Shown: positions 1 through 64,000 of the stretch, piece after piece
Layout of the letters: every line of letters begins with the position of its first letter
How positions within the stretch are numbered: position 1 is the stretch's first letter
Assembly (NCBI GenBank): GCA_039621445.1
Contig: CP154954.1
Span: forward strand, 46,355,847-46,419,846
Source: Euglena gracilis
Taxonomy: Eukaryota
Reading direction: 5' to 3'
DNA length: 64,000 nucleotides
Notes under the pieces: generated by a model
What the model was told of the DNA's origin: nothing
Databases searched by the model: none
What the model saw: the letters and a program-made list of their open reading frames with translations, nothing else
Program-made: the position numbers and the translations under genes

Positions 1-950
1 CGGGCACCATGACCCAAAATTTGGCCACAAAATTCCACTTCCTTGATGAACAATTTTGCCTTTTTGGGGTCCACCACAAAAAATTCTTTGGCCAACAAAT
101 CCAAAACTCGGCACAAATCCCGTTTGTGTGCCTCTAGGAGGTCTTCCCCCTCCCCAACGGTTGTCCCCACCAAAATATCATCTATGTATGGGGTTGCTAT
201 GTCCCTTACGGGTGCTAGCCTCTCATCCATCATTTGTTGAAATTGTTGTGAGGCGTTAGTTAACCCCATTACATTGACCCTCCATTGGTAGAGACCCTTT
301 GGTGTGAAGGAGCAAGTTATTGGCCGGCTATCCGGGTGAAGCGGTTGTTGGTGGAATGCTTGTTTTAAGTCCAAAATGGAGAACATTTGGTTGCCACCAT
401 GCTTCACCAGGATATCTTCGATTTTCGGAAGAGGGTAGTTGCACCTACGGGTTTGGCTATTGGGTCCCCTCATGTCAACAACCCCCCTCCAAGGAAAATC
501 GGGAGACTTTTTGGGCACGGGGAAAGTTTGTGAGAGCCATTCTGAATTTTTTGTTGTGGCTGGCTCGATGAATTTCATATCGATCCAATCTTGAGTGATT
601 TTTTCCAAAGCTTCTTTTCGTTCCCCGTGCATGAAGAATGGTTTTTGTCGAGTTGGTGTTGCTCCTTCCTTCAAAGGTATAAAAGCATACCCATAGGGTC
701 CCCTTACGGGTGGGTCCGGGTATACCGTTGACCTAAAAACCGTTCCTTCATACTTTTGTTGAATTTCCTCCCTTAAAAGCCTTAACTTGCCTTCATCCTT
801 ATCTTCCTCCTCTTCATTATTCGCATCCCCCCCCTCCCTTGCAATTATCATCCGTCGGATGGGTTGGGAGGTTGCTTCGGACACGTTCAAATTTTTGTGC
901 GAAAAAATCAGGGGTCGGTCATCCAAAAGCGACTTCTTTGATCAAACCCA
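1..950 (-). pseudogene. Gypsy-type reverse transcriptase (partial, not in the ORF track)
   Basis: Manual translation gives ...QKPFFMHGERKEALEKITQDWIDMKFI...FPVPKKSPDFPWRGVVDMRGPN...YPLPKIEDIL...FSILDLKQAFHQQPLHPDSRPITCSFTPKGLYQWRVNVMGLTNASQQFQQMM...PYIDDILV (YIDD at ~177-188). A 1-nt shift near position 55 restores the typical KLFIKEVEFCGQILG. Confidence 0.9.
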
Positions 951-1440
951 CTCAAAGGTAGTTGTAAACCGAATTTGTGCAAATGGGCCGTGCCCCCCTC
1001 TTGGGGTAAAATTTTGGAAGTGTTTGAATGACGCCGTTTTCTAAAATCACGCACACCAAAGAAAAATGTGAGCTGGGGAGTTTCCAAAACCAAAGCTCGG
1101 TGATGTGGAAAAACTCCAAGTTTTGCTTGGGCAAGCCATGGGAATGACAAAATGGCATCCACTTTTATGTTTGCTTCGTAAAATTGCACTTCATACTCAA
1201 AACATTCGGGTGGTGTCCCATTATTATCCTCCCCAAGCAACTTCATTCTCACCTTAGTGCACCTTGTCCCCCACTTAAAACTTGGCCGTTAGCCGTTTCA
1301 AACTTAGGGGGATTTTCAGCTGAGTGCATTAGGTGATCGCTTATGAATCCTTGCTTTATCAGGTTTGCTTCCGCCCCCGTATCCACCAAAATATTCATAT
1401 CCCGTTCCTCCCCATTGACCAAAATTACCTTTGTGCGAAT
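908..1440 (-). pseudogene. Retropepsin-like aspartic protease, split by a frameshift near 1250-1270
   Basis: ILVDTGAEANLI lies at the end of ORF 1249..2964. The C-terminal DAILSFPWL motif lies in ORF 908..1252. Confidence 0.85.
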
Positions 1441-1599
1441 CAAAAGTTGCCGATCCTTTGAAAATTTGCTCACCCCTGTTGGTGAATACGTTTTTTTTAC
1501 CATACGTGACTTCAAACGTACAACCTTTGGTTCCTTAGGCGTGTTAGTGCTAGTGGGGGGCTTGTTACCCTCTATCAACAAGGCCCAAACTCCCCACTT

Positions 1600-1950
1600 C
1601 ACACCTCCCATAGGTTTCCCATCCACTTCGAAAAGCTTTGTTCCAGGCTGAACATACAATTTTTGTGTCGCCTTTCGCACAAGTTCTCTAACCCATCCCC
1701 TTTGCCAATCTGGAACCATGCAAATTGCATCACACGGGGTTTTTTGCAACTTTTTTGCCACCTTATGCCATAACGACCATGGGGGAATCAACCACACCGT
1801 GCCCCCCTTCCCCCAATCAACACTCAAGGCATTTTCCTCCTTCGTCAAAAAAGAAGCACATTGAGAATTTTTGATTGAAGCAAAACAATCCATTTCGGCT
1901 CTCCTTTGAAATTTCTCCTCAATCAATTTCACAAAGGAGTTTCTCACGGC
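1600..1950 (-). CDS. N6-adenine (Dam/DIRS-type) methyltransferase-like domain within pol
   Basis: MDCFAS..N (motif I), ENALSVDW, VWLIPPW (NPPW-like; codon ATT where AAT is expected), ICMVPDW. Confidence 0.75.
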
Positions 1951-2039
1951 ATAGTCCTCCCTTTTGAAGGAAAATTTCTCCTCCTTAAAATCAAGGGCCG
2001 AAAGAAGATATTCAATCAAATTTTGAGGCATTCTCCATT

Positions 2040-2600
2040 TTTGATGTGTGCTCGTGTGCATATGCCTCCCACCCTTTTTCTCCTTGTGTGCCCACCTGCC
2101 CCCCTCCTTCAACACCATGTTGGGGCAGGTTTTTCCATCACAAATTTTGTCCTTCAAACTTAAGAGATTCTCACTCCCCCAAATACGGGTTGGTTTTTGG
2201 TATCCCCAATCAGAAAATTGGCAATAATCAACATCAATGAAATTCAAATTTCGAACACATTGCCGTTTGGGTAAATATCCCGTACGGGGATTTTCAATCC
2301 ACCACAATTTGGGTTGAAAATATTCCACAATCTCCAAAGTTTTTTCGACAAGACGATCTGCCGTTTGCATGTCCCTACCCCCTATCGTTTTTGCAAGGCT
2401 ATACTCCGTGCATGGCACACCGGCCGCAATAACTTCAAAATATCCCTGGGGGTATTTGCGATAATCCCACTCCAAAATATCCGTTACATGGGTTGGGTGA
2501 AATTTTGGGTTGACATCCAAAGATACCACCTGGTATCCGTTTTCCTCCAAACACCTCCCCACAGATCCTTTTCCCGAAAACAAATCCAACGCCTTGGGAA
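2040..2600 (-). CDS. C5-cytosine DNA methyltransferase domain within pol
   Basis: KALDLFSGKGSV (motif I), VSLD, GVPCTEYS (catalytic PC), WWIENP (motif VI), DYCQF...YQKPTRIW (motif VIII). Confidence 0.92.
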
Positions 2601-3027
2601 TTCTCCTGCTTCCCACACCTTTGATGGATCCTCTTCCACTCAAACAACCATAATAATTGTTGAAACTGGGCCGTGCACTCTCCTGGCTTGCACACCTGGT
2701 CCACGGTTTGGGTCGAGTCCACGGTTTGCCCGGCTTGCCCTTCCTCGACACGGGCTGCCATTGGCTCGAGGCCACTTGCCTTCTTGAGTCAATTGTTGAT
2801 GATGAATTCATTGAATTGTCTTCAGTTGCACCATTGCCTGTCTTCGGCATTGCAAACTCTTGATTGGTTGACTTTGAACCTGAGATAGAGGGACTGGAAG
2901 ATAGATATACACATTCTCCAACATGGTAACATTCTCCACATGGAGATGTGGTTGGGTTATGCAAAATACTGTGGGGGTTTTTGATGCCCGAGGATGTAAA
3001 CCCCTCAAAAACATGACCCCGGCGTCC

Positions 3028-6000
3028 CTAAAGACGGACTGGGGGTGCAACATTTCGGTTTGCATTGTACCCCCCTCCCTTCCAACCGTTGCCTTTGGAA
3101 GAATCTTTCCCTTGGCCTTTGCCTTTGCCCTTTCCTTTTTGGGAAGATTGTTGATTCCAATTTCCATTCGATTGGCTGGACCCCCTTCCCCCATATCGTC
3201 CTTGGCCTTGATAATTTTGAGCACCCTTGAAACTTTGGCCTTTCCAAGAGTTTTGGTTTTGATTTTGGGGTTGCCAAGTTGGCCACGGAGACGATTTTGG
3301 TGGTGCTTGAACCCAAACTTCACCATTGGCATTTGGCATAGATTTGGGAGTTTCTGCATTTGGTGTAAGATTTTGGGTGTGACTTTCAGTGGAAATGGGA
3401 ACAGAACCATTTGAAACATTGGGCAAGTCGGAACCTGTGGCCGTGGGTGTAAAAGAAGTTGGAGATGCCACCTGCTTTCCAGATAAAGAACGTTTCTTTG
3501 AGAGGGAACCCTCCCGGCTGTTGGATTTCCCCCCTTTGTTCTCCGCCCCCACCGATCGAGAACGTCTGTATGAGGTTTGGCTGTGATTGGGGTTTAGCAT
3601 TAAGTCTTGCCGATCTCTGAGTGCCAATTTTGAAGTCACGAGACGGAAAATGTCTTCAACACTCAAATTTGGTTCATTTTCTCGAACCCGAACCAAAACA
3701 TTGGAATCATTAAATTCTTTCCCATTGTAACTTTTGAGTGTTTCACAACTTTGCACATCAGGCAACACAATTTCGAATTCCGTCTCACTCAATTTTGTGA
3801 CTCTTGTGGGTTTCTTCCCAGCGAAAATCATCACAAAATTTTCCATAATGGCTGTGGAGGTTGGCTGTGGATAGTTCATTCGAACGGTTGGTTGGCTGGT
3901 TTTGATCCGTTCTTCCTCATCAGTGATCCAATGCACAATAAAAGGAGGCATTTTTTCGATGAGTAATCTTTTCACCTCCCCCTCACTAGCATCCTTGATT
4001 TTCTGTCGACACAACTTGAAGTCAACCTTGAAATTTTCCCAATCACGACTTGTAACCCTCCCTTGATGGGATAACGTGATCCCGAAAGTTTTTTCTGGCC
4101 CCAAACTCTTCATTTCTCGAGTGCCAGGCATCCAACTTGGCCCACACTTCATTGAAAGTTAGTGCCTCCCCCATTTCATCCAAATGTAAATTCAGCTGTT
4201 TTTTCCCCAAATCATCCAAACAAAGTTCTAGGAGGCCCAATTTATCCGCTTCTGAAACTTGATTGAATTTTCGGATGAATCTCCCCCACTCATCCTTGAA
4301 GTTTGGCCAATCACCTGCATGACCTGAAAATTTCGGGACAACAACATTTCGCAAAATGTGTTGTGTAGCTGCAGACGCCACAGTCATCATTGGTGACCGT
4401 TCAGATGCCCCCCCTATGGCATTGATACTCACCTGGCCCACCATCAATGATCCATCCCCTAAATCTGGGCCCCCTTCTAATCCCAGATTAAGATCCCAGA
4501 TTTCAATTGGCTGAACCGGCTTCACTCCCTTAATTCCAACAAAACCAGAATTAGCCTTAAAAACTGGCTTGGGCTGTGTCACCGTAGATGCCTTGGGCTG
4601 AACCGTTTCAGTCAAAACTTGTTGCACCCTCCCTTCAATGGCCTTCAACCGTGCCTCAAAATTGTTGCACAGATTTTGGACAACCTCCCTATGGCTTTTT
4701 TCCTTTGAAAAATCTGTTTGAATTTTGCCCAAAATCGCACAAAACTGCTGTTTTCATACAATTTTCCATGTCATTTCGCAGCTTGTCAAAATGTTCTTCT
4801 GCACTTGTCTCATTTTTTCCTCCATCATTTGGGTCATCATGATTTCCATCATTTTTCTGACCTGAGCTGCCATTTCCCTCCGAACCTGAATTTGTATCGT
4901 TTCTTCTGTTTTCCCCATCATTTCAACAACTTTGTCCCAAGGCACCTCCTGGCTGCCCAGAAATTTCTCGATCCCAGTTAATCTGTCCCCCAGAGCTTTG
5001 CTCTCCTGATTCACTGTCTGAAATCGCTGCTGCATTTCACTTACTAGTGTTCCCAAAATTTGTCTGAGACGCCTCCCCAACAGTTTGCAGCCCAGCAGCA
5101 ATTTCAGTGAATCGTTCACCCCAGAGCACAGCTCACGGTTTGTATTCTGAAGTGCAGAAATTTCTTTTTGCATCTCCAATTTGTTCTCTCCCACAGCCCG
5201 AGAACAAATCCCAACTTGGTCAAAAAGACCTGAAAATCTGGCTTCAATTTCCTTTTCCCTTTTCAAAATTTCGCTCAACTGCCCATCCAAGTAATCTTTC
5301 ACAGATTTCTCAAAAATCTGGGATTTTCCTTCAACCTGTCTTTCAATTTCGATTGACAAAAGTTGTTTGTGGCAGTTGGCAATATTTTCCACCGCATTCC
5401 CCCCTTGCTGGCACTGTGAAATAAAATGGCTGACTGACTGCTGAATTTCCTCCTGAGTTTTCTGTTTTTGCTGTTCAAACTGGCTGCAAATTTCAGTATT
5501 TCGCCGTTCCACATTTTGCTGAATAAACTGTAAAAGTTCAGCCTGCGCTCGAGAATTTTTTTCACCCAATTCTCGCTCAAAATTTTCCAGCCGATTTTCC
5601 ACAACCACCTGGGGGGGTATAATACTTTCCCAGTGAGTTAAACTTCGGTTCAGCTCAGCTAATTGGCAATCCACCCCCTGGGCCCAATTATCCCATGCGT
5701 CCCAATCTGAAATGGCATCCCCCCCCCACCTGAACTCCTAAATCAGGTGGCTGTCTTCGTCCTCCTCCACCTGGGTTTTTGATGCTGCCAGATTTAACAC
5801 CCCCGATGATGATTCACCACAACCCAGATTTGCAGATTGCTCCCCAGAAAATTTTGATTCAGAATACATTCTGGTCGATTCCGGAAAAAATGTCTGTCCA
5901 TCGACAGTTATTTCGCTGTGGCTGGCTGTCCCCCTGTCTTCCAACAATAAAATTGGAGTCACCCCCTCAATCTGGGGTATTTCGGCTCCAAAATTTGGAA

Positions 6001-6337
6001 ACTGATTAGGAACAAAACTCTGAAACCTGGGGGGTATCCAACCTGCAGCCACCAAAAGTTGTTCTGTTTCTTCAAAAAGTTGTTTCTGTTTGTTCAAACT
6101 GGCTGAGTCCCGACCCCCTGTCACTGTCAATTTCACTGTCGCTTTGATACTGGGGGGGTGAACCCGTCCATTGTACCAACTGATTTTCATCCCCCCCCTG
6201 TGATTCATGGGACGGGCCTGATTCATGTTAATGCCAAACCCCATTTGTACTGGGTTCCCACCTGAAAAAGTCTGAGTTGGAAAATTTTTCTGAACACGTA
6301 TCAGAACCAGACTGTGATTGAAAATGCTTGATTTCAC
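3028..6337 (-). pseudogene. Gag-like region in four frameshifted or stop-separated pieces (5738..6337, 4754..5674, 4043..4732, 3028..4152)
   Basis: Coiled-coil E/Q/K-rich segment, capsid-like VPKFSGHAGDWPNFKDEW motif and a basic G/K/N-rich tail. Directly upstream of, and in frame with, pol. Confidence 0.7.
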
Positions 6338-7200
6338 CGATTCAGAAGGAATTCAGGTTTGCGATTCGAAAAATTCGTCACCAACAGAGCTGGCGGAAGC
6401 TGCCTTTGCTACCGTTTAGCTGAGGGCTGCCCAAACTTCCAACATTCCACAGATTTGTTGGATGACTAGCAGAACCTGTCTTGTAATCATGTTTAAATCT
6501 TCAGCAAGATTAATGCTGGCTGTGCCATCAAAATTGTCCGTATTTTCTGGGCTGAAATTTTTTTGTCAAAACAGGGTGGCAAAAACTCCTCTGCGTACCA
6601 TGTCTACCCCGGGCGCCCACCCTGCGGGTGATCGGACAGAAAACCCCAGCCCCCTGGGCCGGCTGACTCCCTGCCGTCACCCACCCCTGGGGCTCGCCGT
6701 TCCCTGGCCAGGGCCCAGTGTTTTTTCCGGGTGGTGGAGGGCTCAGGCCAACCCCCGGTTCGCCCACTGGTATACCCCCCGACCAGAGGGGGGTGCGTAG
6801 GATCGAATTAGCTTTTTCGTGGAAATCTTGAACAAAATCAAAATTCCGCTCCAATGAAAATGATTCTCCAAACTTTGATCCCCATGAGGCCATTTCACTC
6901 CCCCTTTCTTCCGGCATGCAAAACATTGAGAATGGGTAAGGGTGGTGTTTTGTTCACTGAAATGGTGGTCAAAAAGCAACAACAGCACACCGTGAATGAG
7001 GAAAGGTGGGACCTGACCTTTGAACTTGAAATTCTCAAAACTGACAATTCTTCAATGAAATAATTCTTGAGGACTTCAATTCTCAATTGTTGGAACAAAG
7101 AAACCCACAAAAGTCTGCGGAAGCAAATTGTGCTGAATTGGAACCTCAAATTAGGCTTTTCCTATAGAACGCGCATTCTGCGCGGAATGAAAAATTCCGT

Positions 7201-7516
7201 GATTTGCGAAGCAGGCTATAAATGGGTAACAACAACCATCACCTTACGCCCAACAAAGTTTCAGCTGAAGGTGGTAAGTACAACGGAAGGGGGTATGTAC
7301 AAACCTACACTACTCAACGATGGTACATCAGCAAAGCAGCGGAGGTGTTAGTTTGATTGTAGAGGCTTACTTCCAATAAAGGAATCTGTGAAGAAATATT
7401 TACAGAATTAGTTTGCATTCTTGTCGCGTAACGGTTCGCAAATCTCGAGATTGGTGAATCTCTCGATTTGCGAAGCAGGCTATAAATGGGTAACAACAAC
7501 CATCACCTTACGCCCA
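7201..7516. repeat. 3' split direct repeats B2 (7201-7252), A2 (7363-7465), B1 (7465-7516)
   Basis: GATTTGCGAAGCAGGCTATAAATGGGTAACAACAACCATCACCTTACGCCCA occurs twice. A2 is identical by eye to 13840-13942. Confidence 0.95.
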
Positions 7517-7535
7517 TCTGTCTGTATAAGGGCGA

Positions 7536-9320
7536 TCAGAGTGATAAAATTCCAACATACTTTACAAGAGAGAAGGAAGTGCATAAATGATCCCACAATT
7601 CAGAAGCAGTTGTGACTGCTTGACGATGATCTCTGGAGAAAGGAATTCTAGAAATGGGGTCAGCAGGTTGGTTTTGGGAAGCACACCAAAGGATGTGTGT
7701 ATTTAATTTTGACCAAAGCAGGCGATTTAAAATTCGGCGTGTAATTGTACACAGCACCGGACTACTTAATTGTGGGCGGAGATTGGTGGCTATATAGCAA
7801 ACACCCATATTATCTCCTATGTAAGTCAAGCTGTTCCAATGAAGCCGTACAGCCAGATTGGTGGCGTAGTCCAATGCAAAGTATTCAGCTTGTTGTTGTG
7901 AGGAAACATAGGGAGGACACAGAGATAATTTTGCACCGAAGGAAGGAGAGAAAAGTCCAATATAGTAAGAATCTGCAAACCTTGCAGCATCACCACAAAT
8001 GACGTGTGTAAAGAAAGGTGGTGGAATGGGATCAGTTGCTTCCCAAGGGGAACAAGAAAGTACAGTGGCGTCAAAGAGTGAATACACCATTTTGTTCGAA
8101 GGTTGTGGAAGGTAACGTCTCCCATGCCAACGGTGAAGATACCAGGACCGGAGAATAGATGTGATACCTGGAAGGGGTCGGACAGACCATAATAAGTGTC
8201 CCAAAATGACATCAATACGCTTGTCAAACACTGGTATTAAAGATGCCAAAACGGATCGTGAAATTGTACAAAGAAGGGTATGGTGTGTATTGGTAATTTG
8301 ACGTTTGTTGAGCAAAAATAATTTTCCAAGCCACTTGACCTGTTGGCTTGGGTTGAGACATGATTTTTTTGAAATAATCAGCGAATTTTGTTGAAGCACA
8401 GAGACGAAAAATTGAGTAATGTCGTTGCATAGTGAAAAAGTGGTTGCAAGTAGAAAGACATCGTCGTAATAAACAAAATACCAGAATTCGGAACCAAACA
8501 ATAAAGAAAAATGTGAATTTTTCAAAGAGGAGGAAAGTAAAAATTCTAAGGACTTTTGTGCAATAATTGGAGAAAGATTCCAACCAAAGGGGGGTGATGT
8601 GAAGGAGAAATTGTCAATTCTAAAAATATGTTGAGCTTCTTGTGGTAATTGTAAAGACCAAAAAAAATTGGTAAGGTCGAGGGTAGTAGCAAATAAAGTT
8701 GAAGGAGGAAATTTTCGAATGATATCTGCAATGTCTGAAAGGGAAGGTAAATGAAAAGAAGGCAACGGGGTCGGTGTCAATTGATTCAGACCTCGTAAGT
8801 CTGCAATAAAAGCTGCTTTTTCGGAAGATTTGGGTCTCAAAAAAACTGATAGGTTAGAAGGTGGAGCAGTAGAGTGTTTTGGGGATGGGATCAAAAATTT
8901 GTCTCTCACAAGAGAGGATAACAAAATTTTAGTCAGAGATTTTGTTTTTCGTGGCTCAAAAGGGGGTGGGGGGATGTATGTTCGTAGGCGGTTAAGGAGA
9001 CTGTTGGGTACATATGTGTGCCAAATATGAGGTGGTATGGAAAATGTCCACGTAATCCCAAACCTCTTGCGGCTATGTCTGGTGTGACAGAGGAGGGAGT
9101 AGTTTCTTGAAGGTAATATTTGATAAGGAGCAAAATCAGCCAGGAAATGGTGTGAAGTTGTAAAAGGAGCTTCAGAAAAGCATGAAGGGTAATTTGTATG
9201 TTCAAAGCATTTCGCCTTTGTAGAAAAATGATGACAAGTTGGCGTAATCTCAAGAAAATTTGTTGTCGGGTTAAGGGAAAAGGGAGCGCAGAACGAGAAA
9301 TATTTCCTGCTATACCCCAA
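7536..9320 (-). CDS. Reverse transcriptase / RNase H of the YR retrotransposon
   Basis: FIADLRGLN, TLDLTNFFWSL, PPFGWNLSP, YYDDVFLL, VKWLGK. RNase H D-E-D-D residues in ICGDAA, QQAEYFAL, YIGDN, QPADPISR. No ATG near the N-terminus. Confidence 0.93.
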   Translation of the reverse strand: MGYSRKYFSFCAPFSLNPTTNFLEITPTCHHFSTKAKCFEHTNYPSCFSEAPFTTSHHFLADFAPYQILPSRNYSLLCHTRHSRKRFGITWTFSIPPHIWHTYVPNSLLNRLRTYIPPPPFEPRKTKSLTKILLSSLVRDKFLIPSPKHSTAPPSNLSVFLRPKSSEKAAFIADLRGLNQLTPTPLPSFHLPSLSDIADIIRKFPPSTLFATTLDLTNFFWSLQLPQEAQHIFRIDNFSFTSPPFGWNLSPIIAQKSLEFLLSSSLKNSHFSLLFGSEFWYFVYYDDVFLLATTFSLCNDITQFFVSVLQQNSLIISKKSCLNPSQQVKWLGKLFLLNKRQITNTHHTLLCTISRSVLASLIPVFDKRIDVILGHLLWSVRPLPGITSILRSWYLHRWHGRRYLPQPSNKMVYSLFDATVLSCSPWEATDPIPPPFFTHVICGDAARFADSYYIGLFSPSFGAKLSLCPPYVSSQQQAEYFALDYATNLAVRLHWNSLTYIGDNMGVCYIATNLRPQLSSPVLCTITRRILNRLLWSKLNTHILWCASQNQPADPISRIPFSRDHRQAVTTASELWDHLCTSFSLVKYVGILSL

Positions 9321-9368
9321 AGAGTATTACGGAGTTTGTGGTTCAAGATGGGTGTGGTTAATGGATGT

Positions 9369-10361
9369 TTAAGTTCGTGATCGTTTGTTTTTGGGGTGTT
9401 TGGGTTCGAAGGTTTGGGGTGAATGCCAGAAACATTCAGGGCCTCCGGGCAAAAAAGTTGCTTCGAATGGGGGTAGGACGGAGAAAGGAGCCCATGGCAA
9501 AGTTTTTGGCCAGATGAGGGGTGTATCGTCATATCCAATGTATTTTTTGGCGGTGTCTGGACTGGCCCAACGACACCAATGCTGGATAACGTTGATGTCG
9601 ATGCCGAATTGAAACATTCCACGCGCCGTTGCTCGTCTGATAGAGTGAAACAAACAATGTTCGGCGTCTGTGTGGGTGAAATATTCACGGGTAAACTGTT
9701 GTATTTGATTGATTGAAAAGAAGGGGGTAGTGGGATCGGTGAAAGGATGGGAACGCTTCCAAAAAGCGATCCATGCCATAATGAATAGTGGGGGACTTCT
9801 GAAGATGCGTTGTTGGTTGTGAGGTGGCTGCTTTTCTGGCATGAACCAGATTCCACCACCTTTAGGGGTGGACAGAATGTCACATGGTCTAATTGAGGCC
9901 GCTTCACCAATACGTAGTCCGAGGGATAATGCCACAAGGAATACGCACAAGATGAAATGGGTTTGCTTGAGGTTACAAACTTGTGCAATATGTGTGAAAG
10001 CTGTGGGGGGGAACCACGTTTTGGTGGGAATGAGGCGCATTCTGTCTGCCGCTCTTGAAAGTCTCCAGTATGTTTGTGGAAATAGGGGTGTTGTCCAGCC
10101 CAAGGTGTGTAATGCTTGGAACGCTGAAAGAATGTTTCGAATTGTGGAGGCGGCACACTGTTTTTGTATAAATGTTGATATGTATTGTTCGATAAGAACA
10201 GTGATTGGTATCTTTCTGTCACAAGTGAGTCGGAATTTTTCAAACTGAAGAATTTTTTGTTTATAAGTTCTGATGGTTCTGGGTGCCCAAGAGTACAAGA
10301 GTGCTTGTTGTATGTTTTGGGGATGTTGATGGTGTTCGAAAGCGGAAAATTTGGTGAGCAT
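9369..10361 (-). CDS. Tyrosine recombinase (integrase) of the YR retrotransposon
   Basis: SWAPRTIRTY N-terminal motif. Catalytic R (GLRIGE), HxxR (FHSIRR), W (HWCRW) and Y (KKYI). Confidence 0.95.
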   Translation of the reverse strand: MLTKFSAFEHHQHPQNIQQALLYSWAPRTIRTYKQKILQFEKFRLTCDRKIPITVLIEQYISTFIQKQCAASTIRNILSAFQALHTLGWTTPLFPQTYWRLSRAADRMRLIPTKTWFPPTAFTHIAQVCNLKQTHFILCVFLVALSLGLRIGEAASIRPCDILSTPKGGGIWFMPEKQPPHNQQRIFRSPPLFIMAWIAFWKRSHPFTDPTTPFFSINQIQQFTREYFTHTDAEHCLFHSIRRATARGMFQFGIDINVIQHWCRWASPDTAKKYIGYDDTPLIWPKTLPWAPFSVLPPFEATFLPGGPECFWHSPQTFEPKHPKNKRSRT

Positions 10362-10448
10362 AGATTCCCACTCAAGGACACTGGGGTGGATGTCTGAAAT
10401 TTTTGTTGTTGAGGGGGAGGCTGATAAAGCTTCCCCTTTTGGCAGGAG

Positions 10449-11405
10449 TCATTTGGAATTCTGAATTTCACATTCCCAATGCCAGTGGTATCGGGAACAA
10501 CGAAAACATTTTTTGGGCGGTGGAAATTTTACATTCCACAAGGAGCCGTCCCGGGAAATATAAAATTTGTCTTCCCCAAGAATAGCAAAATTTTGTACCC
10601 CATGAGGGGTGTGTTCCTCATATACTTTTCCACCTCTTCGAATTAATTCATCCACCCCAAAATTCACTGGTGGGTGAATCCGTTGTACTGAAGAGGACGA
10701 GGATTGTAAGAAAGAATTTTGAGGAGATTGTGATGAAGGAAATGATGATGAGACATGAGAAGAAGGAGAAAATGAATGAAAAGGTGATGAGGAACGTGAA
10801 AAATCAGACGAAAAAGAATTTGTTGTTTTGAAGGACGTTTTGTAACGAAAAAAAGTGTGCACCATGAGTTTCCACAATTCTTGAAGTGGGTCACTTTTGG
10901 CACCATCTTCTTGTATGTCTTCAAAACTGGATTGAAAAATTTTGGACATTTCACGCATCCAAACGGGAAGATGTTCAAATTTTTGGAAGGTTAACACAAA
11001 TTCAAGTGAAAAATTTTGTGATAAATATTCTTCAGAGGAAGTGTTGCTGGTCATCTTTTGAACTTTAAGTTCAGCAATTTCCTTTTGAAGCATGGAAATT
11101 TGTTCCAATAATGCGGAATTTTGACTTGTGGAAACAGCGGAATTAGGTGACCAAAGAAAATGGTCATCCTGAAATTGTAAAATTACATCTGCATACACTT
11201 CGTATGCGACAAATAATGGGAGTGCTTCCTCGACCGATAATTGAAATGAGGTGCCAACAAGGACTGTCTGCCACCAGGAAGGTGGCCAGTTTTGAGCGCG
11301 AAATTTTAGTTCAATTTTTTTACGTGACAATTCTATGAGAGAAATAGTCTGTAAAAATTCGTTTGCAAAAGAGGTGCAAAATTCTTGAAACGGAACAATT
11401 GCGGG
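10449..11405 (-). CDS. Gag-like protein following the second 2A site (coiled coil, Ser-rich, C-terminal CX2CX3HX4C knuckle)
   Basis: LLEQISMLQKEIAELK coiled coil; KKCFRCSRYHWHWEC near the C-terminus; position just upstream of YR. Confidence 0.75.
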   Translation of the reverse strand, partial: PAIVPFQEFCTSFANEFLQTISLIELSRKKIELKFRAQNWPPSWWQTVLVGTSFQLSVEEALPLFVAYEVYADVILQFQDDHFLWSPNSAVSTSQNSALLEQISMLQKEIAELKVQKMTSNTSSEEYLSQNFSLEFVLTFQKFEHLPVWMREMSKIFQSSFEDIQEDGAKSDPLQELWKLMVHTFFRYKTSFKTTNSFSSDFSRSSSPFHSFSPSSHVSSSFPSSQSPQNSFLQSSSSSVQRIHPPVNFGVDELIRRGGKVYEEHTPHGVQNFAILGEDKFYISRDGSLWNVKFPPPKKCFRCSRYHWHWECEIQNSK

Positions 11406-11426
11406 TCCTGGATTTTGTTCAATGTC
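11403..11426 (-). other. 2A-like StopGo peptide #2 (LLLLSGDIEQNPGP)
   Basis: Exact D[VI]ExNPGP consensus preceded by a hydrophobic LLLLSG. Confidence 0.9.
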
Positions 11427-11900
11427 ACCTGAGAGGAGCAATAGTTTTTGTGTATTCCAAAAGGTATGTTTGGTGTTGATATGGAAAACATAAATGGGCC
11501 AGGGGGGGTTGGGCAGTATACGACGGTTGGAAAAAATAAATATTGGTTCATTCGGGAGGAGTAAATGCTGAGAGGAAATTTTAAATAAAAATGGGAGGGG
11601 ATATGGATATATGACCGGAAAGAGCAAGACGATATGTACGGGTTGATTTTTCAGTCGATCTAGTACACGATTCAATAAATGAAATGGGGGGTTTGCCCAG
11701 ATTAATTTTTCTGCAGACCAATTATGCAAAAAAGCGTCATCGAAAATCGACCAAAATTTTGGTACGCGACAATTTTCAGGTGAAGCAAAAGCATCAACCG
11801 AGGGTAAAGGTAAGCCAAAAAACGCAAAAATTCTGTAAAAATATTTTGGAATCAAAGCGTAATCTTGTTGGGCCTGCTGAAAGTACAGATTCATTGAAGG
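11406..11900 (-). CDS. N6-adenine DNA methyltransferase (Dam/DIRS-type), 165 aa between two 2A sites
   Basis: VDAFASPEN, DAFLHNW, IWANPPF (NPPF at 11682-11693), IVLLFP. Confidence 0.88.
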
Positions 11901-11921
11901 GCCAGGATTCGTTTCAATGTC
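11898..11921 (-). other. 2A-like StopGo peptide #1 (LLLCGDIETNPGP)
   Basis: Exact D[VI]ExNPGP consensus preceded by a hydrophobic FFLLLCG. Confidence 0.9.
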
Positions 11922-12110
11922 TCCACAAAGCAAAAGGAAAAAGAAATTTGGAAACGTAAGAATGTTTGTAAAAAGGGGTTTCAGAAAAAAAATGTTCGGA
12001 ATAAATGATTTCCAAAAGAATGTTTTGCTTTTAAGGGTTAAAAGAATAGTGTACCAAAAGAAAAAACGGCATTCCATCAAAAAAAACCTCAAAGTTTCCA
12101 AACTGCTGAA

Positions 12111-12350
12111 AAGTTTTTTGACTGCTGTTGTCAAAAACAAACGTGAAATTTTTTTAACTTTCAAAAGGAGAAATAACAAAAAACACAAAAACAGGGGTGC
12201 TCCAGACAGCAAATGTTGTGTAGAAGGGGGGTAAGTTTTTTGACTGCTGTTGTCAAAACAAACGTGAAATTTTTTAACTTTCAAAGGAGAAATAACAAAA
12301 AACCAAAAAACAGGGGTGCTCCGACAGCAAATGTTGTGTAGAAGGGGGGT
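12111..12350. repeat. Tandem duplication (122 bp + 118 bp) that frameshifts the first ORF
   Basis: 12111-12232 and 12233-12350 are near-identical. The second copy has small deletions. Confidence 0.9.
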
Positions 12351-13740
12351 AAGCCATTTGTGTGGGTTTTGAGGGGAAATGTTTGTAATCTTGCAATTTT
12401 TCAATGAATTCAGGGAAAAGCCCATACACAGGTGGTAAAAAAATAATGGAATCATCAATCCACTCAAAAATAGAATGTTTCAACACAACATGTTGAAGTT
12501 TGTCCATCCCAGCATTTTGATGTAGATAAAAGTCAAGTTTTTTGGCAAATTTTAAATGATTCTGGTAAATTTGTTGTCTTTCACTTGGTGAGATTGTTAC
12601 AGAAAACAAACTTGCTATGTCTCCAGCATTGCTTTCAGGTGCCACAGAGCAAGCAACAGCTGTATTGACTTCTGAAAGGTCCACAGTATCAAGCATGGGA
12701 GGAGGAAGCGGAATAAAAAAATTGTCCTGATAAGCAGACTGATAAAATGCAGGGTAATTTTGTTGAACAAAAGGTAAAAAAATTGATACTTGTTGAATCC
12801 AAGAAAAGAGTCGTTGTTTTTGGTGATCCACAATTTCATCAGGAGATGAGTTCAAAATTTCAATCATGTCAGAGAATTGTTGAGAATGTTTCTGTTGCAG
12901 AGAAACATTTTTTAAAATTTGAGAGGGACTGTCAGAAAGATGAATTGAGGAGTCTGATTTGTTCTCTGCAGAATTAAAAGAATCAGGACAATTTTGTACA
13001 AGCTTGTTCAAAAGACTCAAAGGCACAGGAACACAATCTGGGGGAAGGGATTGTGCAGTAACATTCTGTTGTGCCCCAGGGCACTGATGTGTGGGTTGAC
13101 AAAAAGAAGCATTAGTAGCATTCAAAGGAAAACTGTTTGGCTGTTGTGGAACACAGGTTCCTGTATAAGTTGATAATTGGTTTGGGAGTGAAGCTCCAAA
13201 AGGAGCAGGTAATACTCCAAAAGGAGATTGAATAACTCCACAGGGAGTCTGAACAGGTTGGTTTTGGTTTGTCAACATTGGGATTCCAGAATAAAGATTC
13301 AAAGGAAAATGGGAGAAGGGGGCTGGGGTCAGGGGAACAGAGTGTTGTACAACTGCAGGGGTGGCAGGAGGGGTAGGGAGGGACCTTAGGCGTGATACCA
13401 GGTTGTCGATGAGCTCTTGGCCAGCACTGTCTTTTCTTGCTTTCTTTCCAGTCCCAGTTTCACTGTAATCTCTCTTCTTCTTCTTCTGGTCTTCCTTGAA
13501 CGGTTGTCCATCCGGGTATGCTACCCTGAGAGCAGCAGGGTGCTGGCCTTCTGCACGGGCATCACCAACTTCAAAACTGACTTCCTGTCCAGGATGTAGA
13601 ACCGGGACTCCAACTCCCAGTGTCAGCAGCTGACTCACGTGTATATAGTACGTGGTAGCTTCACCAGAGTCGGTGTCAGACGATTGCAGAAAACCAAAAC
13701 CCCTGTGGGGAAACCATGTTGTCACGGTACCAGTCGGCAT
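12274..13740 (-). CDS. Cold-shock-domain-containing N-terminal part of the YR element ORF1
   Basis: MPTGTVTTWFPHRGFGFL...YYIHVSQL...LHPGQEVSFEV...AALRV matches the CSD RNP1/RNP2 pattern. It is followed by a basic NLS-like KKKKRD and a P/Q-rich region. Confidence 0.85.
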   Translation of the reverse strand: MPTGTVTTWFPHRGFGFLQSSDTDSGEATTYYIHVSQLLTLGVGVPVLHPGQEVSFEVGDARAEGQHPAALRVAYPDGQPFKEDQKKKKRDYSETGTGKKARKDSAGQELIDNLVSRLRSLPTPPATPAVVQHSVPLTPAPFSHFPLNLYSGIPMLTNQNQPVQTPCGVIQSPFGVLPAPFGASLPNQLSTYTGTCVPQQPNSFPLNATNASFCQPTHQCPGAQQNVTAQSLPPDCVPVPLSLLNKLVQNCPDSFNSAENKSDSSIHLSDSPSQILKNVSLQQKHSQQFSDMIEILNSSPDEIVDHQKQRLFSWIQQVSIFLPFVQQNYPAFYQSAYQDNFFIPLPPPMLDTVDLSEVNTAVACSVAPESNAGDIASLFSVTISPSERQQIYQNHLKFAKKLDFYLHQNAGMDKLQHVVLKHSIFEWIDDSIIFLPPVYGLFPEFIEKLQDYKHFPSKPTQMAYPPSTQHLLSEHPCFLVFCYFSFES

Positions 13741-13839
13741 CTTGAAAAACCAAAGGTGATCCAAGTTATCTTTCAGACTTGATAGAGGTGCAAGTTCCTG
13801 TTGGTCGGTATTCTGCAGCCCCGACCGGCTCAGACTTCA

Positions 13840-13942
13840 AGGCTTACTTCCAATAAAGGAATCTGTGAAGAAATATTTACAGAATTAGTTTGCATTCTTG
13901 TCGCGTAACGGTTCGCAAATCTCGAGATTGGTGAATCTCTCG
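13840..13942. repeat. 5' direct repeat A1 of the YR retrotransposon
   Basis: Matches 7363-7465 over 103 bp. Confidence 0.95.
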
Positions 13943-14198
13943 TTTTCAAAAGCTTCCGCCCTGCCATTTTTGACTGTCGGACGCCCCCCGACAGTCGACA
14001 AAGGTCCTCGACCCCAGGGCAGCCCAACCAAAGAAGTAAGTGGAAAAATTTTAATTGAAAGGCTCTCCAGCCCAACACTCCAAAGGCCGTCCCTGTTCCA
14101 CACGAACCGCTGGTTCGTCACCCACGATGATTCACTTGATGTTCTTTTGGCTCACCAAGGAGTGCAAGAGGGCCCCAAATGTTGCGATTTTCTCCTTG

Positions 14199-14425
14199 GG
14201 GGGTCGGCACGCCGTGGCGAGGGGTCCGGCTAGGGGGGGGGGTTGGCGTTTTTTGGCGTGGCGAGGGGGTCCCGGATGGGGGGGGGGAGGGGGGGGCGGG
14301 GGTTTGCCAAGAAAATTTTCTTTGGCGCGGCTGACATGGCGTGGCGAGGGGGTCTGAAAGGGGGGGGGGTAAGATGGCGTGGCGAGGGGGTAGGTCGTAG
14401 GGGGGGGAGGGGTGTGCCGACCCCC
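14199..14425. mobile_element. MITE with 12-bp TIR GGGGGTCGGCAC and 5-bp TSD CCTTG
   Basis: CCTTG at 14194-14198 and 14426-14430; terminal inverted repeat seen directly. Confidence 0.75.
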
Positions 14426-14808
14426 CCTTGTATTCCGCAGGCATCAACCGTTGAACTCCTGAGGAATTTGAAATTGTGGCTCTTTCTGGTTTTTTTCGCC
14501 ACACCTGAAACTCGGCGATCCACAATTTTGTGGAACCTGTCTTTGCGTTGCGTCCCAATCCTATCGAAGTCCTGCGTAATTCCAGATCCCAACTTCTTCG
14601 CATACGCCTCCAACAACGAGCTCTCACACCCACAAAGAAGTCAAACAAGGCACTTGCCAAGTCTTTGTACTTGGGGCATAGCTGGCGCTTTTTTTGTTGC
14701 ATTTTTTTTAAAAAAAAACCCTTTTTTTATGTTTTTTTTTTAAAAATGGCAAAAAAAATTGCAAAAAAACAAAGGGAAAAATTATGGACCCAAATTTGCC
14801 TTACCGTC

Positions 14809-14983
14809 ACCCCCCCCCCCTATTTGGCTAATGGCCGGGCTCCTTCGGACCCCCAATTAGCCAATTGGGGGGGGGGACAATTAGGGCGGGTTACCCCGGC
14901 CAATGGCCAATAAGCCTGACCCCCCCCTAATTGGCTAATGGACCGTCCAACGGGACGCCCAATTAGCCAATTAGGGGGGGGGG
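14809..14983. mobile_element. Small palindromic MITE-like element
   Basis: C-run-TA(T/A)TTGGCTAAT ... ATTAGCCAATTA-G-run, with internal copies of the motif. Confidence 0.55.
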
Positions 14984-15579
14984 CAAGGGCAATTGCAAGT
15001 ATGAACCTGAAACCAGCCAAAACGACTCAACGGCTGACCAGGGGGGAGTCCCCATTTTGACGTGCCGAGGGGGTCCGACCACCAGGGGGGGGGGTGGCTG
15101 CCAAACCTCCACTACAAACACTACCTTGATAACTTCCATCTTGAACTCTACAGTGTAACCACTTCTGCCTCCTCTCTCTTGGGTCCCCATGGGTAGGTGG
15201 TGAAGCGGGGGGTCGGGAAGGTTGGACGCAGAACACGGGAGAGGGGTCCGAAAAGCAAGGGAGGGGGAGGAGGGTGGGGGACCCCCCTTCCGAAAAACTG
15301 GGGGGTGGGGGACCCCTCCCCCTACCACCTTGCCCCCCAGGGGGAAGTGACCAGGTTTTGAATAGTGCTGAGCTCTTAATAAGCGCTCACCCACCCCTTC
15401 ATTGACACCCCATATCAAAAAACCGGTAGATGGGGCGTTCCAAGGGCTTCAAATTAGGTCTCCGGACATTTCCTTTGATTTGGCTTCATTTTGGAGAAAT
15501 TTTGAAAATTGAGTCCAAAGGGGGGGGGTTAGCAGGGGGGGGGGGGCGATCCTACCGAGTTTGGGGCCTGGCGGGGAGT

Positions 15580-15747
15580 TACCATGCCCCCCCGCCCATA
15601 TAAGACCCCCCATATAAGACCCCCCCCCTGGCCGGCCGAAGGCCGGCCCTTTGGCCGGGACCGACCCCCCCGTGTAAGACCCCCCCATATAAGACCCCCC
15701 CCCCCTAGGATTTTGGCTGGGTCTTATATGGGGTGGGGGGCATGGTA
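15580..15747. mobile_element. TA-flanked MITE (Tc1/mariner-like ends)
   Basis: TACCATGCCCCC...GGGGGCATGGTA with repeated ATAAGACCCC / GGTCTTAT subterminal motifs. Confidence 0.6.
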
Positions 15748-15761
15748 AACGTTTTCACTTA

Positions 15762-16950
15762 CTAGGGCAGCATCGCGTGATCTGTAGCTCTTTCCGCCAG
15801 GCGAAGTTGGTGGGCTACTGCCCGCGCCAGCGTGACGGACAAATTCTTTGTGTGTGTGTCAACTCCTGGAACCGGCACTGTCACAGAGAATTTGCCAGCG
15901 GCCGGGCCGGGACAGCCCCATGGGTTGAAGGCAATACCAGAGTGCTCCCACTGATGTTGCGCGCACCTTTCTTCCGCGTGATTTCGTTTGTCAAGTTCAG
16001 CACCTGGCAGTGTCCGCAGAACACGGGTGAGATTCAGGGGCCATCGGGAGGGGGCCAAAGGGTGTTCGATGGTAAGGTCAGCATCATGAGTGCCAGATTC
16101 GCAACTTTGCTCCTTGCGAACTGAAATACTTGCTCGTTGGCACAGATCCACGAGGGAATCTCAGAGGCAGTTTTGTCTCTCTGTTATCCGTTTTTGCGGC
16201 ACATCAGAAGGTGGTCACCAAAAGGATCAATGGAGTCCGAACAGAGGGGGCAGGAGCAAGTTAGTTGAGGGGATGAGGCCCACAAAAGGCTCCAAATGCC
16301 TCAAATTTGGCAAATTAGCATCTCAACACATCTTATTTAGGTTAGGAATGAGAAAAAGTATTCGGATGGGTGGTTCAAAAATTGCCATAAGAGGTTTGTG
16401 ACAAGAATGGCCAATTTCTGCGTTTTTCCCTTAAAATTGCCTTCATTCGGCACAACTTTGCTTTGATACGCCACTTTCCTTTGTTTGTTTGTTTGACATT
16501 GAGGTGACATAGAGGGATAGTAGAGGTAGAGGTGGCCGCTACCTCTACCTCCACCTCTACCTCCATCCCTCTAACTCTATCTAGCCCTGCCGGCAGAGGC
16601 TGAAGGGGCCGGGGGGCAGGGATGTTGAACCCTGGCACCCTTTGCGAGAAGCCCACACAAGCGGCCAGCTGGGCTGCTGTGCGTTCCACCGTGGGATCCG
16701 AGATGCCCCAACCGCTTTTGTTGAAGGGGAGCGTAATTTGGTTCCAGTGCAGGGGTACTACATTGCTGACGGCCTGGCGGCTCATGTCGGAGACGTTTTG
16801 GAGGGATGTTGTGCTGGAGGAGAAGATGCTCTCACGGAGGAGGTGAGTAACCCGACAGCCATCCAGGAAATTCCGCAGGAGACAGTGTTGAAGTTGAGGA
16901 TAATTTTTGGAGACAGGAAACAGAGGTCTCCAACTTGACACTGAGACGGT
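15762..16950 (-). pseudogene. Degenerate CRE/SLACS-like non-LTR retrotransposon 3' fragments (post-RT region and restriction-like endonuclease)
   Basis: QITLPFNKSGWGISDP in 16375..17241. DLTIEHPLAPS...AELDK...IAFNPWGCPG...LSVTLARAVAHQL in 15762..16151 resembles an RLE C-terminus. Confidence 0.65.
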
Positions 16951-16959
16951 GGTCGACAT

Positions 16960-17118
16960 GGCTCGGCACGGCTCGGCACGGCTCGGCACGGCTCGGCACG
17001 GCTCGGCACGGCTCGGCACGGCTCGGCACGGCTCGGCACGGCTCGGCACGGCTCGGCACGGCTCGGCACGGCTCGGCACGGCTCGGCACGGCTCTGCACG
17101 GCTCGGCTCGGCTCGGCA
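16960..17118. repeat. 10-bp tandem repeat (GGCTCGGCAC)n, about 15 units
   Basis: Seen directly. Confidence 0.97.
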
Positions 17119-17122
17119 TAAG

Positions 17123-17303
17123 TACCCCCCCCCCCATATTGTCCCCCCCCCATATTGTCCCTCGGCCCGGCCGACGAGGGGTTTTTTTGGCTCGGTCAAT
17201 GAAATTTCCTTTGGTACCCCCATATTGTCCCCCCCCCCCATATTGTCCCGGCGGGCCTCCTGGGGAGAGGTCGGTGGGACAATATGGGGGGTGGGGGGTG
17301 GTA
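17123..17303. mobile_element. TA-flanked MITE with CCCCATATTGTCC repeats
   Basis: TACCCCCCCCCATATTGTCC ... GGACAATATGGGGGG...GTA. Confidence 0.55.
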
Positions 17304-17753
17304 AGTGGTCGACATAAGTAAGAAGCCCTCAGAGTAGCGGAACGTAGCGCGTCGTCTTGGTTGCCCCACAATTGGTTGCCCCGCACCCCAATTGCACTCT
17401 GTCATTTGTCTCCAGAGTCGCGGAGGATGGGCTGAAAATTGAAAAGATTGAACTTGAATTTTTTGAAGCTGTTCACTCTTGGGACTCGTATGTCTGCACG
17501 CTCAAATTGATTACTCTGGTTTGTCTTCTGGGGCTGCTCTTTTTTTCGTTCTCTCTTTTCAACGATCCATAGGAATGTTTGTTTACGTTGACGTGCGTTG
17601 CCAAACCAGATTCCTCATGAGCCGGGGGAAATGCCATTTAATGGGTTGAACATCAAGAAGTTGTCTTGAATTTTTTGACAGAAATGTTGTTTTACTCTTT
17701 TTTGTGGTCAAAAAGTTTTTCAACACCAGGCCAAGGTAGCAAGCAGGGCAGGT

Positions 17754-18023
17754 CAGGCTTCTTTTTAAGTCCCTGGCCCCCCTGGGGGGGGGGGGGGGGG
17801 GGGGGGGTCCGGGCCGGACCCCCCGGGGGGGGGGTTCCCGCGCCGGAGGCGCTGGGTATACCTTTTCGGTGCGAAGCACCGAAAATTTTTGAAAATTGCC
17901 TTTAACGGCCCGATTTTGGGGGGGGGTCCCCGCCCCCCCCCCCCCCCCCCGGGGGCCCCGCGCCCCCCGCGGTGGGGGTGGGGCCCCCCCCTCCCCCCCC
18001 CCGGGGGCTTAAAAAGAAGCCTG
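17754..18023. mobile_element. CAG...CTG MITE (hAT-like)
   Basis: 16-bp TIR CAGGCTTCTTTTTAAG / CTTAAAAAGAAGCCTG; TSD imperfect. Confidence 0.7.
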
Positions 18024-19947
18024 GGCAGGGGTTTAGAGTGGTCCCCCCCCCCGGCCGGACCAGGGGGGAACCCCCCCAGGGCCAATTTTTTCCTTCTGGC
18101 GGCTCCACACCAAAAATGTTTGACATTTTTGGCAAGTTTTTGCCCAAAGTGCCCCAACTATCACATTGGGGGTTGAGCCCCCCCGTCCCCCGCGTCCCCC
18201 CCGCGTCCCCACCAAGTGGCTTGGTGTCCTTTTTTTGAAGAGGCTTTTCTGCAATGTCCCGGCATGCTTGCTGTGATGAAACAAAGAAGAAGGGAGAAAG
18301 AAAAAAGAACGTTGCAAAAACAAGTGAGAAGGCAAAAAAATTTATCCTTGCTCCAACAAAAAACGGTACTCGTTCGCACCCTCACCCTTCGACTCTGCCA
18401 TTTGGGGGGTGCCATTTGGGGGGTGGGGGTCGTAGAACGAACAAGTTCCCAAAAAACCAGTTGTTGTGATGGGTGAAGGTTGTGACCTTACGTGTGTCCA
18501 TGTTTTCCTTCCAGTTTGTTCAGCATGATCAATGCTGATCCTAGAATGTCCCCCCGCAACCACTGCACACATTTCCTATTTGGTTCCCTCTCACCTGGAA
18601 ATTCTGATCATGGTGTATCCCAAAGACTGTTCCCCCTGTGATGACCCCCACGTGACCCCCCCATGACCCGACCTAAGACCCCTTTTGGCCAAAATTTTTC
18701 GGAAACAAATTTTGCAGGTGAGCCTATTTTGATAAAATATTGAGGTAGATTCCTAATTTTGAGGCATAAATTTTGCAAATTTTGGGACTCCTAATTTGGT
18801 GTCAAAATTCAAATTTTAGGTGTGGGGATTCCTAATTTATGGATTTCCCCCAAGAGTTTGTCTTCGGTGATTCCTAATTTGGCCACCGAAAATGTGGATT
18901 TCCCCCGTGCCCCCCCCCCCCCGTGACCCGACCGCGTCCCCAACACCCCCATGAGCCATTTTGGGGGCCGCCACCGTTTGTTTATGTGGGGGGGTTCCCC
19001 GCCTCCCCACCTGCCCTTTTGTCAAACCAACAGTTCGACAAAAAAAATTGCAAGGATTGTGGCGGGAGGTAAGGGGAAAAGGACAAAAGGCCGCCAACAT
19101 TGCCTCCAGCAACGGCAGGCATTCCCTTGTGTGGGTCAGCGGGCTTTATCTTTCTTCATCCCTGCCACTCGTGCACCTTTGGGACCACGGTATGGCAGGG
19201 CAAATCATGAACCCTGCCAAGCCAACTGGAATCCACTCCAAATCCTGCTGGGTGCTGCTGGGTGATCCGACTTGTAAATTCTTTGGTGGGGGTCGTCCAG
19301 CGAACTAGTACCGAATTTTTCAGCAAAAAGCCAAAAAGTTGACCCCCCCAAAATAAGACCCTCCTTGGGATTTTCAGCAACGGAACCCAAAAGCAGACCC
19401 GGTGCCTTATTTTTGGTGGGGGTTGTTCCTTTCAACCCTTTGGCGTGAACATGGAACATGGTTGATGGTCCATGGGACTCAAGGCTCTACTACAAAAAGG
19501 GGGGGGGTTCTGTCCTGAACCCGGCGTCCCCGGACACCGGGTTCAGGACAGAACCGGCGTCCGCCCCCCTTGTTTAGAGCGGCGTTTTAGAGATGCTGGG
19601 TTCAGGACAGAACCGGCGTCCCCGCCCTTTGGGCCAGATACGACTTAGAAACCCACCTATTTGTGTTCTCCTTTAGGCTTTCTTTAGCACAATGAGGGGC
19701 GGTTCCCTCGCCGTTGTAGTCCGCAACGCTCTGCCTGCCAGCCCAACCAGTGCCCAATTTTTGGCAGGGTTGGGGGCCGCCTTGGAGCCTCAAAGTGAAG
19801 GGGCGCGATGACCTGCTTCGCCGGGCCGCCCGCCTTGCTGTTCAGGTTGCTTTCTTTAACAAAACATCGTTTTCGCTGCAAATTCCTCCAGCCGCCACCG
19901 AAGGTTCAGAAAACCGAACTGAAGACGGAGCTCAAGTCGGAGCCCAA

Positions 19948-22900
19948 ATGCCAGATTCGGACTCCGATATTGAGGTCGCTCAATGCTGTGCGTTCCCATT
20001 GTTCACTGGACTGCCCCAGATTTTGCAAGACGGTCGTGACCCTCTGCCGAGCATGCCCCTGGCTGACGCTGTTAGGCTATTGCCTGCAGAGCGGGTGTGG
20101 TACAACTGCTTAACTCTTTTCCAAGTCCTCTCCTGTCAGCCACCCGTCGACCCCGACGACCTCACCATCCAGTACCGCCAGCAGATGTTCGCCTACAGCC
20201 GGGCGGACTACAACCACGCCGCCTTCTGTGCGGCGGAGGGAGCGAACAGCGACCCAGCAACACACCCAACCCATTCGCCCCCTTCCGTGCGCGGGTGTAC
20301 CATGGTGGTAAAAGTGGAGGGGGACAGTTGCAGTGTTTGTGGTTTCCCTCAAAACTCGTGGGGGCAAGCGCCCCGTCATGTGTCACGAGTACCGCCACCT
20401 GTCGTGCACTGGTCTTGATGCCACCCGGTATGGCTCTTGGTGTTGCTCTCGGTGTGAGGGTGCACCCCGTCTTGTTTCCCCGTCGTAATATGTTTGCTTA
20501 CCGGCAATACGTTTTGCCCTGTAATCGCTATAGCTGTGGCAACCTGTATGCCTAGCAATCCCTTCCCCCTCCCCCTGGAAACTTCAGAACGCTCAGATGC
20601 TGCCGCCACTCATCAATCATATTCTGGCATTGTGCAGTTCTGCCTCTCATCCCTCTTCAGACAAGGAAATTTTCGTTGCTACGGTCGCATACGTACATTT
20701 TTTTTGGCATAAAAAAATAATCCAGATTCGGACGCCGGGGTTTTGGACAGAACCGGCGTTCCTAACGCCGGGTTTTAGGACAGAACTGGCGTCCGGAAAA
20801 CCCATGGGGGGGGGACGCCGGTTTTTTTCTGTCCTGAAACCCGTGCGTCTCAAAAGCCGGTTTAAAAAAACTCCACGCACCATGCCCCCCCCCATATGAA
20901 CCTCCTGGGGGAGGTAATAATGGAGTAAGAGCATGTCCCGCCAAAACAAACGTTTTTGTGGTTTTTTTTTTTTCCCCCTCCTTGGGCTTCCCCCCCTTTG
21001 TTTTTTCTTCCCAGTTCCCTTACAGGGGGTTTTTTTTTTCGTGGGGTGACCCCTTTTTTTTTTTTTTTTTTTTAGTCGTGACCCCGGGGGGGGAAGGCCT
21101 CGGGGGGGGGAGAAGCGGCCCCCCCCCGGAGGGGGGTGGGATATACTTTTTCAGCGCCGCAGGCGCTGAAAAAATTCTATTTTTTTGCACTTTTTGCCAT
21201 TTTTCGGACCCCCCCCCCCCCAGGGGGCCCCCCCAGGGGTGTGGGTGGGGGGGGGACCCCCCTCCCCCCCCCCCCCCGGTCTTAAAAAAAAAACCCCCTG
21301 AGTCCTACCCAAACCCGACCCGTCTTTGCTCTGGATGCCTTTTCCAACCCCCCCCTCCCTTGTGTACCCCTCCCACCCCCCATCAAGTTCCCCCCCCCCC
21401 CCCAATTTGGCCTCCCGGGGGGGGGGGGGGGAGGGGGGGGGGGGGTCCCAAACACCGGGGGGGGGGGGGTTTGTGGTTGGTGAGGGGTGACAAAATTTCC
21501 GGTTTCCGGCCGCTGGGCTGGGCTAGGTGCCGTGGGGACAACTACAGGGGGGCTTGTGTCATACATAACTAGTAAAAACTGACGGTGGGCGCCGGGCGGT
21601 CCCCAAGGCACCGAAGGCGCCAGGCCGGCCCTCGCTGAAAAAACCGTTTTATGCTGACGGGCGCCCGCACTCCCCCTCAAATGACAAAATTCCGGTACTT
21701 GTTTGCTAAGCGGGACTGCCACCGATTTATTTTTAAGTCGGAAAATTTCAGGGTTATCGAAGGAGTTGGGTAAGGGGATGCGACTCAGGCCGAAGTTAGG
21801 CCTAACTTCTGGCCTACTTTGGGTTTCCTAAGTTAGGCCAGAAGTTAGGCCCCCTAAAACCGTAACCTGACCAGGGGTGGGATAGAGGTAGAGGGATGGA
21901 GAGAGAGGTAGAGGTAGAGGTAAAGGTCACCTCTTACTCTACCATCCCTCTATGTCTCAGAAAAAACTTCTCAGAAAACTTTTAATGGGCCAAAACTTGT
22001 TTGTGCTTCTTGTACAGTCCCTAGCCGTAAAATTTCCCCCCCCCAGGGGAGGGGTTTTTTTTTGGGGCTATTTGTTTTGTTTTTGGCTCTTGGACCAGGG
22101 GGGGGGGGAATTTTCGGCCGTTTCGGGCACTTTGTCCCGTCCCTTTTCTATTCTTTTGAAGCCATGAAAGCCGAACCGGGAATTCGCGGAATTCATTTGC
22201 TGTATGTTTTTGTTGTGGGGTTGTTATGGGTATATTCCCGAACGCCTCTGTTCAGGGCGGTGGGTCTTATTGATAGATACATGCCGGGGATGGTTCAATG
22301 GACAAAAAACCAAAAGATTGCCAAAGGTCCTCGACCCAGGGGGCCATGCAAGTGGTGAAGCTGTGTTGCTGCCCCCTTGCATGTACAAAAAAAAAGTCCC
22401 AACCCACCTGCCTTAGCTGTTCCTCTGGGGCTGAAGGGGGGGGGGAGTTTTCGCCCGTTTCGGAGCCTTTTGCAAAAAACCAGGAAAAATTCCCCAAATT
22501 TTAAGGGGGGGGAGAATTTTCGGGGGGGGGGACAATTTACGGCTAGGGACTGTAATGTGAAAGCATGAGAAGACAGACATTGAGGTTACTTTCAAGTGCA
22601 CTTCGACCCAAAGTGAACTTGTCCAAGTCAACTTTGACCCAAGTGGGTTTGGGTCATTAATGGGACTTGGCAAAGTCCACTTCTCAAAGAAATACCTGTA
22701 CAGCAACTTTCGACATCGGAAGCCACCTGAAATCAGAAATTATCATTGAATCAAAAAAAGGACTTCTTTTTCGCACCTGCACCGCTTCCCCTTGGACAGA
22801 ATTGGAGCTGCTACCGCCACCCCCCCCTAAATGACCCCCCCCTAGATGACCCTTTGGGGGGTCCTGAAGCAACATCAATAGGGTCATTTAGGGGGGGGGG

Positions 22901-25900
22901 TAACAAGCACAGCTCTTGGAATCAAACAAAATCTTCTACCAAGCATTTTGTGGAAATAAGACTGTGTACAGAAAAAGTGTCATGACACTGCACCCCTCTA
23001 TGGGAATAGTCAGGGGGGGGGGCATGGTAAACCATAGTGGGCACGCCTGTGTTTTTTTGACGTTGTTTTTTTTGCTTTTTTTATATCTAACAATGTTATT
23101 TTTTTAGAAAAGCAAAAAACGCCCACAAGGTTTTGCATGGAAAAATTTTTGAATGAATATTTTCAACCATTTTTGGCAACTTCTGCCAAAAACTTCCTTC
23201 CACAAAAAATGAAAAAAGTCATAAAACTGCATTTTTTTGCATTTTGGGGATGTTTTTGAACATTTTTTTTTGCACTTTTTGAACATAGTGGGATTCGAAG
23301 TATGGTTTGGGTGTTTCATAATGAGTTTTTTTTCAATGAAATTTCCCTTTTGTTTTTGTTGATGTTTTCTTGGTCTTTTTTTTTTTCTTCAAAAAAACAC
23401 GTCGTTTTGTTTTTTTTTTGAAATAAAAGAATTCAACCATGGTGGGGACATCCAAATGTGGCAATGCCATCTTTGGGGTCAAAAACTTTCTCACCCATCT
23501 GTGAAGGAGAATAGCAAAAAAAATTGGAGGGGAAATTTCTCGGGGGGGGGGGGGCAAAAAAATTTTGAGGAACAAAACTCTCGGGGGGGAGGCGCGGGGG
23601 GGGCCTGCCCCCCCCCCAGTTTCTACACCAATGGTTGGATCAACCATGCTCTGCCCAATTACGTAACCAAACCCCGAACTCAACCAGTCAACTGAACCAG
23701 TTGGCATCCAAAATGATGTCAACCGGATTGCGTTTGTGCCCCAGGGTACCTCAAACACATTGAACCACCTTTAGGGGTTTAATTCTGATGTTTCTGATCT
23801 GAAAACTGTGTCCAGAACTCCGGTTCGGGCGTGAAGCCGTGTTTCAGAACGCCGGTTCGGGCTGCCGCCCGAACCGGCGTTCTGGACACAGTTGTTGAAA
23901 CCGTGGATTATTGTTGAAACCGTGGATTAGGGGCTCTGGCTTCGCCCTAAATACCCATTTTTCGAACATTTTTGGGCATTTTTGGACTCCTTTGGGTGCA
24001 TGGCCATGTCGATCGGCCGATTGAAGTTTTCACAAATGTGATTTACCCATCGATCGAAAGCTCTTCTCAAGGGCTTTTGACAGATGGCCACAGGATTCAG
24101 CCATTATGCACACAGCGCTTATTTTCAGCGATTGTGCATTCCAAAATTTGACATCTTAATTTCACCTCAGGTGCCATACAGCATATCAATTGAAAGCTCT
24201 CCCCAAGACCTTTCGCTTGGTACCCTCAGAACTCAGCTACTCTGCAGAGCACTCTGAAAATCGGCCATCGCATTTTCCAACCCTGTTTGCAAAGTTGAAA
24301 TTCCTATGTTTCACCACCCATGTTGCTCATCGATCGAAAGCTTTTCTCAAGGGCTTTCAGCAGATGGGCTTAGATTCCAGCCGTGCTGCATGGTATTCTA
24401 TTTCAAAAATTCCCCAAATTTGGCCAAATGGAAATTGTTGCACAAAATACCCCAATATCTGGCCAACTACCCCCCCAAAAACTGCTCAGATGTGATTGCC
24501 ACGTGTCTGCTTACCATTTTGAACGCTTTTTGGTACTTTTTATTTTCGGTCCCCCTGGCGCCGTCTTCCCCCACGAAACGGCGAAGCGGTAGACTGGGTG
24601 GGGGGGTAGTGGTTAGGGGGGGGAACTAACCCGGACGGGATTAGACGAAATATTCAAGGTTTAAGGAGGTGGATAGTCAAATTGCTGTCATGTAGTGACG
24701 CACAACCCCATGTTTCGGAGGCCTGAACAAACGGGATTCGGTTTGGGTACGGTGGAAAAGAGGACGGGAAATGGGGGCTGGTAACGGGGTCCGGTGTTCG
24801 GGGAAGCGAAGCCAGTTGTAGTGTGGTTGCATCCCGAACGCGAAGCGATAGCTATAAGAGGTAAACTGTTCCCCTTCCCCCCCCCCCCCTCGCCCCACCG
24901 GTCGTTGTTTGGTCCCGGCTGCCTCCCGATCATCTTTACACTGGGGGGGCAATACCAACATTATGGGGGCTTCACCCTTGTGGCCCACTAATTTCTCTTT
25001 CGTGTCAGAGGAGGGGGTGAAAAGATACAAAAGAAGAGACATCCCTCTCGCCCAGTCTTAAAACCCTGTCTGCAATTACGATTGATCACCATAGGCACTT
25101 CCATACCGACTCCTAACCTTATTTAGACCGATGTCCCACAGTCAATACAATCCCGTGTGATTGCCAGCTGGGGTTTGAGTAGGATTTATTCGGGGGGTGT
25201 GAGCAAAAGTGGGGGGCAGGTGGGGTATAGAGGGTTTGGGGGGTTACTCTCCGCGACCGTTCGACCAATTGGGCCACCCCCACCCCAGTCGGGCGATCCG
25301 GTACTCCCTTAGGTGGTAGTCGGCCAACTAGTCGGCCGACTACCCCTCTAATATAACTAACGGGTCAACCGCCGACATTTAAGCCCCCCCCCATGAACAA
25401 AATCCAATGCAATCTAGTCGGTGTCTAGTTGGCTGTCATAAAAATGTTCTTTGCCGTGCCCAAATCTCCCGGAAATGGTCCGGATGGGTCCAAATAAGTG
25501 TCTTACGCCTAAATAAAACACCCCCAGATGGAAATCTTTGGTCAGTGGGGGGTCGGTGGGCCCTTGGTGGGGGTCCGGAGGGGTAAAAAACCAATGATGA
25601 TGAACAGGGATTACATTAAAATCCTTTAGAAATGCAATCTGCAATCTGCGTTTTGCATCACGAGAGGCAGAGAAAACTCCCCCTCCACCCCAATCCGAGA
25701 CTCAAATAACAAAATCCCTTCTGTGTTGGCAACGTACTCGGGGGCTAAGTCGTTTTTGTGGCTCACTTTGGCATAGGCGGGGGGGCTCCGCCCCCCCGCA
25801 CCCCCCCCCCCCCCTCAAATAACAAAATCCCTTCTGTGTTGGCAACATACTCGGGGGCTAAGTCGTTTTTGTGGCTCACTTTGGCATAGGCGGGGGGGCT

Positions 25901-28900
25901 CCGCCCCCCCCGCACCCCCCCCCTCAAATAACAAAATCCCTTCTCTGTTGGCAACATACTCGGGGGCTAAGTCGTTTTTTGTGGCTCACTTTGGCATAGG
26001 CGGGGGGGGCTCCGCCCCCCCCGCACCCCCCCCCCTCAAATAACAAAATCCCTTCTCTGTTGGCAACATATTCGGGGGGTAAATCGTTTTTTGGCTCCCT
26101 TTGGCATAGGCGGGGGGGGCTCCGCCCCCCCCCCCGCACCCCCCCCTCAAATAACAAAATCCCTTCTGTGTTGGCAACATACTCGGGGGCTAAGTCGTTT
26201 TTGTGGCTTACTTTGGCATAGGCGGGGGGGGCTCCGCCCCCCCCGCACCCCCCCCCCTCAAATAACAAAATCCCTTCTATGTTGGCTATAGACTTGGGGG
26301 ATAAGAACCTTTTTTTTTGTAATTTTTGACTTATACTGAAAATTCAATGGGGAGAGGTGTACTTTTGTCAAAAGTGGCCCAAAATGGACATTTTCCCCCA
26401 ATTTTTTTGCATATTCACCCCCGATTGGGGGGTTCTGGAGCCATTTGGGTCGGTTTTGACCGGCGTTGAGGTGATTTAGACATTTTTTTTTTACCAGGGT
26501 GGGTGCGTAAAAGTCGAGGGTTTTGAGCAGTTGGTACATTAGAGTGGGTAGTCGGCCGACTACCCACCCGACTACCCACTACCCCCCGCCGACTAGCCAC
26601 CGACCAATTTTGCCCATAAACTACAAGTTCTAAAAAAGAAAAGAAGACCGACGTATGTCGGTTACCATTAGTCGGCCGCCTAGTCCGTTAGGACCAATTG
26701 GGTAGTCGGCCGACTAGTCGGCCGACTACCCACTACCCACCCCCCCCCCAATTCTACCTTTTGGCACTCACCCGAACCGGCGTTCTGGACGCCGGTTCGG
26801 TGCAGAAATTCTGCACCGAACCGGCGTCCAGAACGCCGGTTCGGGCGGGAAGCCAGAGCCCCAATACACGGTTTCAAGCACATTCCAATGTGTTTCCCCA
26901 AAAAAAAAGAGATTGAAAGATCCCCCCCACTGGACTCAGGGTAAATTTTCGGCAAGGTTGAAGACTTTACGGAATCCCCCATGAAGAAGAAAGAAGAAAT
27001 TTGTATAATTTTTGCCATAATTTTGGACATTTTTGCCAGAATTTTTGGAACCTTTTTGAAAATAAAAAGACTACTTTTTTTCACAGATTTGGGACTGTGG
27101 TCTGACAGTTTTTAAACTTTTTTGCAAGTTTTTGGGCCTTGCAATTTTTTTGTTCCCCTTTGCCTGCGGTGTGTTTTCTTTGTTGAATGCCTGTCCATCC
27201 AGCTTTTTTGAGGAGGTTTTTTGTTTTTTTTCCTCCCCCAAACAATCCAGGGCTTCTTTGCTCTCCATTACCCTTTAACCGATTGGTTAATTGTACCCCC
27301 CCCCTCAATTAGTCGATTTACTGCGGGGGTCATGGTTAGTTAACTGACCGTTGGTTAAACAAACAACCCTGGGTGGGGGAGAAAGTTCAAAAGTGCAAAA
27401 ACCTACGCTAGTTGTTGGAAGTGCAGACAAAAATACGGGAGACAAAAAATATGGGAAACCACCCCGATTTTCCCATAATTTTTCCCCCGTAATTTTTGTC
27501 CGGCGTACCTTTCCTACGCCCTTCATATGTGGTGACTCCAAAGAGGTTCGCAAAACACAAACCAAAGAGTGAAAGTCCCAATGGACAGAGAACACTGTCC
27601 AAGGTCTAAATGGGGCAAACTGCAGAGGTGTGGTCAGAAAAGCAACCATCGCAGACATGGTCACCACACACAACACATTTGCACCGCACAAAAAAAAAAT
27701 TGAAAAACCTGAAAATTTATCTCGTTGTCTTCCAAAATGAAAATCTTCCCATAATTAATATTTTCAAAAGTAAAATTTTCCCATATTTTTTTCCGTAATT
27801 TTTGTCTCCTGTAATTTTTGTCTTCACTGCAGATGCCCAAGGAAATGTCTCACATCTCAATATTTGGGGTAACAATGTGCTGATGGTAAAATGCAGCTGG
27901 TTTACATTTACCTTTTTGGGGGCTCAAAAAGCGCTTGCGCCATCCACTCATCCACTCATCACACAAGGTCAACCTTCCGCTTGTGCTTGTCACCTCCCCC
28001 TTGAATGGTGTTCCGACACATGACGGACAACATGACAGGATGCAAGATTATGGGAACCAAAATAGCAGGGAAAAGTGATGGCAAAATTTCGATTTTTGGA
28101 AAATGGATGGATTTTTGGGGGTTGAAAACATTTTCTTGGGTTGAAGACATTTGGGCCATCAGAGCTCGCTTTCTTTCCAGAGCTTTGCGAATGCCTTGTG
28201 TGGATACACTTCCTCTCTGGTCCTCCACTTTGCCATTGGTGTTGTCAGATGACACACCATAGGGGGGCTTCTGAAGGTAGAAACGATCTGGGGGCTGATT
28301 CCCCAATGAAGTTGGTTAGTGTTTGCGATTGCTCCCCTGTATTCCCCCCCCCCTTTCCCACCAACCTGTACTAACCGGATGCGAAACCCTCATTGAACCC
28401 CCGACAACCCCCTACCTGGGGGGTCATGCCTGCTCTTTGGACCTGCAACCCTTGAACAGGGGGGGGGGGGCAAGACCAGGTCCCAAAACCTGTTTATCCG
28501 CAAAGGTCTCTTCTTTGGGGGGAGGGTGGCCGTACCTGACCTGCAACTCCATTGTGTACACGATAGATTTCGCATCTGCCTAGGAAACAACATTTTTTGT
28601 TCAAATGCATTTGCCCAGAGGTGACAACAGTTTTTTTGCGCCGAAAAAATTTGCATTCCGTCTTTTGATTTTTTTTTAAAAAAAAGGCTCACAGACGCCA
28701 CTATCCATCTCCAAGGCACCCAGATCCGACCGGGGGGAGCACAGCCAAAGGTATTTAGGAACTCGCTTGACACCAATTTGTCTGCACATTACCTCTCAAA
28801 AATGTCTTTGCATTACACCCAGAATATTTCCAATTTTTTTGCAAAATTTTTGCACTTGGCAAAATCGAGCCCGCCGGCCTTTGAGGTTCTTGAAGGGGAC

Positions 28901-31900
28901 TGCTTAGTCTCTTTGAAACCACCTCCAGCCTCACGTAGAAATCAGAGAGGCACCCCTTTTATCATTGACAAAAAACCCAGGACTTAAAGGTTTGGCTTCA
29001 GGAGACACACTCCCAACCAACAATTACCTTGGACCAAAAAAAATGCGTGACAAATCTGTTTTCAGACTTTTTTTTGGAACCAAATTGTTGGCAAGTTCAA
29101 TTTAGGATCTAAAAATAGCTCGCAGAACAAGTACGGAGTCACAATTGCCCCAATTGTGTCATATTATCTTTCAAAATTTGCCACCATTTCCCATTTTTCA
29201 TTTTCCATACCCACACATCCCATTGAGAAAGAAAATGGTTGTTTTTTTTCACCAGTTGATTCAAGGCATACCAAAAACAGTTGGTTATCCCTGATGCGTG
29301 GTCCCTGAGCACAGTGCATGCTCGCTGTGGCTAGCTTCAACTGAGGTTGTTCCAATTGATCGATCTTTGTAATCAGCTGACGAGTCGGCAAAATACCCAC
29401 TCTGATGTATTAACAGGTCAAGTTCGCCAACTTTCAAGCCCCCTCCCCCCCAGAAAAGAATCCTATTCAGATAAAAATGCTCTCCGGTTGAATGCGAACC
29501 TCATCGGCTGTCACCTGCACTGCTCTGCAGTTTGTCTGCAGTGCAGTCCTTTGCAGTTCATGTCGCAAAATTTTCTTGTGATGCATTTTTCTCAGTCCTC
29601 CAAAAGAACACACAGTTCAAAAATTCACATTTGCACAAATGGTAAATTTGAAATGAAATTGGCAATTGAGCTCCTTAAATCCTTTTCCCTTGAAAAGTTT
29701 TCGGAAGTCTTCAGCCTTTGACCAATTTTCAGCTGGCCAATTTTTTCCCCAAAGAGTCTGGTCTGCATTACTCAAACAAGGAGTCAGGCATCAGCGCTTT
29801 GTGGGCGCCAAGTTGTCTGATACCAATGGGAAGTTTGGTGTTGGAGTGCAATGTTAAGGAAAGTGGAAATCGATGCTTGCAATTTTTCAATCACTGTTGA
29901 TTATCAAAGCTTCTGAGCAAAGGATTGAGGGGTGGAACATTGCACGGCCTGCTGCTGTTTGAATTGCTGCTGATCACAGATGTGCAACACTTTGATGCAG
30001 CTCCTTCTTTTCTACCAATGATGCACCACCCCGGTGCTGTTTCTTTTTGTTCTTTGTCTCCTGAACCTCACCGCTCCCTGGGCCGTATGATTGCAGGCGG
30101 CAGCGCCTTCTGCCCCTGCCCTGGAAGAGAGTGTGAGGTGCAGTGGACCACGTTGTCCAAAAGGGGGGCATTGTGGTTCTGTGAGGCTGCTGTTGCATTG
30201 TGTACCGTGCACAGATGTTCTCTCCTGGAGAAGAAATTGTCCAGCTACGAGGCCTGCCAGATGACACAAATGATTCAAATATCAAGACCCAAATTCAGGT
30301 TACTTGCAGATTTCGTGCTTTTGGGGGTCTGTCTTCCTCTAACACATTGGCCGCGCCATTTTGTGCTGCCAACTTCGGGGGGGGGGTATAGAGAGAGAGA
30401 GAGGGAGATTTTGAGATGATCATTCATCCCAATGTAAATAGCTCCTATCTTTTTTGCACACCTTCATACAATCAACTTTCGAGTTGCACACCTTCATGCA
30501 ATCAACACCCCAGACATAACTTTGAAACAGGGGCTTTTTTCAGTCTTGGACCGGGGGGGGGGGGGTAGGGTGGGTGGGTCTGGCCAAGCCCCCCCAGGGG
30601 GGCGGGTACCCCCAAAAAGGGGTGGGATATACTTTTTGGCACCTGTGGCGCCGAAAATTTTTGAAAAGGTGCTATTTTTAGCATTTTTCGTGTTTTTTTG
30701 GACTTTTTTGGGGGAAAGTGGGTTGGGTCCCCCAGGACTCCCCACCCCCGGGGGTGTGGGGGGACCCCCCCGGTCTTGAAAAAAACCCTGCATTGAAATT
30801 GCCGTCATTTTCAGCTTTTTCAGGCCTTTCAAAGGTATGGGGCAGGGTTTTTTTTAAGTTGAGGCCAGGGTGCGGATTCAGAAAATTTGACCCCTCCCAG
30901 GGGGTCAAATAAACCCTCCCCCTGGATGGAAGCCCCCCCCCCCCAATAGAAGCCTCGGTTTTCGACCAACGTTCCGAATAATGCCCCCCCCCCCCCGAAA
31001 AGTCTGCCCCGTGGTTGGCTTCTTCAGCCATTGGTTAAATGAGGCTCTGAGCTGGACCTGGGGGGGAGTCCCTGGTTGAGGCCGACAGAGGCAGGCACTC
31101 CGAGGCACCAGATCCTGCCCCCCCCCCCCCCGAAGGAGGGCACATGGCCAAAAGTGCCAGGGCACTCAGCCAGGACACTGCCTCAAAGGCGCTAGACGCC
31201 CAGGAAACCACATTTTTGGGCAGTTTTTTTTGCCCAGAACCAGGCAGACCCCCCCCCCCGGGGTGCCTGCCTGCCTGCCAAAAACTGCCACCAGAAAAAC
31301 TGGAGGAGGTGGTGGGGGGTGGTCGACCCCCCCACCCACCACCCACCACCCTAGCTGTTTGGCCGATTCCCGTTCTGCCCTGGTGGGTGGTCCCAGCCCC
31401 CCCCCCCCCCGGGGTCCTTGGCCACAGGCCTAGGTCACTGGGAATGAAAAGGCTCAAATTCAACAGATCTCGACCACTGTGAAAAAAAAAATCCTTGGGG
31501 TCACTCCCACCCTTCCCAAAACCATTCCGCCACTTTTCCTTTGGAACATCAGTGTGACTAGCAACCCCTGGGGGCTTCTTTCAGGAAGGAAGAATCAACC
31601 AGAATTTTCTTGTGCCTTCAGCGCCAGTTCACTTTGGCGTTTCTTTGACGACCCACCTGGGGGGGGGGGGGGTGAAAAGGGGTCTGAAACCGGGGGTCGG
31701 CCAGTGACTGAATGATAATATGCCCTGGGTTATGAACCTTGAATGTGTTTTTGCTCTGGATTCATGCACAGAAAAATTTAAACCATTTGTGGGAAATGTT
31801 CATTTTTTTTATTAAAAAGAACGTTTCAAATGTTGCACAAAACAGTTGCAAACTTTGGGACCAGATTAAAATGAAAAGGAAATGCAAAGAAAATGCTCCA

Positions 31901-34900
31901 TGCCTTACATTGCGCCATCATGTCAACAACGTAACAATGTTTGTTTATTGGCCCTCCGCAGGATGCACCCCCCCCCCCCGCGCTGGTCACAGGCAATTGC
32001 TTAAGCACTGACCGACCCCCCCCCCCCCGGGGGGTCGGTGACTGGTTTTTTTCAGAGTGACTGACTGGTTTTTGGCCCGGACCCCCTCCCCCCCTCGGGG
32101 GGGGGAGGTCAGCCAGGAGTGGGAAAAAAGGACTGGGGAGAGACCGGCGCAGACAGCGCCGGAAAATTGTTTGGGGCCTAAAATGGCCTAAAGTGACTGG
32201 AAAGTGGCCGTTTTTCTGAGTGGCCGACCCCCCCAGTCACTACCCCCCCACCCCCGGGGGGGTGTAGTGACTGGCTGGTTTTTTGAAAATGAGTGACTGA
32301 CTGGTTTTTAAAAAAAGCGGAGTGACCAACCCCCCCCCCCCGGTGGTCGGTGAGCAATTGTATGGCTGGTCAAATCCCGCCTTGCATGGGGGCGGTCCAG
32401 CCAGTCAGCACCATTTTCCCAGCCACTGGCTCCTTTCCAGCCTTGGTGGCTTCCATTTAGGGAGGGGGCCCAGTGGGCCGGGGCTTCTGATTGGGGTTCA
32501 ACAAGGGTTCAACGGGTTACAATGGCATCGGCGTTTGCATCAAAAAAAAATACGTTTGTCAAAGAATGCTGTTACAACTCTGTTGATCACAACGTGCAGG
32601 CTGTTTATGGGCCTGTGGATTGGGTCATCACGTTGGCGCGCAACGGAGGGCGGATTGGATTCCTGACGTTCAAGGATGCAGAGACCGCAAGACAACTGAT
32701 AGCAGCAGGAAGGTTGGAGGTTGCTGGCACAACTGTCACAGCAAGCCGCGCGGTTCCAGCTGATTTGCAAGGAGTGCCAGAGGAAGCTGAAGGTCTGCAA
32801 ACCGATTCCTCCAGTGCAAGTGTTTGCCAACCTCACCCTCGTTATAACCCCCCCCCATTTTTAACCCAGTTTTGAATAGTGCTGCGCTCTTTGCGATGAG
32901 ACCCCCCACGCCCCCCCCCACCACCCCCGCCCCTCCCCCCTCTGAGGGGGGCGAGGGCGCCAATTTATTTTGCCATATATGCCCCCTCTACCCCCCCCCA
33001 CACCCTCCCACTTCCCTTTTTTTAAGGACACTGCTTACTTTGATGTTTTTCGTTTAAAAAATGGTTGGGCCGGGCGGGGGGGGGGGTGTTGGGGTAAAAC
33101 GGAAGAAAAATTTCTCCTCATCTTTGCATTTTTGGAATCGCTGTAAAATTTCTTTTGTATGTTGGGGTCATTTGTGTCGTCAAATAAACAAAAAAAAAAT
33201 TCATTTCAACGAAAACCAAAAGCATTTTGATTTTTACCTGGGGGGGTCTGGGGGTTTATAAGTGGGGGGTTTGGAGATATGGATTCATTTGGCAAAGCCT
33301 GGGAGGTTTTGATGTTTTCTTGAAGCAACCCCCCCCCCCCGGGTTCTGTGCTGCTGAAAAGAAAGCCTGTTTTGGGGTCGATTTTTTTATGGAGGGAATG
33401 TTTCCTTTTTGCGTGTAATGTGCACAGCTGCATATGTGAGGTGCTGGATAAAATATTACAAGATTTGGCAGCATCCACAGCAGGGGTGTTAATTATTTGT
33501 ACACCCCCAAATTTTGTGGGTGGTACCCAACCCCCAGCCCCAAAGCCTCTGCAGCCCATGGGATATCACACCCTGCCCCACGCAGCAATGCCCCAGCCAG
33601 CTCTGCTGCCTTGCACTGACGAGTTTCACGAGAGCCAAATTTTTATGATTTCTGCCCCTCTCGTTCACCCCTCCAACCCCAGCTTAGGCGAGGGGGGCGA
33701 GGTGGTCCATATGGGGTGGGTAGCTTTGGACCCCACCTTTGAACAACACATGATGGCAACCCTGTCAACGCAGGTTGAGAGTGCAGTGACTCTCCCAAGG
33801 TGGCCATTTTGGGCAATTTCAGCCCAAAATGGTTACCTTGGCAGACTCTCAGCCTGTTTTGACAGGGTTGCCATCATGTGTTGTTCAAAGGTGGGGTCAA
33901 GGATTCTGCGCCTTGACTCGATGTTGGACCAAGGCACAAACAGCACTTTCAGCAATCCATGATATTGACTGACAGTGGACCGGGTGTGGGTTTCGGCGCC
34001 ACCGAAATTTTTTTGGGAAATCCCCCCCGGTGGGCCGAGTTTTTGGGGTCCCCCCGGGGGGGGGGGGTCCCGGTCCGGGGCTGGGGGGGTGGGGGGACCC
34101 AACTCAGTGCCCTGATGTTCTTGCCTTTGTGAAGAATTCTAAGTGTTTTCATCATTGCCACGTCAAAGATTTTGTAATCTGGTCAATTATCTCAATTTTT
34201 TTCCACAGGTGATCAGAAGAGTGTCTGGCTTGCGAAGTTGGAGAAGGTTGCATCTTTCCTGCTTCATCAGAGCTATCCTCATAATTCATGTTTATGGATG
34301 CATGAATGTATGGAAATATAGCATGTTACAACTGGCGCCCTCCATATTCTTAGTTGGTTGACAAACCCTCGCAAAGAAATCTCAGAGTTCATTTTGACTT
34401 TTCTCCATTTTTGACATTTTGACATTTTGACAAAAATTGTGACAGAAATTCCAGAACGTTTTGACAGAGTTTTTTCCCCCAAATCCCAAAAATCCCAAAA
34501 CGCATTTGCGCCAACCGACCTGGTGTGCATTTGTACAAAGGGATGCAATCAAGTGTCATGGCGCACAAACAGGCCTCGCTCCTGAGCCTTTCTAAACAAC
34601 AATAAGCGGAAGGGCTTACAACGCAGTCTCTCTCTGAAAACATACAGATGCATTGAAAGAACACTGGTATCAGACACCAGGTCGGAATAAGTAAAGGTCA
34701 GTTTGCGAAGTTGCGCATGTGGCATGACACATTTGTGCACACCAACCACGTGTGTAAAGATGCACGCCGTCGAAGTACGAAATTGGCACACCATTATGAC
34801 GTGTGCATTTGCGTCCACAATAACAAAATTTCAGACAGAACACATCAAACATGACCCCAAACCCCACCTTCAATGGCTCCTTGGGAAGTACAATTTCATC

Positions 34901-37900
34901 TACCACACGTCCATGTGGAGATTGTAGATTGTAGGCCTTTAATAGGTGCCCCACCACAGACACATCGCGGCACATGTGCAACGGCGGTAATGGGTGGACC
35001 TCGAAAACCCCCGCCGCTTGCCCCCCTGGCTTGAGTTTTGCTGCAACAGTCACATCAGGTGACGACGGGTGATTATGCTTCAGCAACCACCAAGGGGTGC
35101 TATGTTATCCCCCACAACCAGGACGGCAGACTGGGGGGGGGATGCTGTGAGTAATAGCAGCATCAGAAGTGTGGCCACAAATCTCACTGTTTTAGAGGCA
35201 GAGAATATTTAATTATTATATATGGTGGGGTTGCGTGAAAGCACTGGGACTTAACACCCAGATATTGTGCAACGCACTGGTGCGTTGCTTGTTTTCCGAG
35301 GAAACAATGAGACCGTGATAAAACAGAATAACGATTCCCGGCCGCAGGAAGATTAAACATGCAGAAATTTTAAATCCCAGAAGTCGTCATTTTTGAAGAA
35401 AAATGCCCAACAATCACGGGGGTTACACGTCATCAATTCCTCCCGGCAATTTCCAAACCAATGATGCGAAAACGATCGATCGTGCGGGTTGGAGATGCAC
35501 ACAGAGCAGAGACAAATTTTCTTTTGTCATAGGGTGTGTTCTCCTGCACATTTCGCATCACATGAAACTGGAATTTTTTTCACCACACAATAGTTTCAAA
35601 CGTTTTGCACCACAATGATCAGTGTGCGCAAGTGTGCACGCCAACTGTTATCGCGCAGGTATGGTCCAAATAGAAGTGCACCCCGTCGACGGAGGCGGCG
35701 GTCCGCTATAAGCGCACCTGTGCTTCTATTCGGGGGTTACATATTTTGTGTTAGCGGTTGGTGTGTGTTTTTTTCTCTGATTTAGCTGCACATCACATTG
35801 TCCAAATGGTGGAAAGTTGGTCTCCATCAAACAAATGTGTGGCACCCGGCAGTTACAGGCAGCAGGGACGTTCCAAAGCTCATAGTCGTAACAGCCAGGG
35901 TGCACAGCCCACCTGTTTGACAGACAAGAACACGAATCTGTCGCTCAGATACATCAGAAAGCTCGTTAGGATGATAAACTGGAACCTTCGTGTTTCCTAA
36001 TGTGTTTCATGAGGTGTGCATCCTACATGTTTCTGTTTCACCAAGTGCTATTTTTGCATATTTTTTGTTTGTTCTGCACATCTTTTGAGGTTGTTTATTT
36101 CAAGGAGTTTCCAGCCGCATGTTTGCCCTTTCTCACAAGTTCTTCCTGTCCCTTCTCGCGATCAAATCCCAGTACTCTATAAAAGGTGGCATTTCCCCCC
36201 CCCCGGGGGAGGTCGGATTTTGGGGTAGCAGTGCTATAGCACACTCCCTGGCACCGAAGATGCTGAGGCCTAAAAAATGGCCATTATCAAGGGAATTGCT
36301 TGGGCATCCCCCCCTCCCGGACCGGGGGGGGGGGGGGGGGTTCGGACCAGGGATTTTTTTTAAGTTTGGACGCCCGGGGGGGGGGGGGTAGGGTAGGGTG
36401 TGTGGGTCCGCCGGACCTCCTCCCCCCCCGTGGGGGGGTCCCCCCCGGAGTGATATACTTTTCGGGATATACTTTGGGGATATACTTTTCGGCGCCGCAG
36501 GCGCCGAAAAAATTCTATTTTTAGCACTTTTCGCGATTTTTCGGCCATTTTTTGTGGGTCCCCCGTACACCCTTCCCACCCCCCGGGGGGCCCCCCCCAG
36601 GGGGGTGGGTGGGTGGGGGGGACCCCCCCCTCCCCCCCGGTCTTAAAAAAAACCCTTGGTCGGACCCCCTTCACCTGACAAGGGGGTCCAGACCACCCCT
36701 GGGGGGTTCCCGGGACATTTTTTTTTCCCTTCTGGCACTTTGCACCGAAATTTTTTTGACAAATTTTGCCCAAAAGTGCCCATAATGGCATTTTTGGCTG
36801 TTTTGGGTTGTCAAAGTTTTCGGTCCAGCGCTTTGCACCCGGCTGAAAGTCAGTCACCTGGACCGCGTCACTGTTCAAGCGGGGGCCGTGTCCCTCCCCC
36901 TCTTTTAGTCAACCCGGGGGGGGGGGGTGCTTTGTGCGTCTTTTGGTCAATTTTTGGTTCTGGTTCAATTCCCAAGGTTTGCGATTGAGATGATACAAGG
37001 GAAATGATGAAGGACGTGAACAGGGTGTTTTGAATAGCTTTTTTTTTCTCTCCCACCATCATTCCATTCCTGTGCAGCTTGCTGATGATTTGATGGCGCT
37101 GTCACCAGAGGAGTTACGGATGAGGGCTATTCGTGAGTTTGGCCACCATTTTAGCCCAGATGTCTCAATTCCAGAAATGGTTCAGTGGTTCTGCATGAGA
37201 GACGGAACGTCTAGAATGGGTGTGCAGAAATCTTTGCCGTGTGTGATGTTCCCCGGTTCTTAAAACCTCAATCTCAACCTCAATCAAGAGATCATTTTTT
37301 TGGATTTTTATTTTGAATTGTTATCTCCCTCCCTCCCTCCCCAACCCCGACACCAGGGGCGTGGTTGCCGGATTGCCAACCGGTTGCCTGACTGCGCCCA
37401 GTTGATTCCTGAAAACTGGAAAAAGCCCAAATCCAACTGGGTTAAAAATTATCACCCAGAATTTCGAGGAAAAGCCCAAAGATAAAAACTCAAATGCCGT
37501 TTTTGGCCAATCCGAACCCTTTATCGGTCCAGCCCAGGTTCGCCAGGCTGGAAAAAAACCTCCAGGCTGGAGGTTCACAAGCCTCCAGCCTGGCTGGCGA
37601 ACCTCCAGCCAGGTAATTGTTGGCTGGAGAAGAAGGTTGTGGTTAGCTGAACTCCCCCACCAGAGGGTCGGGTCACCTTTGGCTTCAGAAATCGCTTGTC
37701 TCTGCAACAAACAATTAAGATTTTAAAGAAATCGACAAACATCAGGCAGGTGGGCTCCAACCCCTGCCACAGGAGGCAGTGCTTTAAACAATGATGGGGT
37801 TACCTCTGGCTGATCAGTTAACAGATTCATGTGATTATTTTTTGCCTCTCCCGCCAGAATAAAGTATCACTCATCTGCATGACCTTCTCGGAAATTTCAG

Positions 37901-40900
37901 AAAATGAATATGAAATTTAAATATGAATGTTTTTGCTCTTTTTGTGCCAAAAAAAAAATGGCTTTTTTTTTTTGTTTAACATTCTACATGTCTTTGGTGA
38001 GCATGGGAAGCAGGGAATTTCTTAAGCCGGAGGGTACCCTACCCCCCGGGGGGGGCCCAGCCAGCCAGCAGCTCAAATCCAGCCAGCAGCCCAAATTCGG
38101 GCTGGGAGCCCCCCCCCGGGGTCGAGTGAAATAAAGTCGGGTCCAGCCCGGCCGGAGGCCGGGCCAGCCGGCCGAAGGCCGGCCCAGCGGGCCGCAGGCC
38201 GGCCGGCCAACTGGGCTGTCCAGCTCACTTATCCCTGCATTTTTCCCCCTCATCACAGCCCCTCCATCACAGCCCCCCAGCCTTGATCTAGCTCCACCCA
38301 TCAAAATGTCGAAAATGGCCAAAATGTGTTAGAAAATTTTGTTTTTCCTCGACCCAGCCCAGCCCAGCCCGCTCCAGCCCCCGACCCCCCCCCCCCCCCC
38401 CCCCCGGGGGGGGGTCCAGCCAGCAGCTCAAATCCAGCCAGCAGCCTTTTTGCCAGCCGGAGGCTGGACCCCCCCGGGGGGTCCTTAAGAAATTCCCTGA
38501 TGGGAAGGTAACGTTCCTTTCAGAGGTGGACCCAGGGGAGGGCAGGGGGTTGACACCCACTGATCCACTTCCGACACAGCCCTGATGTGTATGTATGTGT
38601 ATGTATTGTGTGTATGTATGTGTATATTCCCAGATGTGTATGTATGTGTGTATTCAAAATGTCTCTGTTTTTGTCACAAATCTAAAATCTGTCTTTTACA
38701 CGACTGGCCTCGAATTTCCATGGATCTCTGCCCCAAAGCCCGAAGCAGGCTTGTGCTTAGTCGGGTGCCTAACCCACAGGGGGGGGGGGTGGGTGCTAGG
38801 GGCAGGCACCCCATAGCACCCGATCTGACTCCCCCCCCCGGGGGGGGCAGGCACCTATGGCCGACCAGGGCCGACCAGGGCCGACTTGCATGTGGTTGGC
38901 CGACGGAAGGGGAATGGATGAAGGAATTCAGCAGCTTTCCCTCTGGACCAAGCACCTCTGATGATGCTGGGCGATGCTGGGCGATGCAGGGCGATGCTGG
39001 CCCGGCAGCATCGACCGCGGGTTACCGCAGCCGACCGCAGCCGAACGCACCCAAACGCACCCGACCGCGCAACTTTTTTCTAATTGATGTCAATTTTTCA
39101 GTGAGAATGAGGAATCAGGCTCATTTTTATCCCAGATTTTGAGATTTTTCGGCTCATCTGGCTCATGTTGTCACTTTTGGCTGCTTTTGGTCGCTTTTGG
39201 CCATTTTTTAGGTCGCTTTTGTCCCCTGTTGGCCTCTGGATTTGCAAAAACAGTGGCCAAAACAGCTTTTCTTTGGCCTTTGCCCACTTTTGGCCATTTT
39301 TAACCATTTTCAGCCGACCGCAGTCACTGATTTGGCAAATATTGGGCTAATTTGGGTCAATATGAGCATATTTTATGGCATTTTGGCCATTTTGTGCTCT
39401 TTTGGTAATTTTGGATCATTTTTCACAATCTTTTTTTCTGTGACGGATACCCCCACCTATGGCCGACTATTTGCCGACTATTTGCCGACCAGGGCCGACC
39501 AGGGCCGACCAGGGCCGACCAGGGCCGACCAGAGCACCAAAATGGGAAGTGACCATAGGTGCCTGCCGGGGGGGGGGCAGGGTTTTGGGGGGTGCCTGCC
39601 CCTAGCAGGCACCCCCCTCCAACCCCGGCGCCAAAGGCGCCAGGGGCCGGAAACGGCTATTTTCAATGAAAATTTTCTGGGTCCGGCCCGGACCTATCCC
39701 CCCCCCCTATAGGGTGCCTGCTAGGGGCAGGCACCCTATAGCACCCACCCCCCCCCGGTTGGTAAGCACAAGCATGGCCCGAAGTTGAAAAGAACCATCG
39801 TTTACTCCCTCCCAGAAATTTCTGTTTTCGGCACGTTTTGGTAATTTCTGATTCACGAATACAAATACGAATCCTGTTGCATTCAGTATTGGGGCAGACG
39901 CCTGGTTGCATTTGCGGTGGTTTGGAGCAGAAGAATCTGTCAGTCATTGTTTACTCTTTTGCGGGACCTTTTGTTCAGGTGCCCCCCAGCACCACAGCCC
40001 CAACGATACCACGCTCCCCCCCTCCTCTGCCAAGCCATTTGCTCTCCCAAGGGACGCCCACTTTTTCCCCTCCATTCGCCACCCCCACCCCCTTCCCACC
40101 CCCTGTCAGGCCTGCCCCCATCCCCAGGCCCGCCGGCGAACTGTGCTCATTGCCCCCCTTTTTTCCCAGTGCGCGGGTTCAGAATGTCGTTGGGCACAGG
40201 CCACTCCCCGTCCCCCTCCCCCCTCACCGACCTTCGGATTTCGGCTCTTTTCAGCCACACGCCCCACTCCCAGTCCCGCAGGCCTCCTATGCCCCTCCTG
40301 TGGCTCCTCCCCAACCTGGATACTCTGCAGGTTTGTTTGTATCATGCAATGCTGTGAGGGAAGGGGAGGGGTTGCGCCTGTTGTCCCAGGGGTTCACTGG
40401 ATCTATGATTTAAATGGCCGCCCCATGCCACTGCCGGGGGTTGCCATGTTGTTGGAAAAGCGCCAGTGGACCCCAATGCTTATGAAGATGGAGATATTGT
40501 GAAGATTAATAACGATTATCATGAAGATGGGACCGACCCCCAAATCCCAAGGGACCATCATATGGCTGTTCTGACATTGGGTTATGTGCCAAGTTGTGTT
40601 TGACGTTAGCTGTAGTGAGTCTGGAGCAGTGACCATGTGTCTCTTGAAGGTTTTGCAGACCCCTGGCTGCAGCAGCTGCGAGTCAGCCCCAATTTCAGCC
40701 CAACCCAGCCGCTTACCTCCCTCCAAGTTGCTGCCAAAAAATTTCGGCACAAAGCGCCAAAAATTAGAGAAAGTGGTCGAAAATGGTGAAGGGGAAATGG
40801 TGTTTTTGAGAGTTTGAAGAGGAAACTGTGCCTTGCGGGTAATTTTTTTGGAGTTATCCAATTTCAGCCCAGCCCCACTCAGATACACCTGGGGTCTCCC

Positions 40901-43900
40901 CCCCAAGGGTGGGCTCACTGGCCAGTCCAACTTTCTAGCCCGAGCCCAGCAAATCCCCCCCGGGTCTTTAAAGAGATGTTTGGGTGCAACCCCTCCCGTA
41001 AAGAGATGTATGGCGTGGTTTAAGAGTGGGTGGTGGGTGGGTTGGGGCTGCTGGACCCCCCATGGTGTCCCACAGGTCAGTCTGGCCTGGCCAAAGGGGA
41101 TGCCGACACACGGTGTACGGCACACCGTGCACACCGTGTGTCTTTCAGCGCCAAAATATTTTTCAGAAAAAAATTGGCACTGATTTTTGGGCGAAAATCA
41201 ATCCGAAGCGCAAGAAAAATTGCAGTTTTGAACTGCTCACAAAAAAAGGCATTGGGCTGCTGTTTTTGCCGTCTTCGGTGTAGGTCTTTGTTGCCGTGAA
41301 GGTTGTCAGAAAATTGTTGATAATTATTTTTCATTTTGGGACAAATTTCATCGAAAGACGCATGGTGTGCAGGGTGTTTACGGTGTCCCACATGTTGTGC
41401 CGCACACCGTGTTTCGGCATCCCCAAAGGCCGTGCCAGAAATTCTTTTCGAGGGTTTTGGCCGATTCTGGGCATTTTTTGGTGGGTGGGTGGATTTTTGA
41501 ATAAAAAGCAGGTGGGTGGGCTTGGATGGGCATTGTTTTAACTCAAAAAAAATCCAAAAATTTAAGGCATTTGAAAGTGCCTTTTCTAGGGCAGTCCGAA
41601 GGCTGTCTGGGCATTGAACCAACGTTTTTGATTGTGCACGGGGATCAAAATAATAAAACAAGTCCAAAAACACATTTTTTTTGCGTTTTGGCTGGATGGA
41701 AATGTGCCAGAAATAATTTTTCTTCCCTAAGTTGGCCTCAGAAATGCCATTGAAATGCGGTCTAAAATAGGCTTAAAGTTGGCAGAAACTGGCCCAGAAT
41801 CGTAATGCAACTCCAGCGCATTGGTGGACCACCCAAATCCAACAGTGAAACGTATGCTTTGCTAAGCCCAGGTGTATTTCTAGCAGCAAAATATGTTGTG
41901 TTTCTGCTTTTGGCGTGAGACAAATCTTTGGACCACATCGAGCTGTTTGTTTGTTTGTTTGTTTTTCGGCGCATAAATTGAAGCATATGGTCCAGGTATT
42001 TTTTTAAGTTTGGACCCCGGGGGGGAGGGGGAGGGGTAGGGTGGGTGGGTCCGCCGGACCCCCTCCCCCCCCCCCGGGGGGGTCCCCCCGGAGGGGGGTG
42101 GGATTTACTTTTCGGCGCCGCAGGCGCCGAAAAAATTCTATTTTTAGCACTTTTCGCGATTTTTTGGCCATTTTTTTGTGGGTCCCCCGGGACCCCCTCC
42201 CCCCCCGGGGGGGCCCCCCCCCAGGGGGGTGGGTGGGTGGGGGGGGGGACCCCCCGGTCTTAAAAAAACCCCTGATATGGTCCAGTCTCTGAGTTTTGGT
42301 TGCCGGTTTAGTCGTAGTCCCTTCACTGTCCCTTCCCTCACCGCACAGGTCCATCACCACTGGATACTTCAAGGTTGCCCAGTGTCGTGCACGCCCTTTT
42401 GGCCAAGACCCGGTCCACACCCATGCTTACCCGAGCCCTGCTGCTGTGAAAGAAACGGGTGCCGTGTTTCATTTAAACTTGTTCGTCCGGCAAATCCCCC
42501 TTGCTGCGCAATGGTGTGCTGCCGTCAAGGGCTCCCGTCAGCCCTGCCGAGGCCCCGCTGGATTTCCAGTTTGTGAAGGACTACTTGCCAGGGTTCGCTT
42601 CAGGGAATTATCTGTGGAGGCTTTTTTCTTTTTTTTCCAACTCAGAAGACCCCCCCCCCCCGGGTCTGAGGCCGGACCCCCCCCTTCCCAGGCCGAGTTA
42701 TGGGTTTTGGCAAGAAGTGCTGGAAAAATTTTGTGAACCAAGGACGGATATTGGATATCGGCCCATACGGGTTTATCGAAAATCTTGAATTTATCAGGTC
42801 CCGAAGAAATATCGTGAAATATCGGCTTTATTTGGGGGGGGGGGGTAACGCACTTTTGTTGTTTTTTTTAGGCGATTTTTGGATTCTCCAAATCACAAAA
42901 ATGAGGGTATCGGGGCACAAAATGATCATATCGGTTTATTGATTTTTATCAAGGATATCGGGGTGTCAGTCTATCCAAATTTATCGGAACCCCCCCCCCC
43001 TAAAACCAATATCAATATCCATCCTTGAGTGAATTGCTTTCAGATGGCCCGATTTTGTGGGGAGGGGGCAGGCTGGGTGGGTGGGGGCAACCCCCGGGGC
43101 CAGAAAAAGACGCTTGGTCTGTGGAATCTTTGGCAGGTCTGGTGGTCTGAGCCAGTCGGGAGCGACCCCCTGCCCCCACTCCAGCTTGGAAAAGCTGACC
43201 CAGCCCGAGAAGTGGACCATCGACACCCTGACCAGCATCGCCAAGGACGCCATGGATGATCATGCCAAGGAGATTGTGTATGCAATTGAAAGGTATGATG
43301 TGAATGTGTATGAGAGGTTTTAGCGTCGAATGCTAAACCCGCCCCCAAATAATAACCCCCCCAAATAATACCCCCCCCCCCCGAGGACCAACGTCAGCCA
43401 CCCAAGTAATAAACCCTCCTCTCTTGCAGCTGTGAAGGCATTAAAAAGAGGGAAAAAGCAGCAGAGATGTTGCAAAAAGGACCACAAAAATGGATGAAAT
43501 TGGTGCAGAAAATATGCAAAAAAGAACCAATTTTTTTTTCAAAAAGGACCAACAATTCCGAAAATGTGACCATTGGAGCCTCTGGAGGGGTTTTTGGGTC
43601 GATTTTTGACTTCGAATTTCCCCCCCCCCCAAATAATGGGCCCCCAAATAATTACCCCCCCCCCCCTAGACCCACCCAGACTTCGAGTGTCCAAATAATG
43701 ATTCACCGGGGGGGGGGTTATATTTGGGGTGTTTATATGGCACCTGGTCTATTCAATGTCGCCGCCTGTGTTGGGGGCCCAGGGGGGGGGGGGGAGGGAG
43801 TCCAGGCAAAAAATTGTCAGTCGCCCTGAAAAAACCAGTCACCCACCCCTCGGGGGGTCAGCCTGTGACTAAGCGCTTGTAAGCTCCCAACACAAATGTA

Positions 43901-46900
43901 TGTTTTTTATTGCCGGAATTGGATTGATCGACACAAAAAGCACATAAACAGTAGTCAAAAGAATCTTAAATTTCAAAAACTAGCTGGTTTCAATAAAATT
44001 TTGAGGGAGGGTTTGGTGCATTAGGTGTATTATCAGATATGGTGAAACAGCACCAAAAGCTGTTGTCCATCTCCTTTCAGCTTCTGGAAATATTTTATCA
44101 CAAATCTATTTTCTTTTGATCTGAAGGTCCCTCTATCTCAAACAGCCTTTTCACCAAAGAAGTCCCTGGACCGTCAGCATTCCAGGAACTGGCGGTGCTT
44201 GGAGAAAAGAAACAAGCCCGGAACAACATGTACACACCGCACAACACGATCGCGCGCGCATATGCGCACTTCCTCGTGCGCACCCATGACCCCCCCAATC
44301 GCACACATATGCGCTTGATGTGACGAATCGCGCACATGTGCGCACAATCTGATCCCTCCAGTATGGTGTGTGTCTTGGTGCTGGGAAAGGGGGGGGGGTC
44401 GGCAAATGACCACAAAAGTGACCTTGTGGTGAAGGACCCGGAAATTTTTTTGACCTGTTTTTCACATTTGTGGTTCCTTTGGATTCCAGAGTCACCCACG
44501 CCACTTTTTTCGGAACACCAGTCAGTCACTACGATCAGCCACCTGGGAGGGCTGACTGGTTTTTGAAACAGAAGTGATTCCCGGGGGTCAGAAATAATTG
44601 TATGGTTGAGAGATGGCTGGTTTGCACTTCTTCTTGCCGTCAAGAACCTCTTTGTTGATCCGAACAGGAGGATCTACAGCGCAACTGGTGATGCTAAATT
44701 GGCCGCTTGGTATCTGTTGGATTCCATTGCGAAGAACGTTGGTGGAGTCTATGTGAACCGATTCGCTGAGCATTTACCCAAAATGGCCTGCCGGAATATG
44801 CAAATCACTGGTGTCATTCCTCCCTTTCATCCTCCCTTGTTTGTGATACCACCCTCTGTCACCAGGGTGTCTTCCACTGATTCTTCCGAAAGAGCATTGC
44901 CATTTATAATCCCCGTCTCTGAATTAAAGTGCTGGTGCATTGATGGCAGACCGCCGCTTTCAGCAGCGGGAGTTGTGTTTCTATTTTTTGGACCTGTTTG
45001 ATACCTTTTTTGGACCTGTTTGATTTCTGTTTATTTCTGGAGGCTTCCCATTAAAATTGGGGGTGCGCGCGCGGTGGACCGGACCGAGGGCAGACTTGTG
45101 GTGGTCCCACGCTTCTATTGGTTCCACAATATTGGGAAATATCTTTTTTAGGGAAGCAAACAGGGCACCAAGGTTTTCCACATTGCCAAATAACAGGTAC
45201 CCAGAGGGCCAGGGTCAGTACGAGAGCTGTCCAGTGGTCTTTCCGGGGTGGCATCTCTGTGCCACCGCAGGGTCCAATCAGCAGAAGTATGCAAAACTCC
45301 TGCGGACGTGGGCGGAGATGGCCGTCTTCCCTCCGGAGGTCTTCCAACGCATCAAAGAGGAGGCAGCTCGGGCAGCCCAGCAGGAGAAAGAGAAGAAAAG
45401 TCGGGAGCGTGGACGGCAAGGAAACGAAGAGGCCTTTTGCCAGACAGGTCCATCGTCGCTCCTCACGCGCTTTGGGCACGCCACATCAAGCTGAATTCAG
45501 GGGGGAGTGTGCGGCAAAAATGCCACAAAAAGCGCAGTTTTTTTTTTGCCAAGCCAACCTCACAAATGATTGAACAATTATCAAGGTGGGGTTGCAAGAT
45601 TTTTCCTGCATCGTTGCCACAGAAAGACAGCAATGTCAGTTTCATATCCATGAATATCCATACTAGGGATCCCCCATCTTCTCAAAGTCGGACGAACGAT
45701 TGGTATGCAATGCCTTCATTTCCAAGTGGATAAACCCACCATTCATGAACCCCTGGGGTTGGTGGGATCTGGTTTGGTTTATCAGCCAAAGGGACAAAGG
45801 GCCAAAGGGCCAACAGTTCCTTACATCAAGGAATTGTTGATCAAAGCAGATCTCCAAAATCAGATCCCCAAAACGATCCAATGCACCCTTCCAAATACCC
45901 ATTTCCCCCAAAATTTCAAAAATGGTGTGTGTGTATATATATATATATATATTAAAAAAATTATATATGTATATATATATATATATATGGCAGGCGGGTA
46001 GCAGGCCCCCCCCGGGGGGGGGCCTCCCTGCTACCCACGACCCTGCACTGGGGTGTTGGGGTTACTGAAGGAGTGGGGTTTGGGTCCCGGCTGGCCGGCC
46101 TCTCCAGGACGCACATCCCCTCCCCACAATGTTTGGCCTCTGCCACGCGTGCTCCCCCCAGGACTGAACATTGCCACTGTTGGGGTCACCACACAGGGAT
46201 GGGCAAATCCCTTGTGGGGGCCGACCGTTCGGCGGCCTTTATCTTTCTTCACCCCTGCCTGTCTGCCGCCTTTGGGAATCGCACAGCATGGCCCAAGGGA
46301 GGGCGCGGGGGGGGGGATGTGCGTCCCGGAGAGGCCGGCCAGCCGGGACCCAAACCCCACTCCTTCAGTATCTCCAACAACCCCAGTGCAGGGTCGTAGG
46401 TAGCAGGGCCCTCCCAGGGGCCCCCCCTGCTACCCGCCTGCCATATATATGTGTATGTATGTATGTATGTATTGTATGTATGTATGTATGTATGTATGTA
46501 TGTATGTATGTATGTATGTATGTATGTATGTATGTATGTATGTATGTATGGCATCTGTGATTCAGGATCCGTGCTTATCCTGAAATGGATAACTCTGGAT
46601 AACTACAGATAAGAACGGAGAAGTGCGAAACCCGAAATACGGATGACCATGGATAAACTACGGATAAATATGGATATGTATGGATAAATGTGGATAACTA
46701 TGGATATGGGGTCTGGCATAACTGAGGAGGGCTTTTGACTGAGAGGACGGGAGGTGTTTCATGCATCGTGCACATCAGCATTTGGATGCCAGTCAAATTC
46801 TTTTGATTGGTATTTGGACGTCTCAGAAGTTGCATTTAATCTGCTTTTCCTCATTGCATTTCATTGCATTTTTTTTGGGTGTTTGTCCCAGTCAATAACC

Positions 46901-49900
46901 TCCCCCCTAAAAAGTGCACGGGTGCGCGTATTTTAAGGACATAGTTTCGTACCCTGCAGGGGTGCGTGCACTCATTGGGGCACTGCTCACGGCAAGGCAC
47001 AAAATAATAAATTTTCCACCACTCTTGAACAGTTTTTCCTGTTCTTGTGATGTCAAGCAATGAGTCAGGTGACTATGTGTCAAATTTGGGCTCAGATGAT
47101 AGAAGTATTTGGTCTGAGGAAGACAGTATTGAGAAGGAACTTAAAGTCAGCATAATTGTGTGTGCTCTGACCTGATGTGGCAACAGTTTCTCCTTTGGGG
47201 GCATGCACTTTTTAGGGAGGTAGTTTGGGACCCTTTGGTGGTGCGCATTAATTGGGGCACCTCACATAATTAGGGCACTGTGCACTTATCAGGGGGGTTA
47301 CAAGCGTTTTTGCAATTACAAATAATTACAGATAATTATGGACAACTATGGATGACTATGGATGAGGATTTGACCCCCAACGATGGATAAGCACCAACCC
47401 CTGTGTGTGTGTGTGTGTTATTTTCACAAAGTCTCAATGCTGTTATATGTTTCATATATGATTAGCAGGGCTCAGCTTGTTGAATGTGGGGCGGGTGTTT
47501 CATAGGACCGGGCTTGCTGAAAAAAATTCTTTTTGACGTACCCCCTCCCCCTAAATGAACCCCCCTGCCCCACTGTTTCTCTGATTTGAGATTCATTGTT
47601 GCTCATTCATGTTTCAGTTGTCTTCCAATAATGGCAGCTCTGTGAAGGTTTTGAATTGCAGATTACATCTTTCAATGTAATATTCTGCTTTTTTTATGCG
47701 ACCTTTAGAGCATGCAGCTCATGACGCTGGGCCAGTCGGAGGAGCAGCTCGCATGCAGCATTCTCCTCCACGAGATCGTATGTTCTTTTGCTTTCCAGTT
47801 GAAGTTTTTATCCATTTTCCCTTGTCTTGGAGGTTTTCCAGTTGCATTGGTGGCAACTAAAGATGAGAATGCATGCTTTGAAGAAAATGGCCTTGTCTCA
47901 TACTGTATGTGATGATTTGACTAAAAGGTTCAAAAGTGGTCTTCTGTTTTTTTTTATTGGGGCAACCGGATGACCAGGGTTTGATATAAGGAGGGCGTAC
48001 ATGGTTTAGGTGGGGGGTGTCCCCCCCACCCCCCCTCCTGGCCCGCAGGGGGGGGGGGGGCGGACCACCCCCCCACCTGTCCTTATATCAAACCCTGCGG
48101 ATGACCCAAAATGTTATCTCGTGGTTTTGATGTGTGTCACAGAATACTCTTTTGCAAATGATTTCTGAATGGGCACCCCTTTTTTGTTACATATGTCAGC
48201 TAGAACCAGGCCCGACCAGGGGCCAACCGGATCTACAAAATTAGCTTGGCAAAAAGGCCATCTCCCAAAACCCTTTATGCTTCTGTTCATCAATGCTGTA
48301 AATATGTCGACAGACAGGGTTGAATCATATAACTCTTGCCCCGGGACAGGCGCCTTTTCGCTGAATGGGGCACCTCTTTTCAGGGCCCCAACCCCATCCT
48401 CCCGACGACCTCGTCAGTCTGGCGTCGACGTTGCCGAAACCCCCAGAGGACCTTGTGGCCTGGCTGTGGCACAGGATTCTCTGCCAGAAACCCGCCACCC
48501 CCTTGCTGTGTATGAGGTCCGACACGTCATCGTTGGAATGACCAACTTCCAATTGCATCTTCGCCTTTGAGAGAGGCCATCAATTCTCCCACTCACCTGC
48601 CCAACTGATGTGTGATCGCTGGGTGCAATAGACGTGGAGGTTTGGCCGCCGTTGACATTGCTGGGCCGCCGCATTGCCAGTGCCGAACCTCCGGCGAGTC
48701 AGAGCACAGAGCGTTGCGAACGCTGTTGCATTCCGGGTCGCCCACTCCGTTCGGTGTGCCCCGGCTTGCCCCGGCCCTGGTGGACGAGGGCGCGCCCACC
48801 CCTGGCACGGCCCCACCGCTGCCCCCCATGCCACCCCCACCCGCCGCCTTCCGGAGCGAGGGCCTGGGGCCCACCCCGCCCCGCCCAGCCTGGCCTCTGG
48901 TGGCAAACAGGAAGCCTTGGCTGCGACCGGCCGCTGCCTCCCCCCAGCCTGCGAGACTACGGAGCACCACTCCCACCGACGCCTCCCCCCCTGCCCCCGG
49001 GTCCCCCAGTGCACCTCTCAGTGCAGCACCATTCAGGCAATCTGGGCCATTCTGGGTTGGTGGGTTCCCAGTCAAAAAAACAGTGTTTTCCAGTTCAACG
49101 CATGGCAAGCCAAGCTGTGGTGGACCGCCATCCAATGGACAAGAAATATGGCTTTTGCTCAGAAAGTGGACGTTCATTTGTTGCGAGGGAGAAAGTCCGC
49201 CCCACATCCGGCTTCTCCTGTGCCTTGTGCCTCCCTCCGGCCCCGGCGGCCTGCGACGCCCCTCGCCGTTTGCTGTCGGGGACGGGGCCCTCCCGCTCCC
49301 CCCGGTTCCGCCCCCGTCCTCCTCCCTGCTGGCGGTGGACCCCGAGCTGGCCCTGCTGCAAGAGCGGCACCGCCCGGGACATTGCCAAAGGGGACGCCGT
49401 GTACCCAGTGGAGGGGTGGGCCCCCAACGGACTCTGGAGGAACCCTCCTTCGCCCTGGACTGCTTGTTTTCCCCCCCCAAAATGCACTACCGACGCAGTG
49501 TGCCTCAGATACCCCTGGGTTTTTTGCAGAAATGGCATTGGTTGATGTTTGCCCGCAGGCGGGCAAACATCATTGCCGAGGGCGCACGTTACCGGGACTC
49601 AGAGACGTTGCAGGGACTTGGGGGCAGGCCCTTTTTTTTGGCTTGTAAGACCCCCTCCCCTGTGCGCGCGCATGTTCACTCACCACACGGAACACACCCG
49701 GCCAGATGCGAAGTCCGCGCTGGCATTAAAAAAATGAACAAACAAGAAACCTTTTTTGCATCAAAAGGGGGTCCGGAGCCAGGCTGAGTGGGGAACCCCT
49801 GGGGAAGTCTTCAAAAGAAGCCTGCTTGGGGGTACGGGTTGTGGTGGAACGCGACGCCCTGGCGCCGCCTACAGCTTCTCCAGCTGGAGAGGGAGAGGGA

Positions 49901-52900
49901 CGAGCTGCAGCGCCGCGTGGCGGACGCCGAAATGCGGCGGAGTGGCGTGCGGCGGCTGACCGAAGACCGCCGACCCGCCCCCAAGGCCGCCAACCCTCCT
50001 CCGCGCGAAGAAGAGGTGTGGCGGCATGGGCCGGCCAGGCATGTTGCCCACCGCACATCCATGCCATGTGAACATTGGGGTTGGGGGAAGGGCAAAGCCC
50101 ACTGTTTCATGTCCTCTGTATTTGAGAGGGGCTAACAGCCCAAGTAGATTACCAGTCTTCGTTCTGAAAGGGGTGGAAAGTGTTTTGATTTTATCTCAAT
50201 GGTGAGGTTAGCAATGTGGATTGGCGTGGATTGGGATGGATTAGTTTGGATTGGGTTTGCATCGGTGATGGGCATCTTTTTTGAATTTATCATTTTCATT
50301 TTTTATCATATTCATATTTATCATTATTTATCATTTTTCATTTTTTTTTTATCATATTCATAATTATCATTATTATTGTTTGTTTTTATTACAGTTTTTT
50401 GTAGCTTTTGCATTTTTTTTTGTTTTTTGTTGTATGAACTGTATGAATTGCATTCGCTTTCTCCCAGACTGTGGACCGCATCATGGCTGCGCCTGTGGAA
50501 GAAGTGCAGCCACCTCTACCCCCAGTGCCTCCTTGCCAGGCTTTTCCTCCTGTTCTCTTTGGTGTCAAATTCCATGCCGAAACACAGCAATGTGTTCACC
50601 CCCCCCCCCCCAGAGCTGACCCTGAGCCCCTTGGGTGGTGTATGAAGGGGGTTGTCCATTGAATATCCATTAGTGGGTGGGGTGGGTTGGGCTCCCCCCG
50701 CGCCAGGTTTTCTTTTTTCTTTTTCAGAACTTTCAACGGGGATCCTTCAGATGCCTTCAGTACCGAAGGAATTTGTCCTTGCGAGCTGGCATACCCACCG
50801 TGTGGCCCTGCCCCCCTGCTGCCCACCAGTTGGAGGGCAGGCACAACACTTAGGGTATCCCGGTCCGCTGGCTGACACACGGCAGGGCACCCCCCCCCTT
50901 TCTTTTCCAGGAATTCCTGGCTGGGTGGGCCCCACGGCCGCAACCAAACCGCAGTGCCCAGTTTTCTGCACGTTCGGGTTCTCCCACGCCGAATTCGCAT
51001 CAAAGTCCCCCCCCCCCTGATGGTGTCGGAGTGCTGTTTCACAAACAAAAGCCTGCCCTCGGCCCGCCCCCACTGCCCGCCACCGCCCCGCCCAGCAGCG
51101 GCGGCATGCAGATCCGGCTGAAGACCGAGGACTTGACGCAGCTGCACACCGAAGAACGCGCAGCGGCGGTGGAGGTGGAGATGCGCGTCATCCCCAGCGT
51201 TGAAGGTGCTGGCCCATGAGTTCCACTCCGCACTCCCTCTGTCTGGTTTGAGCAATCTTTGTCCAACAATCCAGTTCAAGGCAAATCCTCCAATTTGACA
51301 CAGTTTCGATCAAAATTTGCTTTTTCTGATTTTTGTGAACACTCATCCAAAATGTTGGGAAAAAATTACCGCCCCTGCCAAGAGCTGGCTCCCCTCTTCT
51401 GTTGGAGTCAGGGGGTTTTTTTTTTAGTCTTGGACCCTGGGGGGGTAGGGGGGTGGGTCTGGCCGAGCCCCCCCGGGGGGGGGTCCCCCCAGGGGGTGGG
51501 ATATACTTTTCGGCGCCAAAGGCACCGAAAATTTTGAAAAAGGTGCCTTTTTTTTAGCATTTTTGTTATTTTTTGGCCTTTTCAGGGAAAAGTGGGTTGG
51601 GCCCCCCATCCCCCCCCCCCGGCCAGGGGGTGGCGGGGTGGGTGGGGGACCCCCCCTCCCCCCAGTCTTAAAAAAAAAACCCCTGGGTGGAGTGATCATG
51701 GTTGACAAAAGCAAACAGGGCATTTAGCCATTGTGCATGTATTATGTGCCCATCACATCCCTCTGTTACGGCTTACACCGAAAGGTGGCTGTCGTTTTCC
51801 CTGGGGACAAAGACAGACTACGTGGCGATGCACACGCGGCCCCTTCTCTCTCAGTGGGCAATCCCCGGCCCGTTGCCTGGCCATTCGCGGAGGGGGCTGG
51901 GGCCAGTGCCCCCCAGCCAGCCCCGCCCCCGCCGCCCCCGCCCCCGCCTGCCGCCCCGGCGCTGTTCAGCGGGCCACCCCCGGACACCCCAGACCAGCAG
52001 CAGTGCCACCTTCAGGTGCCAGAGCTCTCCAAATTCCCTTTGCACTGTTCAGGGAATCAACGTAATGGAAATTATCACTTGCGTTGGGAGGGGTTGGTGA
52101 GTCGCCCAGCCAGTTGGTCTGACGGGTGGGGGTTTCTGGTGATAAAACCACTCATATGTGTACAACTCATATGTGCATGTGGATGTCGTTGTTCAACAGC
52201 AAAACAAACAAAACTATTTAATTGGCTTACAAAGCCTTCCAAAACAAGCTCAAATGGTGCCAAAGCCTTCAAAAAAACTCCAAATGAAGAGAAAAATAGG
52301 TAAAGCTTGTAGATGGCGTCGGGGCAGAGGTTTTTTTGTTTTTGGGGGTCGGGATCCACCTACCCACCCCTGGGGGGAGGTCTCGGGGGGGGGGGGGCTT
52401 GGGGGACCACTTTTGGGGTCAATTTCGGGGTCCAAAGGTTCTTCGGTGTACGGTGCCCACTTTGCCCAACCCCCGACCCGGGGTTGCAGGGTATTCAGAC
52501 TGATCTGCATGGTGTGCGCAGTTACAACTCTGCACCCAAAATCTGAATTTCGAAATTGAAATCTTCCCAAATTTGCTTTTTCTGAAGTATTATTTTCCTG
52601 TCATTTTTACGTTCCACGATCTTTGTTCAGGCTTTAAAAGATGAACGCCTGTGCAAGCTTTTCCATTGATTTGTTTGTTTGCCCCTGATCTATCAGTCGA
52701 ATATTTGACAACAATGGTAATAAATTTTGCCTTTTGCACAAGGGGTGTTGCAAAAAATTCTTGTTTTCATTTGCGGGATTTCATTTTTCAGACCAGCCTG
52801 ATGAAAAACATGAAAGTCACATTGGATCCAGGCTTTTGCTTAAGGACCCCCGGGTACTGGCTAGCCAATCGGCTAGACACTGGAAAAAATGGACTAGCTA

Positions 52901-55900
52901 GACCCCCCTCCCCCCCGGGGGGGGGTCCGGGGGTCCCCCCAACTGGAATTTTTTTCCTCCAGTTTTTTTCCTTTTTTTTCCTCCAGCGCTGCGCGCCGAG
53001 GTGGAAATGAGGTTTTTAATAGGTTTTTGGCTGATTTTGTTCCAAAAATTCCCAAAAAAAGTTTCTGGTGCTTCGCGCCGGTCACTGGAAAAAATTTTCC
53101 ACTAGCTAGCCCTGCTAGCAGACCCCCCCGGGGGGGGGGTCTGCTAGAAATCCCACTAGCCAGATTTGGACTAGCTGCAGTCCAGCCCCCCCCCCCCCCC
53201 GGGGGCACTGCAATCCCTTAAGCAAAAGCCTGATTGGATCGTTGTGAGTTTGGTGAGTAAATTGCTCGAAAATGTGCTCATGTTTGTGGCAATGGTGACC
53301 AATCATCAGTTGTTGTTTGCCATAATTACTTGATTGAGAGCGTCCTATTGCGTGTCTTTTTTGTCCCTTTTCACACATTCCAGCCTGGAAGGGATGTTAA
53401 ACCTGTTGGCTCAGGGCTGGCTGACGCGGCTTTACCAGTCAAATCGGCGTGCCATTTTGGTTCCATCGTATGCCTTTTGTGACTCAGGATCAGATCCTGC
53501 AGCTGCAGCAGTTTGCTGTTTCGTTCAAGTGCCATCGCCGTCAATCCCCCCAATGTCGAACAATTTATATTTATATGTTTATATCTCCACAGAAAATATT
53601 CCACACTAGGTGGGCTAACATTTGGCAAGACAATGCGCGTCAAGTTCAGCATCCTGACATCTGAGACCCAAGCCCACTACAATCGCTCAGTCACTTAACC
53701 CCCCCTGAATAGAAGCCCCTGGGGGCAACTATTCGGAACGTTGGTTGAAAACCGAGGGGGGGCTTCTATTCGGGGGGGGGGGGGGGCACTATTCAGAAAA
53801 GTGGTCGAAAACCAGTGGGTTCGAGAATTATCGAAGAAATTTCTTCGTGGGTCTACATGCCCTACCTTCTAAACCATGTCAAATCTGCTGCAAATGTTAC
53901 TCTTGTGAATGCATGATCATTAAACGTAAAATCATCCAACCCTCATTTAGAGGTATTGCAAAAACTGGAGCCCTGCACTAGACATTTACCCCCACCCCGC
54001 ACACCCCCACCCCCCCACACCCCCCCCCACACCCCCCCACACTTGACCCGTGTAGGCTCCAGTTTTTGCAATATATGCTCATTTTACCAAATGCTGAAGA
54101 AGCCAAAGCCAAAGCATTTGCCGTCTCAATTCACAGACAACCCACGGGGAGCGGTCTACTATTCGGGGGGGGGGGGGCACTATTCGGAACGTTGGTTGAA
54201 AACTGAGGGAGGGGGACTATTCGGGGGGAGGGGGCGTCTATTCAGGGGGGGTAGTCACTGGCAGACCCCCAGGGTTTGTGACTGTTTCTTTCAGAATGAT
54301 TGAGTGGTTGTTGGCCCAGACCTCCTCCCCCCTTGGGGGTGGTCTGCAAAAAAATGAAATACCCAGTGCTGAAGGCGACAAAAAACCCTTTTTTGCCATT
54401 TGTTTTTTTGTTTTTTTACGTTTGTGGTCAATTCCCCCTTGGGATTCAGAGTGGCCAACCCCCCCCCCACCAGGTAGTGGGTGGTGACTGACTGGTTTTT
54501 GGAAGTGTGGAACTGACCCTAGGGCGGTAAAAATTGCATGGAACCCGTGACAAAATGCTGGTGGTCAACCGTTTGATCGCCCCAGCCAACCGTCCAGCCA
54601 AACCCACCGTTGGCCCCCGAACGTTCCGCTCACCCCTGCGCGGTGGCGTTTGCCCCCGTTCCATGTCGGCGCGGAGGAGAAGTCACTGGAGGAGCTGGCG
54701 AAGGGGGCGGAGGACCTCCAGCGGCTTCAGCAGCTCGAGCAGCTCCAGCAGGAGGAGTCCTCGGCGAGGACCGCCCAGGGCGTGCCTGCCGCGGAGGCCC
54801 CGACCCACCGAGCAGCGCAGGGCGGGCCCGCTGGCTGTGTGACGGCCCGCGAGGGGTTGATCCAGCCGCAGCGATTTGGTCCTCTCAAATAACATTTTGC
54901 TGTCCACATTTTTGTTTTAATTTGATCTATTTAATTTGATTCAATTTAATTGATCGGGTCGCAGCATTGGCATCGGCATTAGTATTAACGTACAGCATTG
55001 CTGCGTGTTTCTGGTTTTTTGCCTCCTTGTTTTTGTTTTGGCCCGAGGCAATGCGTTTGCCCCCATCGCGCGGAAGGGTCCGTGCCACGGTTCCCGGCGA
55101 TGTGCCGGCCTCCCTCCATTCCTTGGCGTCCGGCGCCGCCCTGCGGTGGTCCCAGTGTGCCTTGCACTTCCGCTTCCGCTGCGGCCCCTTCCTGCAGCAA
55201 GGTGCCGATGGGCAGTGGCGCTGCCTCCCCCGCTTCGCCTGCCAGTACTCCTCCCCGCTGGTGTGCAGGGGCCCCCTTCCCGCTGAGCTGTTGGAGCCCC
55301 ACTCCTGTGATGACGTCCCAAACATCCCACGCACATCCCTTTCCCAAATGGCGACCACATCCATTCCCCAATAGAAAGCATTTTTAGATCGTTTGAAGCA
55401 GGACGAGAAGTTGATGCCCTTGCGGTGCCCTTTCACAGCTAGTTGTTGTTGTTTTTTTTAAAGGGGACAGTTACAAAAGAAAATGGCAGCTGACCACCCC
55501 TGTGGGCCAGGATCTGAAGTCAAGCTGTTTGGGGACGAGTTCAACAAGCCGGCCGCCACCCCCTTGTGTGATGTATGCCAACCCATCCATCCTCGGGCTA
55601 TACCACCCCGTCACAGATACCAGCGGTGGCCGCCCCCAGCGTGGAGGTTCCCCGCAGCATGCCTCCCGCGGAGCCTCAGCCTGCCCAACGCGGGCGCAGT
55701 GCCTCTGTGCAGTCCCTCTTTTGGCCGTTTGCAACCGAAATCTGCCGCGTCAGGCGGAAAGGCTTGCGGCAGTCTTTACGCCGCAACTGAAAAGCTGAGT
55801 GCCTCGGTTGGCTGGCTTTGGCATGGCATGGTGATGAATGGGAGGGGCTGGGCCCAGCTCCAGTAGCTCCAGCAGCAGCTCCAGCAGCCGACACAGCGAC

Positions 55901-58900
55901 AGCACGCGCGCCCCAACTCCGGAGCCGGAGAATGCAAACGTCAACTGGCACGATATTAACGTTGGGCCTGCAGGCTATGGTCGGAGGCTGCTGCGGAAAG
56001 GGTGTGCTGAGTTTAAAGATTCCCTGCAGGGGGATCCTGCATAATCCTGCATAGGTCTGTCTTTATAAATTCCTAAAACAGCAAAAGAATACCCAACCAT
56101 AATGGGTTTCAGAAGGACAGGAAAAACAATTTTCTGTTTCGCTTGATTGGTATTCTGTTAGGTGAGGAAATTGTTTTTCAATCATCCCACTTTTTTCTTG
56201 AAAATTTAATCAAAGAATTTTGAAGTTGAATTTTGGTACATCTCAAACCAATTTGTGTCTTTGGTATTGAGTGTCAGAGAATTTTTTGGCACCATTTTCA
56301 CAAAATATTCATCATCCTCATCAGCATTTTCCTGTTTTGAATTATTTTCACAATAATCCTTCAGGGTCGATACATTTTCCACCTATTAAAGTTGGCTGAA
56401 ATGCATTTTGTCAAGCTCCATCTTGTCTGGCAGCGCATTTTTGAAGTGCCGCTGAAAAGAATGGGCTGATGGTGTTTTTTTTTGATTCACAAAAGGCGAC
56501 TTGCAAACTCTGAAAAAAAAAGATGTTTACAACCGCCAAAATCAAGCCCTCACTGGGGCCTAAAACTGACCCCCTCCCCCGGGGGGGGGGGGTGCCTGCT
56601 TTGCCAGAAGCGAAGCTAGTGGCGGCAATAAACAGGCAAGAAGCCTCAGTGCAGCCTAAGGGGGCTTTGGGCAGGCACCACATTGCACAAGGTGCCCCCC
56701 TGGGATTGACAGAAACGGATCTTTGGCTTTCACATATGCAAAAATGGCCAGAAATTGCAAAAATGGATCGGATTTGGGCTGGCCAGGGCAAATTTTGGGT
56801 CAAAAAACCCGTGTTTTTTTACACCCCTGGCAGTTTTTTGGGGCTTTTTTGGAGTTTCAATGTTTTGATCCCCGGTTCGACTCCCAGTCTGGCCCAGTTC
56901 CAGCCCGGGGGACCCCCATGGGGGGATTAGCCAGCAGCCTTATTCCAGCCAGCCCAAATTTTCCAGCTTCTGACCTGGACCCCCCTCCCCCTCCCCTCAT
57001 TAAGCAATGCCCTGGTCTCAGGCCCAACCCCCATACATTCTGGGAGCATAATTGGGAAAACGGTTGCGTCATCTTTTGCTTCCTTGTGGTTTTGTGTGGC
57101 GTTTGTAATTTTGGGAACTTTGAAAATTTTCAAAAAAAAACTTGTTGGAAAAGCTCTAAGGTTGAACCTGCCTCTGGGGTAGGGGTTTTCTTAAGCTGTA
57201 GGGGGCTTTGCTTCCTGGGGGGGTCCAGTCAGCCATCACTTTTTTTTTTTCAAGCCAGCACCTCCCAGCCAGGCTGTGGACCCCCCCCCCAGGGGTCCGC
57301 TGAAACAAAGTTTGGGCCAGCCCAGCAAAGCCAGCCTGGCAGAAAATTTTTGAAGAAAGGGGTCAAAAAAAAATGGACAAAAATGGCATTTTTGGGTGCT
57401 TTTTGGGGTTTCACTGCTGAAAAATGCCAACCCAGCTGTATTTCAGCTTTTTCGGGTGTTCTTGGGTACCCACCGGGTCCAGCTCCCAGCCGGCCGGACC
57501 CACCCCCCACTCACCACTCACCTGACAACTGGGCCAGAAGCGAAGTTAGCGCCGGCCATGTACAGAAAAGAAGCCTGAGTGCAACTAAGGGAGCCCAGCC
57601 AGCACCTTTTTCCAGCCGGCCCGCGGACACCCCCCCCCCCCCCCTGCTTGGGGTAAGCCAGAGTCACAAAAGCAGGTTGGTTGTAATTACTCAAGGAACA
57701 TGGTTCTCTTTCTCTCTCTCTCTCTTTTGTTTCAGGTCTCAGGTATTCCGAAGGCTTGGAGATAAGGCCAGTTCACCTGCAGCACAGCGTACTCAAAGTC
57801 GAAGCCGCAGCAAGAGCCGCAGTAGAAGCAAGAGCCGAAGCAATTGCCGCAGCCGCAGCAAAGGCAGCCACTCCACGCGCAGCCGGTGTGTACTCCCCCG
57901 AAATATAGAACCAGTTCTAACCCTCGGAGGGGTGTTCCAAATTTGGTCAAGAATTTTGTCGATCCGAAGGTTACCATTTTCCCCTCACCATGTGCAATAA
58001 TTTAGACCATTTTTGGAGAGTATTTTTGGTTGCTTTGGTTGGAATTGGTGGACGAAATTTATCAGGCAGCATTTATTCAAAAAAATTGTCTCTGAAATTC
58101 CGAACCTCAAATTTTTTGGTGCTTTTTTATTCTCCGTTTCAAAACCCCCATTTCAGGGAGTGAAGTTCAAATATTTGGTCGCTAAATCAAGGACCCCAGG
58201 AGGGTTCTAAACCCCCCCCCCCACTTACTAACCCCCCCCACTTACTAACCCCCCCCCCCACTTACTAACCCCCCCCTCGGGCCGACCAACCAAACCGGGA
58301 CTTATAAACCCCCCCCTTCGGGGCAGGAAAATGAAAGCCGCCGGGGCCGATTTTTTTTGGCCTCAAACCACCCAAAAACTGATTTTTGGCCCTTTTTTTG
58401 AGATCGACCATCATCAAAAATGCCATTTTTGACCAAATTTACCAAAAATTGCCATTTTGGGGGGGTTTCGGGGTCATTTTTGGGGTTCGGATTTTCACCA
58501 ACAATTCCGGGACTTATAAACCCCCCCCCACTTACTAACCCCCCCCTTCGGCCGACCAACCAAACCGGATCCTACTAACCCCGGGGGTTTATAAGTGGGG
58601 GGTTTATATTTGGGAGGGGGGGTTCAATCTGTCTTTGTTCCTTGCACACAGGCATAATGATTTTGGGGCAATTTTGAGGCAATTTTTCATTTTTTTAAAG
58701 GTTTTTCAGGATTTTTTTTAAAGGCATTTTGAATTTTTAAAAAATTTTAAGGCGTCTATTTTCCATGGGACATCAAAGAGCTATCCGGGCATCGAACCAA
58801 CGTTGGTCCAGGCTGAAAATGAAAAGTCCAAAAACACATTTATTGGGTGGATGCACAATGTTCAAGGGATGCCAAAAACCATCTTTTTTCCCGGAGTTGG

Positions 58901-61900
58901 CTTGTTCTTGATTTTGTGACTTCTTTTTTCCAAAAAAAAATGCAAGGTTTTCAAGGTTTTTAAGGCTTTTAAGCGCCTTAAGAAATTATTAGGCCTGCTT
59001 GCCCCCCCCCCCCCCCGCGCACCATCCACAAAATGGTGCGAAATGATGAATTAAGGAAATACCGTCTCCACTTTTCTGCCCTTCCCCCCCTTTTTTCAAG
59101 CCACAATTTGTGTGGGTGCACAGCTTTAAATATCAGCAAACAGCATTTTGCAGGCAGTCCAGGCCCCATTGCTGCCACAGAGGCAGCCGCAGCGCCAGCC
59201 GCAGCAACAGCCGCCGCAAGGGCCCCAAGCAGGGATTTTTTTTTTAAAAGTTTGGGAGGAGGGGTCCATTGGACCCCCCCCCCCCAGGGGGGGGTGGGAT
59301 GTCACGGGAGGTAGGTTCGTGGGAGGTAGGTGCCGCGGCCGGCCGGCCGTCAACCAACCAAAACAGGGGTTTGGTTGGGCCGCGGCCGACCGCGACCCAA
59401 CCATGGCCATATTTTGCTGTCAGAATTCTGATTTGGTTGGGCCCCAATCAAATTGCAAAAGGTTATCACAAAACAAAAAGATTTTATGACGTTATTTGAA
59501 GAAATAGGGTTAGGGTTAAGCTTCTCATGCAAACAGTTCAAACCTTCCCACTCAACTTCGGTATATTGGCCTCTACAGGGTACTCAGCGAACCCAAAGAG
59601 CCACCCAATTAGGGTTAAAAACATGGGGGGACCTGAGCGGTGCGGAAGGCGCCGAGCGAGGGTCCCCCCATGTGTATTAACCCTAGTTGGGCGGCCTTCT
59701 GGGTTCGCTTAGTACCCTGTAGGAGCCAATTTAACCGCCATTGTGCGATGCAGTTCGCTGGGTCTGTTGTGGTTGGGTGGCCGCGGTCCAACCAAACCGA
59801 ATTTCATGATTTCAGCATCGGAAATGGTTGGCCCGCAGCCCAACCAAGATTTTTTTGGGTTGGGCCGCGGCCGGCTGCGGTCCAACCAAAGCAGCAAAAT
59901 GGTTGAGCGGCGCGACCCTACCTCCTACGAACCTACCTCCCCTTCCCCACCACCCCCCAGGGGAGTTCCTCCAAAGGGCTTGGTGGGTTTTGGCCACTTT
60001 TTGGCCTTTTTTGGCGCGAAGCGAATTTTTTTTGACCCCAGAATTGGCCCCCCAAAAGTGAGTCCCCGGACCCCTCCCCCCAGGGGGGGGGTAGGGGTAC
60101 CTTCTGGGTTGGTATGGGGGACCTCCCCCCGGTCTTAAAACAGTCCCTGGCCCCCAAGGCCGAGGGGGCCAGGGAGAAGCGGTCCAGCAGCCCCAGCCAG
60201 GCGAGCCGCAGCCCGAAGAAGGCTCGCAGGTGTGCTTTTTTTTTCTGGATAACTGCTTGCTTTTGAGATTTTGTTAAGTTGGCATAGGTTCATGGTGCTG
60301 GCAAATACCTTCTGCGATGCATTGGAGTAAGACAGGCATCTATTGTGGTTTTGCTGTCATGAACCATCACTGGTTCTGCGGTATACTATTTTTTTGTTGG
60401 GACCCATTTTCATCTGCAGTCCAAGGAAGAAATTACTGCAAATGATTCTGGGTGAAAATATCATGGGAACAATATTTTGGGAGTATTTTGATTGTGAATT
60501 TTTTTGGGTAAAATGAATTTTTCATCCTGTGCCAAATCTTTTTCAGACCACATTGCAGCCAGAAAACCCTTTTCCCCAAAGTGTGGTGAGCAAACTGCTC
60601 AAAAATGAGTCACTCGCAAATATCATACACCGATGATGGCTGCTTTTGATGACTGGCCTGGTATGGCATTTGAGGATTTCATTCGCCTTGGCTCAAGGAG
60701 GTGTTGAAAGGTGCAGAGGGAAGAAAGGCGGCGCCCTGCCGGGGGGGGGGGTTCTTTGGCAGGCACTCCAGGGCCGGGCGGGGGGGGGGTAGGGCCTGTT
60801 GCCAAAAGTGCCTGGGCACTCGGGCAAGGCACTTCTGGCCAGAAACGCCCATTTTTGGGCACTTTTTGGCACATGACCAGCAGGGGGGGATGGTGCCTGC
60901 CTGCCCAGGCATTCCAGGGCACTTGGTCAAATTCAGCCTGGTGAGGGTGTTCCCTGGATTTAGGATTGTGGTCGAAGTGAGGCTTTTTTCCTTGGACTTG
61001 AAATTGGGTGGGGGTCAAATATTATGGGAGGAAGTCACATCGAAAACTTTGATTTTCACACCCAAATCTATTTTTCTGGCGCTTGTTTTTTGTGCAAGTT
61101 GGAAATTGGAAAGTTGTTTGTTAGGGGAGAGGGGAGCCGACATACCTCCCCTCTCCCCCTCTTTGGCACCCTGCCTGCCCCAGGGCGGACTCCCAGGAGC
61201 GGGAGGCAGCCAAGCGGAAAGCCGCCCCGGGGCCCCACAAGGACCCGGTGCCCCGGAAGCTGTCCACCGCGACCCGCCGCGAGGCGCCGGCCCACCCGCC
61301 GCCCGGCTGGGAGCCCCCGCCGCCCCCTGTGGGGCCCCCACCGGGGCGGCCCCCCACCAAGGCCGCAGCCCAGCGGGGAAGGGAGAGGCAGGGCGACGGA
61401 AAGGAGCGGTCCCACCCCGCCCGTGCATCTCCTTGCCGTGTGGGGGAAACTTGCACCCCCCGCAGATTGGCCAAAGGAGGCCGGATGAGAGCGGTGGCGG
61501 CGGAAAATTTTTCGACCATTGTTTTGCGTGTTTTCCCCTCAAAATAGTCTTTTTGGAGGATTCCTTTTTTTCCTCGATTTCTTCTTGTTTGGGGAAAAGA
61601 CCACATGAAGAGCTTTTGCGTTCTCTTGTGTTCCCTCTTAATGCAGAGTTTTGGATCCAGGCTTCTTTTAAGGAAGGTTACCCCCCCCCTTGGGTGGTGT
61701 GTGCAGGCAGGGGGGGGGTATTTTTTTTAATAATCCCAGGGGTGTACCTTGTATGCAGGGGTGCCTGACCATAGCAGGCACCGCTGGTCCAGACTGGGGT
61801 TGACCCAGGTAAAGTCGTTTTCGGGCTTACCCACTGCCCACCCCAAACCTGACCCTTCGGGGGATCAAAGTGCCTGCTTGGACCTGAAATATCCACCTAA

Positions 61901-63023
61901 TTTCATGGGTTTCCTATTTTTGATGGCAAGGGATGACGATGTGGGTGCGAAGGTGGATGCCAAGCGAAGAATTGTTTGGGAGATGTCAAGTGGATGCACG
62001 GATCCGATGCACCAAGAGGGCGGAAGCCTCCGCCTCCTCCTCCGCCCCCCGAGGAAGATTGGGGACAGACTTCAGCATTTGAAACGGAGGCCAAGGATAC
62101 CTTTTGAAAACAGACTTCTTTTTAGCACCCCCCCCCCAGGTCACCAATTGGAAAAAATTTTCTGCTTGCTGCCAAAAGCATGAAATGTGTTCCAAAGGTG
62201 CTTGGTTTGAGATATCCACAATGTCCTCCCACCAAATCAAGGTTCAAACGGTTCTGCAACACCGATTTTTTGAAAATATCACAAAAAAGGCAATTTTGCT
62301 GGAATCCCCCCCAAGGTCCCAATGTGGGGGATGGCAGAGTGGGTGCATGGAGGGGTTTCCCTCTATTTTCGTTGCACAGCCCCAATTTTTTTTGAACTCC
62401 AAATTGCCCCCCCCCCCAAAGTGGGTGCTCCCCCTGAGAGTCCCCCTCTAAGGGGTGGGGTGGATGGGTCCGTACCCCCCAGGTCCTAAAAAACCTCTGG
62501 TGCCAGGGGTGCAGTTTTTTTGGCAGGGTGTTTCCTATTTGCATGAATAGTGGTACAGAGCTTTGACATGGAAGGGGTTGTGTTTTGGGGCAGGTGGAAC
62601 ATGAAAACAATTCGAACCATGTTTTTTTCGGACGGGGCCTAGCTTGGACCATGTATGTGCTGGCACCATAGCAAAACGAGCAGATTTGGTCAAAGCCTGA
62701 CACAATAGGCACAACTGTCATTTTGGCCATCCTGATGGGTTTTGCGGCGTTTCTTTTTTTGACGTTCTCCAGCGGCGTTTCTTTTTTTGGGCATCTCCAG
62801 CGGCAGAAGCCTGTTGACCGACGACGTGCAACCCGACGCTGCCGCGAAGCACCGGAGGCCCAGCCATCGTCACGAGGAGCCGGCGGCTTCCCGCGGAAAG
62901 TGGGATGGCCCGGTGTCCTTTGCGGAGGAGCCCGCTGAGTGGGATGACCCTCCACCCCGGGAACGTGCGCCAAGGCCAGCACTCCACCCTGCTGTGTTCT
63001 TGAGACCACCGAATGAGCGTTAG
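19948..63023 (+). CDS. Large multi-exon host gene (span; exon set incomplete): RRM + Pcf11-like CTD-interacting domain + Pro-rich + RS-rich protein
   Basis: Runs of phase-compatible GT-AG exons: 19948-19974, 20020-20094, 20140-20286; 30215-30298, 32600-32792; 42349-42412, 43185-43292, 44668-44810, 45271-45447, 47709-47777, 48384-48516; 57743-57885, 59154-59226, 60156-60229, 61184-61409; terminal 62801-63023. Continuity between runs is inferred and could represent two genes. Confidence 0.6.
21023..21300. mobile_element. hAT-like MITE family A copy
   Basis: CAGGGGG-T-run ... GGTCTT-A-run-CCCCTG with the shared core GATATACTTTTC(A/G)GCGCCGCAGGCGC; TSD degenerate. Confidence 0.7.
25701..26300. 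repeat. ~111-bp minisatellite, 5 full units plus a partial unit
   Basis: Units start CTCAAATAACAAAATCCC at 25701, 25814, 25923, 26035, 26146 and 26257. Each contains GGGGGCTCCGCCCCC. Confidence 0.95.
30215..32792 (+). CDS. RRM domain, split over exons 30215-30298 and 32600-32792
   Basis: Spliced: EIVQLRGLPDDTNDSNIKTQIQ|AVYGPVDWVITLARNGGRIGFLTFKDAETARQLIAAGRLEVAGTTVTASRA (RNP2 VQLRGL, RNP1 RIGFLTF). Phase-0 GT-AG join. Confidence 0.8.
30528..30790. mobile_element. hAT-like MITE family A copy
   Basis: CAGGG...CCCTG ends; 8-bp TSD CTTTGAAA / CATTGAAA. Confidence 0.85.
36348..36658. mobile_element. hAT-like MITE family A copy
   Basis: Same ends and core; TSD GTTCGGAC / GTCGGAC (1-nt indel). 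Confidence 0.8.
38011..38499. mobile_element. hAT-like MITE
   Basis: Perfect 16-bp TIR CAGGGAATTTCTTAAG; perfect 8-bp TSD ATGGGAAG. Confidence 0.92.
41993..42274. mobile_element. hAT-like MITE family A copy
   Basis: CAGG...CCTG ends; perfect 8-bp TSD ATATGGTC. Confidence 0.9.
42349..45447 (+). CDS. CTD-interacting domain (CID), Pcf11-like, over four exons
   Basis: Spliced: TRLEKLTQPEKWTIDTLTSIAKDAMDDHAKEIVYAIERRIYSATGDAKLAAWYLLDSIAKNVGGVYVNRFAEHLPKMACRNMQITGSNQQKYAKLLRTWAEMAVFPPEVF. Contains the CID hallmark YLxDSIxKNVG and the TW..FP end. Confidence 0.88.
45989..46442. mobile_element. Foldback-type MITE with ~130-bp inverted arms, inserted in a (TA)n tract
   Basis: GGCAGGCGGGTAGCAGG...GACGCACATCCCC is mirrored by GGGGATGTGCGTC...CCTGCTACCCGCCTGCC. 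Flanked by TATATA. Confidence 0.8.
46452..46550. repeat. (GTAT)n microsatellite
   Basis: Seen directly. Confidence 0.95.
47975..48097. mobile_element. 123-bp hAT-like MITE
   Basis: Perfect 16-bp TIR CAGGGTTTGATATAAG; perfect TSD CGGATGAC. Confidence 0.92.
51409..51685. mobile_element. hAT-like MITE family A copy
   Basis: CAGGG...CCCTG; TSD GTTGGAGT / GGTGGAGT. Confidence 0.85.
52829..53232. mobile_element. hAT-like MITE
   Basis: 17-bp TIR CAGGCTTTTGCTTAAGG; perfect TSD ATTGGATC. Confidence 0.92.
53696..54253. mobile_element. TA-ended MITE with a nested insertion
   Basis: TA(A)CCCCCCCTGAATAG ... CTATTCAGGGGGGGTA, flanked on both sides by GTCACT. Confidence 0.65.
57743..60229 (+). CDS. RS-rich exons of the host gene
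   Basis: SRSRSKSRSRSKSRSNCRSRS...|RGSRSASRSNSRRKGP|KAEGAREKRSSSPSQASRSPKKAR. Phases match the neighbouring exons. Confidence 0.75.
58208..58607. mobile_element. TA-flanked MITE with CCCCCCACTTACTAA subterminal repeats
   Basis: TAAACCCCCC..CACTTA(C)TAA ... TTATAAGTGGGGGGTTTATA; a related end occurs at ~33250. Confidence 0.6.
59230..60149. mobile_element. Family-A-like hAT MITE with nested elements, inserted in a coding exon; candidate non-conventional intron 59227-60155
   Basis: CAGGGA...TCCCTG ends; TSD GCCCCAAG / GCCCC(C)AAG. Nested element 59306-59941 (25-bp TIR GGGAGGTAGGTTCGTGGGAGGTAGG) and a smaller one at ~59610-59685. Confidence 0.8.
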
Positions 63024-64000
63024 TTAGTGAGTAGATTTGTGTGCCTATCATTAATTAGGGGGAGATATTATTTATTTTGGGGTCCGTTGTTGCCCTCCCC
63101 CTTGGTGAGAAAGTGGGACTGCGTGTGCTTGTTTCTGACATTTCTCTTCGTCACTGCCCACATAGCGGATATCTCCCAAAGAATGATCCCTCTGCTGCAT
63201 ACTGGTGAAGACAAACAAAAATGGCAGAAAAATCACCAGGTACATCCAAAAAAGGTACAATGAAAAATTGATGAATTGAGCCTGTATGAATTTCAAAAAT
63301 TGTGGTCATTGCACAAAAAGTTACAAAAAATATTGGCCTGGAGAAATTGGCGAAAGAAATTTTGCAGTCATTTTTTGAGGTTGATAATCTAGCCCAACAT
63401 CCCCCCAACCCCCCCCCCTGGGCTCTGACTTCGGTGTTCAAATCATTATTATTTAGGGGGAAACACTCAAGGGGTAGGATGTTGGTGAAGGTTTGAATTT
63501 CCAATCTTAGCAAAGCCCTCCACACCTTCCTGTTTTTTTTTCTCCCCTTTTCAGGGTGCCGATATACATGTGGACTGAGGAGGATAGAGCTGAACACTGA
63601 AAATACAAAATGCCCAGACATGGAAATTGAAAACGGGCGATATTTCTGCCAAAAACCAGTGGGGACCCCCAGGGAATGATAGCAGCGAATAGCACACAAG
63701 GATCATGTCTTTGGAGTTGGGTCTGGGCTGCACAGGCCTCACACAATGCGCGTTGCAAGGGACCCTTTGGCACCACACCGGCAACCCTCCGTTCCGGCCA
63801 TCACACGGGGAGTGCTGCCCTCAAAACCAGCGGGTCAAAAAAAAGTCCGAAAAAATCGAAAAAATTTCGGACAGCCAACCATGAGTTTTTTTGGCCTCCG
63901 GCCCCAAAAGAGTGTTTTTTTGGTTTGGCCTCCCGCCCGGAAAACAAACTGTTTTTGAGCCGAAAGAGCGTTTTTGTTTTTGCCGCCAAGCCCGGGCGGA

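What the first reader, a model, noticed from the sequence alone, without database searches (positions are those of the whole stretch)
30520..60158. CAG...CTG MITEs with 8-bp TSDs reproduce the geometry of euglenid non-conventional introns
Seen: eight insertions from several families begin CAG and end CTG (one CTTG), with left TSDs CTTTGAAA, GTTCGGAC, ATGGGAAG, ATATGGTC, CGGATGAC, GTTGGAGT, ATTGGATC and GCCCCAAG. Position 6 is a purine in all eight. Inference: an intron starting 3 nt before CAG and ending 5 nt after CTG removes 3+5=8 nt, exactly one TSD, so such an insertion in either orientation is excised seamlessly. TSD base 6 becomes the first base of both the intron and the downstream exon. 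The intronic copies may be spliced as nested twintrons. A MITE origin for these introns has been proposed in general terms; the sample here is small.
Basis: partly seen in the sequence, partly recalled or inferred. Interest (0 to 1): 0.7.

Follow-up and report, generated by a model that had tools for sequence, protein, structure and literature searches.

The report
Intron-shaped mini-transposons in Euglena DNA
This stretch of Euglena-type DNA holds at least eleven small cut-and-paste transposon relics, and the ends and 8-base duplications of most of them match the published cutting rule for this group's unusual introns, though none could be shown to be spliced here.

Summary
Four have exact 8-bp target-site duplications (TSDs), three have one mismatch and one has a 1-nt indel. 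Exact 8-mer repeats next to inverted ends number 13, against 0.09 per shuffle.

I found three more 8-bp-TSD elements. Two end ...ATG rather than CTG, and one has a pyrimidine at TSD position 6. That makes 8 of 11 CAG...CTG and 10 of 11 purine (uncorrected p 0.004).

They look like hAT-type MITEs: 8-bp TSD, CAGG termini, T at TSD position 2 in 7 of 11 and A at position 7 in 6 of 11. No transposase was found.

The 3+5=8 arithmetic matches the published splicing code (PMC12501133). A published, recently gained E. agilis intron has an 8-nt direct repeat directly abutting CAT...ATG inverted ends (PMC4770533).

Nothing here shows splicing. No gene was recognised, so the twintron idea is untested. 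TSD position 5 is G in 9 of 11, against the published pyrimidine preference.

MITE origin, TSD-like repeats and the code are in print. I did not find the explicit 8-bp/hAT link. This scan noted the same idea several times on other windows of this genome.

The parts
30520..30798 (.). M1: 263-bp MITE (30528-30790), family A, CAGGGG...CCCTG. TSD CTTTGAAA / CATTGAAA (7/8).
   Evidence: 81% identical to M6 over 219 bp.
31982..32372 (.). M9: 375-bp element (31990-32364), left end CAGGCAATTGCT, right end ...AGCAATTGTATG (CAG...ATG). Exact TSD GCTGGTCA, with T at position 6.
36340..36665 (.). M2: about 310-bp MITE (36348-36657), family A, CAGGGA...CCCTT (CTG mutated). TSD GTTCGGAC / GGTCGGAC (7/8). 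It sits inside another repeat.
   Evidence: 84.5% identical to M4 over 278 bp.
38003..38507 (.). M3: 489-bp MITE (38011-38499), 16-nt perfect TIR CAGGGAATTTCTTAAG. Exact TSD ATGGGAAG.
38738..39784 (.). M10: 1031-bp element (38746-39776), TIR CAGGCTTGTGCTTA / CATGCTTGTGCTTA (CAG...ATG). Exact TSD GCCCGAAG.
41985..42282 (.). M4: 282-bp MITE (41993-42274), family A. Exact TSD ATATGGTC.
   Evidence: The RNA minimum-free-energy fold does not use the end-to-end stem.
47967..48105 (.). M5: 123-bp MITE (47975-48097), 18-nt perfect TIR CAGGGTTTGATATAAGGA. Exact TSD CGGATGAC.
   Evidence: The RNA fold pairs CAG with CTG, -95 kcal/mol, z -5.8.
49617..49832 (.). M5b: 200-bp candidate MITE (49625-49824), CAGGCC...GCCTG. 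Exact but low-complexity TSD CTTGGGGG; TIR 9/14.
51401..51693 (.). M6: 277-bp MITE (51409-51685), family A. TSD GTTGGAGT / GGTGGAGT (7/8).
52821..53240 (.). M7: 404-bp MITE (52829-53232), 17-nt perfect TIR CAGGCTTTTGCTTAAGG. Exact TSD ATTGGATC.
59222..60158 (.). M8: 920-bp element (59230-60149), CAGGGA...TCCCTG, with long internal palindromes. TSD GCCCCAAG / GCCCCCAAG (1-nt indel).
17754..18023 (.). Decayed 270-bp copy, related to family A internally. TIR CAGGCTTCTTTTTAAG. Flanks GGGCAGGT / GGCAGGGG, out of register.
21023..21300 (.). Decayed 278-bp family-A copy, CAGGGGG(T)n...(A)nCCCCCTG, with no recognisable TSD.

Best explanation
Window 30.5-60.2 kb is repeat-rich euglenid nuclear DNA. It carries at least eleven insertions of non-autonomous cut-and-paste DNA transposons (MITEs, 123-1031 bp), each flanked by an 8-bp target-site duplication.

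What is shown:
- Their termini start CAGG and their inverted ends are 10-18 nt long.
- There is one multi-copy family (A: M1, M2, M4, M6 plus two decayed copies) and several single copies.
- Eight of the eleven have the CAG...CTG end pair.

What is inferred, step 1: they were moved by a hAT-type transposase encoded elsewhere. The grounds are the 8-bp TSD, the CAG ends and a target resembling nTnnnnAn.

What is inferred, step 2: elements of this class are the source of euglenid nonconventional introns.
- The published excision rule cuts 3 nt before CAG and 5 nt after CTG. That removes the element plus 3+5 = 8 nt, exactly one TSD, so an exonic insertion would be erased from the mRNA.
- Because both junctions are copies of one TSD, the model predicts the same base preferences at the 5' and 3' junctions, which is what the literature reports.

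No copy in this window has been shown to be transcribed or spliced. They may all be plain intergenic or nested insertions.
For: 1. Structure.
- TSD/TIR catalogue.
- Register control: 6 exact TSDs at shift 0, against 0-2 at 12 other shifts.
- Shuffles: 13 observed, mean 0.09.
- Families: M1~M6 81%, M2~M4 84.5%.

2. hAT-like target.
- T at TSD position 2 in 7/11 (p 0.009) and A at position 7 in 6/11 (p 0.02), uncorrected.
- Hermes, a hAT element, makes 8-bp TSDs of consensus nTnnnnAn (PMC2803484, passages).

3. Code match.
- PMC12501133 shows by knock-in mutagenesis that CAG/CTG, the 3-nt and 5-nt spacers and a purine at the 3' exon start are needed, and that synthetic introns built on these rules splice.
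- In the plus orientation 7 of 11 elements meet all of these. An eighth, M8, does so only with a 6-nt spacer, because of its indel.
- The M5 RNA folds with CAG paired to CTG, z -5.8.

4. Independent published data (PMC4770533).
- The text reports 'eight nucleotide direct repeats' at a strain-specific new intron.
- In Table S3 the repeat is 8/8 and abuts CAT...ATG inverted ends. That is the same CAT end as at one end of M9 and M10 here.
- Junction consensus over 55 introns: purine at intron +1 (51) and exon +1 (55), pyrimidine at exon -1 (49) and intron -1 (49), A at exon +2 (43), C at exon +3 (30). The symmetry of the two junctions, and the A (with C) following the purine, are what a hAT-type TSD would leave. 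This last link is my inference.

5. Purine at TSD position 6 in 10/11 (p 0.004, uncorrected).
Against:
- No gene, exon or transposase recognised. 0 of 92 ORFs of at least 110 aa in 28.6-64 kb hit Pfam. Seven of the 18 ORFs lie in 28.6-64 kb and none of those hit. Two exon-like ORFs found nothing.
- CAG ends with an 8-bp TSD are generic for hAT elements in many eukaryotes (recalled), so the match could be partly coincidental.
- TSD position 5 is G in 9/11 (p 1.6e-4, uncorrected). Published introns have a pyrimidine at the corresponding exon -1 and intron -1 positions in 49/55.
- Three of 11 elements (M2, M9, M10) lack the CTG or CAG partner, which the mutagenesis says would block splicing.
- In the minus orientation only 5 of the 8 CAG..CTG elements give a purine.
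- For family-A copy M4 the minimum-free-energy fold does not form the end-to-end stem.
- Older published introns keep little TSD identity. My hand count gives about 157 of 432 positions over 54 non-independent rows. This is inflated by the shared junction consensus, and no control was run.
- n = 11 from one window.
Confidence: 0.7

Rival explanations
1. These are ordinary hAT-type MITEs in non-genic, repeat-rich DNA. Their likeness to the nonconventional-intron code is coincidental, because CAG...CTG ends and 8-bp TSDs are generic for the superfamily. Euglenid introns arose some other way.
For: - No gene or transcript evidence in the window (lay not possible).
- TSD position 5 is G in 9/11, against the published pyrimidine preference.
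- 3 of 11 elements lack the CAG/CTG pair.
- Generic hAT ends are recalled knowledge, not a tool result.
Against: - Three independent numbers would have to coincide: 3+5 = 8, the CAG/CTG pair, and the purine at position 6.
- The published new intron has an 8-nt repeat abutting inverted ends.
- Both intron junctions share the same published base preferences.
Confidence: 0.15
2. The direct repeats at nonconventional intron junctions are scars of double-strand-break repair, as proposed in PMC4770533, not transposon TSDs. The MITEs here are unrelated to intron gain.
For: The authors' own reading of the eight-nucleotide repeat (abstract and gapC section).
Against: - In the published table the repeat directly abuts an inverted repeat, CAT...ATG. 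That is the TIR/TSD layout of all eleven elements here.
- Repair scars have no reason to be 8 nt long or to flank inverted ends.
Confidence: 0.05
3. The elements are mobilised by a non-hAT superfamily that also makes 8-bp TSDs. One candidate is Merlin, reported in E. gracilis with 8-bp TSDs. P, Zisupton or Novosib-type elements (recalled) are others.
For: - Merlin families with 8-bp TSDs exist in E. gracilis (PMC8101967, passages).
- No hAT transposase was found here.
- Two GG-ended candidates with 8-bp flanking repeats lie at 18365-18449 and 45989-46442.
Against: - Merlin TIRs carry a conserved terminal 5'-GG. Here the TSD abuts CAG directly in all eleven.
- The aligned E. gracilis Merlin ends printed do not end in CTG.
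- The T2/A7 target bias fits hAT.
Confidence: 0.1

Closest known systems
Euglenid nonconventional introns (Milanowski et al. 2014 PMC3935182 and 2016 PMC4770533; splicing code in PMC12501133)
   Same: - CAG at +4..+6 paired with CTG at -8..-6, a stem extending inward, a purine at the next exon's first base, and variable length.
- Direct repeats at the junctions.
- One published new intron with an 8-nt repeat.
   Different: - The copies here are not shown to lie in a gene or to be removed from RNA.
- TSD position 5 is mostly G, where introns prefer a pyrimidine.
- Three copies lack the CAG/CTG pair.
hAT-superfamily MITEs (Ds-like elements; Hermes/hobo/Ac as autonomous models)
   Same: - 8-bp TSD, short TIRs beginning CAG, a target leaning to nTnnnnAn (PMC2803484), and no coding capacity.
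- One end may differ from the other at a terminal base, as in M9 and M10.
   Different: - No autonomous partner or hAT transposase was identified.
- The bodies carry long G and C runs.
- The ends coincide with a host RNA-excision code.
Introner elements: MITE-derived spliceosomal introns of Micromonas, dinoflagellates and others (reviewed in PMC11282704)
   Same: Non-autonomous DNA transposons whose TIR/TSD supply the signals for their own removal from mRNA.
   Different: - Introners use spliceosomal GT/AG-type signals and mostly 3-5-nt TSDs.
- Here the proposed excision is by the helix-measured, non-GT-AG euglenid pathway, and it would remove one full 8-bp TSD.
Merlin transposons of E. gracilis (PMC8101967)
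   Same: 8-bp TSD, present in the same species.
   Different: Merlin ends are 5'-GG. These elements end CAG/CTG directly against the TSD.

Membership tests
hAT-superfamily non-autonomous elements | 8-bp target-site duplication directly abutting the termini | tested here: met
   Of 11 elements, 7 are exact (M3, M4, M5, M5b, M7, M9, M10), 3 are 7/8 (M1, M2, M6) and 1 has a 1-nt indel (M8). Shuffles give a mean of 0.09 against 13 observed.
hAT-superfamily non-autonomous elements | Short terminal inverted repeats beginning CAG/TAG (the 'YARNG' motif, recalled from memory) | tested here: met
   All 11 left ends are CAGG. CAGGG occurs in M1, M2, M3, M5, M6 and M8; CAGGC in M5b, M7, M9 and M10; CAGGT in M4. 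TIRs give 10-15 pairs of 15. The motif itself comes from no call.
hAT-superfamily non-autonomous elements | Target consensus nTnnnnAn | tested here: inconclusive
   T at position 2 in 7/11 (p 0.009) and A at position 7 in 6/11 (p 0.02), uncorrected. The consensus is taken from PMC2803484. The sample is small.
hAT-superfamily non-autonomous elements | Autonomous partner encoding a hAT transposase with matching ends | tested here: inconclusive
   No hAT domain among the 110 window ORFs scanned against Pfam (18, 92). No whole genome is held, so absence from the window says little.
Euglenid nonconventional introns | CAG at +4..+6 and CTG at -8..-6, with 3-nt and 5-nt spacers | tested here: met
   Met by construction for 8 of 11 (M1, M3, M4, M5, M5b, M6, M7, M8). 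Not met by M2 (CTT) or by M9 and M10 (ATG).
Euglenid nonconventional introns | Purine at the first base of the downstream exon | tested here: inconclusive
   Among the 8 CAG..CTG elements: 7 in the plus orientation (M8 fails with a 5-nt spacer) and 5 in the minus orientation. The direction of transcription is unknown.
Euglenid nonconventional introns | Stable RNA stem bringing the two junctions together | tested here: inconclusive
   Contiguous stems from CAG of 16-18 bp in M3, M5 and M7 and 4-8 bp in the other five. The minimum-free-energy fold shows the stem for M5 but not for M4. Two of 11 were folded.
Euglenid nonconventional introns | Lies within a transcribed gene and is absent from the mature RNA | not tested
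No gene was recognised.
Merlin superfamily | TIRs with a conserved terminal 5'-GG | tested here: not met
   The TSDs abut CAG...CTG/ATG in all 11. The feature is taken from PMC8101967.

The most novel reading that the evidence does not exclude
The euglenid nonconventional splicing pathway is, in origin and present function, an RNA-level undo for hAT-type transposon insertion. It recognises the helix formed by the transposon's CAG/CTG inverted ends and cuts 3 nt outside it on the 5' side and 5 nt outside it on the 3' side. Element plus one 8-bp TSD are removed, and the pre-insertion message is restored whatever the target sequence. This would explain three things:
- why both junctions share one consensus (Y|R, then A and C, which are TSD positions 5-8);
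- why most Euglena introns are 'slidable';
- why these genomes tolerate very large numbers of such introns.

A bolder form of the idea is that the recognising factor descends from the transposon's own end-binding protein.
Probability: 0.35. Interest if true: 0.85.

Novelty: new member of a known kind. Interest (0 to 1): 0.5.

Why it matters
Where euglenid nonconventional introns come from, and why their junctions look as they do, has been open since they were described. They are most of the introns in Euglena: 71.8% in E. agilis (PMC12501133).

A MITE origin was proposed in 2014, when no euglenid transposon was known. Free-standing MITE families with the right ends and an 8-bp TSD turn that proposal into countable predictions:
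- the length and register of the junction repeats;
- a TSD logo that equals the junction logo;
- families shared between introns and free-standing copies;
- a hAT transposase with CAGG ends.

The published genome-wide analysis set aside the 'slidable' introns. Those are exactly the ones that would carry intact TSDs, so the test has not been done in print as far as my searches show. This window contributes clean examples and some counter-examples, but no splicing evidence.

Tried and rejected
No RNA or DNA lay exists for this window.
- Whole genome. None is held, so a genome-wide TSD logo and a transposase search were impossible.
- Gene finding.
  - 0 of 92 ORFs in 28.6-64 kb hit Pfam.
  - Codon-position GC ranking gave no convincing exon.
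  - Two coiled-coil-looking ORFs were searched: 49788-50132 found nothing among longer proteins, and 54551-54889 found 0 hits among 1.84 billion representatives.
  - Removing each element plus one TSD did not join convincing long frames.
- More copies elsewhere. A family-A end pattern scanned over metagenome contigs gave 16 loci. All are chance matches, with no left end and no G/C-run context.
- Earlier notes by sequence, for M4 and M3: nothing.
- A fuzzy consensus search for TIRs and a regex under-detected ends. BLAST and alignment scans replaced them.
- Residual TSD identity in older published introns. I counted only by hand from the table, with no shifted-register control.
- Merlin as the mobilising family: rejected on the termini.

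Full report
**What the window is.** It is 64 kb with no N, and no whole genome is held for it. Earlier notes of this scan call the genome Euglena gracilis. I did not test that name myself. The sequence does have the G-run/C-run-rich, repeat-laden look those notes describe. A gypsy-type retroelement with DNA-methyltransferase domains lies at 1-14 kb.

**The observation.**
- The right ends were read. Four TSDs are exact (ATGGGAAG, ATATGGTC, CGGATGAC, ATTGGATC).
- Two differ at one base (M1, M6).
- M2 ends CCCTT|G, so its CTG is damaged. Its TSD is 7/8 if the element is taken to end at 36657.
- M8's right copy has one extra C.
- Position 6 is a purine in all eight.

**More than chance.**
- With the right flank in register, 12 CAG..CTG pairs have a TSD with at most one mismatch and a TIR of at least 9/14, and six of them are exact. 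With the flank shifted by -4 to +8 nt the counts are 0-7, with 0-2 exact.
- A scan blind to the terminal letters looked for exact 8-mer direct repeats bracketing at least 10/12 inverted ends. It finds 13 cases, against a mean of 0.09 (maximum 1) in 100 block shuffles. Cases with CA at both ends number 6, against 0.01.

The blind scan and the TIR-first scan add three elements:
- M9 (31990-32364), exact TSD GCTGGTCA.
- M10 (38746-39776), exact TSD GCCCGAAG.
- M5b (49625-49824), TSD CTTGGGGG, with a weaker TIR.

M9 and M10 start CAG but end ...ATG. M9 has T at TSD position 6. The honest tallies are therefore 8 of 11 with CAG...CTG and 10 of 11 with a purine at position 6 (binomial p 0.004, uncorrected for having picked the position). 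Two decayed copies without a readable TSD lie at 17754-18023 and 21023-21300.

**Families.** BLAST of the elements against the window shows one family. M1~M6 are 81% identical over 219 bp and M2~M4 are 84.5% over 278 bp. The two pairs are related to each other and to the two decayed copies. M3, M5, M5b, M7, M8, M9 and M10 are single in this window. 'Several families' is correct.

**What kind of transposon.**
- An 8-bp TSD abutting CAG-initiated short TIRs points to the hAT superfamily.
- The TSD columns lean to T at position 2 (7/11) and A at position 7 (6/11). That is the Hermes consensus nTnnnnAn (PMC2803484, passages).
- Merlin is published for E. gracilis with 8-bp TSDs, but it has 5'-GG ends (PMC8101967). 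It does not fit the termini here.
- No transposase was found. None of the 110 ORFs scanned against Pfam has a hAT domain. The superfamily call therefore rests on end structure only.

**The interpretation: geometry.**
- PMC12501133 showed by knock-in mutagenesis that nonconventional splicing needs the CAG and CTG triplets, 3 nt before CAG, 5 nt (6 tolerated) after CTG, and prefers a purine at the first base of the next exon. Fully synthetic introns built on these rules splice. I read the passages and section 5.
- Applied to TSD-CAG...CTG-TSD, the intron runs from TSD base 6 of the left copy to base 5 of the right copy. The mRNA keeps exactly one TSD.
- The full code is another matter. In the plus orientation 7 of 11 elements pass every item, and M8 passes only with a 6-nt spacer. 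M2, M9 and M10 fail on the triplet.
- In the minus orientation only 5 of the 8 CAG..CTG elements give a purine.
- The M5 RNA folds with CAG paired to CTG (z -5.8). For M4 the internal G and C runs win, and the minimum-free-energy fold lacks the end stem.

**Independent published data.**
- PMC4770533 reports in its text that the one nonconventional intron present in a single E. agilis strain has 'eight nucleotide direct repeats'. The authors read this as a mark of double-strand-break repair.
- In their Table S3 the repeat is 8 of 8 and sits directly against CAT...ATG inverted ends. That is the layout of the elements here, including the CAT end of M9 and M10. Because the junction is slidable, the 5+3 register is the authors' placement. 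The independent facts are the length 8 and the abutment.
- For the nine older intron positions my hand count gives about 157 identities in 432 compared positions over 54 rows. Those rows are orthologues and so are not independent. Chance is about a quarter, the shared junction consensus inflates the figure, and no control was run. Old TSDs have mostly decayed, if they were ever there.
- The same paper's junction statistics are symmetrical. A pyrimidine stands before both cuts (49/55 each) and a purine after both (51/55 and 55/55), followed by A (43/55) and C (30/55) in the downstream exon. Two copies of one TSD would give that symmetry. A hAT-type target would give the A, with C. This is my inference, not a published statement.

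**Against.**
- TSD position 5 is G in 9 of 11 (p 1.6e-4, uncorrected), where introns prefer a pyrimidine. I cannot explain this strand-asymmetric bias.
- CAG ends and 8-bp TSDs are common to hAT elements in general (recalled), so part of the match is generic.
- There is no evidence that any copy here is transcribed. The RNA lay failed. No gene was recognised. 'Intronic copies' and 'twintrons' remain conjecture.

**What is in print.**
- MITE origin: PMC3935182 (abstract and origin section).
- 'TIR (usually CAG and CTG)' and 'TSD' wording for these introns: the review PMC11282704 (passages).
- The code, with 'MITE-like' as a suggestion: PMC12501133 (discussion passage).
- The same suggestion for diplonemids: PMC12621601.
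- Seven literature searches were aimed at the explicit link. I found no paper stating that 3+5 equals a hAT-type 8-bp TSD, or describing free-standing CAG..CTG MITE families in Euglena. Subscription journals and closed bioRxiv supplements were not searchable.
- The PNAS analysis excluded 'slidable' introns: 84.4% in E. agilis, and 340,675 of 413,446 in E. gracilis by its SI. That is where intact TSDs would be.

**Earlier notes of this scan.** The same idea was noted repeatedly on other windows of this genome. Some follow-ups report spliced MITE insertions. I could not check them, and I treat them as leads only.

**Verdict.** These are real, cleanly delimited hAT-like MITEs. Most of their ends match the published nonconventional-intron code, and the 8-bp TSD gives a concrete reason for the 3+5 rule. 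This window adds examples, three counter-examples and one unexplained bias. It adds no splicing evidence.

Noticed in passing
window 1-13836, minus strand: Two neighbouring retroelement copies have long open frames carrying reverse transcriptase, an aspartyl-protease-like stretch, a C5-cytosine methylase and a Dam-like N6-adenine methylase (1249-3027; Dam again at 10449-12479).
   Followed up: partly
window 22013-22554: A 542-bp element with a 32-nt, 94% TIR starting TACAGTCCCTAGCCG, flanked by TA on both sides. It looks like a Tc1/mariner-type MITE. It also begins CAG and ends CTG, but with a 2-bp TSD, so it would not be excised seamlessly under the 3+5 rule.
   Followed up: partly
window 45989-46442: A 454-bp element with 12/12 inverted ends GGCAGGCGGGTA, flanked by ATATATAT on both sides. 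The GG termini and 8-bp repeat would suit Merlin. However, the flank is itself palindromic and sits in a TA-rich microsatellite, so the ends are ambiguous.
   Followed up: no
window 18365-18449: An 85-bp unit with 10/12 inverted ends (GGTACTCGTTCG / GGAACTTGTTCG), flanked by an exact 8-bp repeat CAAAAAAC. It may be a tiny GG-ended MITE or chance.
   Followed up: no
TSD position 5 of the eleven elements (30524, 31986, 36344, 38007, 38742, 41989, 47971, 49621, 51405, 52825, 59226): G on the plus strand in 9 of 11 (p 1.6e-4, uncorrected), not mirrored by C at position 4 (3 of 11). This strand-asymmetric target bias is unexplained and runs against the published pyrimidine preference at the matching intron junction position.
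   Followed up: partly
window 26771-26845 and 25310-26735: A perfect 37-nt palindrome with a 1-nt spacer, and repeated GGGTAGTCGGCCGACTA palindromic units up to 1.4 kb apart. These may be the ends of another element type.
   Followed up: no
window 49850-50000 and 54650-54800, plus strand: Two short open frames read like coiled-coil protein (runs of L, Q, E, R). They might be exons of an unrecognised plus-strand gene that would place M6 and M7 in an intron. Neither found any relative.
   Followed up: partly
bodies of family-A MITEs, e.g. 36372-36640, 42018-42255: Every family-A copy carries long G runs near the left end and C runs near the right end, around a conserved core (..GATATACTTTTCGGCGCCGCAGGCGCCGAAAAAA..). 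In the RNA fold of M4 these runs outcompete the terminal stem.
   Followed up: partly

Follow-up and report, generated by a model that had tools for sequence, protein, structure and literature searches.

How can a gene of Euglena gracilis keep its message intact when a transposon lies within one of its coding exons? The exon in question belongs to an RS-rich gene, and the answer to which we incline is that a hAT-like MITE inserted in it is excised from the RNA as a nonconventional intron. The exons proposed for the gene within the window (the whole 64-kb stretch of DNA analysed) are as follows, a caret marking each splice junction.

55838–56001, + strand: probable upstream coding exon; ATG start, open frame, donor GG^GTGTGC in phase 2, phase compatible with the next exon
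57736–57885, + strand: RS-rich exon with both junctions in phase 2; acceptor TTTCAG^G, donor CG^GTGTGT
59154–59226, + strand: interrupted exon, left half; acceptor TTGCAG^G, GC3 of 0.92 in the RS frame over 59155–59229
60156–60229, + strand: interrupted exon, right half; donor AG^GTGTGC, phase 2, GC3 of 0.96
61184–61408, + strand: probable next exon; acceptor CCCCAG^G, uncertain donor CG^GTCCCA, GC3 of 0.91
62801–63023, + strand: probable last coding exon, with TAG as stop codon

The interrupted exon starts with G59154 behind a CAG acceptor, and, as the original prediction had it, the RS frame, read in codons from 59155, runs through ...CGC AAG GGC CCC AAG into the element (CAG GGA TTT TTT TTT) and reaches a stop five codons in, the TAA at 59245–59247. 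Beyond the element the same protein frame is found again, from AAG at 60156 to CGC AG^GT at 60229/60230. GC3 in the RS frame separates the two halves (0.92 and 0.96) from the element (0.55–0.57), and the right-hand frame that gives 0.96 is the one reached by removal of 929 nt; removal of 928 nt would give approximately 0.68 (manual count). All three clear conventional donors of the gene (56002, 57886 and 60230) read GTGTG, as does the E. gracilis consensus, and its acceptors are CAG, again in agreement with that consensus.

The gene appears to be weakly transcribed. Reads from two RNA and two DNA runs were mapped to 47001–64000, and many were placed only partly on this stretch (508 of 575 in RNA run X21 and 368 of 397 in RNA run X24). 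In X21 the bin holding the upstream exon (55506–56072) has a depth of 1.32/3.54; five X21 reads, every first mate on the minus strand, and two X24 reads cover 57844/57845, and three and two reads, respectively, lie at 61208 in the probable next exon. Depth stays below about 2 across the gene in both RNA runs. Among the joints listed (15 of 752), which are repeat-derived and come from DNA contigs, none belongs to the gene, its conventional introns included, so that the listing speaks neither for nor against the predicted joint.

In protein searches the predicted RS-rich gene is without detectable relatives. The last exon, compared with 1.84 billion protein representatives, gave two matches, both to repeat proteins through a W-D-G/x-P motif and judged spurious. 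Searches for a transcript-derived protein gave 197 candidates with exon 61185–61409 as query (longer-protein search), none of them scored, and, with the ORF over the left half exon, no near candidates and three longer ones, again none scored. The long ORFs of the window include no conserved cellular gene in which other nonconventional introns might be tested by homology, and an Rfam search of the whole window returned no family.

The element and the features associated with it are the following, none with an assigned strand.

59230–60149: MITE with CAGGGA...TCCCTG ends, 920 nt; a member of a family of about 280 nt, enlarged by nested inserts
59222–59229: left target-site duplication, GCCCCAAG
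60150–60158: right target-site duplication, GCCCCCAAG, with one extra C
59304–59945: nested insertion, limits approximate, with its own long inverted arms (GGGAGGTAGGTTCG...) at 59289–59330 and 59917–59958
59562–59733: innermost palindromic element, enclosed by the nested insertion; 57-nt arms, 84% complementary

The identification of a hAT-type MITE in a coding exon is upheld by the CAGGGA/TCCCTG ends, by the 8-bp target duplication (8 nt on the left vs 9 on the right through one added C) and by the presence of family copies in the window. Contigs of two DNA runs (X1 record 6 and X9 record 14) bridge 59229/59230, the filled site. The family, whose members are non-coding and of about 280 nt, has at least six copies in the 64 kb, and word depth in the DNA runs is approximately 10 to 10,000 times higher in MITE-bearing bins than in single-copy bins. 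The copy at 41993–42274 has a perfect 8-bp duplication, and those at 51409–51685 and 30530–30790 match at seven of eight positions. Three other families, at 38011–38499, 47975–48097 and 52829–53232, combine CAGGnnnTTnnnTAAG ends with perfect 8-bp duplications; sister-family ends in the window begin CAGGG, CAGGT or CAGGC. A scan of the whole window for CAG...CTG pairs whose terminal inverted repeats match at 11 or more of 14 positions yielded 78 candidates, five of which are flanked by 8-mers with no more than one mismatch; four of these duplications are perfect and one is 7/8, and one additional 7/8 duplication was recognized by eye. None was found in any of 20 shuffles (16–36 pairs apiece), and when the right flank was shifted, matching 8-mers accompanied 0–2 of the 78 pairs. 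These sequence hallmarks support the assignment of the exonic element to a recognizable MITE family whose ends are hAT-like and whose target duplications measure 8 bp.

Among known transposons, hAT elements such as maize Ds share the 8-bp target-site duplication and short terminal inverted repeats (Du et al., 2011, PMC3260210; Rossato et al., 2014, PMC3942097). The 5' end of Ac/Ds is C/TAGGGATGAAA, in which the first 7 nt, CAGGGAT, are identical to those of the element. Ds likewise occurs as heterogeneous short derivatives with foreign insertions (PMC3260210; PMC3942097), but the internal sequence of the Euglena element bears no relation to theirs and has many runs of G and C. A domain scan of 10 long ORFs of the window gave retroelement domains only. 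The Merlin superfamily was also considered, as a DNA transposon of E. gracilis that makes 8-bp duplications, and was ruled out: Merlin inverted repeats begin GG (Lopes et al., 2021, PMC8101967), whereas the elements here begin CAGG and the duplication adjoins the C.

The nested insertions that had been proposed inside the element are borne out by their arms (42 nt, 83% complementary, for the larger) and by the family consensus, which in the exonic copy is broken after about 59303 and picks up again at about 59945; they may point to persistence. The core of the innermost palindrome (59576–59719) has CAGGG...CCCTG ends too. In the bin holding the nested inserts (59475–60041), DNA-contig word depth is about 72,000 vs 60–140 in single-copy bins, and it is by this DNA depth that these inserts are called repeats; within the 64-kb window there are no further copies of them.

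The interval proposed for removal from the RNA exceeds the element itself by a few nucleotides at either end.

59227–60155, + strand: predicted nonconventional intron, 929 nt, phase 0; AAG-CAG...CTG-GCCCCC^A, from code check and fold

Nomura et al. (2025, PMC12501133) use knock-ins in E. gracilis to set a code for nonconventional introns, N3-CDG...CH'G-N5-6^R, report that synthetic 50-bp introns with the features of the code alone are spliced, and find that one additional nucleotide in the acceptor-side spacer is tolerated, with transcript reduced by 30–40%. The predicted intron opens with AAG (59227–59229), the 3 nt of the code, followed by CAG (59230–59232). It closes with CTG (60147–60149) and a 6-nt spacer, GCCCCC, within the 5–6 nt of the code and at the less efficient length. 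The first downstream exon base, A60156, is a purine, as the code demands; a 5-nt spacer would place a C there and shift the frame. Excision of 59227–60155 would accordingly join the halves in frame, with C^A at both junctions, CAG at +4 to +6 and CTG at −9 to −7, all as originally described. The boundary can slide over 59223–59230 because of the duplication.

In both the MFE and the centroid fold of the predicted intron, CAGGGAUU (intron positions 4–11) pairs with AGUCCCUG, the 8 nt before the 3' spacer, and the first 3 and last 6 nt are unpaired (z-score −13.6). The E. gracilis consensus given by Gao et al. (2024, PMC11170887), CCAGG at +3 to +7 and CCTG near the 3' end, agrees with the CAGG and CCTG of the element. 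Some features fit less well: position +3 is G where the consensus has C, the 3' spacer, if the C-run is correctly assembled, has 6 nt where 5 is preferred, and the intron would be long and heavily structured through its nested repeats.

The element thus appears to lie in the geometry that the second splicing system of Euglena needs for removal; its excision is predicted, and the RNA is probably cut at 59227–60155. Code compliance and restoration of the frame indicate competence for splicing rather than splicing itself, because both come nearly by default once an element with CAG...CTG ends makes an 8-bp duplication. The nonconventional intron of the original prediction stands as an interval that fits the published code and end pairing; the claim that the element is tolerable only in this way is less secure, since the frame would likewise survive if all 150 nt of the exon were skipped.

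Such skipping belongs to the alternative that survives best, although we judge it unlikely: the insertion may have broken the exon, so that the 150-nt exon (59154–60229) is skipped and 57885 joined to 61184, or the allele is null or the gene a pseudogene, with function supplied by an empty allele or a paralogue. The neighbouring introns are all in phase 2 and the exon amounts to 76 + 74 = 150 nt, which would preserve the frame; the segment lost would be low-complexity RS sequence, and in the knock-ins incidental exon skipping accompanied nonconventional introns that had been made defective (PMC12501133). The DNA runs contain heterozygous sites (for example at 47520, 49240 and 55560), and by our own ratio the junction-spanning contigs have about 0.65–0.68 of the depth of the neighbouring listed contigs. 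A second allele that lacks the element is therefore possible. However, no empty-site contig occurs among the contigs listed, both flanking conventional splice sites are intact, open frames with GC3 of 0.92 and 0.96 persist in both halves, and the element agrees with every tested requirement of a code that is sufficient for synthetic introns.

It is much less likely that the half exons are non-coding, their RS-like frames having arisen by chance from CAG/CGC-rich simple sequence, so that the element merely entered non-coding DNA. At 25 and 24 codons the segments are short, they are of low complexity with 12-nt periodic repeats, and the gene has no homologue in protein searches. Against this, five successive segments agree in phase and show CAG acceptors together with GTGTG donors, the GC3 of 0.96 is reached in the proposed frame only, and stranded RNA reads lie on the neighbouring exons.

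Most improbable of all is the conventional route, in which the spliceosome would excise the element at a cryptic GC-AG or GT-AG pair. GC-AG introns are present in E. gracilis (PMC11170887) and 35 GT/GC-AG pairs would keep the frame (for example GC at 59194 with acceptor TTTTTTTGACCCCAG at 60041). Eight of these pairs, however, rely on the sole frame-keeping GT, which at 59157 lies 4 nt into the exon and would leave an exon of 3 nt, in line with the earlier statement that there is no usable GT donor; 27 rely on GC donors at three sites (CAG^GCCCCA, AGC^GCCAGC and CAA^GCAGGG) unlike the GTGTG donors of the gene. No pair has a donor that reads GTGTG, and most candidate acceptors have no pyrimidine tract.

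If the element is excised as a nonconventional intron, its history may be envisaged as follows. A non-autonomous, hAT-like cut-and-paste transposon with CAGG...CCTG ends would have entered a coding exon of an RS-rich gene that is lineage-specific and expressed at a low level, producing an 8-bp target duplication. Nonconventional splicing would cut 3 nt before the terminal CAG and 5–6 nt past the paired CTG; from these positions, the unit removed would be the element together with one copy of the duplication. The pre-mRNA would thus lose 59227–60155 and regain the original frame (...GP^KAEG...), and the insertion would have been an intron from the outset. Two nested insertions and one extra C inside the 3' spacer would be later gains, and the element is probably old. 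In maize, exonic Ds elements leave the RNA imprecisely, by way of cryptic spliceosomal sites; for the exonic Euglena element the prediction is a precise excision.

The spacers of the code, 3 + 5 nt, together have the length of the 8-bp duplication, so that a MITE of this kind would be open to precise removal as soon as it entered an exon. In the six clean duplications of the window, position 6 is a purine in every case, the base that the code requires first in the exon, a hint that the choice of target agrees with what splicing needs. A broader proposal, which we offer tentatively and hold at somewhat under even chances, is that the nonconventional splicing code is an RNA-level mirror of hAT-type transposition: CAG/CTG would correspond to the terminal inverted repeats and the 3-nt and 5-nt spacers to the 8-bp duplication, any such MITE in an exon would from birth be an intron that can be removed precisely, and the present locus would be a case caught in the act, from a still recognizable family with many non-genic copies.

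The predicted intron resembles published euglenid nonconventional introns in lacking GT-AG ends, in having CAG at +4 to +6, its CTG partner close to the 3' end and a purine as first exon base, in having its ends held by pairing, and in the junction direct repeats that make its boundary slidable; conventional and nonconventional introns would, as in other euglenid genes, occur together. It differs in its 3' spacer of 6 rather than 5 nt, in that excision is here a prediction, and in an intron body that is a multi-copy MITE with non-genic sisters and nested inserts. Introner elements of Micromonas, dinoflagellates and others are similar in that the insertion is at once an intron and the duplication forms part of the junction (reviewed in PMC11282704), but they provide the spliceosome with GT-AG sites, brought along or newly created, whereas the ends here are AA...CC and the system is that of CAG/CTG.

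Nonconventional introns make up 71.8% of the introns of E. agilis, and their origin 'remains unclear' according to PMC12501133. A MITE source, drawn from end structure alone, has been a hypothesis since 2014, a time at which, according to Milanowski et al. (2014, PMC3935182), euglenid genomes had yielded no identified transposable elements. In the accessible portions of the nonconventional-intron literature, MITE origin appears as hypothesis only, and no named MITE family caught in an exon as such an intron was found. To this the locus adds a multi-copy family with transposon hallmarks, one member of which interrupts a coding exon and is placed there exactly as the code prescribes, and the arithmetic link 3 + 5 = 8. 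If the joint proved absent, the gene would be an ordinary transposon-disrupted or exon-skipped one. If removal from the RNA is real, the locus would be a concrete example of the birth of a nonconventional intron, and confirmation of the joint would make the question of their origin testable genome-wide.

The RS-rich coding exon at 59154-60229 on the + strand is, as we read it, a single exon split in two halves by a MITE with nested inserts (the element, 59230-60149). In the left half, the RS-rich frame (codons from 59155) translates as QSRPHCCHRGSRSASRSNSRRKGPK, enters the element at 59230 and stops after five codons at a TAA (59245-59247). The same protein frame is found again in the right half from AAG 60156 (translation KAEGAREKRSSSPSQASRSPKKAR). 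The exon belongs to a gene of five + strand segments with mutually consistent phases:

55838-56001, + strand, gene segment, ATG...GG|GTGTGC
57736-57885, + strand, gene segment, TTTCAG|G...CG|GTGTGT
59154-60229, + strand, interrupted exon, from G59154 (preceded by TTGCAG) to 60229/60230 (AG|GTGTGC)
61184-61408, + strand, gene segment, CCCCAG|G...
62801-63023, + strand, gene segment with TAG at its end

The three clear donors of this gene agree with the E. gracilis consensus of conventional introns (donor GTGTG, acceptor CAG; PMC11170887), an agreement in sequence that supports a euglenid host. RNA reads were found over 57844/57845 (five in RNA run X21, every one having its first mate on the - strand, and two in RNA run X24) and at 61208 (three and two, respectively); the gene is therefore transcribed from the + strand at a low level. 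No protein relatives were found with exon and ORF queries, the last exon being compared with 1.84 billion representatives. Upstream of the gene are + strand open frames at 54551-54892 and 54940-55371 (GC3 0.76 and 0.71), one of them coiled-coil-like (EEKSLEELAKGAEDLQRLQQLEQLQQEE), and a CAG...CTG pair at 54818-55194 may be another nonconventional intron.

The element starts with CAGGGA and ends with TCCCTG, and is flanked by GCCCCAAG (8 nt before) and GCCCCCAAG (9 nt after). Five further copies of ~280 nt in the window have its ends and align to its two outer parts:

41993-42274, copy with a perfect 8-bp duplication, ATATGGTC
51409-51685, copy with a 7/8 duplication
30530-30790, copy with a 7/8 duplication
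36349-36658, copy whose duplication has an indel
21023-21300, copy lacking a recognisable duplication (3/8)

A blind scan of the window for CAG...CTG pairs with a terminal inverted repeat of at least 11/14 matches gave 78 pairs; in five of these the 8-mers on the two sides differ at no more than one position, and four of the five are perfect. Twenty shuffles gave 16-36 pairs each and no duplication-flanked pair; with the right flank shifted, 0-2 of the 78 qualified. The perfect duplications include three other families, with a common end form, CAGGnnnTTnnnTAAG, as if related transposases had mobilized them:

38011-38499, MITE family, perfect 8-bp duplication ATGGGAAG
47975-48097, MITE family, perfect 8-bp duplication CGGATGAC, bin word depth ~216,000 in DNA run X1
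52829-53232, MITE family, perfect 8-bp duplication ATTGGATC, bin word depth ~684,000 in X1

In DNA contigs, word depth in MITE-bearing bins exceeds the single-copy level by a factor of ~10 to 10,000. A further CAGG...CCTG element of 349 nt (58649-58997) lies within this gene's conventional intron at 57886-59153, with flanks CTTGCACA and CTTGCCCC matching at 6/8 positions.

On sequence, an 8-bp duplication with short (C/T)AGGG-type inverted repeats is the hAT pattern, and the family may be termed hAT-like, an assignment on two of three hallmarks, transposase being the third. The hAT superfamily is reported to have repeats of 10-25 bp and 8-bp duplications (PMC3942097); the 5' end of Ac/Ds is given as C/TAGGGATGAAA, again with 8-bp duplications (PMC3260210). 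Merlin elements, known from E. gracilis and also making 8-bp duplications, start with GG (PMC8101967), unlike the CAGG of this family, which rules Merlin out.

Within the element, the family consensus ends after ~59303 and picks up at ~59945. The ~640-nt insert has its own 42-nt arms (83% complementarity) and surrounds a palindromic element with 57-nt arms (84%). No further copies of these inserts were found within the 64-kb window; in their bin, DNA word depth is ~72,000. The innermost element (59576-59719) itself starts with CAGGG and ends with CCCTG, with a 5-nt spacer and then a purine beyond; alone it would satisfy the nonconventional-intron code, making an intron within an intron possible.

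That code, established by knock-in in E. gracilis, is 5'-N3CDG-/-CH'GN5-6|R(exon)-3' (Nomura et al. 2025, PMC12501133). The same source reports a donor spacer of exactly 3 nt, an acceptor spacer of 5 nt (one more is tolerated, with transcript down 30-40%), an obligatory purine as first exon base, and splicing of synthetic 50-bp introns having only the code features and 12 nt of pairing. The locus has AAG|CAG on the donor side (59227-59232) and CTG, GCCCCC|A on the acceptor side (60147-60156), and the code would place a phase 0 intron of 929 nt at 59227-60155, identical to the interval whose removal was proposed in the original prediction. Only removal of 929 nt preserves the high-GC3 frame: GC3 is 0.92 and 0.96 in the two half exons and 0.91 in the next exon, 0.55-0.57 in every frame of the element, and ~0.68, counted from sequence, in the alternative frame left by removing 928 nt. 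In the predicted fold the intron has 3 unpaired nt at its 5' end and 6 at its 3' end, and CAGGGAUU pairs with AGUCCCUG. The CAGG/CCTG ends also agree with the E. gracilis nonconventional consensus (CCAGG at +3 to +7, CCTG at -9 to -6; PMC11170887), with G at +3 here.

With 150 nt of exon and phase 2 neighbours on either side, skipping of the whole exon would stay in frame. The left junction is bridged by DNA contigs from two runs, and the filled site is therefore present in both. The depth of these contigs is about two-thirds that of the neighbouring contigs listed; this, with heterozygous sites, makes a second allele without the element possible. Many single-base differences from the window at 47001-64000 are common to contigs of the two DNA runs, and some sites (47520, 49240, 55560) have both letters, which suggests another strain or haplotype, plus heterozygosity. 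For conventional splicing, a scripted listing gave 35 frame-keeping GT/GC-AG pairs; eight use the sole GT, at 59157, 4 nt into the exon, and the remaining 27 use three GC donors, all poor. Among the joints listed (15 of 752, at low RNA depth) none comes from this gene, conventional introns included, a result that is silent rather than negative. Many RNA reads match only the short stretches 57527-57590, 59001-59020 and 53186 and continue into unrelated, partly C-rich sequence, with loose ends of 15-59 reads; they probably stem from transcripts of repeat copies located elsewhere.

Elsewhere the window contains DIRS-like retrotransposon copies (3-13836, - strand) and simple repeats:

3-941 and 7539-9326, - strand, DIRS-like reverse transcriptase ORFs
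9372-10448, - strand, DIRS-like tyrosine recombinase, phage-integrase family
1252-3027 and 10452-12479, - strand, DIRS-like, Dam-like and C5 DNA methyltransferase matches
12277-13836, - strand, DIRS-like, weak cold-shock-domain match
16953-17120, tandem array, 10-nt unit TCGGCACGGC, ~17 repeats
25667-26314, tandem array, ~111-nt unit, 5-6 repeats
46443-46559, microsatellite (ATGT)n

A MITE origin of nonconventional introns is a published hypothesis (PMC3935182, PMC6221363, PMC11282704, PMC12501133, PMC12621601), and in a 2024 review CAG/CTG already goes by the name 'TIR', with the repeats at the junctions described as 'TSD-like'. A search of published article texts found no named superfamily for the MITE source of such introns, no statement of the 8-bp arithmetic, and no identified family with non-genic copies that serves as a nonconventional intron.

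Splicing would cut 3 nt ahead of CAG and 5 nt past CTG. Given CAG...CTG ends and an 8-bp duplication, these cuts would thus excise the element together with exactly one duplication copy. The extra C at this locus falls in the 3' spacer, where the code tolerates one more base. Position 6 of the duplication, which would end up as the first exon base, is a purine in all six cases of a small sample (five clean duplications and the locus). Excision would give back the pre-insertion mRNA.
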